In this document: positions 1 to 64,000 of the stretch, piece by piece
Numbering within the stretch: position 1 is the stretch's first letter
How the letters are laid out: every line of letters begins with the position of its first letter
DNA from: an uncultured Chlamydiae bacterium
GTDB lineage: Bacteria; Chlamydiota; Chlamydiia; Chlamydiales; Parachlamydiaceae
DNA length: 64,000 nucleotides
Direction: 5' to 3'
Assembly: GCA_963830365.1 (NCBI GenBank)
Contig: CAWHMU010000035.1
Coordinates: forward strand, 30,129 to 94,128
Notes under the pieces: model-generated
Told to the model about the DNA's origin: nothing
Databases searched by the model: none
The model's input: only the letters and a program-made list of their open reading frames with translations
Translations under genes and position numbers: made by a program

Positions 1-3000
1 CTTCAAGGATATCTGATGTTTCGGTAAATTGTAAATCGGCCTCGCCGCCATTGAACAGAATTTTAAAATTCTTTTTGAAATTGGCACTGATCTGATCAAA
101 GGTGTCTTTGAATATTTTGCGGCTTTCCCCGTCGAGCTGGGCGATGATGGCCACAAGCTCCTGTTTGGAAAGATCCAGATCATCGATTTGCTGATTCAAG
201 AAGGTGTAGCGAGTTTTGTGTTTGTCGCACTCTTCAATCGATGTCATATTGATATCACCGGCATTTTCGATCTGTTGGCGTAAGGCTCGCATCTGCTTTT
301 CTATTTGATCGACAGATTTGTCCAAGCTGCCGCAGGCGGCGAGGGCGTCTTTGACCGATAGGCGGTGGCGCTCCTGCAATTCATTCTCAAGCGACTGCAT
401 CGTCGATTCCAGCTGGGCCAGCTGGATGCCTACTTGGTGGCGGTCATTCTCATGTTTTTTCAAGATATTGCGGCGGTCATTGATTTTGGCTTCCAGATGT
501 TCCAAAGCCTTTTTGCGTACCGCCACCTGCTGGTCGAGCTCGCTGCAGGCCGCGGTGACATCCGCCAGCACATGTTCGACCTCATGCAGCAGCTTATCTA
601 CTTCAACACCCTGATGCTCGATTTGGGACTGCGAGGCGCGCCCCATTTCAATTTCATCCTGCAGGCGCTTTTGCTGCTGCGTACTTTCCAGATCTTTGAC
701 TTCAAGCACATTGAGCGCATGCGCCTGTTTGCGCTGTTCATCGGAGGCCTGCTGCCAGGCGGCCTCTTTTTCACGCAGTTCATGGGCTTGCTGCTTCAGA
801 TCTGCCGCCAGCTTGTTGAGCTGTTCATTCAAGGCTTCGCCATCTTTCTGAGCTTTGGAGGCTAGCGCCTTGGCTTTAGCATGACGCATTTTAAGTTCGC
901 CTAGCGCCTCTGAGAGATCGCCGATGATCCTTTCCACGCCCTGTTGTTCAAGCTGCTGCTGTTTGCTTTCGGCGCGCATTTTATCAAGATCTGTGGTGGC
1001 CTTTTGCAGAGAGAAATTCGTTTCTACCAGGCGCATCTCGGCGCGCCTTATCGTTTTATCCAATTCTGTGCGTTGGCCCTGCAGGTGGGCGCGTTTTTGC
1101 TGGATGGCACGCAGGACGTTATCCCATTGCAGCCTTTGTTCTTCAGACTCCAGTAACTTTTTATCAAGCGCCTTAAGTTCAGCTTCGCGCAGGAAAATAT
1201 TGTTTTCTCCTGGCGTGGCATAAAAGACCACCGAGCGCCGATCAACCAGCACACCGTCAGCAAGACAGATTTCGACACCCTCTCCATTTTTAACCGCTTC
1301 CATGGGAGACAGCAGCTCCTTAGAAAAGAACACCCCATCTAAAAAGCAACGGGACACTTCATTTTCAATCACATGCAAGGCTAGTGGCACCAAGGCTTTG
1401 TTATTGACGGACTTGGCAGCTTTAAGATTTGCCATCAGCTCAAGGCAGAGCAGGGAAATATCTTTTATCTTATTTTTCTTGGCAAAAGCTACCACGGCCT
1501 CGAAGTCGGCTTCCTTTTCAACGACCAGTGTTTGCGCATAGGGACGCATCACGGCTGCCAGTGCGGCCTCTTTGCCTTTTTCCGGTGTGAAATATTCGTA
1601 GAGACCTTTTATTTTATCGAAGAGCGGACTATCCTTTTTTGAAGCCTCTTCGAGCAGGCTTTTGCTACCGGCGGAAAACCCCTCGCGGTCATCGCGCAAT
1701 CTTTGCAGAGCGCGCTGGCGGGCTTTGGCATCCGTTATTTCCTGATTTATGCGCTCAAATTCGATCTGAGCCTTGTCCATTTCTTCAGCGATCTCTTGCA
1801 GATCTTTTTCCATAGCGCTGAAGAGCTGTTTTTGCCCTTCCAAAGCCCGTGATGATTCGTCAAGCTGCCGTTTCTGCTCTGCCAGCTGCGCCACCAGTTC
1901 CTTTTCCAATGCCGTCAGACGGGCTTTGCGCTCATGCAGGTGGCTTTGCTTTTCCATGGCATTTTCCAAACGCACATGCGATTGCCGGCTGTCGCTTTCA
2001 CATTGATTTTCGCTGTGTACAAGCTTAAGGCATTCCCTTTGCTGGTTTTGCTGATGGTCGCGCAGCTTAGCCAACTCTTCTTCGAGGACTTTGACCTTTT
2101 CGCGTTGTTTTTGGACGATGCTATCAAGTTCTGCACAGCGGTTATCAAGGACTTTCTGAGAGCTTTGAATCGTCCTACGTTCTTTTTCCCGCAGTTCGCG
2201 CCTTGCGTCCATGCCCTCAACTTCCTGCTGCCAGCGCTGTTCTTTAGCATGCAGATCTTTCAGGCGCTCTTGATTGGACTGCTTTTCTTTTGACTTAATT
2301 TCTTTGGCGCTGCGGGCCTTAAAAACCTCTTCGCCACGTATGCGTAGGATCTTTTCGGCTTCAGCGACACCATGTTTAGCTTCAGCCAGTTCGTTTTGCA
2401 GCGCTTCGATCTGGGAATGCGTATCCGTGATGCGCACATCTTGTTCACAGCCTTTTTTCTGGCCATCGCCGAAGCGTACTTGCAGTGTATTCCACTTAGT
2501 CGCCAGCAGTGTTTTCTCCAGAATTTCCAAGGCATTTTTATTCTCTTTATATTCGCGGGCTTTTTCGGCTTGCTGCTCTAATACGATGATTTGCCGTTCC
2601 ACCTCCTTATGGATATCTTTGATACGCGATACATTGAGATCCGTCTGTTCCAGCTTGCGCAAGGCTTCTTTTTTGCGCTGCAAGAAGCGCAAGATGCCGG
2701 CAGCCTCTTCAAAGATATAGCGGCGTTCTAATGGAGAAAGATTGATTATTTGATCGATTTTACCCTGTTCAAAGATGGAGTAGGCATCTTTACCCATGCC
2801 GGAATCGAGGAATAGCCCTTGCACATCTTTTAAGCGCACCAGATGACGGTTGATGAAATATTCGGATTCACCACTTCGATGCAGTCGGCGCGTGACGGAT
2901 ACTTCGTCATAGTCAATAGGCAACTTGCCATCGATATCGGTCAGGGTGATCGTCACTTCGGCAAAGTTGAGGGGCTTGCGATGCGTCGTGCCGGCGAAAA

Positions 3001-3193
3001 TCACGTCGGGCATCTTATGGCCGCGCATGGATTTAGCCGATTGTTCCCCCAGCACCCAGCGGAAAGCATCGGCGATATTGGATTTTCCACAACCGTTGGG
3101 GCCGACGACGGCGGTGATGCCCGGATCGAATTCAAACTTGGTCTTATCGGCAAAGGATTTGAATCCCAGAATTTCCAGTCTTTTAAGTCGCAC
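1..3193 (-). CDS. smc: Chromosome segregation protein SMC (3' end runs off the window)
   Basis: Not in the ORF track because it has no stop inside the window. GTG at 3193 gives MRLKRLEILGFKSFADKT...VVGPNGCGKSNIADAFRWVLGEQSAKSMRG (Walker A). The left edge reads, in the same frame, FKDTFDQISANFKKNFKILFNGGEADLQF, the SMC C-terminal head. Confidence 0.95.
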   Translation of the reverse strand, partial: MRLKRLEILGFKSFADKTKFEFDPGITAVVGPNGCGKSNIADAFRWVLGEQSAKSMRGHKMPDVIFAGTTHRKPLNFAEVTITLTDIDGKLPIDYDEVSVTRRLHRSGESEYFINRHLVRLKDVQGLFLDSGMGKDAYSIFEQGKIDQIINLSPLERRYIFEEAAGILRFLQRKKEALRKLEQTDLNVSRIKDIHKEVERQIIVLEQQAEKAREYKENKNALEILEKTLLATKWNTLQVRFGDGQKKGCEQDVRITDTHSQIEALQNELAEAKHGVAEAEKILRIRGEEVFKARSAKEIKSKEKQSNQERLKDLHAKEQRWQQEVEGMDARRELREKERRTIQSSQKVLDNRCAELDSIVQKQREKVKVLEEELAKLRDHQQNQQRECLKLVHSENQCESDSRQSHVRLENAMEKQSHLHERKARLTALEKELVAQLAEQKRQLDESSRALEGQKQLFSAMEKDLQEIAEEMDKAQIEFERINQEITDAKARQRALQRLRDDREGFSAGSKSLLEEASKKDSPLFDKIKGLYEYFTPEKGKEAALAAVMRPYAQTLVVEKEADFEAVVAFAKKNKIKDISLLCLELMANLKAAKSVNNKALVPLALHVIENEVSRCFLDGVFFSKELLSPMEAVKNGEGVEICLADGVLVDRRSVVFYATPGENNIFLREAELKALDKKLLESEEQRLQWDNVLRAIQQKRAHLQGQRTELDKTIRRAEMRLVETNFSLQKATTDLDKMRAESKQQQLEQQGVERIIGDLSEALGELKMRHAKAKALASKAQKDGEALNEQLNKLAADLKQQAHELREKEAAWQQASDEQRKQAHALNVLEVKDLESTQQQKRLQDEIEMGRASQSQIEHQGVEVDKLLHEVEHVLADVTAACSELDQQVAVRKKALEHLEAKINDRRNILKKHENDRHQVGIQLAQLESTMQSLENELQERHRLSVKDALAACGSLDKSVDQIEKQMRALRQQIENAGDINMTSIEECDKHKTRYTFLNQQIDDLDLSKQELVAIIAQLDGESRKIFKDTFDQISANFKKNFKILFNGGEADLQFTETSDILE

Positions 3194-3289
3194 AATAATC
3201 TCCCCAGCAGCAGCGCTTTGTATTTTGCTAAGAAAGATAAAAGAAGAGGCTATAAAGAAAAAAGCAAAAAGGTGTGTTCCTTAAGAATT

Positions 3290-3318
3290 TTTCGCCACCG
3301 AGCCACCGAGACACAGAC
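3290..3318. repeat. Single arm of the CACAGAG-type palindromic repeat family
   Basis: CACCGAGCCACCGAGACACAGA resembles the arms at 9995-10020 and, reverse-complemented, 54814-54840. Confidence 0.55.
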
Positions 3319-3545
3319 AAACAATAGGGCTAAATCTTTAATGTTCTCCCGTTCTAATTAGGTAGCATATTCGGCCATCTAATTCACTTCTTCCTCAGTG
3401 TTGTGCAAAAACAAACAGGATGCATATGATCGCAAGCGGCAGGGTTGTCAACATAAACCCATGATGCGATGGCTGTGAGGTATCCCCCTTTCTTTGCCTT
3501 AGCAATCCGATGGGTGGATATTGATCTCAGAAAAGGTTTCCTGCT

Positions 3546-3698
3546 TTAGATGGCGCCTTCGGGAGTATTTACGTAGGGAGAGCCTGCCCCGGGATATTGA
3601 AAAACATGTTGAAAGAAGGCAGGTTGATAAAAATAGAAGTATACCAGCAAGAGAAGCAGCCCTACCCAAACCAAAATAATCCATGATTTCGTCATCAT
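3546..3698 (-). CDS. Small single-pass membrane protein, 50 aa
   Basis: Manual translation MMTKSWIILVWVGLLLLLVYFYFYQPAFFQHVFQYPGAGSPYVNTPEGAI*. Purine-rich AAGGAAAAGGGGGA immediately upstream; starts 18 nt after the emrB stop. Confidence 0.5.
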   Translation of the reverse strand: MMTKSWIILVWVGLLLLLVYFYFYQPAFFQHVFQYPGAGSPYVNTPEGAI

Positions 3699-3716
3699 TC
3701 CCCCTTTTCCTTATGT

Positions 3717-5255
3717 TTACTCTCCGACCACGACATCCTTGCTCATGACCACGCGCTTACAAAGCATTGGCAGCGGTGTAATCAAAAGGAATATCCAGGC
3801 CCCCATCCATGAAAGATCATTGGTCGATAGCATGAAGGCTTGCTGATCTACTAGCCCATTTATGAGGCGGTTAACAACTTCCGGCACAAAGTTGATGTTT
3901 ACATGACTCAAAGACTCATATAACTGGGTCGTTAATGGTCTATATGCTGTCACATCCTCACTCAATCGCTCGTGATGGAAAATTTGCAGACGGTTCCACA
4001 TTTGTATCGATATTGAAGTGCCAAAACCTGTACCAATTAAAATCCGGATGAAATTAAACAAGCCGGCAGCACTGGCATAGCGTTCTTTAGGAATTGCGCC
4101 TAAAGACAACTGTACTAAAGGTAAAAAGAAGATTACCAGTCCAAAGCCTTGATAGAAACGTGCCAGCATGACATCAAACAGGGAGGCTTGCGAAGTTAAA
4201 CTGGCTTGATAGAAAAAACCCAGCGCAAAAAGAAAAAAGCTCGTGGCCGCGACTTTGCGCAGATCGAAGCGGTTCAGATTTTTTCCCATCGGCGCCGTTA
4301 ATAAAATGGATGCGATCCCGATGGGAGCCACGGCCACGCCCGCCCAAAACGCTGTATAAGATTGTACCGTCTGTAGCCAGAGGGGAATGACGACGGTGCT
4401 GCCGAAGATTAACAGATAGGCCACAGTAACGCAGAATGTGCCGATAGCGAAATTGCGATCTTTGAAGAATGAAAAGTCTACGATAGGGTATTTTTGGAAT
4501 TTCGTCCATATCGCAAAATAAGCCAGCGAGATGACTGAGATAGCCGTCAAGGCGATGATGACATTGGATTCAAACCAGTCCAGATCTTTGCCCTTATCAA
4601 GCATAATCTGTAGGCAACAGACCCCTGTGGACAGCAAAATAAGCCCCCACCAATCGATGGGATTGCGCACAAGCTTGCTTTCGTGTTTGCTAAGCATCGC
4701 CCATATCACCGTGGCCGAAAAGATGCCGATAGGGACGTTGATATAAAAGATCCACGGCCAGGAATATACATCCGTCAGATAGCCCCCCAAGATAGGCCCG
4801 ATAACGGGAGCTACAATGACAATAATAACCCAGAATCCCAATGCCACCCCTTGCTTTTCGGGAGGATTGAAATCCATGATCAAGCTTTGAGACAGAGGAA
4901 TTAAGGAGCCGGCCACAGCTCCCTGCAAAACCCTGCATACTACCAACATGGTTAAGCTGGAGGAAAATCCGCACAGGAAAGACATCAAAGCAAACAGCAA
5001 GACAGAATACACGAACAGGCGCACCCGCCCGAAATAATCGGAAAGCCATCCTGTAAGGGGTAATACGATGGCATTACTGACGGCAAATGATGTAATTACC
5101 CATGTGCCTTGATCGACACTGACGCTGAGATTTCCGGCGATATATGGGATAGCCACATTGGCAATTGACGTATCAAGCACCTGGATGAATGTGCCCAAGC
5201 CTAAAGCCAGATTGATCAGTATCAGGCGTCCGCCTTTTTCGTATTCTTGAGCCAT
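3717..5255 (-). CDS. emrB: DHA2-family MFS multidrug efflux permease (EmrB-like)
   Basis: LDTSIANVAIPYIAGNL, WVITSFAVSNAIVLPLTGWL, WPWIFYINVPIG motifs; many transmembrane segments; adjacent to an EmrA-like gene. Confidence 0.92.
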   Translation of the reverse strand: MAQEYEKGGRLILINLALGLGTFIQVLDTSIANVAIPYIAGNLSVSVDQGTWVITSFAVSNAIVLPLTGWLSDYFGRVRLFVYSVLLFALMSFLCGFSSSLTMLVVCRVLQGAVAGSLIPLSQSLIMDFNPPEKQGVALGFWVIIVIVAPVIGPILGGYLTDVYSWPWIFYINVPIGIFSATVIWAMLSKHESKLVRNPIDWWGLILLSTGVCCLQIMLDKGKDLDWFESNVIIALTAISVISLAYFAIWTKFQKYPIVDFSFFKDRNFAIGTFCVTVAYLLIFGSTVVIPLWLQTVQSYTAFWAGVAVAPIGIASILLTAPMGKNLNRFDLRKVAATSFFLFALGFFYQASLTSQASLFDVMLARFYQGFGLVIFFLPLVQLSLGAIPKERYASAAGLFNFIRILIGTGFGTSISIQMWNRLQIFHHERLSEDVTAYRPLTTQLYESLSHVNINFVPEVVNRLINGLVDQQAFMLSTNDLSWMGAWIFLLITPLPMLCKRVVMSKDVVVGE

Positions 5256-5261
5256 ATGATG

Positions 5262-6533
5262 TTATGGTTTTTCTTGATTGAGGTTGGCGCGGATCACGTC
5301 ATTGATAACCTTATTAACTTTTTCCAAATGGATATCAAAGACAGGTGTTGATGCCACGGCTTTAGTCGATGGTGTCGGTGCCAGCATCGGTAAATCACGG
5401 TTGGCGATATCGACAGACGCTTCAGCCGAAATTCCAAGCCTGATGGGATAATCCTTCAGCATCTTGGCATCCAGGCTGATGCGCACAGGCAGGCGCTGTA
5501 CAATTTTAATCCAATTGCCGGTGGCGTTCTGCGCAGGAATGATCGAGAATACGCTGCCGGTGCCGGATGCGATACCGATGACTGTGCCTTCGAATTTGAC
5601 ATCAGAGCCATAGATATCAAATTTCACCGTGGCTGGCTGTCCGATGCGCATATGTGCCAGCTGAGTTTCCTTGAAATTTGCATCTACCCACACATAATCT
5701 GTGGGGATAACAGCCATCATAGCTGTATTCGGTGTGACGGTTTGTCCCACTTCGACAGCGCGTTGGGCTACATAGCCTGTCGCCGGTGCATAGATTGAGC
5801 AGTGCTGCAAGTTGTAATACGCCTGCTTTACGGTAGCTATCTGCTGTTCGATGTTGGGATGTTTTTCCAATGGAGTGTTGCCGGTGGCATCCAGGGCAAC
5901 TTTAAGTTCGGATTCGGCTTGCTTTAGGTTAAGCTCCGCCACCGATAAATCGTCCTTAGAGTGAGAAAACTCCTCGTTAGACACGGCCTTAGAACCAATC
6001 AATCCGGATCGGTTTTGGAAATCATAACGCGTCCTTTCCACCATAGTGCGCTTGCTTGCCACAGCTGCGCGGCGCGCATCGACGCTGTCATACAGTTGCC
6101 TGACTTGCAATACTGTTGATGCTAGGCCGGCGATAGCCTTATCATATTCCATCTGATATTTCGTACTGTCCAACAGCACCAATAGCTGACCTTCATTCAC
6201 AAGATCGGTATTGTCGGCATAGAAAGACACCACAGACCCCGGGATGGCGGCATTGATGCTGATCATACTGCCATTGGCATAGGCATCATCGGTAGTCTCA
6301 TAAAAGCGCAGATAGAAAAACCACCAGCTGAACCAGGCTGCCGTGGCGGCGATAAGAATAAAGGTGAACCACCACAAGGCGTGATTTCTTTTATGGTTGT
6401 CGGCCTGCGCTGATGGCTCATGCGACGGATTTGTTGATGGCGCATCATTTTCAGCTGTTAAGCTAGTGCCGGCATGGGATTCATTCCGAGTCGCTTGGCG
6501 TTCATTTGAATTTTCGTTTTGAGAGGCAGTCAT
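5262..6533 (-). CDS. emrA: HlyD/EmrA-family periplasmic adaptor
   Basis: N-terminal TM, ETTDDAY, VWVDANFKETQL, FSIIPAQNATGNWIKIVQRLPVRI. Confidence 0.93.
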   Translation of the reverse strand: MTASQNENSNERQATRNESHAGTSLTAENDAPSTNPSHEPSAQADNHKRNHALWWFTFILIAATAAWFSWWFFYLRFYETTDDAYANGSMISINAAIPGSVVSFYADNTDLVNEGQLLVLLDSTKYQMEYDKAIAGLASTVLQVRQLYDSVDARRAAVASKRTMVERTRYDFQNRSGLIGSKAVSNEEFSHSKDDLSVAELNLKQAESELKVALDATGNTPLEKHPNIEQQIATVKQAYYNLQHCSIYAPATGYVAQRAVEVGQTVTPNTAMMAVIPTDYVWVDANFKETQLAHMRIGQPATVKFDIYGSDVKFEGTVIGIASGTGSVFSIIPAQNATGNWIKIVQRLPVRISLDAKMLKDYPIRLGISAEASVDIANRDLPMLAPTPSTKAVASTPVFDIHLEKVNKVINDVIRANLNQEKP

Positions 6534-6536
6534 TTT

Positions 6537-8054
6537 TCACCTTTCTATATTACAGACGTCGTATCCGCCGCCAAGAGCTTTTATCAATGATAGCATGGCC
6601 TGGATGGTTCTTCCTTGGGCAACGACTTGTTGGTCGAGCGCCATCAGCATATTTTCTTCACTGGTCAAATAATCTAAATCCGAATTCAAGTTAAACTGCA
6701 CGCGCAGTTTGGAAATATCAAAGAGTTCCTGCTGATATCCGGTCATCTTTTTGGTTTCGTTAAGCTGCTGTTCTCTTATGCGCAGCACGGCGATGCCATC
6801 AAGCACTTCTTTAGCGGCATTGATGACTAAATTGTTATACTGGAAAATGGCCGCATCGTAGCTAACTTCGGATCCGCGCAGATTGGCAATCAGGCGACCG
6901 CCTTCAAAAATAGGCAGGCTGAAGGCTGGATCGACGTTGAAAAATTTGCTGCGCCCCCAAAACAGCTCGTGCAGATGGATCGTTTGGAAGCCTAGGAAGG
7001 CTGTCAAATTGACGTCGGGGTAAAATCCGGCTTTTGCCACTTCGATATGTCTGTCGGCAGATTCTATCATCCATAGCTGGGCGATGATGTCCGGGCGGCG
7101 TGCAATCAGGCGCAGTGGCAGATCGCAAGGCAATAACACTTTTGGCAGCGGCTGCAAAGCCACTTTGGCATCGACGATCTGTTCATCGAAATCACCTGCA
7201 AGATAGGCTTTAAGCTGATATTCATTGACCGCGATGTCGCCTTGAATCTCCAGCAGCTTTTGTTTTACCGCGGTCACATTGACTTGTGCGGCATTGATCG
7301 TCTGGATGTTATTTAAGTTGCCATTAAGGCGTTTTTGCACAATTTCCAGATAGCTGGCCTTGTTATCCACCAGTGCTTGGGCAATTTCTTGACGTTTATA
7401 GCCTATCTGCAATTGGAAATAGACTTGTGCCACTGCCATGCCAAGCTGCAAATGCGAAAATGCATCATCGGCGATGTTGGCCTGCACTTCTCCCAAGGCC
7501 GCGCGCAGCGTATGGCGATTTTTCCCCCATATATCGAAGTCATATTTGAGGGCCAGCTCGGTTTCTGTCTGGGTGAAATATACTGGTATGAAGTTAGTAA
7601 TTGGTGGTAGCGGCAGGCTGGAGCCTCCCGGTGTCGCCGACAATGCGTTGGCAGAACCGAAAGGAATAAGGCCTGTCTCGCTCAGCTTCTGGCGGGAGAC
7701 GTCCCCTCCCCATCCCAGGGTTGGATAGAGCGTCGACCGCATCCTATCGGCATTATATGTCGCCTGTAAAACCTTAGCCTCGGAGGCTTGTAAAGAAGGG
7801 TTTCTTGCAAAAGCAGTCTCTATGAATTCACTGAGCTGGCAGTCGTTGAACAGCGTCCACCATGAATCCGGCACATACTCGGTGAGTTCTATCAAAGCGT
7901 CAGAACCTGCCAATTGCGTAGCACTTTCCAGCACCCTGCCTGGAGGCTCGATAGGCTGTGCGCGCGGGCCAGAACTGCAACTGCATGCTGCTGCCAGTAG
8001 GATAGCAAGCCAACATTGGCGATGTGACTTCACATTATTTAAATTCCGATCCAT
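6537..8054 (-). CDS. Efflux outer-membrane factor lipoprotein (NodT/OprM/TolC family)
   Basis: Lipobox LAAAC, WWTLFND, LIARRPDI, AKAGFYPDVNL, C-terminal LIKALGGG. Confidence 0.9.
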   Translation of the reverse strand: MDRNLNNVKSHRQCWLAILLAAACSCSSGPRAQPIEPPGRVLESATQLAGSDALIELTEYVPDSWWTLFNDCQLSEFIETAFARNPSLQASEAKVLQATYNADRMRSTLYPTLGWGGDVSRQKLSETGLIPFGSANALSATPGGSSLPLPPITNFIPVYFTQTETELALKYDFDIWGKNRHTLRAALGEVQANIADDAFSHLQLGMAVAQVYFQLQIGYKRQEIAQALVDNKASYLEIVQKRLNGNLNNIQTINAAQVNVTAVKQKLLEIQGDIAVNEYQLKAYLAGDFDEQIVDAKVALQPLPKVLLPCDLPLRLIARRPDIIAQLWMIESADRHIEVAKAGFYPDVNLTAFLGFQTIHLHELFWGRSKFFNVDPAFSLPIFEGGRLIANLRGSEVSYDAAIFQYNNLVINAAKEVLDGIAVLRIREQQLNETKKMTGYQQELFDISKLRVQFNLNSDLDYLTSEENMLMALDQQVVAQGRTIQAMLSLIKALGGGYDVCNIER

Positions 8055-8191
8055 GAGAATAGTTAAGCCGCTCTAAAAATGTTTTAAAAATTTCAACATA
8101 CCTACATATGTTTTTTTTTCTAACAAAGAAATCAAAAAAAACTCTAAGTTGTGGCTTCACACTAATGTTTATAAAAAATTAATGAGGAAAG

Positions 8192-9893
8192 ATGATACTT
8201 CGCACACTGCATAATCTCTTCGTTTTTTTAAGCTGCGCCTGCCTATGCCTGCCTGCTGGCTTATTTGCGGCCGGACATAAAATCAAAATCACCGATCGCG
8301 GCAGCACCTACCATGCTGATTACATCGTTGTCGGCGTTGGCGCGGCCGGCTCTGTGGTGGCCAAGATGCTCACTGATGATATGAAAACTTCTGTACTAGC
8401 GCTTGAAGCCGGCGAGAACCACAATGCCGATCCGGACATCCAACTGGCCATCAATGCCCCGTTAGTAGGTTATGAAGATAAAGCCGAATATTTCTGGCCG
8501 GGGGAAACCATTGGCGAGCCTGGACTTAACGGACGCGCTACCGATTGGACAACCGGACGCCTGCTGGGTGGAGGTTCTGCCGTCAATACCCTATTCTACT
8601 GCCGCGGCACAGGCCAGTTGTATAAAGGCTGGGAACAAGTTGCCGGTGCGCGCTGGTCCGCCGACAACATGTTCAACATTGCCAAGTCATTGGAAAACTT
8701 CTCCGGCCTGCCAGGTAATTTCAATCCTGCTGCCCACGGCAGCGGCGGATTGGTTGACATCCGCCAAGCTCCGGCGCAGCCCACAGCGTTGGCATTGGCA
8801 CTAACCAATACACTGGCCACTGCGGCCGCTGTGCCAATCCTTACCGACTACAATGACCCTGCCACTCCCATCGGCGTCAGCCCCTACATGCAATATTTCC
8901 AAAATGGCCCAGCCGGACAATACCGCGTGAGTGCGGCCACGGCCTTTCTGAATGACAGGGTAATGGCAGCCAATGGCATCGGCATCGATAAACGGCGGCT
9001 GCTGGTGCTAATGCGCTCTACCGCCTTAAAGATTTTATGGAGTAGAAATACAGCCAGCGGCATCGAATTTTTGAAAGACGGCGTGCTCTTAAAAGCCTAT
9101 GCCAACAAAGGCGTCATCCTGTGTGCAGGCATCAACAGCTGCACACTGCTGCAGCATTCAGGCATCGGCCCTGAAAGAACTGCTCGCCGCTTATAGTATC
9201 CCCCTCAAATTTGCCAATCCCAATGTCGGGGAAAATGTCAAAGACCACGCCAACATGGTCGTGCTCTTCGACACACCGCCCGAAACACCTCTCGTGCCAC
9301 CAAACGATCCCAATGCCTTTGCCCAACTCGTTGGCTGGCTGCCCGACCCGGCAGCAAATGCCGATAAAAATGCCCGTGCCGTCGAAATCATCACCTATGC
9401 TTTCCTGCCAAATACGCTGGCCTTGGGAGTTATCCCATTAAACCCTCAAAGCCTGGGCAGCGTGCGCATTCAAAGCTCAGACCCGCTGCAATTGCCCCTG
9501 GCTGATCCTTGCATTTTCAGCCAAACGGCCGATATGGACTTGCTGGTACGGGTCTTTAGAGCTTATATACAGCCGATCATGAATTATCTCATCAGCCAGA
9601 GCTTCACTCCCATAGGACTGACCAATGCCATCATCGACGATACCGTCCAGCTGGAACAATTTATCCGCAACCAGATCAACCTTTATGGTGGCATTCACAA
9701 CTACATGGGCATGGCGCGCATGGCACCCTTGGGCCAAGGCGGCGTTGTCGATCAGTACGGACGGGTTTATGGCGTGAAAAATCTGTTTGTAGCCGATAAT
9801 TCGATAGCCCCGGCCATCATAGACGGATCAACCACCTCTCCCGCCCTCATCATTGGCTATAATATTGCCCAGGGCATCCTGGAGCTGCAGTGA
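8192..9893 (+). pseudogene. GMC-family FAD oxidoreductase split by a frameshift at ~9173
   Basis: ORF 8192-9196 has a signal peptide, DYIVVGVGAAGSVVA and GRLLGGGSAVN. ORF 9099-9893 has NVGENVKDH and GVVDQYGRVYGVKNLFVADNS. Removing one base in CCT-G-AAA-GAA restores SGIGPKELL. Confidence 0.8.
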
Positions 9894-9945
9894 AAAAACA
9901 ATGAGAGGCAAAAGGTTTTTCTGAAGTGCTTATATATATAAAAAA

Positions 9946-10182
9946 CAACGCAAGGGAACAGCCAAAAGACGCAAAGGTGCAGAGGAAAGCAATTCACCAC
10001 AGAGGCACCGAGACACAGAGAAACAAGCCGCATATAACAGGATGGCAAGATAGACAGGATAAGCGTAGCAGGATAGAAAAAAGCCATCCTGTTATATGCG
10101 GCTTGCTTCTCTGTGTCTCGGTGCCTCTGTGGTTTGAATTGCCTTCCTTAGCGTCTTTTGCGCCTTATGCCGCTTTGCGTTG
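9946..10182. repeat. Large nested palindrome between convergent genes
   Basis: 9989-10046 pairs almost perfectly with 10083-10142 (CACAGAG-type arms). Outer CGCAAAG-type arms; ACAGGAT repeats at and inside the loop. Confidence 0.9.
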
Positions 10183-10341
10183 AATTTTTTTGCAAACAAG
10201 CACTCCCTACAACCAGATGTTGTTATATTTTTGAGGTGGTCGGTATTTGATGTGAAGAATGGATGGCAATGATAGAATGACAAAAAATAGGCACAGATTT
10301 TTAGCGGCAATTGTCGCTAGAAATCCGTGCCTGTTTACGGT

Positions 10342-12096
10342 TTAGAAGTGGTTCTTGGCATAGGCTTCAAGTAATGCCTTGGCATCGCCGACTCTTACCA
10401 TCGCATCGTTTGTATTCAAACCGGGATTTTTATCCGGATGCATTTCAACAGCCGTTTTACGGTACATTTTTTTCAGATAACTCATCCCTTCGGCTTTGAA
10501 GGTCTCCATATCGAAAGTGGCGGAAAGAATTAAGCCGGCATGTTCAGGACATTTCGGATTAAGATCTTGATGCATCACCCGCGCTAGCGTCGGCAAGCCT
10601 GCAACATCTTTGGTAGCTACATTGGCGCAATTTGCAGCCGGTACCGTTTCGTTTGGATCGAAGTTATGACGGCTTCGCATAAACTCCATAAATTCGGCTT
10701 GCGCTTCAAGAAAAGCCTCTTCGTCGGTAGCTGTCGCCATTTTATAAAGATACGGAGCCATTAGAGCTAATTCATAAGTAGCCGCACATGTTTGCCAAAG
10801 GTTATGAATGGAATGCGAAGCATTGACGGCATGCACCACCACATTACGGGCTACGGCCCAAGTGCGGTTGCCAACGTTATGCCAACACTTTTTCAGTCCA
10901 TCAAATGCGTTACGGACCACATGATAAGTACGCCACGCCTGAAAGCCGATATTTAACGGTGGTATTGCCGCAAGGCCAAGGTGGCAGACCCAAGCCACGA
11001 CCTTTTTCCATGATTTATCCAGATTTTGTACTAACACGGCAAATTCAGACCAGTTCATACCGATTATAGCTGCTAAATTCACTACCGCAGCGGTAAGTTT
11101 TGCCTGATCTGTAGTCACCCAGCCCCCAGCGTCGGCCATGGTCGAAAGCCAGTAGAGCGCGGTAGTGGCAAATAGCACAACCTGTGTTTTGGAGAGGGCT
11201 AATGGATCGCGCTCATGTGCGCTTGCGCCAATTAAAGATAAAGGCGACATCCCGTTACTAGCTAGAAGATGGGGATTAGCTCCCTTTTTAACCAATGTCT
11301 CAACATGTAATAGGTTGTCCGTCGCAGCCGCATAGTGCAGCGGAGTTTCGCCTTTGCTGTTCTTATGATTAGGATCAACGCCCAAGCTGATTAATTTATT
11401 GAGAATGTCTATTGACCCACTAATAGCGGCAAAGTGCAACAGATTGTCGCCTTCACTAGTAAGCGTCTGCGCTGAGCAGAATTCGAGGAAGCTATCGACA
11501 GCTTTGGGCTGGTTGCTTAAAATTGCATAATGGATAGGAGCCAGACCATTAGCATCCAACACATTAATATTTTGTGGCGTCACATATTTAAGCGCTTCGG
11601 GAAGATTGCCCTGAAAGACAGCCTGACTAAGAGGAGCCAATTTTCCGATATCGACAGTCGTCAGCTTTTGGAGCTTAGTTTTAAGCTCCTCAATATGCGA
11701 AGCAGAGCCTTTGCATTTTATCTGCTCATGGACTTCTTTCAGGTCCTTGCCAATTTTATGACCCAAAATCACAGCTAGCAAACTTTCACTTTTCATCAAA
11801 GCGGCATGGTCGATAGCACTTAAATTCTGAAAGTCTTTTATTTCCGGATCAGCCCCGTTGGCAAGCAATAGTGTCATGATATTTGGCTGATTTGTTCGCA
11901 GGGCTAGATGAAGCGGCAACTCTCCGTTCGGAAGCGCCGCATTTACAAAAGTTCCTTCTCCAACCATTTTTTTTACCAGACTTTCATTGCCATTTTTGAT
12001 GGCATTCTGAAAATCCAAAGAAGAAGGCGCTATGGCAGCAGATCCAGGAAAGCTTGTATTTGCAGATTGTAAATGAACAGATAACGAAACACTCAT
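10342..12096 (-). CDS. Ankyrin-repeat protein with hydrophobic central region and C-terminal J-domain-like segment
   Basis: Ankyrin repeats GELPLHLA, GLAPIHYA, GDNLLHFAA, GETPLHYAA; C-terminal LKKMYRKTAVEMHPDKNPG (HPD motif). Confidence 0.85.
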   Translation of the reverse strand: MSVSLSVHLQSANTSFPGSAAIAPSSLDFQNAIKNGNESLVKKMVGEGTFVNAALPNGELPLHLALRTNQPNIMTLLLANGADPEIKDFQNLSAIDHAALMKSESLLAVILGHKIGKDLKEVHEQIKCKGSASHIEELKTKLQKLTTVDIGKLAPLSQAVFQGNLPEALKYVTPQNINVLDANGLAPIHYAILSNQPKAVDSFLEFCSAQTLTSEGDNLLHFAAISGSIDILNKLISLGVDPNHKNSKGETPLHYAAATDNLLHVETLVKKGANPHLLASNGMSPLSLIGASAHERDPLALSKTQVVLFATTALYWLSTMADAGGWVTTDQAKLTAAVVNLAAIIGMNWSEFAVLVQNLDKSWKKVVAWVCHLGLAAIPPLNIGFQAWRTYHVVRNAFDGLKKCWHNVGNRTWAVARNVVVHAVNASHSIHNLWQTCAATYELALMAPYLYKMATATDEEAFLEAQAEFMEFMRSRHNFDPNETVPAANCANVATKDVAGLPTLARVMHQDLNPKCPEHAGLILSATFDMETFKAEGMSYLKKMYRKTAVEMHPDKNPGLNTNDAMVRVGDAKALLEAYAKNHF

Positions 12097-12395
12097 AAAA
12101 CCACATAGTTAATAATTAAAAAACACATATTACAACATCCACATTAAGATTCGATAAAGAAACCAGTTATACTTGCAATAGTACAAAAATAATTAGTTCC
12201 TCCAAAGTTCCGCCATGCGTGACCCGGAAAAGCTAAAGAGTTAAACATAAATCTATCTAAAAAATCCAGCAATTTTTCGAAGTTACAAGGACGCCATCAC
12301 ATCGAATTGGTTGAGGTATTCAAGGAATGCTGGTATAAAATGGGGAATTCTAAGTATATTTGACATATGCCCACGTTATCACAAGGAATGACACC

Positions 12396-13691
12396 ATGAT
12401 AGATATCCGACTTATCCGCAAAAACCGCCAGGAAATCGAAGCCAAGCTAAGGACCAAAGAGCCGTCGATCGATCTATCGCTGGTCGTGCAGCTTGATGAA
12501 CGCGTGCGGGACATAAAGACTAAAGTAGAGCAGCTTAAAGCCGTGCGCAACGAAAGCTCGCAACAGATCGGCGCCCTCAAACGCCAGGGCAAAGATGTGT
12601 CCGGGATCATGGCCGAAGTCGCCCGCCATGCCGACGAGATCCATGCCCTAGACCAGGAGCTTGGGCCTTTGGAAGAGCAGTTCACGCATGAGCTTGCCAA
12701 GCTGCCAAATCTGCCTATGGATGATATCAAGATCTCGCAAAATCCCCAAGATAATGTCGCCATCAAAGAAGTCGGTAAAAAGCCAACTTTCGATTTCGAA
12801 TTCAAAAATCATATGCAGCTCAACGACACACTTAATCTGTTCGATTTCAAACGCGGCGCCAAAATCGCCGGCGCCGGCTGGCCCCTCTACCGCGGCATGG
12901 GCGCAAGGCTCGAATGGGCACTGATCAACTATATGATCGGGATCCATATCAAAAATGGCTTCGAACAATGGATGCCGCCGGCCGTCGTGCGCCGCGAAGT
13001 CATGTTCGGCTCAGGACAACTGCCAAAATTTGAAAACCAGCAGTTTAAAATCCAGGATGACGACTTCCACCTCTACCTCATTCCCACGGCAGAAATCCCG
13101 CTTAACGGCATCCATTTAGACGAGATCATCCCCGAAGAATCCCTCCCCTTGAAATATATCGCCTACACCCCCTGCTTCCGCCGCGAGGCCGGTGCCGCCG
13201 GCTCGCAAGAGCGCGGCCTAATCCGCACGCATCAATTCAACAAGGTAGAAATGTTCTGCTTCACCAAGCCAGAAGATAGCATGGCCATGTTCGACAAGAT
13301 GCTGGCCAGTGCCGAAGAAATCCTGCAAGGCTTAGGCTTGCACTACCGCAATGCCCTGCTGGTCACCGGAGATATGTCTTTTGCCGCCGCCCGCACGGTG
13401 GATATCGAAGTATGGCTGCCTGGCCAAAATCGTTATTATGAAGTATCATCAGTCTCCAACTGCACAGACTACCAAGCGCGCCGCTCGCATACCCGCTATA
13501 GAAATGCTGAAGACAAGCTGGAATTCGTCCACACCCTAAACGGCTCGGGCCTGGCGACATCACGCCTGATGGTGGGCTTGTTGGAAAACAACCAGAATGC
13601 CGATGGTTCTGTCAACATCCCGGCGGTACTGCAGCCCTATTTGGGCGGCATCAATAAAATTGAGCCTGTTGGCGCGCACGCCACAGCCTAA
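12396..13691 (+). CDS. serS: Serine--tRNA ligase
   Basis: MIDIRLIR start, YLIPTAE, YTPCFRREAGAAG, GLIRTHQFNKVE, EVSSVSNCTDYQARR, VHTLNGSGLA. Confidence 0.97.
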   Translation: MIDIRLIRKNRQEIEAKLRTKEPSIDLSLVVQLDERVRDIKTKVEQLKAVRNESSQQIGALKRQGKDVSGIMAEVARHADEIHALDQELGPLEEQFTHELAKLPNLPMDDIKISQNPQDNVAIKEVGKKPTFDFEFKNHMQLNDTLNLFDFKRGAKIAGAGWPLYRGMGARLEWALINYMIGIHIKNGFEQWMPPAVVRREVMFGSGQLPKFENQQFKIQDDDFHLYLIPTAEIPLNGIHLDEIIPEESLPLKYIAYTPCFRREAGAAGSQERGLIRTHQFNKVEMFCFTKPEDSMAMFDKMLASAEEILQGLGLHYRNALLVTGDMSFAAARTVDIEVWLPGQNRYYEVSSVSNCTDYQARRSHTRYRNAEDKLEFVHTLNGSGLATSRLMVGLLENNQNADGSVNIPAVLQPYLGGINKIEPVGAHATA

Positions 13692-13845
13692 GGTGCAGAA
13701 ATCACAATTATAACGCCTCCTTTGGGGTCGGATTGTTTTTTTTGTGCGAGCCACGGTTTGCGCCTAATGGGTATGCGTCGAATCTAGGCATATTGACAGC
13801 CGCCCCAGATGGGGGGAACCACCTAATACTTATTTAAGAAGCAAT

Positions 13846-14895
13846 ATGGCCGAAATACTTTCACTGGCAGACTTCATCAAAGCCCCCGGGGTGGCGCTCG
13901 ACGTGCGCAGCCCGGGCGAATACTGCCACGCCCATATTCCCGGAGCCTTAAGCCTGCCCCTCTTCACCAACGCTGAACGCGCCGAAGTCGGCACGGCCTA
14001 CAAACAGCAAGGACAAAAAGAAGCCATCGCCCTCGGCCTAAAACTCGTCGGCCCCAAACTCGCCGAGCTTATGGCTCAAGCCCACGCCCTCACAAACGGC
14101 CAGCCGGCCAAAGTCTATTGCTGGCGCGGCGGCATGCGCAGCAACTCCATGGCCTGGCTGCTGAACCTCGGCGGCATCCCTACGACATTGCTGCAAGGGG
14201 GATACAAGACCTTCCGCCGCTGGGCTTTGGATCTCATCCCCCTCCCCTACCGATTCATCGTCATCGGGGGCATGACAGGCAGCGGAAAAACGACAATACT
14301 GCATGCCCTGCGATCCCTCGATGAACAGATTTTAGACCTCGAAGCCTTAGCCAACCACCGCGGCAGCGCCTACGGCAGGGTCGGCATGTCAGAACAACAA
14401 CCTTCCAATGAACAATTCGAAAATGACATCGCCATAAAGCTAAGCACCCTGGACCCGCAGCGGCCCATATGGATCGAAGATGAAAGCCGCATGATCGGCA
14501 CCTGCCACGTGCCCCCGCCCATCTTTAGCCAGATGAGCGCCGCCCCATTCATCGCCATCAATATCCCCTTTGAAGAACGTCTGAAAAGGCTGCTGACCGA
14601 CTACGGCCACACGCCGCTGGAACATCTTGCCGCAGCCACAAACCGGATCAGCAGACAGCTCGGCGGACAGCGCACCAAAGAGGTGCTGGCAAATTTAAGC
14701 GAAGGCAACCTGCTTGATGCCATGATCACCGTTTTACAGTACTATGATAGCGCCTATGCCTACGCCTTGACAAGGCGCTCTGCGCCATGCGCCAGCCTCT
14801 CCGCGGAAAATATTTCCCCGCTGGAATGGGCCAGGCGTCTGAAACAACAAGCGCCCCAACTATTGCTTCAACTTCCATTAGAGGCTGCACTATGA
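13846..14895 (+). CDS. mnmH: tRNA 2-selenouridine(34) synthase (SelU/YbbB)
   Basis: Rhodanese domain (LDVRSPGEY, HIPGA, YCWRGGMRS) fused to a P-loop (GGMTGSGKT), DLEALANHRGSAYG, WIEDESRMIG. Confidence 0.93.
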   Translation: MAEILSLADFIKAPGVALDVRSPGEYCHAHIPGALSLPLFTNAERAEVGTAYKQQGQKEAIALGLKLVGPKLAELMAQAHALTNGQPAKVYCWRGGMRSNSMAWLLNLGGIPTTLLQGGYKTFRRWALDLIPLPYRFIVIGGMTGSGKTTILHALRSLDEQILDLEALANHRGSAYGRVGMSEQQPSNEQFENDIAIKLSTLDPQRPIWIEDESRMIGTCHVPPPIFSQMSAAPFIAINIPFEERLKRLLTDYGHTPLEHLAAATNRISRQLGGQRTKEVLANLSEGNLLDAMITVLQYYDSAYAYALTRRSAPCASLSAENISPLEWARRLKQQAPQLLLQLPLEAAL

Positions 14896-16190
14896 CCACA
14901 AAAAACCAACCGGAAATTGCCCACCTTCTAGCCTTCCTGGACAGCTCCCCCACCGCCTGGCATGCCGTAGACAACTGTGCCAATGAGCTTAAAGTGCATG
15001 GCTTCAAAGAACTGAAAGAGGACGAAGCCTGGCAGCTCAAAGCCGGCGGCCGCTACTATGTCATCCGCAACGGCTCATCAATATGCGCTTTTGTGCTCCC
15101 CAAAAAAGCCCCCAATGCGCTAAATGTGGCAGCCTCGCATACCGACAGCCCCTCATTCAAACTCAAGCCCAACGCAGAATTCCATAAAGAAAACATGCTG
15201 ATGCTTGGCCTTGAAGTATACGGCTCCCCCATGCTTGCCTCGTGGCTCAACCGCGATCTGGGCATCGCCGGCCGCGTCATCTTCAATGATAAAAAAGGCA
15301 AGCAACACGAAAAACTTGTGACGCTTGCAGATTGTCCGCTCGTCATCCCCCAGCTGGCCATCCACTTGGACCGCAACGTCAATGACAGCGGCCCTGTGCT
15401 CAACAAGCAGGAGCATCTGGCAGCATTGGCAGGACTTGAAATTGAGAAGAAAGACAAGACTCCATTTCTTGAGCGCCTGTTGAAAAAGAGCCTCCCCTTG
15501 CATGAACTGCTAAGCTTCGATCTGTTTGTGTATCCATTGGAAAAAGCGCGCCTGATCGGCGAACACCATGAGCTAATCTCGGCCTATCGCATCGACAGCC
15601 TGTCCAGCGTACATGCCATCATGCAGGGATTTGTTAAAGCTTTGCAACCGGACCTGCATATGATCAAAATGGTGGTGTTTTGGGATAACGAGGAAATCGG
15701 TTCCAATACCGCCCAAGGGGCCGGCTCCCCTTTCCTGCCGCATGTCGTCGAACGCATCACGCTGGCTTTAAATATGCCACGCGAGGAGTATTTCCGCCTG
15801 TTAAGCCGCTCCCTATGCGCCTCAGTCGATCTCGCCCATGCCCTGCATCCAAACTATGCCGACAAACACGAACCGCGCCACCAGGCGTTGATGAATAAAG
15901 GCATCGTCATTAAAAGCAGCGCCCAATACCGCTACGCCTCCGATGCCCGCTCATCGGCCGCCATCGTCGCTTTGTGCCATCAGCATAAAATTCCATTCCA
16001 GCGCTATGTCGCCCGTGGCGATATCCCCTGCGGTACAACCGTCGGACCGATCCATGCCAATTTGACAGGTATGCCGACGGTTGATATCGGCTGCACACAG
16101 CTATCCATGCATTCCAGCCGCGAAGTTGCCGGCACTGTCGACCACCACACCATGTGCCGCCTAATAGCCGCCTTTCTTGATGGCCGCTAA
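14892..16190 (+). CDS. M18-family (aspartyl) aminopeptidase
   Basis: FLDSSPTAWHAV, ASHTDSP, WLNRDLGIAGRV, DNEEIGS, SVDLAHALHPNY, LSMHSSRE; ATGA overlap with the mnmH stop. Confidence 0.93.
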   Translation: MTTKNQPEIAHLLAFLDSSPTAWHAVDNCANELKVHGFKELKEDEAWQLKAGGRYYVIRNGSSICAFVLPKKAPNALNVAASHTDSPSFKLKPNAEFHKENMLMLGLEVYGSPMLASWLNRDLGIAGRVIFNDKKGKQHEKLVTLADCPLVIPQLAIHLDRNVNDSGPVLNKQEHLAALAGLEIEKKDKTPFLERLLKKSLPLHELLSFDLFVYPLEKARLIGEHHELISAYRIDSLSSVHAIMQGFVKALQPDLHMIKMVVFWDNEEIGSNTAQGAGSPFLPHVVERITLALNMPREEYFRLLSRSLCASVDLAHALHPNYADKHEPRHQALMNKGIVIKSSAQYRYASDARSSAAIVALCHQHKIPFQRYVARGDIPCGTTVGPIHANLTGMPTVDIGCTQLSMHSSREVAGTVDHHTMCRLIAAFLDGR

Positions 16191-16253
16191 ACAGTCCCTT
16201 ACATAGCATGTAGCCACAGATGTCAAAATAAAAAACATTGCATGTGTATTTCC

Positions 16254-17349
16254 TTGCGTAGTCGCGCCTCCTCCGCATCTCTGCGCTAAATTTTTTAGAA
16301 AGTAGCACTAATAGGAAAACTTGAATCATTGTACCCAGTCAATGGTCTGTGAATCCGATTCCAACGCAGAGACGCAGAGGAAACGCGACGACGCAACGAA
16401 CTGCCGAGATGTGGAGTTTAACTGGATCTTTATGAATTAGAACGATGCAACGCAGAGGCACAGAGGACACGAAGAGTAGACTAAGGTATGTATGTGGACG
16501 TGTTTCATACTCTTAACATGGCAGCAGTTTGCCTGCCATCGTCTCTCCGTGTTCTCTGTGCCTCTGTGTTTCAAACTTTAGAAAAACTTGAATCATTAAG
16601 TTTAGTCAATGGTCTGTAAATCCGATTCCAACGCAGAGACGCAGAGGAAACGCGACGACGCAATGAACTGCCGAGATGTGGAGTTTAACTGGATCTTTAT
16701 GAATTAGAACGATGCAACACAGAGGCACAGAGGACACGGAGAGTAGACTAAGGTATGAGTGTGGGCATGTTTCATACTCGTAACATGGCAGCAGTTTGCC
16801 TGCCATCGTCTCTCAGTGTTCTCTCTGCCTCTGTGTTTCAAACTTTAGAAAAACTTGAATCATTAAGTTTAGTCAATGGTCTGTGAATCCGATTCCAACG
16901 CAGAGACGCAGAGGAAACGCGACGACGCAACGAACTGCCGAGATGTGGAGTTTAACTGGATCTTTATGAATTAGAACGATGAAACACAGAGGCACAGAGG
17001 ACACGGAGAGTAGACTAAGGTATGTGTGTGGGCATGTTTCATACTCTTAACATGGCAGCAGTTTGCCTGCCATCGTCTCTCCGTGTTCTCTGTGCCTCTG
17101 TGTTTCAAACTTTAGAAAAACTTGAATCATTAAGTTTAGTCAATGGTCTGTGAATCCGATTCCAACGCAGAGACGCAGAGGACACGGAGAGTAGACTAAG
17201 GTATGTATGTGGACGTGTTTCATACTCTTAACATGGCAGCAGTTTGCCTGCCATCGTCTCTCCGTGTTCTCTGTGCCTCTGTGTTTCAAACTTTAAAAAA
17301 ACTTGAATCATTAAGTTTAGTCAATGGTCTGTGTATCCGATTCCAACGC
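16254..17349. repeat. Tandem array of 267-bp palindromic units: three full units, one 181-bp deleted unit and a partial unit, preceded by a complementary arm
   Basis: AAAACTTGAATCATT recurs at 16316, 16583, 16850, 17117 and 17298 (spacing 267, 267, 267, 181). 16254-16287 is the approximate reverse complement of 16363-16396. Confidence 0.95.
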
Positions 17350-17608
17350 CGTATTCACGGCTAACTTAAAATTCTTAACGCTTGATTTTTAGATGCACGA
17401 AATTAAACCAATAGACCACGCATCGGGGATGTATTTATTGGACGATCCTGAATTTTCCCTGTTTTGCTGTTGTTTAATATTTTTAAATCTATTAGCTTGG
17501 CTTTTTTAAAAGATTTTTAGCGTTTCTCACAGACTGTTTTACGCTATGATAATTGAAAGTTCCCTAATTTCATTTACCAAGTCGAGATGTCTACACATGA
17601 TTATGAAT

Positions 17609-18592
17609 ATGAAGAGAAAATTTCATTTCCTGATAGCAGCGCTTTTGATAGCGAATACCCTCTGTTCGGCCGCATTAGACCCTATGCCTACAGATGCAGC
17701 CTTCCCATGGAATTTTGATTTACCGGATAACACCTATCACAAGTTCTGTAAAAACATATATTCCCAGAATGGCGAAGACGGCATTATCGAGCAGCTGTTA
17801 AAAGAGTTGGAAATCCATGAAGGGACCTTCTGTGAATTCGGTGCCTCAAATGGCATAGCTTCCAGCAACACCTACAACCTGATTAAAAATTTCAATTTTT
17901 CCGGGATAGAGATTGAAATGAACAGATCGCGCTTCCAACAATGCGTCAATAATTATAAAGCGTATCCCAATGTTCAAGTATTTCATGGTCCAGTTTTATA
18001 CGGCCATAAGAAATTCAACCTTAATACCTGGTTGAAAAAGGGGAATTTGCCATCCGATCTCGACCTGCTCAGCATTGATATCGATTGCGATGACTATTAC
18101 GTTTGGGATGATCTAACTGAATATGCGCCAAAAATTGTTGTCATTGAGGCGAATTCCTACCGGGACCCAGTCTACCAAGAACTGCCAAGAAAGCCTTCAC
18201 AGGAATACAACCTAGACCCGCTCAAGCAATGGTTTCCGGAACGCATTGCCCTTGGTTGCAGTTTCATATCAGCCGTTGAACTGGGCCTGAAAAAAGGCTA
18301 TATTCCCGTGTCTTTCACCGGCAATCTTACCTTTGTAAGAAAAGATTTAATCCATAAACTGCATGATTTTCCATATATCATCTCTGACGATCCATATGAC
18401 TATATCACGCTTTATACCCCCTTGGTACTATGGGGCGACAAGTGGTACACCAACACAGGCTTGCTTTTCAATACGGCCATACGCGACTACTACCAGATAT
18501 TTAAAATTAAACATATTGATGCAGATTGGATAAAAGCCAGAATGAATCAAATATTGAATAGCAGCAACGATACCAGTCGGATTGGCTTTTAG
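17609..18592 (+). CDS. FkbM-like SAM methyltransferase-fold protein with signal peptide
   Basis: MKRKFHFLIAALLIANTLCSA signal; YSQNGEDGII, FCEFGASNG, LLSIDIDCDDYYVW. Alternative upstream starts at 17546-17603. Confidence 0.7.
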   Translation: MKRKFHFLIAALLIANTLCSAALDPMPTDAAFPWNFDLPDNTYHKFCKNIYSQNGEDGIIEQLLKELEIHEGTFCEFGASNGIASSNTYNLIKNFNFSGIEIEMNRSRFQQCVNNYKAYPNVQVFHGPVLYGHKKFNLNTWLKKGNLPSDLDLLSIDIDCDDYYVWDDLTEYAPKIVVIEANSYRDPVYQELPRKPSQEYNLDPLKQWFPERIALGCSFISAVELGLKKGYIPVSFTGNLTFVRKDLIHKLHDFPYIISDDPYDYITLYTPLVLWGDKWYTNTGLLFNTAIRDYYQIFKIKHIDADWIKARMNQILNSSNDTSRIGF

Positions 18593-18607
18593 TTTAGAGG
18601 GGACATT

Positions 18608-19459
18608 GTGAGCTATTTGATTTTTTGTTTTTTCATGCCAGCTTTAATCTTCGCAACCCCCACGCAGGATCATCAGGCTTCCTGGAGCAGTGCAGACAGC
18701 CAAGCCTTTTTTGGCCAGCATCTGCCGCTTAGCGATAGCGGGAAAATAAATATCCCCGCCAACATCAAGCATGTAAAATTGGATATCGGACTGTCATGGT
18801 GTGCTCCGATGTCCCAGGTATGGCTGGCAAAAGAGGATGACCTGATCGTTTTCGGTTTTGAGCCACATCCAAAGTCTATAGCTTCGATAAAAAATGGCAG
18901 CTGCGTGCCAGACGCTTGGGCTAGGGATTATCTTGATCCCCTCCATCCCATTCGGCATAAAAGTGAAATCCCGAAACTTTTCGGGACGCACTTTTTCCTT
19001 ATTCCTTGCGCCTTAGGCTTGTCACAAGATAAAACGGCGACGTTTTACCTGACAGGAAACGATTGCGGCTGTTCAAGCCTCTTTGCCCCAGTAACGATAC
19101 CTGTCATCGATATCATTGAGGTGCCGGTTTTGCCCTTGGCAAGTTTTTTTGACATCTTCCCCTTTGACACCCATCCATTTATTGATTATATCAAAATCGA
19201 TGCGCAAGGCGCAGACCTGGATATCGCCAAAAGCGCTGGAGCCTACTTGACAGAGCGAGTCGTTTGCATTACCCTTGAACCGGAAAATAACGCATATGAA
19301 GGCACCAAAAATTCCCTAAATGATGTGGATGCATATATGTCAGCCATGGGCTTTCAAAAATACGATTCTAAGAACACCGGCGATCCCACGTACGTAAATA
19401 TTAAGTTTATGCAGTATTTTTTGGATCACCAGGAACTGCACATCTTCCAGCAGGGTTAA
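18608..19459 (+). CDS. FkbM-family methyltransferase with signal peptide
   Basis: GTG after AGAGGGG; MSYLIFCFFMPALIFA signal; LDIG, VFGFEP, IDYIKIDAQGADLDI. Confidence 0.78.
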   Translation: MSYLIFCFFMPALIFATPTQDHQASWSSADSQAFFGQHLPLSDSGKINIPANIKHVKLDIGLSWCAPMSQVWLAKEDDLIVFGFEPHPKSIASIKNGSCVPDAWARDYLDPLHPIRHKSEIPKLFGTHFFLIPCALGLSQDKTATFYLTGNDCGCSSLFAPVTIPVIDIIEVPVLPLASFFDIFPFDTHPFIDYIKIDAQGADLDIAKSAGAYLTERVVCITLEPENNAYEGTKNSLNDVDAYMSAMGFQKYDSKNTGDPTYVNIKFMQYFLDHQELHIFQQG

Positions 19460-19755
19460 CGTGGTATAGGTTGCGCACATTTTTCAAGGCACTGACGCGA
19501 GCAAAAACTGCCAAACCAAGGCGCGTGTGGCGTAAGAAGCTACGCTAATATTTCCTAATTGAGATCTCATCAGGGCCTATAACATCCCTTCTATTTACCA
19601 CTATTAAACCGTCTTCGGAACAGCTTTCAGCCATGGTATGTTCAGCTAGAATGATGCAATCATGCTCTTTAAAAAATTGCAAGGAGGTCAAATCTCGTGC
19701 CTTGAGAGAAACAATGGTCACTAGCTCCATACAAAAATTTCGAGCAGCCTCCTTG

Positions 19756-20478
19756 TCAAAATTCCAATTTTTGAACCACGTTCGGTATAAATTCAAGTTC
19801 TGCTAATCGCAAACTTTCAGGCGTGCCGATATCCCGGTGGTAGCCCATATTGCGAAAGATCTGCATCCTGGCTAAATAATGCGGCAGAACCTCGGTGCTA
19901 AAGTCAAGGATCTCTTTGTTCTGCAATGCTATAAATTCAATGACGCTAGGTTCGATGATATAGACGGCGGCATTGGCCTCGTCGCCTGGAGGATGAAGAA
20001 CTTTTTCATGGAATCCGATGACGATATTGTCTTTATCGCATTCCACAATGCCGCAACTCTGCGGGGTATCTGTCATGAATGTCATCATCGTAATCTCTAC
20101 GCCTTGCTTGCGCATCTCATGCGCTTTCAAAAACGCCTGGATATCAAACCGCGTCAAGTTGTCTGCATGGGCCAATAGAAACGGCCCTTCTTCCAGCCAC
20201 TTTCTATTTTTCAACACAGTTCCCGCAGTGCCAAGCAGTACTTTTTCATGGACCAACCTTACCTTGTCCTTCCATCGATGCGATTGTACGAAATCCTGTA
20301 CGCGTTCCGGCAAATAGTGGGTATTGATTAAAACATGATCGATGTCTGTCGACAATAACATGTCCAGCCAATAGCCTAAAAGTGGTTTCCCATGGATGGG
20401 AACAAGACATTTCGGTACTTTATTCGTGATTGGTCTCAACCGAGTGCCTAAACCAGCAGCGAGCAAAACAGCTTTCAA
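19756..20478 (-). CDS. Sugar-1-phosphate nucleotidyltransferase (HddC / mannose-1-phosphate guanylyltransferase-like)
   Basis: TTG start overlapping the upstream stop; KAVLLAAGLGTRLRPITNKVPKCLV, LLGTAG, YHRDIGTPE. Confidence 0.88.
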   Translation of the reverse strand: MKAVLLAAGLGTRLRPITNKVPKCLVPIHGKPLLGYWLDMLLSTDIDHVLINTHYLPERVQDFVQSHRWKDKVRLVHEKVLLGTAGTVLKNRKWLEEGPFLLAHADNLTRFDIQAFLKAHEMRKQGVEITMMTFMTDTPQSCGIVECDKDNIVIGFHEKVLHPPGDEANAAVYIIEPSVIEFIALQNKEILDFSTEVLPHYLARMQIFRNMGYHRDIGTPESLRLAELEFIPNVVQKLEF

Positions 20479-21962
20479 TGGACTAATTCCTTTTGGAGTT
20501 CCGTTTGACTTAAAGGCAAATTCCCCATCCGGCCCACCTGACAGGCTGCGGCGATAGAACCTAAATATGCGCTTTCCCAAATTGTGGCGCCGGCAACCAA
20601 AGACATCGAAGCACAGATCAGCAAGCAATCGCCTGCGCCGGCTAAGTCTTTTGGTTCGAGATTAAATGCGGGCAATTCATCGGTGTGGACATTCGTTGTC
20701 CCGTTATTTGGGGAGTAAATAAGCACTCCTTCGGACCCTAGGGTAACTAAGACATGTTTTGCATTTATCTTCCGCTTCAGCATATCGGCAACTGCTATAA
20801 GCCCTGAATGGGGATTGCGAATTGCCAGCCTTGCTTCCCGCTCGGTAGGAGTAATCAGCAACATGTTTTTAAACCGCCCGATATCACCAACTTGCGATGA
20901 GGATTGACTGTCTGCCACCATAGGAATCCCCCGCTTCAAGCAAAATGCGACGATCTTATTGATCAGGTGCTGAGGAAGACAGCCGTAACTAAAATCAGAA
21001 AAAACAAGTAAATGGGCATTTTCGAGCGCTTTGACTATTTCAGCCATCATTTGCTCTTGCTGCTCGTGGTTCATATGATGCTGGCGAAGCTCGGAGACCC
21101 TAAGAAGAGTTTTCCCTTGCGTACGAAAACGCTGCTTCAAGGTCGTCGGTCTGCTCTCATCCACAATCAAACAGGATTTTACGCCATACTCCTTCAATTT
21201 GCCTCTTGCATAATTAGCCGTAGCATCATTGCCGACAACGCTAAAAAAATCCACCTGTGCGCCAAGGCTTTTGGCATGCGCTGCGACAATGCCAGCTCCC
21301 CCTAGAAAAAGATCCCGTTTGATTGGAGTGACAACAATTGTGGGATCTTCCTGCGACATCCCTAATGGATCGCAATAAACATACTCATCGATGATCAAAT
21401 CCCCTAAAACAACCACGCTAAGATCGGGGAAATGGCTGACAATGCCTGATAATTTTTTAATATCCGTAGAATGGCGTTTCAAATAAGCGATCGGCTTATT
21501 GATGGAATGTAAAGGAGGTTTTTGCAATTCTTTCTTCAAATGATTCAAGGAAGAGAACCAAGTCTCGCCAGAAGCAAAAATCAATTGCCCTCCGTAACTT
21601 TCCACTGCCGCCTGTTCGACGTTTGGCTGCAATTCATGCTCTTTTCCCTTAACGACGATGTCAGGTTTTAAACCGGCAATAAATTCTTGCACAGGCACTG
21701 TCATCACATAGGCAAAATCGACCAGGCCTATCGCTTTGACACTCTCGAGACGCAGCTCCTCTGGAACGAATATATCGGGATGACCATCTGGCGTGATCCC
21801 GACGATCAAAGAATCTGCGCTTTCGGCCGCAAAATTGAGCAGGCGAATATGGCCTGGATGGACCACATTAAAATTCCCTGAAATGAAAGCAATCTTTTTG
21901 CCCTTTTTTATCTTGCTTCGAATTTCACTGATCAGAGACGAGGCCTTCTTTTTCACTAGCAT
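20475..21962 (-). CDS. Bifunctional cytidylyltransferase-domain / PfkB-kinase protein (HldE/RfaE-like, domains in reverse order)
   Basis: N-terminal GNFNVVHPGH and PDIVVKGKE; C-terminal LGGAGIVA, ITPTEREA, DLAGAGD. Confidence 0.85.
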   Translation of the reverse strand: MLVKKKASSLISEIRSKIKKGKKIAFISGNFNVVHPGHIRLLNFAAESADSLIVGITPDGHPDIFVPEELRLESVKAIGLVDFAYVMTVPVQEFIAGLKPDIVVKGKEHELQPNVEQAAVESYGGQLIFASGETWFSSLNHLKKELQKPPLHSINKPIAYLKRHSTDIKKLSGIVSHFPDLSVVVLGDLIIDEYVYCDPLGMSQEDPTIVVTPIKRDLFLGGAGIVAAHAKSLGAQVDFFSVVGNDATANYARGKLKEYGVKSCLIVDESRPTTLKQRFRTQGKTLLRVSELRQHHMNHEQQEQMMAEIVKALENAHLLVFSDFSYGCLPQHLINKIVAFCLKRGIPMVADSQSSSQVGDIGRFKNMLLITPTEREARLAIRNPHSGLIAVADMLKRKINAKHVLVTLGSEGVLIYSPNNGTTNVHTDELPAFNLEPKDLAGAGDCLLICASMSLVAGATIWESAYLGSIAAACQVGRMGNLPLSQTELQKELVH

Positions 21963-21974
21963 ACTTTCTCTCCT

Positions 21975-23027
21975 TTATTTCATGGCGATCAGGCATCGCC
22001 CCTTTGTTGTTCCGTCGCGCATCGATTGAATGGCCTGATTGATCTCTTCTAATGGATAAGTTTCGGTGATGAACTCCTTCAACTTGATCCGCCCTGCCTG
22101 CAGCAAAGTATAATAACGGGGGATGTCGATATGCGGAAGCGCCTCCCCGCCATGAGAACCTGTGATCTGCTTGCCAAAGTGCAAAGGCAGCGAGTAAATG
22201 GAAATATCGTGGCCTTTGGGAGGAACGCCGACCAGGACGACACGCCCTTGAGGCTTTGTCGCATGATATCCCAGCTTGATGATCTCTGGATTTCCTGTAT
22301 TGTCGACGAAACAATCGACCCCTTGAGGACCTGCAATCTTTTCGATCGACTGGCCAGCATCCTGGTCCCTCGTGTTGATCAGATGGGTGGCGCCTGCGGT
22401 TTTTGCGAGATGAAGTCGCGCATCAAAACGATCGACGGCGATGATCGGATAAGCAGAAACAAGGCTGGCCGCTTGAATGATGTTAAGGCCGACCCCGCCC
22501 GCACCAAAGACGACGATCGATTCCCCGATTTTTAATTTGGCATTGTTCACGATCACGCCAAAGCCCGTGGTGACAGCGCAGCCGAACAATGCGGCCACTT
22601 CAAGGTCAGCCTCTTTGGGGATCGGCGTCAAGCGGTTTTCCGAGACAATGGCGTACTCATTAAATGTGGTGATGCATCCGGCATTCAAACTTTTTCCGCG
22701 CCATTGATAGACAGGGGGCTTGGCCTCGATCCCAAGCCCTTTGCGCCAATGCATGACGACGGTATCGTAGGGTTTGACATGGGTAACACCGGGTCCGGTC
22801 GCGAGAACCTCTCCAGAAGCTTCGTGCCCAAGCAAATGGGGAAGATACTTATCTTCTCCCTTGACACCATCGATTTCGCCAAGTTGCGACCCGCAAATGC
22901 CGCTGAAATGCACTTTGACAAGCACTTGTCCTACCTGCAAAGACTCGGGCAAACTGATCTCGTCGATGACAAGCGGAGAGCATTGACTGACGAGGATCGC
23001 TGCTTTGATTGTACGTGGTATTTCCAT
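21975..23027 (-). CDS. Zinc-binding medium-chain dehydrogenase
   Basis: SGICGSQ, LLGHEASG, ALFGCAVTTG, VFGAGGVG. Confidence 0.88.
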   Translation of the reverse strand: MEIPRTIKAAILVSQCSPLVIDEISLPESLQVGQVLVKVHFSGICGSQLGEIDGVKGEDKYLPHLLGHEASGEVLATGPGVTHVKPYDTVVMHWRKGLGIEAKPPVYQWRGKSLNAGCITTFNEYAIVSENRLTPIPKEADLEVAALFGCAVTTGFGVIVNNAKLKIGESIVVFGAGGVGLNIIQAASLVSAYPIIAVDRFDARLHLAKTAGATHLINTRDQDAGQSIEKIAGPQGVDCFVDNTGNPEIIKLGYHATKPQGRVVLVGVPPKGHDISIYSLPLHFGKQITGSHGGEALPHIDIPRYYTLLQAGRIKLKEFITETYPLEEINQAIQSMRDGTTKGRCLIAMK

Positions 23028-23032
23028 ATGGC

Positions 23033-23704
23033 CTATTCAAAATAGATTAAGGAGTGATCACCTGAGTAACCCGTTTGCTTGAACCACCAGTCCCACTCTT
23101 CCGGCGTGCAAAAGGCCTCACATGTGACCTGCCAATAGAGGAGATTGGCTTTTTCGCTTTCATTGCGGTAAGACTCAACGCAAATGTACTTGTTTTTCTT
23201 TCCAACCCGCTCAATTTCTCGCAAGGCATTCTCCAGATCGTAGTTGTGTAAAGTATGCAAGGCATTGATAGAGATCACCAGATCGAAGAAGTGGTTGGGG
23301 TAAGGCAAAGCAATAGCATTGCCCACTTGAAGCCTATCCCTGATCTCTTCTTTTGCATTGGCGATCGCGTAATCGGAAACGTCGATCCCCCATAATTCAA
23401 GCCCGGGAACAACTTTAGTGAAGTCGTAAAGCAAGAACCCTTTACCGCACCCTACATCGAGAATTTTATCTCCCGGTTTAAGGCCATAATGATCGGCAAG
23501 AGCCTTCGCGACCGTCTCCCAGCGCCCTTCCATATACCTATAACCGCCATAGCAAATGCGTCGGTCCCCATCCCAATAGTCGAAATCCCACTTCTTTGCC
23601 AATTCTGCGGCCTTCGCCTTGGGATAATCGGGGTCATTGACACGGGCTAGATAGTTGCGCTTGGTGCTATTATGCACAGCGGACATAAAGTCTTTATAGG
23701 CCAT
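23033..23704 (-). CDS. Class I SAM-dependent methyltransferase
   Basis: ILDVGCGKGF, FDLVISIN. Confidence 0.85.
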   Translation of the reverse strand: MAYKDFMSAVHNSTKRNYLARVNDPDYPKAKAAELAKKWDFDYWDGDRRICYGGYRYMEGRWETVAKALADHYGLKPGDKILDVGCGKGFLLYDFTKVVPGLELWGIDVSDYAIANAKEEIRDRLQVGNAIALPYPNHFFDLVISINALHTLHNYDLENALREIERVGKKNKYICVESYRNESEKANLLYWQVTCEAFCTPEEWDWWFKQTGYSGDHSLIYFE

Positions 23705-23776
23705 ATTTTCCCTTTAGATTTTTCATCGCTTGGTGTGGAAGAAAGAGATTAAGTACAATACAGAACCATTGCCAAA

Positions 23777-24763
23777 TTATTGTTTGTGAACGTAGTCAAA
23801 ATTTTGAGAACTCAGGACATTGAAATGCTCTCGAACCCACCGGATAGACTCATCGAGTCCCTGATCGAGCGAAATGAGGTCGCGCCATCCGAGTTCTCTT
23901 CTCAACTTGGTGCTGTCGAGATGATAGGAGCTGTCCTTGCCCAGCCGTTCTCCAACCACTTCGACATGGTCTTCTAACCGCACATCGAGCTTGTGGCAAA
24001 TCCGCTCGACAAGGTCGTAAATGGAAATCACTTCAGGAGAAGCAATGTGATAGGTATCCCCATTGTTGCCGTTTAACATAATTCTCCACGTGGCATCGGA
24101 GACATCTTTCATGTGAATGAAGTTTCGGGTAGAAGCTCCCCCGCCGTGCAATTGGATCTTGCGCCCGAGCAGGATAAATAAAATAGTCCGAGGAATGATC
24201 CGGTAAAGCTGCTGGCCCGGGCCATACACGTTGGCAGAGCGCGTGGTGATGACAGGAAAGCGATAGGCGGCATAAAAAGAGCGCAGGCTCATGTCTGCTG
24301 CAGCGCGAGAAACGGCATACGGTGTGCTGGGATTAAAAGGAAAGTCTTCTTTGACATTTCCGGGACAGCTTCCATATACCTCAGGAGTGGAGACATGGAC
24401 ATAGCGCTTTAAAAAGTCGCTTCTTTTAAGCGCATTATGGAGTGCGATGGTCGATACCGTATTCGTCATGAACCAATCCTGCGGACGTTCCCAGCTTTCT
24501 GCTACCATGCTCTGCGCAGCAAAATTGACGATGTATTCCGGTCTTTCCTGCTCGATCCAATCGAGGATCTCAGTCAAATTTTTGTTTAGATCAAGCTGTA
24601 GAAAATGAAAACCGTCGTTTGCGCGCCATTTGTACGGCAGAAAGGCTTCGACAGGTTCTCTAGAACGGCTCATTCCAGTCACATCGGCCTTTTTTGCAAG
24701 GGCGAAATCAACAAAACTTGCGCCTGAAAATGAATTGCTACCGATAACTAGCAGTTTCAGCAT
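23777..24763 (-). CDS. NDP-sugar 4,6-dehydratase-like extended SDR
   Basis: NFAAQSMV, HVSTPEVYG, PSTPYAVSRAA, NVYGPGQ. Confidence 0.85.
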   Translation of the reverse strand: MLKLLVIGSNSFSGASFVDFALAKKADVTGMSRSREPVEAFLPYKWRANDGFHFLQLDLNKNLTEILDWIEQERPEYIVNFAAQSMVAESWERPQDWFMTNTVSTIALHNALKRSDFLKRYVHVSTPEVYGSCPGNVKEDFPFNPSTPYAVSRAAADMSLRSFYAAYRFPVITTRSANVYGPGQQLYRIIPRTILFILLGRKIQLHGGGASTRNFIHMKDVSDATWRIMLNGNNGDTYHIASPEVISIYDLVERICHKLDVRLEDHVEVVGERLGKDSSYHLDSTKLRRELGWRDLISLDQGLDESIRWVREHFNVLSSQNFDYVHKQ

Positions 24764-25367
24764 GGATGGCCTCTTCTTTCGTTTCTAATTCAGGCCGATT
24801 GCAGTAGAGCCATTGCATCAGCATATGGCCGACGATCATTTGTAAATCTTCGGAAAGCTGCATATCATCGACAGCAAAATGGATCGGGACATCAGCCAAG
24901 GCCTTGCATGCTCCGCCGGAAAAACCAAGGACGGCATACGATTTGATTTCCATTATTTTTGCCTCTCGGAGGACTGCCTGAATGTTTGCAGAATTGCCGC
25001 TTCCGGAAAATACGATCAGTAAATCCCCCGATCTTCCAAGGACTGCCAATTGCTTGGCAAAGATTTGCTCATAGCTAATATCATTGGCAAGGCATGTGAT
25101 GACTGCCGGGTTGGCAGAAAGCGCTTGCACCCGCATCCCAAGATGGGAATGACCGCCGATCCCATACAGATAATCGTTTGCCAGATGGATAGCATTCGCT
25201 GCGCTTCCGCCATTACCGCAAAGGAAAACCTGTCGGTCTCTTTCCCAACATGTATATAAGTCAAAAGCAAGTTTTTCGACTTTTCCCCAGTCGCTGGCAG
25301 CGAGGATAGTCTGCAAACGCCTTGAATAGCGCTGAAAAAAGTGCTGAGGATTCTCTTGATCGTTCAT
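24738..25367 (-). CDS. gmhA: SIS-domain phosphoheptose isomerase (GmhA-like)
   Basis: FLCGNGGSAANAIH, TCLANDISY, FSGSGNSANI, EDLQMIVGH; ATG at 25367 overlaps the upstream stop. Confidence 0.82.
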   Translation of the reverse strand: MNDQENPQHFFQRYSRRLQTILAASDWGKVEKLAFDLYTCWERDRQVFLCGNGGSAANAIHLANDYLYGIGGHSHLGMRVQALSANPAVITCLANDISYEQIFAKQLAVLGRSGDLLIVFSGSGNSANIQAVLREAKIMEIKSYAVLGFSGGACKALADVPIHFAVDDMQLSEDLQMIVGHMLMQWLYCNRPELETKEEAIHAETASYR

Positions 25368-26314
25368 GCCGGTGCTCCCTCCAATACCGCTTGCTTCATC
25401 CATTTCAGATTGTAAAAACGATCTTCGTCTTGACAAACCCCCGCTTGGTATTGGGTAGTGATCTCCTGAATGGCATCTTCTACTTTTTTCTTTGGTTTGA
25501 AGCCCGTCGCAAGCAGCTTGTCTGAATTGACTCGATAGCACCTGGGATCATTAGATGGAGTCACAGCAATTTCAACGGAGACATATTTTGTGACCAATTT
25601 TGCGATGTCGAGAATGGATATGTTTTCAAATCCCGCGTTGTAGATTCCCGTGTGTTCTGGATGATCCAGCAAATGCAAGTAAAGATCCGTGATATCATCT
25701 ATATGAATATTGGGCCGGATCTGATCTCCGCCAAACACCGTGATCTTCCCTTTGGAAAGAGCCTGGATAGTCAGCATGTTCACCGCGACATCGAACCGCA
25801 TCCTTGGAGAATAGCCGCATACTGTCCCTGGGCGAACGATTTGGACAACCATATCGTCTTGATAGCTCAGAACGACGCGCTCGGCAACCATTTTGGTCTT
25901 GTTGTATTCAGAAATTGGCTCGAGCTCAATCGTTTCAATCACATCCTCTTCATCTTTCACCCCATAGACGCTTCCCGAAGAGGCATAGATGAATCGTTTA
26001 ACTCCTAATCGCTTTGCGCGGTCTGCCAACTGCATGGTCGCAAGGGCGCTCACTTCCCAAGTGAGTTTGGGATCCAAATCCCCGCATGGGTCATTGGCGA
26101 TCGATGCCAAATGGATGATGCAATCCACACCATCTAAAGGAATGCTCTTTACATCGCGCACATCTCCCTTGATCACTTCGAGCTTGGGATGCTTGTGCAG
26201 AAAATTTCCAAACCATTGTAAGTCAAAAACGATGACCTCATGACCTTGCCTGAGCAACTTAGGCACTAAGACATGGCCTTTGTATCCGCAACCTCCAGTA
26301 ACAAGTATTTTCAT
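25364..26314 (-). CDS. NAD-dependent sugar epimerase/dehydratase (extended SDR)
   Basis: ILVTGGCGYKG, YASSGSVYG, YNKTK (YxxxK). Confidence 0.88.
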   Translation of the reverse strand: MKILVTGGCGYKGHVLVPKLLRQGHEVIVFDLQWFGNFLHKHPKLEVIKGDVRDVKSIPLDGVDCIIHLASIANDPCGDLDPKLTWEVSALATMQLADRAKRLGVKRFIYASSGSVYGVKDEEDVIETIELEPISEYNKTKMVAERVVLSYQDDMVVQIVRPGTVCGYSPRMRFDVAVNMLTIQALSKGKITVFGGDQIRPNIHIDDITDLYLHLLDHPEHTGIYNAGFENISILDIAKLVTKYVSVEIAVTPSNDPRCYRVNSDKLLATGFKPKKKVEDAIQEITTQYQAGVCQDEDRFYNLKWMKQAVLEGAPA

Positions 26315-26360
26315 TCATCCTCCTTGGGGGTAATTTGCAAAACCCCTTATTTTTTTTGGT

Positions 26361-27584
26361 TCAGAGCAAGCCTAAAATTTCTTCCGTTTGTCTGCAGATG
26401 AATTTCGCTATAGATAGGCAAGAAGTCGCCGCAGGAGAGGGAGCGTTGAGGACATGCAGGGAGTTATGTTTCTTCACGATCGCAAAATCATCCAGCATGG
26501 TCCCGTCATTTTTCACTACTTGGGCACGGACACCCGCGCCCCCTTCGATGAAATCTTCCTCTTCTAGCTCGGGAATGAGGCGCTGAACCTCCTTGACAAA
26601 CGCTTTTTTGCTCCAAGAACGGAGCATTTCCTTGCATCCAACATCCCAATAGCGGCCTGCCATTTTCCAAAAACCCGGATAGCAGAGATAGCGCAGGCAA
26701 TCCTGAAGATCGAACTGGGATTTTCGATATCCTTCTCTCGCAAAGGCGAGAACGGCATTCGGCCCCGCCACGACTTTCCCATCGACCATGCGGCTTAAAT
26801 GGACTCCCAGAAAAGGTAATTTTGGGTTGGGAACGGGGTAAATCAACCCATTGACGAGATCTCGTTTCTTTTCGACAAGTTCCCAATATTCTCCCCGAAA
26901 CGGGATAATCTGGAAGGGGATTTCTTCTTTATTCAAAATCAGTGCAGCTATCCGGTCGGATTGAAGGCCTGCGCAATTGATCAGATAAGCGGTCCGATAA
27001 GTAGAGGTCGATGTCTCTATGATCACTTGTTTGTTTTCAGCAGTAATTGCCTCTGCTTTTTCCCCGAAAAAAATCTCCCCACCATTTTTCTTAAATTGCA
27101 TGAGCAGTTTTTCGACTACATCTTGAAAATTGATCGAATAGCATTCAGGAATCCATAGGGCCTGGATGCCATTGGCGTGAGGCTCGATCTCTTTCAGCTG
27201 CTCCTTTGCAATCAGTTTCAGCCCTTTTATCCCATGGCTCTGTCCTCTTATCCACAGCTCAGACAAATAGGAAAGCTCTTTATCTTGCGTCGCGACGATC
27301 ACTTTTCCCAATTGCTTTAGAGGAATCCCATTTTCCCGGCAAAACTCCAAAAGCTCAACTCTTCCCTTGATGCAATTTTGAGCCTTTAAAGACCCTGGTT
27401 TATAATAAACGCCGGAATGAACCACCCCGCTATTGCGGGTCGATTGGTGAATCCCGCTTTTGTTCTCTTTTTCCAAAATTGTGATTTTGAGATGGGGAAA
27501 AGTCTGTTGCAATCGATAAGCTGTTGCCAGGCCTATAATTCCTGCGCCGATAATCAGAATGTCTGAAGAAAGATTGGTTTTCAT
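26361..27584 (-). CDS. lhgO: L-2-hydroxyglutarate oxidase-like FAD oxidoreductase
   Basis: IIGAGIIGLATA, HQSTRNSGVVHSGVYYKPGSLKA, IYPVPNPKLPFLGVH, GVRAQ, HVLNAPSPAAT. Confidence 0.9.
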   Translation of the reverse strand: MKTNLSSDILIIGAGIIGLATAYRLQQTFPHLKITILEKENKSGIHQSTRNSGVVHSGVYYKPGSLKAQNCIKGRVELLEFCRENGIPLKQLGKVIVATQDKELSYLSELWIRGQSHGIKGLKLIAKEQLKEIEPHANGIQALWIPECYSINFQDVVEKLLMQFKKNGGEIFFGEKAEAITAENKQVIIETSTSTYRTAYLINCAGLQSDRIAALILNKEEIPFQIIPFRGEYWELVEKKRDLVNGLIYPVPNPKLPFLGVHLSRMVDGKVVAGPNAVLAFAREGYRKSQFDLQDCLRYLCYPGFWKMAGRYWDVGCKEMLRSWSKKAFVKEVQRLIPELEEEDFIEGGAGVRAQVVKNDGTMLDDFAIVKKHNSLHVLNAPSPAATSCLSIAKFICRQTEEILGLL

Positions 27585-27621
27585 ATTGTTTTAAGTGTAA
27601 TTCTCCACTCTTTGACAACCC

Positions 27622-28404
27622 CTAAAGTTTTAACAAAATTGTTAATTCACCAGACGATCTAAGCATTGAAGTATTATTTGGTGGGCCTCTATGGACTAAT
27701 TTGTCATGAAAAAGTACGCAATAGCCATCAAAATTTGTCAAAGGACACATAAACGCTTTTTCATGATCTTCTAGCCATGATGGGTGAATCACAGGCTTAT
27801 ACCCATTTTTTGTTAAAACGCGATCTGTAGGTACAATTTGCAAATGGCTACCAGGGACTACTTGCAGGCTATTTGTTTTATCGCAACCGAGCAAAGGAAC
27901 CCAAATCTTCCACCTCTCATCGTAGTCAAAAGAAGAACCAACTTCAGCTGATGTTCCCTTAGCAATCTCCCAAAATTGATAATCGCAATGGGCAGCTCCT
28001 ACATCAGGCTTTCCAGGTCTTACGCAGCGCCAAAAGATATCGTAAGAATCTTCGCGCAGCGCGTGATTTTTATATCTTTCATCTTTGCACGCATAGTTAA
28101 CTCCCGTTTGCGTACCCCCAAAATGATCTTTTAAGCTAGCAATCCAGTTAACTGCTAATTCAGCTACTGAATCAGGAAATATTCTAAAAGGCTTGTCAAA
28201 TTTTTTTACAAAATCCTCATCTGTATAGCTCAAAGATATTTCGGTACCTTTTTTTAGTGTTGCAGCCTCATTCAATCCATCAGTTGGAACTTCCATAAAT
28301 TGAAAAATGTGGGATTTCATTGCTTTCGCTAATTCACGTGGGAAAGGAAAAATAATATACCCATTTTTTTCCATGTCACTTGATTTTCTTATATTTACTG
28401 TCAT
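27622..28404 (-). CDS. Phytanoyl-CoA dioxygenase-like Fe(II)/2-oxoglutarate oxygenase
   Basis: HxD (AHCD), WVPL, LQVVPGSH, distal His/Arg in LVHRGPPN...R. Confidence 0.75.
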   Translation of the reverse strand: MTVNIRKSSDMEKNGYIIFPFPRELAKAMKSHIFQFMEVPTDGLNEAATLKKGTEISLSYTDEDFVKKFDKPFRIFPDSVAELAVNWIASLKDHFGGTQTGVNYACKDERYKNHALREDSYDIFWRCVRPGKPDVGAAHCDYQFWEIAKGTSAEVGSSFDYDERWKIWVPLLGCDKTNSLQVVPGSHLQIVPTDRVLTKNGYKPVIHPSWLEDHEKAFMCPLTNFDGYCVLFHDKLVHRGPPNNTSMLRSSGELTILLKL

Positions 28405-28407
28405 GAT

Positions 28408-29229
28408 TCATCCTTGAAGAGGTGACCAGAAATTTTTGTTTCTACGCAATTTATACATATCTGGATCATTTTCTAATGCTTTTTCTAGCTCACGTGTTCC
28501 AAAAGGATCATGGGCAACACTGAAATTTCGTCCTTTTACCCCGTTAGATGGAGTCGTTACAATCCACGTACAGCAGTCAATTACTCGATCCATATGCACC
28601 CAATCTGTTCCTTCAAGCCTAACTTTTGTTTTGTCAAAATTGATCCCAGCTTGATCTCTCCCAGCTTTCAGAGTCGATTCGTGCATTTTTGTCTTAACCC
28701 AACCTGGCCCGACTATAGAAAAATTTGTATCAGAAATTTCTGCATCTAAAAATTCACACATTTTTATTAGCGCAATTTTCGAAATGGTGTAACTTGAGTA
28801 ATTGACAACCGCATTGTTCGTTCCCCCTCCAGCAAAGAAAAGGACACTAGGCTTATGATTGTTCTTATTTCTAACTGGAAGAAGGCTGTGCAAAATACGG
28901 ATTTGCTGAGTAAAATTGACCTGTAAAGATTGTTCCCATTCTTCAAAATCGACAGTTTCGAAAGGACCAATGGGATCCAGAGTTCCTGCAGCAAAAACCA
29001 ATATATCCCATTGACCGCAAATCAATTTCAGCTGATTGCAGACGTTTTGAACAGATGAAATAGAAGCTAGATCACATGGGACCAATGTGATTCCATACTC
29101 ATGTTCTAATGTTGCCACTGCGGAAGAGTGAGAGCGGTATGTCCCAAATACCTTCCATCCCTTTTTAGCCCATGATTTACAAAGCTCTTCCCCTATACCA
29201 GAAGTAGCAGACACAATAATGACTTTCAA
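28408..29229 (-). CDS. SDR-family oxidoreductase
   Basis: SATSGIG, YTISK (YxxxK), PGWVKT. Confidence 0.82.
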   Translation of the reverse strand: MKVIIVSATSGIGEELCKSWAKKGWKVFGTYRSHSSAVATLEHEYGITLVPCDLASISSVQNVCNQLKLICGQWDILVFAAGTLDPIGPFETVDFEEWEQSLQVNFTQQIRILHSLLPVRNKNNHKPSVLFFAGGGTNNAVVNYSSYTISKIALIKMCEFLDAEISDTNFSIVGPGWVKTKMHESTLKAGRDQAGINFDKTKVRLEGTDWVHMDRVIDCCTWIVTTPSNGVKGRNFSVAHDPFGTRELEKALENDPDMYKLRRNKNFWSPLQG

Positions 29230-29921
29230 ATCTTTAAGCCTCTTTTTTCAGTTCCAACCGACCAAATATAGTGACACATTGCATGATAGCCTATGTGAAG
29301 GACCTCATCATTCATCCCGAACATAAACGCATGCTTAAAATATTTTGAGGTTAATTCCCTAAGAGTTTGCTGACTCTTAAGATTAATGTGCTGCACTTCA
29401 CTTCTTTTGCTTGCATACGGACTTGCTGTAATATTTGGCGTGCCAGTGATTAATACCGATGAAGGTTTTAAAAATGCACAAATGTTTTGCATGAACTGAG
29501 CTTCTAAAGAGGGGTCTACATGTTCGATGACATCGATAGAATAGGCGGCATCTGCCTGTATTTTTAGAGTGTTTTTATTCAGATCGATATGTTCATAAGT
29601 CACATTTTTCAAGTGTTTTAGTCTTTTTGCGCACCCCTCCAAGTTACGCTCGTCCCAATCAATACAGTGAAGGTGTTTCACAGCATTGGCCATAATAGGC
29701 ACGCCAAATCCATCTCCGCACCCGATTTCTACAACTGTATCAGTGCCTTCCAACATTTTTGCACAAAATTTATATCGTGCTAAGACAAAGGTTAGATGTT
29801 TCGGATCATGGATATAACTATATGACGTCCATGGTCCTAATAAAAGCTCTTCACATGAAAATTGTTCATCAGTTCCTTCCTGGTAGCAGTCCCAAGCTGT
29901 GGTTAATTTATCTTTTAACAT
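29226..29921 (-). CDS. Class I SAM-dependent methyltransferase
   Basis: VVEIGCGDGFG, DVIEHV, ITGTPN. Confidence 0.85.
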   Translation of the reverse strand: MLKDKLTTAWDCYQEGTDEQFSCEELLLGPWTSYSYIHDPKHLTFVLARYKFCAKMLEGTDTVVEIGCGDGFGVPIMANAVKHLHCIDWDERNLEGCAKRLKHLKNVTYEHIDLNKNTLKIQADAAYSIDVIEHVDPSLEAQFMQNICAFLKPSSVLITGTPNITASPYASKRSEVQHINLKSQQTLRELTSKYFKHAFMFGMNDEVLHIGYHAMCHYIWSVGTEKRGLKI

Positions 29922-29942
29922 TCTTAATACCTTCCCTTAAAT

Positions 29943-31754
29943 TTATTTCCAGTCTGCAGTATAAGTACAACACGGTTCGTGGATAGACTCCAGGTTGATT
30001 TTTTGACATTCATGCACAATTAAATCCAACTCATCTTTGGAGATTTTCGGATCTAAGTCTTCGATTCCTGAACCGAACTTAAGCATCGGTTCAATTTTTT
30101 GGCTTTCGATAATCTGTACATCACAAAGAAAGGGTCCTTTCTGCGACCAAATTTGTGGTAATTTTTTTAAGTCATTATTCGATTTCAAAACAAAATACGG
30201 AATTTTAAAGGCCTCAGCTACTTTTTGATAATCAGGAAAATACAATCCACTAGCTTCATCCACTGCTGCATAATGGGAATTTAACCAATTATCAATTGTT
30301 TGCTTTTGAATGGCATGTCCTGCATTGTTGAACAAAAAAATACGGACCGGAAGATTATGTCGTCTGATTGTGGCCAACTCTTGCATACACATCATAAAAC
30401 CACCATCTCCAATGAGACATATTATCTCCCGATCAGATGCAAAAGCCGCTCCTACGCTCGCCGGCAAAGAATACCCCATGGGGGTTTGATTCCATGCGGA
30501 AAAAATTCGTTGGTTAGGTTTAGTTTCAAATGATTGGAGAGCCCAGGACAGATTGGCACCCGTGTCACCTATAATAATATCGCCTTCTTTAGCTAAGGCA
30601 GAAAGTTTTTTTATAAATAGGTGGGGCTGGACCTTGTTTTCTGAGTCTTCAACTTCTGAAGGACAAATTGAGTACCTGGACATCCAAGATCTTATCAATG
30701 ACCGCCAAGAAAAATAGTTGTCTCTATTTGGTTTATTATGCGTGGATTTAAATTGCAGAAAAAAGTCTTTAAGATCAGCACAAATAGGCAAATCTAATAT
30801 AAATGTATCAGCGTCAAATTTAGATAGTTCTTCCGCATCAATATCGACCATAACTTTCTTTGCATTAGGAGCGAACAAATTCTGTTTTCCTCCAGTCACA
30901 TTGGGAGATAAACGGGTTCCTAGCGCAATTACCAAATCGGAATTTTGGATTACAAAGTTACCGGCGCGGGGTCCACATATTCCTATACACCCCATATTCA
31001 ATGGATGCAAATGAGAAATCACGTCTGCTCCGCCCCATGTACAAACCACTGGAATATTTAAAGATTCAGCAAACTGGAGTGCTTCTTTTGCCGCTTTAGC
31101 ATATTGGATTCCGGCCCCAAAAATCAAAACAGGTTTTTTTGCCTGCACAATCATTTGATTAAGTTCTTTTATTTCATTGGCTATGTTCGGCTTAAGTTTT
31201 TCTGGCGGATTAAATCCTCGGAGTGTTTGGGGATCAATATCGACTCTTTGTAGATCGTCAGGAATATCTAGTAAGGAGGGCCCGGGCCTACCCTCTTTTG
31301 CAAAGTATATAGCTTTCTCTAGTTCGTATCTAATGTCCTCTGGATTGAGCACTAAATTACAATACTTAGTAATGCTTTTAAATATGGAGACTGTATCTGT
31401 TTCCTGAAAACCTCTTTGACGAAGTTTTTTGCTTTTTCTAATTCTAAAACGAGCTACCTGTCCTGTGATACAAAGCATCGGAATTGAGTCGTAAAAAGCA
31501 TTAGCGACGCTGGTTACGATATTTGTTGCACCTGGGCCGCTCGTAGTCATGACTAAACCAATATTTCCAGTCACTCGGGAGTACATGTCCGCGGCAGCTG
31601 CACTATGTTCTTCATGTTGACCACAAATGTAATCCATTTGAGGATGTTTGGATGTGGAATCAACTAGATGGATAACAGCACCACCGGAAACTAGAAAGTT
31701 ATGCTTAATTTCTTGAGATGCTAATAAATCTATTACGTAATCTGCCAATTTCAT
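29943..31754 (-). CDS. Thiamine-pyrophosphate enzyme, acetolactate-synthase-like (YerE-like in this context)
   Basis: HEEHSAAAA, TSGPGATN, EGRPGP, TPP motif GDGG...NN. Confidence 0.88.
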   Translation of the reverse strand: MKLADYVIDLLASQEIKHNFLVSGGAVIHLVDSTSKHPQMDYICGQHEEHSAAAADMYSRVTGNIGLVMTTSGPGATNIVTSVANAFYDSIPMLCITGQVARFRIRKSKKLRQRGFQETDTVSIFKSITKYCNLVLNPEDIRYELEKAIYFAKEGRPGPSLLDIPDDLQRVDIDPQTLRGFNPPEKLKPNIANEIKELNQMIVQAKKPVLIFGAGIQYAKAAKEALQFAESLNIPVVCTWGGADVISHLHPLNMGCIGICGPRAGNFVIQNSDLVIALGTRLSPNVTGGKQNLFAPNAKKVMVDIDAEELSKFDADTFILDLPICADLKDFFLQFKSTHNKPNRDNYFSWRSLIRSWMSRYSICPSEVEDSENKVQPHLFIKKLSALAKEGDIIIGDTGANLSWALQSFETKPNQRIFSAWNQTPMGYSLPASVGAAFASDREIICLIGDGGFMMCMQELATIRRHNLPVRIFLFNNAGHAIQKQTIDNWLNSHYAAVDEASGLYFPDYQKVAEAFKIPYFVLKSNNDLKKLPQIWSQKGPFLCDVQIIESQKIEPMLKFGSGIEDLDPKISKDELDLIVHECQKINLESIHEPCCTYTADWK

Positions 31755-31768
31755 GTAAAAAACCTTCT

Positions 31769-32842
31769 CTAAAAGGGTCCTGTAAATTTTTCATCCGGCA
31801 CATCAAGAGGACCTTGAGTTTGTTGTTTTAGCATCTCTTCAATTAGCGATTGTGCTCGATTTGGTTTTCCCATTATTTTAAGTGCTTCGATTGCAATATG
31901 TTTTGCAGTGGGATAGAAATGATTAGAAAGAGCCCAGCTTGTGGGAGTATGTCTATCTGGATAACTAATGCGGATGGGAGGAGATTTAAGAGATGAAAGG
32001 GCTTCTTCAGCAATGAAGGCAAGGATTTCAGAAGCTGTGCTGACGGTCTTCCAATCAGGATCAGCGACAATAATGCGCCCCGTTTTTTTGACTGAAGTAA
32101 GAATTGTCTCTTTATCGAGAGGACGGATGGTTCGAAGATCGATGAGTTCAGCAGAAATACCATCTTTTTGTAGCAATTGGATGGCGGCAAGAGCTTCCAG
32201 AACCATATGCGAAGCGGCAACGATGGTAATATCGGTGCCAGATCGAACAATTTTGGCTTTGCCAATTGGTATAGGGGTCGGATCTAACGAGACCTCGCCA
32301 AAAGTATTGTGCAGCCACCGATGCTCTAAATAGATAACAGGATTATCGTCTTCAATTGCAGAAATGAGCAGTCCCTTGGCATCTTGGGGGGTTGATGGCA
32401 TCACTACTTTTAAACCGGGTATATGCGCAAAAAAACTGTGAAGAGACTGAGAGTGCTGTGGACCTTGGCCCCAACCGCGTCCAATGATGAGTCGAATCAC
32501 AAGTGGGACTTTCATTTGGCCGCCAAACATGTAATGCCATTTTGCTGCATTGTTAATGAGTTGGTCGAGGGCTAGAATAAAAAAATCAACGCGTTGATGT
32601 ATCACTATGGGACGCATGCCGAGAATGGCACTACCAATAGCAATGCCTGTCATGGCATTTTCCGATGTGGGCATGTCCATAACACGGCTTGGCCCGTATT
32701 TCTCTGCCAGGCCCGATGTCGTGCCAAAAATCCCTTTAGGATCGGGCACGCCGAGCCCCATTAGATAAATGTTAGGATCTTGAGCCATTTTTTGATCGGT
32801 GGCTTCTCGAATCGCTTCGAAAAATTTGAGTTGTCTAGGCAT
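31769..32842 (-). CDS. TPP-dependent dehydrogenase E1 beta-like subunit
   Basis: DMPTSENA, GPQHSQS, PGLKVVMPS, ELIDLRTIRPLD. Confidence 0.9.
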   Translation of the reverse strand: MPRQLKFFEAIREATDQKMAQDPNIYLMGLGVPDPKGIFGTTSGLAEKYGPSRVMDMPTSENAMTGIAIGSAILGMRPIVIHQRVDFFILALDQLINNAAKWHYMFGGQMKVPLVIRLIIGRGWGQGPQHSQSLHSFFAHIPGLKVVMPSTPQDAKGLLISAIEDDNPVIYLEHRWLHNTFGEVSLDPTPIPIGKAKIVRSGTDITIVAASHMVLEALAAIQLLQKDGISAELIDLRTIRPLDKETILTSVKKTGRIIVADPDWKTVSTASEILAFIAEEALSSLKSPPIRISYPDRHTPTSWALSNHFYPTAKHIAIEALKIMGKPNRAQSLIEEMLKQQTQGPLDVPDEKFTGPF

Positions 32843-33812
32843 ATGGCGTTTCTTTTTCTATGTCAAAATAGGGTAATGGACTTTGTTCTGCAAAAGCGAA
32901 TGCTTCCTCAATTTCATTGAGGATGGGTAAACTAAGGAGTTCTATACCGTCTGTGATTGGAAAATCGGTGTTGACCCTCTCTGCTTGGAGTTTTATGGGA
33001 CATTTCTTCTCCCAAAAAAGAAACTCCTCTTCTGTTCGATAGCCAATGTTATTGTCAAAGTTGGGTCCGCAATGTTCTCGATGGCGATAGGTGTCGAATT
33101 CTAGGAAGACGGGCCCATTTCCTTCCCGAATTGAAGCAACAGCCTCTTCTGCAAGCCTGTGAACTTCTTCTACATCATTTCCATTACCGACTTTCGCTAT
33201 GATTCCATGAGCTCTCGCGATAGCTGCTCGGTCCCGCCGATCCGACTGCCGCACATTAAGAGGCGAATAAACTGAATAAAAATTGTTCTCACAAACGAAA
33301 AGGGCAGGCAAGTTTTTAAGCGCAGCAAAATTGAGGCTTTCAACAAATACCCCTTCTTCAGTCGCGCCTTCCCCAAAAAAGATGATCGTGATGTTCTTTT
33401 CTTGTTTTAGCGCAGTTGCAAAAGCAAGACCAACACCAATCGGGATGCTGCCTCCCACAATAGGAGTAGATCCGTACATGCCAACTGAGAGGTCAACTAA
33501 ATGCATCGAGCCACCCCGCCCCATACAGCAGCCGGTAGCCTTGCCGTAGATTTCAGCGATCAAGGCTTTTAAACTGCCGCCCTTTGCAAGATAATGAGCA
33601 TGTGCCCTGTGATTGCTGATGAGATAATCTGTTTGTAAAACTGCCTTGCATACCCCGACTGCCACTGCTTCTTGACCTATGCTAAGATGCACTGGGCAGC
33701 GCATTTTTTGTTCATGATAGCGGCCTGCTATGGCTTCCTCAATTAAGCGGATGCGCAGCATGTCTTTGTAGAGATCTATTGACAGAGATTGCTGTGCTAA
33801 TGTGACTTCCAT
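32835..33812 (-). CDS. TPP-dependent dehydrogenase E1 alpha-like subunit
   Basis: HLSIGQEAVAVG, GRGGSMH, FFGEGATEEG...CENN, TYRHREH; start placed at MEVT. Confidence 0.9.
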   Translation of the reverse strand: MEVTLAQQSLSIDLYKDMLRIRLIEEAIAGRYHEQKMRCPVHLSIGQEAVAVGVCKAVLQTDYLISNHRAHAHYLAKGGSLKALIAEIYGKATGCCMGRGGSMHLVDLSVGMYGSTPIVGGSIPIGVGLAFATALKQEKNITIIFFGEGATEEGVFVESLNFAALKNLPALFVCENNFYSVYSPLNVRQSDRRDRAAIARAHGIIAKVGNGNDVEEVHRLAEEAVASIREGNGPVFLEFDTYRHREHCGPNFDNNIGYRTEEEFLFWEKKCPIKLQAERVNTDFPITDGIELLSLPILNEIEEAFAFAEQSPLPYFDIEKETPYA

Positions 33813-33884
33813 CCACCAACTCCAAATTTGAAGTTCGTGGATATACATCAATTCAAAAATCTTGGCAAGAAAAGCTTTTAATTT

Positions 33885-34781
33885 TTATGAAGAAACCGAA
33901 TTTTGCCATTTCATTGATTTTATCAAGTAGAGATTACTACCAATAATAATGATGATTCCTAGGACAAAATACGAACTGGGAGTTACATCCCAGATGAGAA
34001 AATCAAATAAGGATGCCCATACGATTGAGGTATAGTCTAAGGGGGCTAGGGTGGAAGCTTGGGCAAACCTAAGAGCTTGTACCGTTGCATATTGTCCCAT
34101 TGCGGTGAGAAAACTTGCTATCGCAAAAAAACCTAGATCAGACCATGAGACCGGATGCCAATTCATGAGAATAAATGGCACTAACACAAGGGCAAGAGCT
34201 GCATTTCCAGTTATTGCAATTGTAAGACTATGTTCTGTCGCCACAAGTTTTCGAATGAGAATTTTATTGAGACTTCCGACCAAAGCCCCAAATAGGATAA
34301 CTAAATATACCCCTTCTAATCCGGTGTTTGATCCTATTGCGATGCCCACACCGATTGAACCGATGCTGAGCGCAATCCATTTATGCTTACCGATTTTTTC
34401 CTTTAATATCCAGACACTTAAAATGAGGGTAAAAAATGGCGTGGCATACAGCAAAGAGCAGCTTGTTGTAAGAGATGTAAAAGATAACGCATACAGCATG
34501 CAGTAATTATAAACGACATAAGTAAATATCCGGAGAAGATTGCAAAAAGGCTGCTCAATTGAAAGAACAGCTTTGATTTCTTTTTGCTTAATCAGTACTG
34601 TAGCTAAAAAAAACAAACGAAGTAATGACCTGATAAAAGTCATTTGCGGCACTGGATAAACTCCAAGCAGCATCTTTTCGAAAATGCCTCCCGTCACATG
34701 CAAGAATTGCCCCATGACTATCACAAAAATGCCCAAAGTGGCGCGATCTTGCCAAGTCCGCGATATAGAAATCTCTGTCAT
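33885..34781 (-). CDS. DMT/EamA-family transporter
   Basis: About 10 hydrophobic helices in two repeats; YATPFF...ILKEKI, ASTLAPLDY. Confidence 0.85.
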   Translation of the reverse strand: MTEISISRTWQDRATLGIFVIVMGQFLHVTGGIFEKMLLGVYPVPQMTFIRSLLRLFFLATVLIKQKEIKAVLSIEQPFCNLLRIFTYVVYNYCMLYALSFTSLTTSCSLLYATPFFTLILSVWILKEKIGKHKWIALSIGSIGVGIAIGSNTGLEGVYLVILFGALVGSLNKILIRKLVATEHSLTIAITGNAALALVLVPFILMNWHPVSWSDLGFFAIASFLTAMGQYATVQALRFAQASTLAPLDYTSIVWASLFDFLIWDVTPSSYFVLGIIIIIGSNLYLIKSMKWQNSVSS

Positions 34782-34799
34782 TATTATCCGGCGAAACGT

Positions 34800-35810
34800 T
34801 TAATTATTATAGATGTCACTATAGAGAACCTTTCTAAGATAATCTCTTTCCCGATCGAAAAAGAACAAAAATGTATTGGAAGGGTGAGTTGACTCTGAAA
34901 AAATTTCTCCACTTCTCACGCAATCGGAGGAAACTCCGGTTAATTGATACTTCCAAGCCAAGGTCATAAAACTCATCTCATCTATACCGATACAGTAAAA
35001 TTTATCGATTTTTTGCATACGATCATCCCACTCTTGAAATACCCTTGAGATCTTTGTATTAGAAAAATTCAAACCCACGACGCACCCAATAATAAAACGG
35101 ACATTTGCTACTTCATTTGGGGGAATCATTAAAGGTTCGGCGAAATGAGCGAAATTCTCATTAATACTCAACCAAGGACCGCAGTCGATATAGAAGCATC
35201 CTGTTTTTTCCAAGATGTCGAAAACAAGGCTTAAATCATTTAGGGGGGTCGCATGTGTATCAAGATGAACGATTTTTTTATATCCCATGCGCAAAGCTTC
35301 TTTAAAAAATTCAACTTTCCATCTCCCATGAAAGGGGCATGATTTAATTCCTTCTGCGATCATATTGGGAAATCCACCAATCCGGATCATCACAGTGCCA
35401 CTGTAGCCCCATTTTTTTAATTCTTCTAGAATGTGAAATGCTTTTCGGGGGTAGGGATCGTTATAGGATCCATAAATCAAAATGCATCGATCTCGAGTCG
35501 CTTCCACGACATTTAAATGGTGCACTTCAAAGATAGGCATTTCTCCATTTGGGCCCAAAAGTTTGAAATCGCGCATAATTTGAAGGCGCAATTTTATTTC
35601 ATACTTTGGAATATTCTTCCAGGAAACTTCAGGTAGATTTTCTAAATAGGGACGTTTTCCGTCTTTCAAATACGATTCAATCAACTTGTAATCATCCAAT
35701 GTTGGGTTATATACGTCAGAAACAGAGGACCAAAGATCTAAAAGCTCTTCGTCAACGTAAGAATAGACGCACGTAGTCACGCAGAGAAAAAAAAACAAGA
35801 AAATTTTCAT
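34800..35810 (-). CDS. Exported hypothetical protein, possibly glycosyltransferase-like; paralog of the adjacent gene
   Basis: Signal MKIFLFFFLCVTTCVYS; shares NPTL.DYKL, GPN.EMPIFE and RIGGFPN with 35854-36849; GYKKIVHLDT resembles a GT-A acidic motif. Confidence 0.65.
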   Translation of the reverse strand: MKIFLFFFLCVTTCVYSYVDEELLDLWSSVSDVYNPTLDDYKLIESYLKDGKRPYLENLPEVSWKNIPKYEIKLRLQIMRDFKLLGPNGEMPIFEVHHLNVVEATRDRCILIYGSYNDPYPRKAFHILEELKKWGYSGTVMIRIGGFPNMIAEGIKSCPFHGRWKVEFFKEALRMGYKKIVHLDTHATPLNDLSLVFDILEKTGCFYIDCGPWLSINENFAHFAEPLMIPPNEVANVRFIIGCVVGLNFSNTKISRVFQEWDDRMQKIDKFYCIGIDEMSFMTLAWKYQLTGVSSDCVRSGEIFSESTHPSNTFLFFFDRERDYLRKVLYSDIYNN

Positions 35811-35853
35811 ATATACCCCTTTACACCCCTTTTGGATCAAATTATTCAGAATA

Positions 35854-36849
35854 TTAATCTCTACGAACATCATGAAAAAAGAGAAGCGACTTATCTAAAA
35901 TTTTTTGGCGATCAGGTTGAGATACACCTTCAACTGTTTGCGTACAATAATTACCACTTGGTAGACAATTATTTCGCCACATGATGGCGCAAATAAAATA
36001 ATTCTCTCTCTCACAACAGGTAAAAAGCTCGAAATCTTTAACTGCTGTATCCCATTCATGGAATAACTGAGCTCCTCGATCACTATCAAAATTAAAACCA
36101 ACTACATAAGGAACTGTCCAAGGAATATTGCTTGTATTACTTGCATAAATTTTAAAAACATCGAAAAATTCAGAAGGTAGGCCTCCCGAGAAAAAAGCCC
36201 CTCCGCAACCTCTTGCACAAGATAAAAAATACCCTGTTTCTTTCATGCATTCAAAAACATAGCCTGCATCGGTAAGAGGATGCATAGAGGTTTCCCAAAC
36301 AACGATTTGGGTAAACCCCATCCGAATGGCTTCATTAAAAAATTCTAATTTCCAAAAAGCCATAAATGGGCTAAATTTGAGTCCGCCATTTGGTAAATTA
36401 GGAAACCCCCCAATCCGTAGCAATACATTTCCACTATACCCATTTTCCTTCAATTCTTTGAGAACGCGATAGGCTTTTTGAGGATATGTTCCATTATAAG
36501 TTGCGTAAATGCATATGCATCGATTTTCAGTTTCAGGGGTAATATTGAATTTATGCCATTCAAAAATGGGCATTTCTTCATTCGGCCCAATGAATTTCCA
36601 ATTTCGCCTTTGTTTTACTCGAAAGTCACTTAAAGGAAAACCTAGATTTCTACTTGTGCCTTCAACTTCCATTTTTAAGGGGATAAATTCACCATGCTTA
36701 AAATAATTTTCAACTAACTTATAATCCTGCAACGTAGGATTACACACATCTGATAATGAGTCCCAAAGAGCTTCAAGCTCTGGATCAGTATAAGAACATA
36801 GCAAGGGGAAAATCAAAATCAAAAAAAAACACATCTTCATCTTCTTCAT
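35854..36849 (-). CDS. Exported hypothetical protein, possibly glycosyltransferase-like; paralog of the adjacent gene
   Basis: Signal MKKMKMCFFLILIFPLLCS; colinear similarity with 34800-35810. Confidence 0.65.
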   Translation of the reverse strand: MKKMKMCFFLILIFPLLCSYTDPELEALWDSLSDVCNPTLQDYKLVENYFKHGEFIPLKMEVEGTSRNLGFPLSDFRVKQRRNWKFIGPNEEMPIFEWHKFNITPETENRCICIYATYNGTYPQKAYRVLKELKENGYSGNVLLRIGGFPNLPNGGLKFSPFMAFWKLEFFNEAIRMGFTQIVVWETSMHPLTDAGYVFECMKETGYFLSCARGCGGAFFSGGLPSEFFDVFKIYASNTSNIPWTVPYVVGFNFDSDRGAQLFHEWDTAVKDFELFTCCERENYFICAIMWRNNCLPSGNYCTQTVEGVSQPDRQKILDKSLLFFHDVRRD

Positions 36850-37286
36850 GTAAGTGTCCTTTCATTTATACTGTGGTGCACTGAGCTTTGTTACAGAAAG
36901 GCTGCAATCTACCACAAAGATGAGAAACCACAAAAGAATTTTTTATGCCCTTCGAGACAGGGGGGATTTGAATTTCGTTTACTTGGAATTCTGACACGTT
37001 ACAGCGTGGGTCAGATTTCCAGGAACCTCAAGATGAGCCTCGATCGCCTCTTTTTCCAATACACGAACCAATTCTTCAATCGTCAGAAGAACAGGCAACT
37101 GATAATACGATGCATTTTAGTCCTAAATTGAGTGTTATTGATATAGGGACTGAGAATACCCCCGATGCGAAAATGAATTGTAGTTTTAGCCAAGGCATTG
37201 ATTTTCTACCACCAAATAATTCCCTGCTGCTAGACTGGTAAATCAAATTTTATTATAACTATGACCCATCCAACCCACGGAAACAT

Positions 37287-38090
37287 ATGTCAAAACTCTC
37301 AAAATTTTTCATTTTCAGCAGCGCTTGTATGTCTATGCTTGTTCCACTTCAAGGAGATATTGACAAAGCCAACTCATCTCCATTGCAATATAATTTAGTA
37401 GCCGGCCTGCCTGATATTTACCTTGATCCATTTTCTGAAAGGATTGGCCATACCTGGGCATCTGGCCATGTATGGGATAAGCCATTAATTCAAAAATTTT
37501 ACGCCCTCTTGGCGGCCCATGCTGATGCTTTTGTCGTGATGGACCTTGGCGCGCAAACCGGCAGCTTTTCGTTGTTGGCAAAATATTTCCCATACTCTGA
37601 TTGGTATGCCTTTGAGCCTATTGTGGAAGCGGCGGATACTTTAAAGGCAAATCTGCGTTTGAATGATATAAAGAACGTCACTGTTTATCAAATGGCCGCC
37701 TCCGACAGTGCAGGCTGGACGACACTAAAAATGCCTATGCAGAATGCTTGGGGGCTGGCTACTGTCGGTTCAAATGTCCTTAGGTTTGACCCTGTGGCAG
37801 AAAGGGACATTGAATGCATAGATCTGGACAGTTTTGTTGCCGCCAACAATATTGATAAAGTGCATTTTATGAAGCTAGATACCGAAGGCTGGGAGTTCCA
37901 CATCCTTTGCGGCGCAAAAAATCTGATCATACGCGATCGTCCTGTTATCCTGATGGAGTACAATGAAACCAATATGCAGCAATGCCATACAAAAAAAGCC
38001 GAGATCGATGCATTTCTGCGCGATATGGGCTACGAATGGGCCTTGATCAGCAGCGAAGATATTCTGTGCCTGCCTGTAGAACAACTTTAG
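37287..38090 (+). CDS. FkbM-family methyltransferase with signal peptide
   Basis: MDLGAQTGSFS, YAFEP, VHFMKLDTEGWE, RPVILME; hydrophobic N-terminus ending PLQG. Confidence 0.85.
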   Translation: MSKLSKFFIFSSACMSMLVPLQGDIDKANSSPLQYNLVAGLPDIYLDPFSERIGHTWASGHVWDKPLIQKFYALLAAHADAFVVMDLGAQTGSFSLLAKYFPYSDWYAFEPIVEAADTLKANLRLNDIKNVTVYQMAASDSAGWTTLKMPMQNAWGLATVGSNVLRFDPVAERDIECIDLDSFVAANNIDKVHFMKLDTEGWEFHILCGAKNLIIRDRPVILMEYNETNMQQCHTKKAEIDAFLRDMGYEWALISSEDILCLPVEQL

Positions 38091-38389
38091 CAAAGACGAC
38101 TGTCGTTGGATTATCACAACTGAATTTGTGGGTCTTGTTCACCCTACAAAGAAGAATGTACAGCTACAATAATTTTCTTTTTCAACCAGTCTACTCACCG
38201 CTGCGTCTCTTAGTTAAATTGTCTCGTGCAACCAACGCTGAGAAGCTGAGGCGCGGCCAAGCAGAGCAGGGGCGAGACTGGTCATCTTTTTGGCCGAAAA
38301 GGTGAAGATGACCAATTAGTTCTTGTTTATCTCTGGTAATTAAGAAAAGAGCCGATGCAGCCACCGGCTCCCCAGCATACATTCCTTAC

Positions 38390-39550
38390 TTATTTTGTAA
38401 TGTAGGTAAAAAGGTCATCGTAAAGGGCTTTGATTTCATGGATCACACCTGGCTCATCGACAATGGTCACGTGCTTTCCACTTTCGGCCACTAATTTTGC
38501 TACGGCAAGCTTTTGCGAAGCATAGATAATTTTTACAGGACAGTTGGGCTTATATGAGACATCATCAAATACATAGTCATCTAGATTCTGCTCGATGAGC
38601 TGCTGCGCCATAAAGCGTGCGTGTTGGTCATTGGCAGCGTCCGTCGCTCTAAATGTCACGGGCTCTATGCCGATAAAGTCGGCATAGTCGGCAAGGGCGC
38701 GGTTGTCGCGCACGAAACAGGGGCCGCCAAAGCCATAGCCGGGCATGAGGTATTTGGATCCTACGCGGGTGTCGCCGCCGATAGCTTTGAGGATGTCATA
38801 TTTATTTGCTCCCGGGGTCTCATCGGCGATATCTCCGACGAGGTTGGCGAAGGCCACCTTGGCTGTCACAAAGCAGTTGAGGGCTAGCTTGGCAATTTCT
38901 GCGCTTGCAACAGACATGTGGGCGATCTGAGGAGTGTTCTGATGGATTGAGCGGTGCAGGCTTTCAAGTAAATCGCCGACTTCATCTGAGGCTTGGCCGA
39001 TAAGGACGATATCAGGCGTGACTAGCCCCTTGACGATCTCTCCTTGGGCAATAAATGGGGGATTATAACTCAACGTGATGTTTGTGCAATCGGCAAGCAA
39101 AGGCAGCGCTGTATTCCTGATGAAACCGGGAAATAGCGTGGAATTAATCACCAGATGCTTGTTGGAAACTTTGTGAGAGTTTATTTTCTTCAACAAGTCT
39201 ATGAGCGCATCGAAATTATAGCCTTCGGTGCCGGTGGTGGTGGAAACAACGATGAGACAGACGTCGGCAAAATCCAACGCTTCTTTAAGAGCGGTCGTGG
39301 CATGGAAATTACAACTCTCCCTTAGCATTTCGTTAATACCTGGTTCTGCCACCTCTAATGTCTTAGAGTTTAGGCGGTCGATATATTCGGGGCTGACATC
39401 AACAGCGATCACATGATGCCCTGCGCGCTCAAAGCAAAGAGCATAGCTCAATCCCAAACGCCCGGCACCAATCACCGAGATGTTGCTGGCAGCAAGCGTT
39501 GTGGCCAGACCTAAAAAGCAGCTGCAAAAAATTCGGAAAAACAGCTTCAT
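38390..39550 (-). CDS. UDP-glucose/GDP-mannose dehydrogenase-family protein with signal peptide and short C-terminal domain
   Basis: ISVIGAGRLGL, YNPPFIAQG, SAEIAKLALN, catalytic GFGGPCF; preceded by MKLFFRIFCSCFLGLATTLAA. Confidence 0.88.
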   Translation of the reverse strand: MKLFFRIFCSCFLGLATTLAASNISVIGAGRLGLSYALCFERAGHHVIAVDVSPEYIDRLNSKTLEVAEPGINEMLRESCNFHATTALKEALDFADVCLIVVSTTTGTEGYNFDALIDLLKKINSHKVSNKHLVINSTLFPGFIRNTALPLLADCTNITLSYNPPFIAQGEIVKGLVTPDIVLIGQASDEVGDLLESLHRSIHQNTPQIAHMSVASAEIAKLALNCFVTAKVAFANLVGDIADETPGANKYDILKAIGGDTRVGSKYLMPGYGFGGPCFVRDNRALADYADFIGIEPVTFRATDAANDQHARFMAQQLIEQNLDDYVFDDVSYKPNCPVKIIYASQKLAVAKLVAESGKHVTIVDEPGVIHEIKALYDDLFTYITK

Positions 39551-40356
39551 GGTAATGCACTCCCAGTAGTTGGTTAAGCGTGACGATGGAATCTAAAGGA
39601 TCGTTTTTAATAGGGCAAATCCTTTTTTTTATTTGTCACCACAGGGGGTTTTAAAGCGGCAAAATTTAAGGCTAGACAAATGGAATGGCTTTAAGTAATT
39701 TATCCTACCGCGACTTGAATTTGAAAGGGTCCTTAAAAATAATCTTTTAAAAGAGGTTGTCTCGATGAACAATTTTTTTATGGTTTGTTTGGTTTTTCTA
39801 GGGATCCCGTTGGCACGGGCAGAATGTGCAGTTACGCCACCACCTATCACTGAATTGCAGAAGACGCCAAAGGAATATTTGACCAATCCGTGTAGAAGTG
39901 ATGGTTTTGGGGCTCAATTCCAATCAATCATCTACTACGCACTTTATGCAGAACTGCATGATATGGAATTTATTTATACGCCATTTGCATCTTTAGAGCA
40001 CAACTACAACAATGATGTCGAGTTCAACAGGAAGAAGGAAGAACTGATAAATTTTATTGGAAACTTCGAAGTTAACACTTCACTAGAGCTGCAAGATAAG
40101 GTGACTGAGGAAATATTCAATATACGCTATCAATTCGTCGAAACTAACCTCACAGCGTGTGCCAACACCCAAATCCTAAAAAAAATCAAAGCGGCCTTTA
40201 GAGCCAACAAGCACGTGTCAGACTATTTCGATGGTGAACGCTTAAATATTGCCGTACATATCCGGAGGCCAAATATCCACGATTCCCGTATCGGTGGCAC
40301 GGACCTTCCAGATCATGTCTATCTAAAGAATATCGATCGTTTGAGGGGGATATACA

Positions 40357-42162
40357 CAGGGCTTTTTCATTAAAAATACTTTACACTCTTCATGCCGCCC
40401 CTGCGGGTACAAGCTGCGCTTGATGCTCTAGGCCGGCAGTCGTCTACTCGAGCTGGTAAACCTCGCTCCCGCTGCTCACTTCCTTGATAAACTTGTTTAA
40501 CAGTTCAAGCACATAGTGATCATTCCACATTGCCTTGCGTTGTTTTGATGCCAAACCGCGTCCTTGCACTGTTTCCTGTTTTAAAATGCAATAGGCCATC
40601 CGTCTAAAGAGACCTAGATTCTCCGCTGCATGGCCAGTATTGGCCCGGGAGATATCATCACCGAATAACACATCTAAAACCCAATGAAGATTATTCTCAA
40701 TCCCCCAGTGTGAGCGAACAGTGCTGTTCGCCATCTTCGCAGTCATATCCTTGCTGGAAATGTAGTAGCGAAGTTCTTCTGTAGATTTACCCTTGATCGT
40801 CCTAGTGGATTTCACTTCTATCAGCATCTTAAGATCCCGCCAATCACTTCGACAATCCAGCCAATTGAGATTTTTGGTGATTGTCACCTCTCGCTTCTCT
40901 AGCCTGCCGTGTCCTTCATTGGTCGCTTCATACTTTTTACACTTAGCCCCCTTATAATCAGCTGCTCTGGCTTGATCAAAAAAATTCTGGGCCTCAGCAT
41001 GTAGAGTGTCTTGGTTTCCTTTTAAGGCAATCACATAATGCCCTCCGCGCTCCCTGATGTCATTTACAATGCCTTTTTGGCACCCCATCGCATCAATTGT
41101 GACCGTCGCATCCTTGACATCGATTACCTTTAGCAACTCTGGAATTGCCGTGATCTCATTGGATTTTTCCTCTGTTTTCACTTGACCAAGCAGAAGCCCA
41201 CTTCCAGACTCGTATCCGCTCACGTAATGAACAAGATCCTTTTTGGCACCTCTCAGAGTTTTCCCGTCGATAGAGATTTTTTTCTCAGTGCCGCCCAAGG
41301 TGTCAGCCACCAACTTAATCCATTTAATGAATGCCTGGTTCAAGATTTCAGGGTTTGTTCGCGTCAGGATCCACCAAAAGGCGGTATAGGAAGGGTGTCG
41401 TTCGAGATTAAGTAAAGGGCATAACATGGCAGCTTTTTCCTTTCCATACTCGTAAATACCACTGATGGACTTTGCGCCTGCAAGAATACCCGCCAGAATC
41501 GTTAGCAGAAGTCCATAGAATGGATATTGCAGATTATCTGCGACGCGCGGATCCTGAACGTCCGCAAAAGCATGTTTTACAGCATCCTCGTAAGAGTGAA
41601 TATCGACATTTTGATCGTGTTCGTCGTAGATGAATTTCTTTCTTACTGACATGTTTTCGCCCTCAAAATCCCCCGTAGCAATTTGAAGATCTCCAGTATC
41701 GGGATCCTGAGAATTCGCTGTCAACTTATTAGCTTCGACAAGTGAAGGACTGGAGTCACCTGAAGGATTAGGGGCTGTCTGAGAAATTGCCTTGCGCCGT
41801 TTTTTTGCGTCTTTCAGCGTCTGACGCCAGAATACGACTTCCTCATTAGTGAGTTTACCCAATTTAAGTACGATTTCTTTCCGGCATGAGCCGTTTGTCC
41901 AAATGGATCTAGCAAGGCTATAGGAGACATACTTCTTGCCCTTAGAGGTAAATGCACCCCAGTTTAGATGTAGATCTACCAGATTCATCGACATATTAGA
42001 CCATATATTTATTTAAAACACCTTGTAATATACGTGATAAATAAAGTCAATTGTTTTTTTATGTATTAGGCTAGATATATGAGAATAAAAATGGCGAAAT
42101 CGCCTTAGAGCTGGCTGTGAGTGGAATTTTTGGTGTTAAATTTCTTTAATGAAAAAGCCCTG
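40357..42162 (-). mobile_element. ISAs1-family insertion sequence, 1806 bp
   Basis: 18-bp terminal inverted repeats CAGGGCTTTTTCATTAAA; 10-bp target duplication GGGATATACA at 40347-40356 and 42163-42172. Confidence 0.95.
40444..41994 (-). CDS. ISAs1-family transposase with ~125-aa N-terminal extension
   Basis: DPR, ISIDGKTLRG, EKSNEITAIPELL, TIDAMGCQ, LKGNQ, HGRLEKR, RSHWGIENNLHWVLDV. Confidence 0.95.
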   Translation of the reverse strand: MSMNLVDLHLNWGAFTSKGKKYVSYSLARSIWTNGSCRKEIVLKLGKLTNEEVVFWRQTLKDAKKRRKAISQTAPNPSGDSSPSLVEANKLTANSQDPDTGDLQIATGDFEGENMSVRKKFIYDEHDQNVDIHSYEDAVKHAFADVQDPRVADNLQYPFYGLLLTILAGILAGAKSISGIYEYGKEKAAMLCPLLNLERHPSYTAFWWILTRTNPEILNQAFIKWIKLVADTLGGTEKKISIDGKTLRGAKKDLVHYVSGYESGSGLLLGQVKTEEKSNEITAIPELLKVIDVKDATVTIDAMGCQKGIVNDIRERGGHYVIALKGNQDTLHAEAQNFFDQARAADYKGAKCKKYEATNEGHGRLEKREVTITKNLNWLDCRSDWRDLKMLIEVKSTRTIKGKSTEELRYYISSKDMTAKMANSTVRSHWGIENNLHWVLDVLFGDDISRANTGHAAENLGLFRRMAYCILKQETVQGRGLASKQRKAMWNDHYVLELLNKFIKEVSSGSEVYQLE

Positions 42163-42486
42163 GGGATATACATAGCTGAACAGCCTCTTTTCCATATCTA
42201 TTCACAGGGCGACGTCACCGCTTTTGAAAATATTTACAAGGCTGAAGATGTGGTCTTGCATATCAATGAATCTGTCGAACAAACCTTTGCTTCCATGGTC
42301 TTGGCTGATGTGTTGGTGACGACAAGCAGTTCGTTGAGCTACGCCGCAGGTATTATCTCTGAAGGGACGGTATACTACATCCCCTTTTGGCACCCCCCTT
42401 TTCCAGGCTGGATTGTACTGAATCAATAAGGCAGTCGTAAGAGGATTTTAATGACTTCTCAAAATGCAATTTTCAGGAGGTAATAG

Positions 42487-43347
42487 GTGTTATTTCAAAT
42501 CGCGTTTTGTACCATGATGCTACTTACAGCCCATGCCAGTGCAGAAATCTCTAAACATGACGCTGCGGTTTCAGACCCTACCATAGCAGTAGTAAGAAAT
42601 TATTGGGACAAGCAGCCTTGCAACATCAAACACAGCAAATCGGAATTTGGCACCAAGGAATATTTCGATGAAGTTGAACAGCGGAAATATTTTGTAGAGC
42701 CCCATATCCCTGCCTTTGCCGAATTCCAAAAATGGAAGGGCAAGGAAGTGCTAGAAATCGGTTGCGGCATAGGCACTGATTCCATCAATTTTGCGCGCGC
42801 CGGAGCTAAGCTGACGGTGATAGAGCTTTCGGAAAAAAGCCTTGAAATCACAAAAAAGCGCTTCGCTGTCTATGGGCTGGAAGCCACTTTCATTGCGACC
42901 GACGCCGAACATCTGTCCGATGCTCTGCCGGATAAAAAATTTGATCTCGTCTACTCCTTCGGGGTCATCCACCACACTCCCCATCCCGAATTGGTCATTC
43001 AAGAAATTGAAAAGGTCATCAAACCGGGCGGTGAATTGAGGATCATGCTCTACTCCAAGTATTCAACAAAAAATGTGATGATTAATTTGGGGTTGGCCCA
43101 GCCCGAAGCCCAAAGTGGGTGTCCTATCGCTTTCACATACACCCAAGCGGATATTTTGAAACTATTGGCTAATTTCGAAGTTTATGCATGTCGTAAGGAC
43201 CATATCTTTCCCTATAGCATCAAAGAATATAAGGAATACAGCTATGTGAAAAAATTCCCATGGAATGCGATGCCGGAACCTCTTACCCACCTATTTGAAG
43301 AATGGCTGGGCTGGCATTACCTGGTTAAAGCCACATACAAAGGCTAG
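42487..43347 (+). CDS. Class I SAM-dependent methyltransferase with signal peptide
   Basis: GTG after [53 protein letters not shown]. Confidence 0.88.
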
Positions 43348-43356
43348 GCTAAGCCA

Positions 43357-44646
43357 TTACCCTTGCTCGGATTCAAAGCGCCTATGGTCAAGCTCATCAG
43401 TTGACAGATAGGCTTTATACATGCGCGTGATGTCGAGCATGGAGTCGACAGAATGCTTGTTATCGACATAGTCCATCAAGCTGGCAAGCATCTCTGCCCG
43501 TTCTTTTGGATTGGCTGGCAAATACTGATTGATTAAACCCACGAGTTGGGTAAGCAGGGGTTTGATATCCTCATGCACATCGGTGTTGCCTGCCAGCAGG
43601 CTGGACAATTCCTCACCAGCCATACCGCCGTAGGCCGCGCGATAGACCATATTCAAGGCCATGATGGTCAGCATCAGTCGGATCAGATTATCCTGCTTGG
43701 CGCGCTCACCATCGGCAGGCTGTGTGTCCAAGCTTGGATATTGAACTATTGTCAAGATACTTTTGGCATAATTCTTGGCAAAATCAAGGTCCTGCAGCGG
43801 TTTGCCGCCGCCGGCAGCGGCCTCTTCAACGGTATCGTTGGTGGCTTTATAGACAGCGCCACCATTCAGGAGGGCGGCGATCAAGGCGGCAGCGGCTTGA
43901 TAATCTCCCGGCAGACCGGAGCTTGGTCCGGCAGCAAACAGCGCATCGGCTACCGGGCTGACACTAATTTGAGAGCCTGCAGTAGGTCCATGCAAAATAT
44001 CGGCATTGACGATCAAGGCGCCAGCGATGAATGTCGAAGAAGGATAATCGAGAGGAGCGGCTGCCAAAGGATTGATGATGGCTCCGGCGGACTGATCGAG
44101 TGGAGCGATGATCCAGCGATCGAACGTCTTGCTAAATTTGTCAGTCAAGGCACTAACGCCATCGATTTCTTTGGCTTTCTGACTCACCGTCATGGTCATC
44201 AAAAAAGCATAATATTCGGCGGCCGATTTAGGACCGCCGCTGGCCTCGATTTTTTGAATCCAGTGGTGAATGTCGTCTTTGCGAGCCAGTTCGGCCATCT
44301 CTTCGACGCGTTTAATGAATGCATCCCACATGCTATTAATGATGTCATGCTTTGTCTCTTCGACGTGCCTGGCCAGAATGAAGGCGGCGTCTTTAGTAAT
44401 GATGTGATTAGCCGCCAAATTCTGAAAGCTTGTGGTCAGATTTTGTTCCGGAGACTGCAATAGCGGAAATTCGGCGGCAAGCATCATAGTTAAAGCTTCC
44501 AGCTCGCTTTGTTCTATGGATGATTTGTAAAAGATTTCCCGGCGGCGGTGCTGGGTTGAAGCTGAGTTATCCGGGATTATTTCAGGACCGCCCACTAACT
44601 GAGGATCCGGATTTTGCGTACCAAAACCACTGATATTGTCGTCCAT
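43357..44646 (-). CDS. Hypothetical protein (Ala-rich, helical; effector- or translocator-like)
   Basis: ~429-aa ORF, ATG after GGAGG; polar N-terminus and two hydrophobic stretches; no family recognised. Confidence 0.7.
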   Translation of the reverse strand: MDDNISGFGTQNPDPQLVGGPEIIPDNSASTQHRRREIFYKSSIEQSELEALTMMLAAEFPLLQSPEQNLTTSFQNLAANHIITKDAAFILARHVEETKHDIINSMWDAFIKRVEEMAELARKDDIHHWIQKIEASGGPKSAAEYYAFLMTMTVSQKAKEIDGVSALTDKFSKTFDRWIIAPLDQSAGAIINPLAAAPLDYPSSTFIAGALIVNADILHGPTAGSQISVSPVADALFAAGPSSGLPGDYQAAAALIAALLNGGAVYKATNDTVEEAAAGGGKPLQDLDFAKNYAKSILTIVQYPSLDTQPADGERAKQDNLIRLMLTIMALNMVYRAAYGGMAGEELSSLLAGNTDVHEDIKPLLTQLVGLINQYLPANPKERAEMLASLMDYVDNKHSVDSMLDITRMYKAYLSTDELDHRRFESEQG

Positions 44647-44817
44647 AACCTTTATCCTCCGTTGCTCATTTACAGCTTGGTGCATAAGTTTATGCGGGCA
44701 TATGACTGGATGGGAAAAGCAATACGCGCAGTCAACATATCCAGCTAGATAATACCCTATCCTTATTGTATCAAATATTTATTTAATTATACATAATTAT
44801 ATCCTTCGCTTAAGTCT

Positions 44818-44892
44818 GGTTCTTCCGTTTTTGCAGGACTTGCATAGAGAAAAGAGCAAGCAAAAATAGCAGGATATGACGATGGTCAGGAT
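44818..44892. repeat. ACAGGAT-type repeat arm; inverted copy of 61901-61975
   Basis: 75-bp stretch GGTTCTTCCG...GATGGTCAGGAT matches the reverse complement of 61901-61975 with a few substitutions. Confidence 0.85.
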
Positions 44893-45076
44893 CAAAATGG
44901 CGCCCAAAATCCATCAGCAGCTTGTGGCAACAGTTCATCATATGCTGCGCTGCCTTTCAAAGTTTTTTTTTAATCAAAAAACCCCGGGCGTTTCCTTACA
45001 TTATGAACCTCCTTTAATGCGTTGATTCTTGAAGAAAAAATGACTTTACCTTAGATTCCAACCAAACAAATCAAGG

Positions 45077-46291
45077 GTGCAGAATGTTCAATGCCAGCCG
45101 CAAAATTCTTATAAAAACGTTAGCTTTAGCACTTCTTGCCGGAATGCCGCAGCTCTGCCAGGGGAAGCTTCGAACCGACAGGCAGTCATTAACCAGCTTG
45201 ACAGCATCGCGTCTCCGACAAGCCAGGAAAGCGAACTGCTGACAGCGTTTGCCACCCTTTCCCCTCAGCAACAAAACGCGGCCTTGGATCAGATGGGCGC
45301 CCCACAATATACTAGCCAATTTTTCAGCGCCCAGATTGCCAACACTCAATTCTTAAGACGCCTTTATGATCCTTTGCGCCCCATCATCACCCAGCTGGAT
45401 TTCACCGACCAGACAGCCTGCGCAGAAAGTCCGCATGGCTACTACGATCCCACCTGCCCGCTGGAATATTGCGGCATCGACGTCTGGCTGGAAGGCGGCG
45501 GCAGCTACGGCTCCTTCCGTGGCCATGGCAAACCGGCAGGCTTCCGCATGCATGGCAACGAAATCATGGGCGGCGCCCAATACTCTTTCGAGAATGCTCT
45601 GACCATAGGGCTGGCCGGCGCCTATATCCGCGACTACCTAAAATACCCTGTGGGAGGTAAAACCACCAACCGCGCCGTGCTGGGCGCAGCTTACGCCCTT
45701 TACCGTCCTGACTGCTACTATCTATTGGCAGATGCCATCTTCGGCTACAGCAACAATGTGGTGGAGCGGCATGTCAGTATCGGCGCGTTGCACTTTACCG
45801 CGCACAGCCACCCCAATATCTGCGAAAGCACATTTTATGCTGAAATCGGCAGGGATTATTCCTGGAGGTGCCTGCTGATCCAGCCGTTTGCCGGTCTTGA
45901 ACTCGGCAATGCCAAATATAGCCGCCTCCAAGAGCATGGCGCAGGCGTCCTTGACCTGACCATCCATAAGCAAAACAGCTTCAATAGCAGCAGCCGCTTA
46001 GGCGTGCACCTCACCGCAGCAGAACTGCCATGGGATTTCGTATTGAGCCTCGATTTGGCCTGGCTATGCCGGATCTCCGACATCAAAAATAATATCAATG
46101 CGGAGTTCCAAGCTTTCGGCTCCCCCTTCAAAATCAAAGGCCTCGCTGCCACGCGCAATAGCCTCGAAGGTATCTTCAACCTCGCTGTCACCGTCGGCGA
46201 TAACTGGTCACTGTTTACCGAAGCTTCCGGCCAATGGTGGCAAGAAGGAACGGCCTACACTTTCCTCGGCGGCGCCGAAACCAGCTGGTAA
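45077..46291 (+). CDS. Autotransporter linker and beta-barrel without signal peptide or passenger (probably 5'-truncated)
   Basis: ALDQM linker, amphipathic beta-strands (IQPFAGL, SRLGVHL), terminal Trp; in-frame stop at 45041 leaves no room for a passenger. Confidence 0.75.
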   Translation: MQNVQCQPQNSYKNVSFSTSCRNAAALPGEASNRQAVINQLDSIASPTSQESELLTAFATLSPQQQNAALDQMGAPQYTSQFFSAQIANTQFLRRLYDPLRPIITQLDFTDQTACAESPHGYYDPTCPLEYCGIDVWLEGGGSYGSFRGHGKPAGFRMHGNEIMGGAQYSFENALTIGLAGAYIRDYLKYPVGGKTTNRAVLGAAYALYRPDCYYLLADAIFGYSNNVVERHVSIGALHFTAHSHPNICESTFYAEIGRDYSWRCLLIQPFAGLELGNAKYSRLQEHGAGVLDLTIHKQNSFNSSSRLGVHLTAAELPWDFVLSLDLAWLCRISDIKNNINAEFQAFGSPFKIKGLAATRNSLEGIFNLAVTVGDNWSLFTEASGQWWQEGTAYTFLGGAETSW

Positions 46292-46360
46292 TGCATAAAA
46301 AACTTCCAGAAAAGCAGGCCTTATGCATAATGGTTGTGTATAGCAACCAATAAGGATGAC

Positions 46361-46837
46361 ATGTCTTCTGAAATCACTATAGCGCAGATCGAAACCCTGC
46401 GGCATGACGCGCGGACCATGGTGCGCGAACTTGGCTTGCTGGCCGATGCTTATTTTGATATCGGCATCACGCTGGCCGAGCGGCATCTGCTGATTGAATT
46501 AGCGGCTTTGCATCAACCCGATATGGGTGACATCGCCAAAAGACTGCTGCTGGAAAAATCTACCGTCAGCCGTCTGGTGGCCAAAGCTGTGAAGAAAGGC
46601 TTTGCAGCCTATATGACAACTGAGAATGATCGGCGGAGACGCTGCCTGAAATTGACCGATAAAGGCCGCCAGACGCTAGCTGCCGTCGAGCCGATGGCGC
46701 GGCAGCAGGTAAAAAACGCCATGCTAATGCTCAGTGAGGAAGAGATGCAGATTGTCTGTCGGGGAATAGCTTTATTTGCGGCAGGACTCACTAAGGCAAG
46801 ACACACTACTGTCAGAACTGGCAAGGAGGCGTTATGA
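46361..46837 (+). CDS. MarR-family transcriptional regulator
   Basis: IAKRLLLEKSTVSRLV helix-turn-helix, DRRRRCLKLTDKG. Confidence 0.9.
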   Translation: MSSEITIAQIETLRHDARTMVRELGLLADAYFDIGITLAERHLLIELAALHQPDMGDIAKRLLLEKSTVSRLVAKAVKKGFAAYMTTENDRRRRCLKLTDKGRQTLAAVEPMARQQVKNAMLMLSEEEMQIVCRGIALFAAGLTKARHTTVRTGKEAL

Positions 46838-47358
46838 ATGACCTGCAAACAACTTATGCCAAGCTAAAAGAACGCGGCTTGGCGCTTGATCTCTATATTA
46901 AAGCAGACCACGACGAGCTTTATGAGATATTCAAAAGCGTCATTGAAGATGGCTCGAATTTCCTCCATGAAGACAGCTCCCCTATCGGATTTCAGAAATG
47001 TTTTTTTGCGCCCGAATCGCACATCTATGTCTGCCGGTCGAAAGAAGAAGTGGTAGGCGGCTTCTATCTAAAGCCGAACTTCCCCGGCCGCGGCCAACAT
47101 ATCGCCAATGCAGCCTACATGGTCAGGGATACCCACCGTGGTAATGGCATAGGGAGATTGCTGGTAGAAGCTTCGCTTGGATTCGCCAAAAAGCTCGGTT
47201 TCAAGGCCTTACAGTACAATATCGTTTTCAGTCGGAACCTGCCGGCTGTCATTCTGTACCAGAAACTCGGCTTCAGCACCATCGGCACGCTGCCGCAAGC
47301 CATTCGCAATCCCGATGGCACCTATCAGGATGGGTATATCATGTTTCGCCCCACCTAA
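46834..47358 (+). CDS. GNAT-family N-acetyltransferase
   Basis: PNFPGRGQHIANAAYMV, RGNGIG, LYQKLGF; ATGA overlap with the MarR gene. Confidence 0.9.
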   Translation: MNDLQTTYAKLKERGLALDLYIKADHDELYEIFKSVIEDGSNFLHEDSSPIGFQKCFFAPESHIYVCRSKEEVVGGFYLKPNFPGRGQHIANAAYMVRDTHRGNGIGRLLVEASLGFAKKLGFKALQYNIVFSRNLPAVILYQKLGFSTIGTLPQAIRNPDGTYQDGYIMFRPT

Positions 47359-47389
47359 AGTTTATCCAAAAGCCACTTGCAATTCTCGT

Positions 47390-47493
47390 TGCGTCTCTGC
47401 GTTGATGTTCCGGAATACATTATTGCAAGTAAAAATTGAATCATTGTACTTAGCCAACAACTAATGAATCCGCTTCAACGCAGAGACGCAGAG
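47390..47493. repeat. CGCAGAG-type palindrome with TGAATC-box loop
   Basis: 16-bp perfect stem TGCGTCTCTGCGTTGA / TCAACGCAGAGACGCA; the loop resembles the start of the 267-bp unit. Confidence 0.88.
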
Positions 47494-47526
47494 TAAACAA
47501 ACAGCATAGCAAGGGACAATGCGGGA

Positions 47527-48177
47527 TCACTTCTCCAAGCTCGCGGCCTCCAGGCGGTCGATATCCAGCTGGCAGATGAGCTTGAGGTTTTTATTGATCT
47601 TTTCGATATCCCAATCCCACCAGGCAATATTGAGCAGGCGTTTGATGGTGGGTTCATCGAAGCGCATCTTCACTACTTTGGCCGGATTGCCGGCTACAAT
47701 CGAATAGGCTGGCACGTCTTTGACCACCACCGCCCGGGTGGCGATGATGGCGCCATCGCCGATCTTAACCCCGCCCTTGACTAAAGAGTCATAGCCGAAC
47801 CAGACGTCATTGCCAACGACGATATCCCCCTTGACCGGCAAGTCAAAGACATTGAAAGCGCTCTCCCATCCTTGGTTAAATATCGGAAAAGGATAGGTGC
47901 TGATGGCGTCAAGCTTATGGTCGCCGGTCATAATAAAGCGCGTCTCGGCGGCTATGGCACAGAATTTGCCGATGATGAGCTTTACTTTGGCAAAGTCATA
48001 GTTGTACAAGACATTGAACTCTTCAAATTTTTCAGGTCCGTAGCGCCTATCATCAAAATAGGTGTAGTCGCCTACGATAATGTTGCTGGCTTTGACGAAA
48101 TTCTTCAAAAATACCAGCTTGTTGTCGCCGTTAAGCGGGTAGATGCCATTTGGATCAGGACCAAGTGTTATCGACAT
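47527..48177 (-). CDS. Vat/CatB-family hexapeptide-repeat O-acetyltransferase
   Basis: IIVGDYTYFDD, LIIGKFCAIA, STYPF, KGDIVVGNDVW, VAGNPAK, IAWWDW; ATG after GGAGG. Confidence 0.92.
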   Translation of the reverse strand: MSITLGPDPNGIYPLNGDNKLVFLKNFVKASNIIVGDYTYFDDRRYGPEKFEEFNVLYNYDFAKVKLIIGKFCAIAAETRFIMTGDHKLDAISTYPFPIFNQGWESAFNVFDLPVKGDIVVGNDVWFGYDSLVKGGVKIGDGAIIATRAVVVKDVPAYSIVAGNPAKVVKMRFDEPTIKRLLNIAWWDWDIEKINKNLKLICQLDIDRLEAASLEK

Positions 48178-48212
48178 AAATGCCTCCAATTTAAAATAGC
48201 TACGCAAAAAAG

Positions 48213-48356
48213 GGCCATGTTCACCTTCATAGGAAAACTTTCGGTCACGATGATACTATCTTCTCTCCGTGCTCTCTGTGCCTCTGTGTTTCAAAAAAAT
48301 CAAACACAGAGGCACAGAGAGCACGGAGCAAGAAATTGACCGGTTGGGTGAACAAC
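48213..48356 (+). repeat. 144-bp MITE-like palindromic element, copy 1
   Basis: 27-bp perfect internal stem CTCCGTGCTCTCTGTGCCTCTGTGTTT; outer TGTTCACC/GGTGAACA; near-identical inverted copy at 54616-54758. Confidence 0.92.
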
Positions 48357-48610
48357 GCCCAAAAAAGCCTAGTGTAAGTGTCGATTAAACGGATTGAAGC
48401 CGTTGATTTAAAAGGAGGCACGCCTCCTATACACGCTCGTAATTAGCGACTTACGCCATGTTTCTCTAAGAACATGCATTGACTTTAATATGTCCATTAT
48501 TTGCGAGCAACAACAATTAAAAACATCCTGCGAATTAAAATACATTTCACTTTAACAATTTGTATTTTATAATAATAACTAGACACAGACTTATAAATAT
48601 AAGGCTATGT

Positions 48611-49357
48611 ATGAAACTAGAAGATATTATTGAAAGCCTTAGCCTGCAAACCGCGCAATTAAGACAAGCTATGCTAAATAATACTGCGCAAAATGTGCTG
48701 CCACCGCCGCCGGAAAAAAGCTTCGATTCGATTGCAGTCATGCAAAATAAAGCTGTAAAGGAAGCCGAAACAGACTTAAATTTCCTGCTTGCCAGGCTAA
48801 ATGACGGCATAGAAGCCATCTTCGAAGTGCTGAAAGAAAATCCCTCAGCGCACGAAAAAATCATCGCCTGGTTCACCAGCCACAGCCAGTCCATGCTGAA
48901 TTTCATGCAGGCAGAGGCGGAATTTTCACCCCATGAAACACTTGGCCATAAACTCAACTTCCCTGATGAACTTCTAGCCCACATGCACTATGCCGCCCTT
49001 GAGCTCTCCAAGCAGCAGAAATATGCAAAAGCCGCAGCCGCCATGTTGGTGTGTATCGTACTTGAGCCAAAGGTCTTTATGTTCTGGTTTGACTATGGCA
49101 CCATCCTGCAATTGAGCCATGCCGATGCTGAAGCCCTCTACGCCTTTCAAGCCGCCTTGATCTACAAAGAAGAAAACCCTTCCGTCTATGCCCATATGGC
49201 AAAATCATGGGCGGACCTGGATGTGCCTGATGAAGCCAAAGCCTGCCTGCAAACAGCTTTGCACCTCTGTGAAGGCAAGACGGGGTATGACGAATTTAGA
49301 GGCTACTGTTACGCCTTATACGCACACTGCAATGAAAATATGCGTAAAATATGTTAA
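48611..49357 (+). CDS. TPR protein, SycD/LcrH-like type III secretion chaperone
   Basis: TPR pattern (YAKAAAAMLVCIVLEPKVFMFWFDYG...EALYAFQAAL...NPSVYAHMAKSW); 27 nt upstream of a large effector-like gene. Confidence 0.65.
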   Translation: MKLEDIIESLSLQTAQLRQAMLNNTAQNVLPPPPEKSFDSIAVMQNKAVKEAETDLNFLLARLNDGIEAIFEVLKENPSAHEKIIAWFTSHSQSMLNFMQAEAEFSPHETLGHKLNFPDELLAHMHYAALELSKQQKYAKAAAAMLVCIVLEPKVFMFWFDYGTILQLSHADAEALYAFQAALIYKEENPSVYAHMAKSWADLDVPDEAKACLQTALHLCEGKTGYDEFRGYCYALYAHCNENMRKIC

Positions 49358-49384
49358 CACCCAATTATTGGTGAGGAATTCCAT

Positions 49385-64000: not shown

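Follow-up and report, generated by a model that had tools for sequence, protein, structure and literature searches.

A hairpin array in a Parachlamydiaceae genome as a probable head-to-tail expansion of dispersed repeats whose arms also frame GxxExxY genes

Introduction

Between an M18 aminopeptidase gene and a block of glycan-modification genes, an uncultured member of the Parachlamydiaceae carries a cluster of tandem units that fold into strong hairpins. What the units are made of, how they multiplied and whether the cluster has a role of its own are the questions raised by this locus. An earlier note, made from the DNA letters alone, described the local amplification of a structured non-coding element, perhaps processed into repeated RNAs or serving as the integration scaffold of the adjoining glycan island. 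Here, we dissect the cluster and trace its parts through the genome that carries it (label G000; 2.73 Mb, 48 contigs, 82% complete), through relatives and through other phyla. The window is the whole stretch of DNA analysed, 64,000 nucleotides long, and all coordinates given without a contig name refer to it.

Results and discussion

Architecture of the array

The tandem array consists of three units of 267 bp, one of 181 bp and a 56-bp stub. Tandem Repeats Finder reported a period of 267 x 3.3 at 16312-17186 (95% matches) and a period of 181 x 2.0 at 16983-17349, and together with the unit coordinates this bears out the full-length, shortened fourth and partial fifth units that had been described from inspection. 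The features of the array are as follows (units on the plus strand, other features without strand):

16254..17349, the composite cluster as a whole, lying between the M18 aminopeptidase gene (end 16190) and the first island ORF (start 17546)
16312..16578 (+), unit 1, 267 bp: right part of the A spacer, A right arm, tail and element B
16579..16845 (+), unit 2, 267 bp; six substitutions seen in this unit only, two of them breaking the B stem
16846..17112 (+), unit 3, 267 bp; has the best stem, formed by arms 16980-17010 and 17077-17107
17113..17293 (+), unit 4, 181 bp: an 86-bp deletion joins the A right arm to the B left arm
17176..17183, deletion junction, within a 7-base stretch common to two same-facing arms
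17294..17349 (+), unit 5 stub, 56 bp; ends at the outer start of the A right arm

Any two units differ at 3-18 sites, and no exact repeat exceeds 117 bp. Variants are common to units 1 and 4, and to units 2 and 3; the first small loop, singled out earlier as the most variable spot, follows this pattern correctly. The 86-bp deletion noticed in the fourth unit was likewise recovered, with the break mapped to the 7-base shared stretch at 17176-17183. Each unit also contains a 43-codon frame, which was rejected as coding sequence: every site that differs among units 1-3 alters a residue, in agreement with the initial view that no convincing ORF is present.

Each unit joins parts of two dispersed repeats

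Rather than standing alone as a structured element, the array is built from two repeats, here called A and B: every unit combines parts of both, and their arms recur throughout the genome. The arms are direct runs of an 8-base unit (CRCAGAG) and can pair only with a second arm. The elements and the sequences that flank them are listed below (none with an assigned strand):

16203..16218, left flank: fragment of a different, GTAG-containing palindromic repeat family (8 genome matches with at most 1 mismatch)
16223..16253, linker also present in element-A composites of contigs C43 and C33
16254..16396, element A, complete copy of a dispersed family: outward-facing arms 16254-16287 and 16363-16396 with a conserved 75-base spacer between them
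16397..16437, element A tail, common to copies on contigs C43, C18, C45 and C33
16446..16573, element B in unit 1: inward-facing arms and a 66-base core found only in the array
17348..17410, right flank: distal part of the GTAG-containing repeat family (first 19 bases: 33 genome matches with at most 1 mismatch)
9996..10133, single dispersed inward arm pair of the array's family
47387..47493, another element-A-type copy

Element A has at least 10 related copies in the genome. The 267-bp unit spans from within the A spacer to the end of B, and this extent explains the CGCAGAG arm that had been called an orphan: the arm is real, but it is the right arm of a complete dispersed element, of which 16254-16396 is the first full copy. 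Searching the genome with one unit gave three heavily matched segments, all of them arms, while the B core matched the array only. Fragments of the third family, the GTAG-containing palindrome, lie on both sides of the cluster. Among 40 relatives, none matches the array unit beyond the arms, and exact-pattern scans of metagenome contigs returned no match.

A genome-wide, mostly intergenic arm family

The arm motif has 297 exact matches in the genome, compared with 11 for a reversed control, and both arms of the unit match the genome dozens of times. The arms are grouped in 201 clusters. ORFs of at least 150 aa cover 78.5% of the genome, yet contain only 22 of the 398 arms.

The arms also recur in tandem. 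Thirty distinct tandem arrays with a period of at least 50 were found in the genome, five of which carry the array's arm family (164 x 12.9, 165 x 9.9, 267 x 3.3, 104 x 3.1 and 160 x 2.1); one further array has a second arm type, and in another five the repeats are of other families. Since other repeat families are also found in tandem arrays, tandem growth is common in this genome and not peculiar to the arm family. On contig C20 (4599-6721), thirteen near-identical 164-bp units (98% matches) of the array's arm family form an array with no adjoining GxxExxY gene.

In the 67 inward-facing elements that lie outside arrays, the two arms of an element, with their flanks, are more alike than are arms and flanks taken from different loci (no permutation out of 2000 scored as high). 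This likeness fits hairpin maintenance and templated copying alike, and does not choose between them.

The arms bracket GxxExxY genes

Two GxxExxY genes are present in the genome. The one on contig C42 adjoins a 165-bp array of the same arms as those of the 267-bp array. The second (contig C45, 196155-197235) is bracketed by a different arm type, which has 64 genome matches, and is followed by a 151-bp x 4.5 array of that type. At the C42 locus (125384-127600), ten 165-bp units run directly into the gene and one further unit lies after it; by eye, the loop and linker of each unit resemble the first bases of the neighbouring gene at the DNA level.

Inverted brackets scoring at least 30 were compared between GxxExxY genes and distal controls, and flank 18 of the 24 scored genes from this genome and its relatives against 0 of 21 controls (3 of 27 loci could not be scored). 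For genes from other phyla, the tally is 46 of 73 against 0 of 68, where the loci are the best 80 of 556 by similarity to the C42 protein, not a random sample, and 7 of the 80 could not be scored. Ordinary ORFs have such brackets in 9 of 400 cases.

The gene and the arms also occur together across genomes. In a sample of 251 genomes of the phylum (one, G045, unscored), a TIGR04256 gene at E 1e-25 or better is present in 25 of 26 arm-rich genomes, defined by at least 5 exact arm matches, vs 42 of 224 others; the genomes are kin, so that both these tallies and the Fisher values for co-occurrence overstate independence. G234 is the one arm-rich genome without a GxxExxY gene at this cut-off. The Y1 transposase, used as a control family, is found in 17 of 26 arm-rich genomes vs 67 of 224 others, and is missing from the remaining nine arm-rich genomes; Y1 transposases are thus enriched where arms abound but not required. 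Two genomes look like cases of recent spread of the gene or pieces of it: in G035, PF13366 matches number 67 and many are identical 3' fragments, and G267 has 12 TIGR04256 matches, many equal in score.

In another phylum, a Planctomyces homologue (L053, 79% identical to the C42 protein) has 31 of 31 bases of the array's B arm directly after its stop codon. Among 97 loci, only three share at least 20 bases with the B arm, and these belong to three of the four closest proteins to C42 (75-79% identity); overall, protein identity and arm match are weakly linked (rho 0.25). A quick tree, built from 128 columns and 99 rows of which one has an internal stop, places the C42 protein among Planctomycetota and Verrucomicrobiota rows (SH-aLRT 98), apart from the genes of the relatives. 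The protein alignment (A1) left out L056 and two identical duplicates (L049 and L058).

The C42 protein has 125 residues and scores 137 bits to TIGR04256 (cut-off 35), with PF13366 also above its cut-off. PF13366 is listed with function 'Unknown' in a passage of PMC3424549. A structural model of the protein (pLDDT 94) has a restriction-endonuclease-like, PD-(D/E)XK fold, and its best structure matches include 3ijm (Z 8.3, rmsd 3.3, 99 aligned), BpuSI (Z 8.1), the Cas4 protein SSO0001 (Z 7.9) and Hjc (Z 6.4). Foldseek gave no match to the model at E 0.001 or better, and when solved structures were searched by sequence, no hit was better than E 0.22. Catalytic-type residues are conserved in 96 sequences, D68 being invariant and E78 and K80 present in at least 90%. 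The shared fold, as predicted by the model, by itself shows no function.

In sum, the arms are genome-wide, mostly intergenic repeats that bracket GxxExxY genes, and both the unit junction of the array and its 86-bp deletion lie at arms. From these associations we infer that the arms may be DNA sites recognised by the GxxExxY protein, in a partnership like that of REPs and RAYTs but with a PD-(D/E)XK enzyme in place of the Y1 transposase. A search of open-access papers found no description of a link between GxxExxY genes and repeats. A test for gene remnants in the elements scored none of 83 cores, nor the array (best E 4.6), and does not support reading the elements as putative deleted derivatives of a gene cassette; the loop of the C42 array was the only one that looked, by eye, like the start of its neighbouring gene.

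Origin of the array

The reading that we favour is that the array arose by head-to-tail expansion of a two-hairpin composite, whose arms also frame GxxExxY genes, and that it probably grew stepwise through host recombination or slippage. A plausible series of events would begin when an element A landed within or next to another palindromic repeat, past the end of the aminopeptidase gene. An element B would then have replaced the end of the A tail, and rejoining of the B right arm to the A spacer would have produced the 267-bp unit. Later rounds may have duplicated, deleted and truncated units, the array growing by recombination or slippage between same-facing (direct-oriented) arms. The 86-bp deletion is a direct trace of one such event between same-facing arms, and the sharing of variants by units 1 and 4 and by units 2 and 3 fits several rounds better than a single rolling-circle burst. 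Beyond what any strong hairpin does at the end of a gene, the array itself is unlikely to have a selected function. The local amplification proposed in the earlier note therefore stands, although that description had missed that the amplified parts are dispersed repeats linked to a GxxExxY nuclease gene.

The main rival is amplification initiated by the nuclease, in which the GxxExxY enzyme would cut close to the outer side of the arms, with units then added by repair synthesis or by rolling-circle copying. Amplification of this kind has been modelled for RAYTs and BIMEs in passages of PMC3333891 and PMC2817692. Both GxxExxY genes adjoin an array of their own arm type, tandem arrays adjoin the genes in other phyla too (for example at L089, L092 and L104), and the acidic and lysine residues of catalytic type (D68, E78 and K80) are conserved. 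Several array ends fall within about 16-25 bases outside an arm, and the last unit, unit 5, breaks off at an arm's outer start; other array ends, however, are not beside arms. Moreover, arrays are also formed by other repeat families, the 267-bp array has no GxxExxY gene near it, and its units have diverged stepwise rather than being uniform. We therefore regard a nuclease-driven expansion of this array as unlikely. A wider proposal is somewhat better placed but still tentative: it is possible that the GxxExxY PD-(D/E)XK nuclease travels between phyla together with its own arms, recognises them and cuts beside them, and so seeds gene-less hairpins, spreads them and amplifies them in place into BIME-like arrays, the present one included, which would amount to a second, RAYT-independent repeat system found in many phyla.

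Transposases and MITEs

Part of the dispersal of the arms has another cause. The most uniform of the dispersed arm pairs (doublets) sit inside MITEs, and 104 of the 398 arms lie within MITE-like intervals with terminal repeats of their own, so that part of the dispersal is hitchhiking. Two copies of such a MITE lie in the window (no strand assigned):

48213..48359, MITE, 147 bp, with an 8-bp target duplication; carries an outward pair of B-type arms
54613..54758, other copy of the same MITE, 146 bp, with an 8-bp target duplication

For the first MITE type, an 8-bp target duplication accompanies 21 of the 27 terminal-repeat pairs. A second type shares its ends with a 1327-bp ISL3 element that is present in five copies. 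The inward-facing elements are of another kind: a flanking direct repeat of at least 7 bases was found in 1 of 67, with no excess over the shuffled mean of 1.5, so that these elements do not show the target-site duplication that, with terminal inverted repeats, defines a MITE. Near the array, ends of the first MITE type were looked for and not found.

The genome bears the marks of a large MITE burst. An ISL3-type family accounts for about 100 terminal-repeat pairs, and the 8-bp duplication is seen in 62 of 103; for another MITE family in the burst, no parent was found. The MITE subfamilies each hold a different captured hairpin repeat at their centre. A 1300-bp candidate parent of the first MITE was rejected as a chance pair within housekeeping genes, and no IS1595 transposase was found in the genome. 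Elsewhere in the window, an IS1634-family transposase (62311-63558) lies next to nested repeats at 61523-62025. Y1 transposase genes (L003-L010) are bracketed by inverted repeats of their own that differ from the arms, one family of which resembles the linker beside element-A copies.

The cluster could in principle have been built by a Y1/RAYT or ISL3-type transposase acting on the neighbouring repeats, with the arms as passengers. Such a history would suit the position of the cluster, wedged between fragments of the GTAG-containing palindrome, in a genome with nine Y1 matches and with an ISL3 element whose ends are those of arm-carrying MITEs. It is nevertheless quite improbable, as none of the nine Y1 matches has an arm in the flanks examined (the assembly being 82% complete, an unassembled copy is possible), 9 of the 26 arm-rich genomes have no Y1 match, first-type MITE ends were not found near the array, and the repeated unit contains no REP-type palindrome.

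Folding and the RNA reading

The stem of about 31 bp described earlier is present as quoted in unit 3 (arms 16980-17010 and 17077-17107, 31 bp, 97% complementary), and has two or three broken pairs in units 1 and 2. The fold of unit 3 is very stable (z = -6.4; 0 of 200 shuffles as stable). The three-way junction, in contrast, depends on the unit and on the energy model. Under RNA parameters, units 1 and 4 form the two small hairpins (pair probability 0.83-0.93), and there the proposed branching holds; it fails in unit 2, in which the first small hairpin is missing (pair probability 0.0), and in unit 3, in which the two small hairpins do not form (0.30 and 0.35).

That the array encodes repeated structured RNAs processed to unit length is very unlikely. 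The stability of the fold speaks for such a role, as do the greater resemblance of an element's two arms to each other than to the arms of other loci at dispersed sites and a weak promoter-like hexamer pair on the minus strand that recurs in four units (9 of 12 matches). The comparison of the units argues the other way. Five positions of the long stem vary: at four of them a pair is lost in at least one unit, at the fifth a wobble results, and no change among the units of the array is compensatory. The branched fold is not common to all units, the B core is found at the array locus only, and the two strands fold about equally well (-78 and -72 kcal/mol). Rfam gave no family at gathering score (22 matches at E up to 5, all far below it and all to microRNA-hairpin models), and no terminator-like site was found at the array. 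The suggested processing into repeated RNAs is thus unsupported, and the array is likely repeat clutter rather than a dedicated RNA.

An assembly artefact, which a bin of 48 contigs and 82% completeness might suggest, is also very improbable, as the units differ at 3-18 sites with no exact repeat longer than 117 bp, and the deletion and both ends form unique junctions (copy number or order could still be wrong).

The array and the glycan island

The genes at 17546-43347 are mostly sugar-nucleotide and methyltransferase genes, and 16191-43356 forms a glycan-modification block of about 27 kb between the M18 aminopeptidase gene and a gene at 43357-44685. In 7 of 19 informative relatives, a homologue of the latter (20-47% identity) lies at most 2.6 kb after the aminopeptidase gene; one of the 20 stretches compared (L146) ends just after that gene. 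The block is therefore an insert with the array at its left edge, as had been proposed for the position of the array.

It does not follow that the array is the scaffold on which the island integrated, a reading that starts from this edge position and is extremely unlikely: the left edge shares no significant repeat with the island interior or the right edge (best E 0.11), there is no tRNA at either edge, and no integrase family was found among 52 ORFs scanned. Of the seven relatives that lack the island at this place, six have no arm in the stretch after the aminopeptidase gene, and in the seventh the arm is at least 1.4 kb away. In three other relatives, a sister-type hairpin directly follows the aminopeptidase gene and no island gene lies in the 2.5 kb examined, so the end of this gene collects such repeats anyway.

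Several other features of the region were recorded. The first island ORF (17546-18592, 348 aa) has no Pfam or NCBIfam match and a 33% identical paralogous segment elsewhere on the contig. An ISAs1 transposase lies inside the block at 40444-41994. A GMC oxidoreductase at 8192-9893 appears as overlapping N- and C-terminal ORFs, pointing to a frameshift or an assembly error.

Significance and comparison with known systems

Taken alone, the array is an ordinary repeat expansion, and its value is that of a pointer to a likely repeat-nuclease partnership. Among bacterial palindromic repeats, an origin has been worked out for RAYT-linked REPs alone. In the present case, a repeat family is tied to another nuclease family, as yet uncharacterised, by bracketing, by co-occurrence measured against a Y1 control, and by an exact arm beside a close homologue in another phylum. 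An orphan enzyme family thereby gains a defined candidate substrate, and the question can be tested with one 125-residue protein and a few oligonucleotides.

CRISPR arrays resemble the locus in their regularly spaced palindromic repeats. The array differs from them in its 267-bp period, in having no unique spacers of the kind that separate 24-48-bp repeats, and in having no cas gene nearby; the cas1 gene of the genome lies on another contig with a short CRISPR-like array of its own (contig C40, 87418-89230). The ISL3-type MITEs are related to the arms in that some dispersed arm pairs sit inside MITEs with 8-bp target duplications, but the array has no such ends (first type checked) and the inward arm pairs have no target duplication.

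The REPtrons and TIRtrons described in passages of PMC2817692 and PMC3733652 likewise consist of a small gene bracketed by inverted repeats, with gene-less copies abundant in the genomes that carry them. The bracketed gene is a RAYT or TIRYT in those accounts, and a member of the GxxExxY enzyme family here.

The nearest likeness is to the BIME-2 and atypical BIMEs of E. coli and the tandem REPIN clusters of Pseudomonas fluorescens SBW25. Passages of PMC3333891 and PMC3116915 describe BIME and REPIN clusters in which near-identical units stand in tandem at a single locus, and an intergenic mosaic of inverted repeats with linkers is common to those clusters and the array. Further points in common with the systems as portrayed there are hundreds of dispersed copies and clusters beside a partner gene. 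The arm family accordingly has the high copy number and extragenic location of REPs and BIMEs, and the locus has the inverted doublets with linkers and the conserved tandem units of the definition given in a passage of PMC3333891. The arms, however, are short runs of an 8-base unit rather than self-palindromic, GTAG-tagged REPs, and lack the 20-40-nt self-palindrome with terminal GTAG or CGTC by which those excerpts delimit REPs. The framed gene encodes a PD-(D/E)XK-fold protein rather than the Y1 HUH transposase of those accounts, and none of the 9 Y1 matches in the 82% complete assembly has the repeat in the flanks examined, as a cognate RAYT (Y1) gene would. The array is thus ordinary in kind, and the repeat family together with its partner is a variant of the REP/RAYT theme, with a mechanism that we infer.

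Follow-up and report, generated by a model that had tools for sequence, protein, structure and literature searches.

A chlamydial glycan island combining leader-bearing enzymes, a leader-less sugar operon and a candidate nucleotide-sugar exporter

The window analysed here is a stretch of 64,000 nucleotides from an uncultured bacterium of the Parachlamydiaceae (contig CAWHMU010000035.1). Between its positions 17609 and 43347 lies a glycan island with six cassette genes for enzymes with signal-peptide-like leaders, a leader-less sugar operon in two blocks, a transporter gene and two further leader-bearing genes, as follows.

17609..18592, + strand: cassette; methyltransferase-like protein (FkbM-related, weak), leader-bearing; orthologues with leader 6/6, viral 0/4
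18608..19459, + strand: cassette; FkbM methyltransferase (PF05050), leader-bearing; orthologues with leader 10/10, viral 0/3
19756..27584, - strand: sugar operon block A, leader-less, GC 0.475; nucleotidyltransferase (start 20478), HldE-like kinase/adenylyltransferase, zinc dehydrogenase, methyltransferase, dehydratase, GmhA-like SIS isomerase (24738-25367), epimerase, L-2-hydroxyglutarate-oxidase-like protein
27622..33812, - strand: sugar operon block B, leader-less, GC 0.411; PhyH dioxygenase, SDR, methyltransferase, TPP enzyme, E1-beta-like and E1-alpha-like proteins
33885..34781, - strand: EamA/DMT transporter of a distinct clade (SH-aLRT 100), predicted nucleotide-sugar exporter; PF00892 twice
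34800..35810, - strand: GT-A-fold glycosyltransferase, leader-bearing, of an unnamed chlamydial family; AF2 pLDDT 85.9
35854..36849, - strand: paralogue of the preceding (37% identical), leader-bearing
37287..38090, + strand: cassette; FkbM methyltransferase (PF05050 and TIGR01444 above cut-off), leader-bearing; orthologues with leader 7/8
38390..39550, - strand: cassette; UDP-glucose/GDP-mannose dehydrogenase-family enzyme (PF03721 + PF00984), leader-bearing
39765..40356, + strand: cassette; fucosyltransferase-clan (GT-B) gene, N-terminal part, leader-bearing; aligns to the N-part of intact homologues
40357..42162, - strand: ISAs1-family insertion sequence; transposase 40444-41994 (NF033564, 328.8 bits), 18-bp inverted ends, 10-bp target duplication
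42163..42429, + strand: fucosyltransferase-clan gene, C-terminal part; aligns to the C-part of intact homologues
42487..43347, + strand: cassette; class I methyltransferase (PF13649 + PF08241), leader-bearing; orthologues with leader 13/13, viral 0/17, in leader-less chlamydial loci 0/2

A preliminary description of this DNA had named eight enzymes with export signals, three of them FkbM-type methyltransferases. Signal-peptide-like N-termini are indeed present on all eight at the starts read from the sequence, but only seven of the enzymes are intact, because the ISAs1 element, whose end sequence has 18 matches on 9 contigs, splits the transferase gene at 39765. The FkbM assignment holds for the proteins at 37287 and 18608, which score 68.1 and 39.4 bits against a PF05050 cut-off of 22.7 bits, but not directly for that at 17609, which matches no Pfam or NCBIfam family; its paralogue passes the cut-off at 25.8 bits, and its family alignment gives weak class I methyltransferase matches. 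The transferase at 39765 had been called GT11-like. Its membership of the fucosyltransferase clan is borne out by fold, the model of an intact homologue matching FUT8, NodZ and FUT1 with the H-x-R-R motif present (clan GT11/23/37), but none of 12 homologues passes the GT11 cut-off (PF01531, 23.9 bits), two viral ones reaching 20.6 and 20.9 bits. PDB sequence searches with the alignments of 39765 and 17609 returned nothing significant, and a plasmid search with 37287 returned distant FkbM matches only. In the dehydrogenase the active site is intact, G28-G30-G33, K221, N225 and D282 being invariant and C278 nearly so; these residues include what we take to be the GxGxxG motif and the catalytic Lys and Cys.

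None of the sugar operon enzymes carries an extension, as had been described, although the operon comprises 14 enzymes and not 13. The hydrophobic starts of its NTP transferase, oxidase and SDR are the first strand of the domain, and only 1 of 66 orthologues of the core enzymes in other genomes is leader-positive under a comparable rule. The operon is a two-block mosaic: block A is 89.7% identical over 7.8 kb to the DNA of a genome of another family (G413), and block B, whose product would be a branched or higher-carbon NDP-sugar, is about 90% identical to two others (G412 and G443). The operon is present in other chlamydiae without the six-gene cassette, and the cassette genes co-occur in varying subsets in chlamydial and Babeliales loci with no orthologue of a core gene within 8 kb. 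A single pathway running across the whole island was rejected on these grounds. The compartmentalisation proposed earlier survives, and with better support than before, in the form of two systems: the cytoplasmic operon is tied to the two GT-A paralogues by a transporter of their own.

These paralogues belong to a family found in 68 of 300 Chlamydiota genomes, most of which lack a close relative of the transporter. The best Foldseek matches of the model of 34800-35810 are LARGE1, GT6/ABO, UGGT and the PBCV-1 capsid glycosyltransferase (E 2e-5 to 3e-4), all GT-A enzymes, with a TM of about 0.35-0.44 of the query. The canonical DxD motif is replaced by HLDT in the protein at 35810 and by WET in that at 36849, D184 being kept in at least 90% of the alignment rows. 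Judged from the model, both proteins may work in a GT-A-like manner outside any named family. A promoter scan of 33600-37400 scored under the shuffle mean and was uninformative, and an Rfam scan gave two tRNAs only, both outside the island.

The EamA transporter, missed in the earlier gene list, forms with an exported-type glycosyltransferase and a leader-less sugar operon a module that recurs elsewhere. In all four further genomes with this transporter its gene is part of a sugar operon whose enzymes lack leaders, and a leader-bearing gene of the glycosyltransferase family lies within about 10 kb; the adjacency of the two genes is directly visible in loci L274, L276 and L290. Among 20 homologues of the glycosyltransferase (identity of at least 42%, contig of at least 2.2 kb), 11 lie on contigs identical in size to that of one of 34 close EamA proteins; no such size match exists between 33 glycosyltransferase homologues and any of 85 distant EamA proteins. 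The identities of the two proteins co-vary (rho 0.96, 10 pairs). TIGR04372 occurs in 0/5 genomes with the transporter versus 4/5 operon genomes without it, a comparison of related genomes that include one 56% (G412) and one 82% complete (G000, the genome under study). The linked clade has a patchy distribution and is mobile, being found in 0/72 other f1, 1/103 f5 and 4/129 f8 genomes. A sugar linkage of EamA homologues at large is unsupported: only proteins of the clade, with identities from about 50% upwards, show it. Within 1.5 kb of the gene, 23 of 24 related EamA loci match no window gene, the remaining locus being cut by the contig end. In one genome (G158) a leader-bearing GT32-like gene lies next to a TIGR04372-type operon, this EamA transporter being absent, and in another (G182) such an operon adjoins a leader-bearing dehydrogenase.

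What the transporter carries is the point at which our reading, the export of an operon-made nucleotide sugar, meets its first rival, in which the enzymes are exported while the EamA protein supplies the methyltransferases as a carrier of SAM/SAH or a precursor and is no more than a passenger of the module; what the operon makes would then leave by other means or be used in the cytoplasm. Searched by sequence against the PDB, solved nucleotide-sugar transporters included, the window protein has no match at E<=1, its Atlas neighbours are bacterial EamA clusters, and many of its conserved polar residues are common to the stand-alone EamA clade. Moreover, the characterised chlamydial and rickettsial EamA proteins transport SAM, reversibly, according to passages of PMC3104491. 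Against this, the genome under study encodes MetK and two other EamA genes, TIGR04372-type operons with the same methyltransferases do without this clade, the clade co-diverges with the leader-bearing glycosyltransferase, and the window operon contains neither a leader-less glycosyltransferase nor a flippase. We consider a SAM carrier unlikely. Eight of 34 close homologues of the window protein have a precomputed PF03151 annotation. Like SLC35 proteins, the window protein belongs to the DMT superfamily and has a duplicated domain, without sequence similarity to their characterised members.

The preliminary description had asked whether homologues in giant viruses and free-living bacteria lack the leaders, and this is what was found. 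With matches below 33% identity, shorter than 120 residues, beginning well within the domain or running off the contig set aside, the orthologues of the cassette genes other than the dehydrogenase (UGD) are leader-bearing in 48/49 cases from chlamydial or Dependentiae-type loci whose dehydrogenase has a leader, and in 0/28 viral, 0/2 other bacterial and 0/2 cases from leader-less chlamydial loci; leaders are absent from viral and Bacteroidota orthologues, and two apparent positives among other bacteria are artefacts that read through a stop codon. Across a locus, leader presence is all-or-none. Leaders were found on 94 of 120 dehydrogenase homologues, and on 1/66 viral UGD copies, probably through a false upstream start. 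In a quick, bootstrap-free tree (12 of 160 loci without a parsable motif omitted, the remainder subsampled), the chlamydial and Dependentiae-type sequences form a single clade (SH-aLRT 94), within which one leader-less clade is nested (SH-aLRT 94); at the three loci inspected in the latter the sugar genes are leader-less. For many leader-positive loci the chlamydial or Dependentiae-type label itself is derived from this tree. Among 29 FkbM loci, 24 were parsed and 13 are leader-like, two or three of them doubtfully. Leader-positive loci also hold leader-bearing epimerases and Gmd, and the leader-bearing epimerase of the genome under study matches GDP-mannose 3,5-epimerase; no nucleotidyltransferase match was found in 25 leader-positive loci, compared with 2/3 leader-less chlamydial loci. 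Orthologues of the cassette are clustered on viral contigs (L101, L110 and L114) as in giant-virus and phage glycosylation cassettes, but there in leader-less form. As a side observation and a weak lead only, collagen-like proteins, which are possible acceptors, occur in 5/58 leader-rich loci versus 0/67 other bacterial and 1/80 viral ones.

The leaders are not specific to the island, since about 30 more cofactor-dependent enzymes outside it bear them in the same genome, among them kinases, a thioredoxin reductase, an FMN reductase and an acetyltransferase-like protein. Leader lists for the genome contain 440 (loose) or 257 (strict) of 1988 called genes, false positives included, and Pfam was run on 175 genes from 40 selected regions. 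The cofactors of these enzymes are plentiful in the host cytosol, which agrees with a second reading, in which Sec export is followed by type II secretion or release in vesicles, so that the enzymes reach the inclusion lumen or the host cytosol and act there as effectors on host glycans or metabolites. Such Sec/type II delivery is documented in C. trachomatis and proposed for Babela in the parts drawn on of PMC6717882 and PMC4378268, respectively, and T2SS-F is present in 5/5 family-f8 genomes tested. However, T2SS E/F genes were not found in the genome under study (82% complete), the gene set resembles a surface-glycan island and is carried by viruses too, and a protein that exports a sugar of bacterial making across the inner membrane would suit a compartment adjoining that membrane. 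A role as effectors appears quite improbable.

The anatomy of the eight leaders resembles that of the leaders of outer-membrane and periplasmic proteins of the same genome. By our own heuristic, all eight window proteins have an uncharged hydrophobic 8-mer (mean Kyte-Doolittle 1.96-3.44) inside the first 21 residues, and the net charge past the hydrophobic stretch is -5 to +1, so that the positive-inside signature is absent; three of the eight lack K/R before the stretch. In two hand-picked sets of leader-positive genes of this genome, 31 enzyme leaders and 22 leaders of exported-type proteins have median best 8-mers of 2.98 and 2.78 and median net charges after the stretch of 0 and -1, and the charge is +2 or more in only 1 of the 31. 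Among 91 dehydrogenase homologues the extension measures 14-32 residues (median 21), with K/R ahead of the hydrophobic stretch in 86 and A, S or G immediately before strand 1 in 65; the most frequent residue at -3 is Leu (37/91), which is atypical if cleavage falls exactly at the domain boundary. Their leader sequence is not conserved but its character is. The basic n-region, short hydrophobic h-region and small residues at -1/-3 expected for Sec and signal peptidase I are thus found heuristically, and the enzymes are likely exported by Sec and their leaders cleaved. Two objections had been raised beforehand. True starts downstream of the leaders are contradicted for the dehydrogenase, whose first alternative in-frame start (GTG, residue 26) falls within Rossmann strand 1, so that no downstream start would yield a whole domain, and an SD-like word precedes the upstream start in 6/8 leader-bearing window genes. 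Uncleaved anchors with cytoplasmic domains would carry the opposite charge pattern.

The adenylate kinase bears on this last possibility. Of 22 relatives, 14 have a similar leader on the one such kinase that was found in them, and both kinases of the genome under study are leader-bearing too; because this enzyme is normally essential in the cytoplasm, the leaders may not export fully, and its leader cuts both ways for the export reading. UDP-glucose dehydrogenase, moreover, consumes free NAD+, and 2 of 20 kinase leaders resemble cytoplasm-facing anchors, with basic residues after the hydrophobic stretch. The view that the leaders in general stay on as anchors or work poorly as signals, with catalytic domains that serve ordinary cytoplasmic glycan synthesis at the inner membrane, is nevertheless a poor prospect, as basic residues stand before and neutral or acidic ones after the hydrophobic stretch, the leaders finish in small residues at the domain boundary, the genome also encodes a dehydrogenase and a thioredoxin reductase of housekeeping type that have no leader, and the transporter tied to the glycosyltransferase would be left without a role in product export.

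Among the closest known arrangements is that of the eukaryotic Golgi/ER, where NDP-sugars are made in the cytoplasm, moved by SLC35 carriers of the DMT superfamily and used by luminal GT-A and fucosyltransferase-clan enzymes. The window would match it in all these respects, and its fold matches are Golgi/ER enzymes, but its genes are bacterial and have cleavable-type leaders, not type II anchors, its carrier is of EamA type and unmatched in sequence to solved SLC35 proteins, and the chlamydial system also has export-type enzymes modifying NDP-sugars (UGD, GME, Gmd). The biosynthetic genes recur in the TIGR04372 operons for higher-carbon or branched NDP-sugars, with identities of up to 83% in G158. 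Those operons, however, encode TIGR04372 transferases that lack leaders, together with ABC or flippase-like proteins, in place of which the window has the EamA transporter and leader-bearing GT-A enzymes. In the glycogen system of the C. trachomatis inclusion lumen, as related in portions of PMC4829429, chlamydial nucleotide-sugar enzymes likewise work outside the bacterial cytoplasm on host UDP-glucose, but they lack signal peptides, leave by type III secretion, depend on a host transporter and yield a storage glucan, whereas the window system has leaders of Sec type and a transporter encoded by the bacterium, and involves methylation and complex sugars; the window families are also absent from the small-genome family f20, likely Chlamydiaceae (0/29 and 0/26 genomes). 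The chlamydial SAM/SAH carrier CTL843 and the rickettsial EamA protein, as presented in part of PMC3104491, share the duplicated EamA domain and the traffic of cofactors over the inner membrane of an energy parasite, but the window EamA has no match at E<=1e-35 in the 29 f20 genomes, and its clade is patchy and mobile.

Taken together, these data favor, with a probability of about one half, a reading in which the leader-bearing enzymes of all three kinds (glycosyltransferases, methyltransferases and the dehydrogenase) probably leave the cytoplasm by way of Sec and, once outside it, probably assemble a glycan and methylate it. Common cofactors and sugars would likely come from the host, and the EamA protein is predicted to export an unusual NDP-sugar likely made by the leader-less operon. 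Host ATP, NAD+, SAM and NDP-sugars would be present in the periplasm, or in a vacuole space exchanging with it, because they have to cross it to reach the inner-membrane carriers of an energy parasite. On the supply side the genome has three full TLC translocases; chlamydial import of NAD+ and SAM is stated in a passage of PMC3104491, and the entry of host UDP-glucose into the inclusion lumen in one of PMC4829429, where SLC35D2 figures as a nucleotide-sugar transporter. The six-gene cassette would modify host-derived UDP-glucose and GDP-mannose in place, and the EamA transporter would export the operon product by analogy with the Golgi nucleotide-sugar transporters of the same superfamily. The acceptor, the weakest step, would be a bacterial surface protein or glycolipid.

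More tentatively, and still from sequence, the chlamydiae and Dependentiae that live in protists may run their periplasm as a host-fed, cofactor-filled reaction space, with Golgi-type glycosylation from NDP-sugars and SAM, with kinases and reductases that are exported too, and with an adenylate kinase located as in the intermembrane space of mitochondria. The mobile module would provide this space with an exotic sugar of the bacterium's own making, by way of a bacterial nucleotide-sugar exporter. Such a system was not found in the literature searched. The general view is that bacteria glycosylate outside the cytoplasm from lipid-linked donors, since the periplasm is regarded as free of nucleotide sugars, SAM, NAD+ and ATP. 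If the enzymes do leave the cytoplasm, this rule fails in two phyla of protist parasites, and the EamA clade is an assayable candidate for a bacterial nucleotide-sugar exporter, the Golgi arrangement then having evolved independently. If true, this would change the view of how energy parasites use host metabolites, and would tie the surface glycans of these parasites to the glycosylation cassettes of giant viruses in shared hosts.

The N-termini read in the sequence bear a signal-peptide-like leader on all eight enzymes for which the preliminary description had claimed one. Leaders were measured by hydrophobicity and charge, the reference being 22 proteins of outer-membrane, periplasmic and secreted type that genome G000 itself encodes; the best uncharged 8-mer has a median of 2.98 in 31 enzymes versus 2.78 in these exported-type proteins, and the net charge after it has a median of 0 versus -1. 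As described before, no enzyme of the sugar-synthesis operon carries an extension, the number of these enzymes being 14 instead of 13, and a leader was scored in 1 of 66 of their orthologues. Two assignments were corrected, the FkbM-type methyltransferase at 17609 to FkbM-related, and the GT11-like transferase at 39765 to the fucosyltransferase clan by fold, its score lying under the GT11 cut-off.

Features of the island and its borders (window coordinates)
16312-17326, just upstream: tandem 267-bp units that are 94-96% alike and each contain a 31-bp inverted repeat, the last one being truncated; they may represent a miniature mobile element
17609, FkbM-related methyltransferase, leader
18608 and 37287, FkbM-type methyltransferases, leader
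19756-33812, leader-less sugar-synthesis operon
33885-34781, EamA transporter, on the same strand as the GT-A gene 18 bases away
34800-35810 and 35854-36849, paralogous transferases, leader, GT-A fold in the predicted structure, canonical DxD absent
39550, UDP-glucose dehydrogenase-family enzyme, leader
39765, fucosyltransferase-clan gene, leader, interrupted by the next feature
40357-42162, ISAs1 element with a 10-bp target duplication; 18 end matches over 9 contigs of G000 suggest its recent spread
42487, class I methyltransferase, leader
43357-44685, after the island: 442-aa protein without a family match
45077-46291, after the island: stand-alone autotransporter beta-domain

The proposal of a single pathway across the whole island does not hold, cassette and operon recurring apart in other loci and genomes. 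The cassette comprises six leader-bearing genes (17609, 18608, 37287, 39550, 39765 and 42487), is complete in two homologue loci (L021 and L046) and is found as subsets elsewhere. No core-operon orthologue lies within 8 kb of the recurring cassette loci, and the operon recurs without cassette genes in other chlamydiae. Since leader-positive loci, i.e. those whose dehydrogenase has a leader, give no nucleotidyltransferase match (0/25, versus 2/3 leader-less chlamydial loci) yet contain leader-bearing epimerases and Gmd, the cassette seems to modify NDP-sugars that it does not produce itself, which points to UDP-glucose and GDP-mannose of the host as its probable substrates. One leader-positive glycan cassette (L021:1572-4802) also encloses genes for a TLC nucleotide translocase and for an ERG4/ERG24 sterol reductase.

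The leaders follow lifestyle. In 94 of 120 dehydrogenase homologues a leader ends directly ahead of Rossmann strand 1, its character being kept and its sequence not conserved. The comparison with viral and free-living homologues proposed earlier was run on the cassette orthologues, the dehydrogenase being left out: a leader is present in 48/49 from leader-positive loci, and in 0/28 from viral contigs, 0/2 from other bacteria and 0/2 from leader-less chlamydial loci. The dehydrogenase, counted separately, has a leader in 24/25 of the leader-positive group, in 1/66 viral cases and in 2/49 from other bacteria, both bacterial cases being artefacts crossing a stop. The sole exception among the 25 is a fusion behind a leader-bearing epimerase (L030:6948-9110), near which lies a collagen-like gene with GPT repeats. 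In a quick tree the leader-positive dehydrogenases fall into a single clade (SH-aLRT 94), inside which a leader-less clade (SH-aLRT 94) is nested; the nearest outgroups are sequences of giant-virus type. This tree, which is no rooted test, suggests one gain and one loss of the leader. A contig titled Saccharibacteria (L048) has giant-virus-like gene content, its dehydrogenase branches next to viral ones, and it is possibly mis-binned. The leader state is locus-wide, with leaders on almost all glycan genes in L021, L022, L028, L044, L045 and L046, and sugar genes without leader in L029, L031 and L033.

The trait is also genome-wide in G000 (2.73 Mb, 82% complete; window C35:30129-94128), which the names of its homologues (Chlamydiota, Parachlamydiaceae, Babeliales), its Pom and CT021 families and three full TLC nucleotide translocases indicate to be an environmental chlamydia, presumably an intracellular energy parasite. 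All eight PF05050 matches have a leader, and among 175 genes scanned with Pfam leaders occur on Methyltransf_24, O-methyltransferase, DUF268, GT2, GT4, GT10, GT11, GT25, GT92, RXYLT1-like and pyruvyltransferase proteins; GDP-mannose 3,5-epimerase, a PhyH dioxygenase and the following proteins also have one.

Further leader-bearing proteins of G000
C4:39986-40723 and C39:79348-80109, both adenylate kinases of the genome
C13:9162-10157, thioredoxin reductase
C36:93976-94581, NADPH-dependent FMN reductase
C35:1373-2131, chloramphenicol-phosphotransferase-like kinase
C36:157398-158156, NADAR protein

The housekeeping UDP-glucose dehydrogenase and thioredoxin reductase of G000 are leader-less, and GT2, GT4 and aminotransferase genes without leader also occur (L216). 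Glycosyl-, methyl- and pyruvyltransferases with leaders also cluster at three further sites, C35:14800-28700, C18:31200-39100 (two proteins starting sulfotransferase-like, Pfam match absent) and C46:105200-114100 (also encoding an autotransporter and a BclA-C-domain protein). Of the top FkbM loci that were parsed across the phylum, 13 of 24 are leader-like, and the GT-A family is present in 68/300 genomes and in 0/29 of the small-genome family f20.

The adenylate kinases allow two readings. Among 30 loci (L399-L428), in 14 of which the chlamydial kinase gene sits at a shared locus, the best adenylate kinase has a leader in 20, as it does in 14 of the 22 genomes where it is the sole one found; 2 of the 20 leaders resemble cytoplasm-facing anchors. 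Either this enzyme is a periplasmic kinase acting next to the ATP/ADP translocase, which is possible, or leaders of this type export incompletely; the latter reading would weaken the whole export case.

The EamA gene, absent from the preliminary description, stands at the head of the operon. The close homologues of its product group in a clade apart (SH-aLRT 100) and are marked by distinct residues, e.g. H28, E35, Y88 and N92. Linkage was assessed indirectly, by matching contig sizes: of the transferase homologues with at least 42% identity on contigs of at least 2.2 kb, 11/20 lie on a contig of the same size as one of 34 close EamA homologues, versus 0/33 of all transferase homologues for any of 85 distant EamA proteins, and the identities of both genes co-vary (rho 0.96, 10 pairs). 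Adjacency was seen directly in L274, L276 and L290, the second running on into leader-less sugar genes. Searched for across whole families, the close transporter turned up in 0/72 other f1, 1/103 f5 (G179, cut by the contig end) and 4/129 f8 genomes; in all four f8 genomes it is part of a sugar operon without leaders, and a GT-A-family member that has a leader lies within ~10 kb. It is absent in most GT-A-family genomes. In G412 the block GT-GT-EamA-E1a-E1b-TPP-MTase-SDR-PhyH stands isolated among unrelated genes. The window operon is a mosaic of a G412-type and a G413-type block, and because each has ~90% DNA identity across families, the transporter-transferase-operon module is mobile. In a small sample of related, partly incomplete genomes, TIGR04372 leader-less glycosyltransferases occur in 4/5 operon genomes without the transporter versus 0/5 with it, the fifth (G106) having GT9 and GT90 genes. 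Two genomes run against this pattern: in G158 a leader-bearing GT32-like gene adjoins a TIGR04372 operon, and in G182 such an operon lies next to a leader-bearing dehydrogenase.

Against the exporter reading, no similarity of the transporter to solved SLC35 proteins was found, and characterised EamA relatives transport SAM (PMC3104491). Searches of mostly open-access literature gave no description of a bacterial nucleotide-sugar exporter and no account of Sec-signal glycosyltransferase/methyltransferase islands in chlamydiae or Dependentiae. Published work describes glycogen enzymes that use type III secretion and lack a signal peptide, together with host SLC35D2 (PMC4829429), ankyrins with signals and type II secretion only (PMC4378268), and, for Chromulinavorax, signal peptides on 44% of genes, the term 'glycosyl' being absent (PMC6561590); the gene tables accompanying the last two may list such leader-bearing proteins. 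For C. trachomatis, delivery by Sec and type II secretion is documented (PMC6717882). The E/F genes of type II secretion went undetected in the 82% complete G000 but were detected in 5/5 f8 genomes.

Beside the observed anatomy, distribution, folds and linkage, we infer export of the leader-bearing enzymes via Sec. Host ATP, NAD+ and SAM would be available in the periplasm since their path to the inner-membrane carriers crosses it; import of host cofactors by chlamydiae (PMC3104491) and rickettsial import, UDP-glucose included (PMC5615194), are stated in these sources. The cassette would oxidise, epimerise, transfer and methylate there. The operon, with GmhA-, HldE- and HddC-like, TPP and E1-like branching enzymes, whose product class we presume from these families, would make a sugar that the host cannot supply, and EamA, a predicted exporter, would pass it outward to the GT-A pair. 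Thr-rich collagen-like proteins (5/58 leader-rich loci versus 0/67 other bacterial loci) are a weak lead to the glycan acceptor. We put at about 85% the probability of some form of extracytoplasmic action by these enzymes, and the odds for the full reading, nucleotide-sugar exporter included, are even. The earlier idea of a compartmentalised synthesis is probably right, with the island consisting of a host-fed exported cassette and a separate mobile transporter-transferase-operon module.
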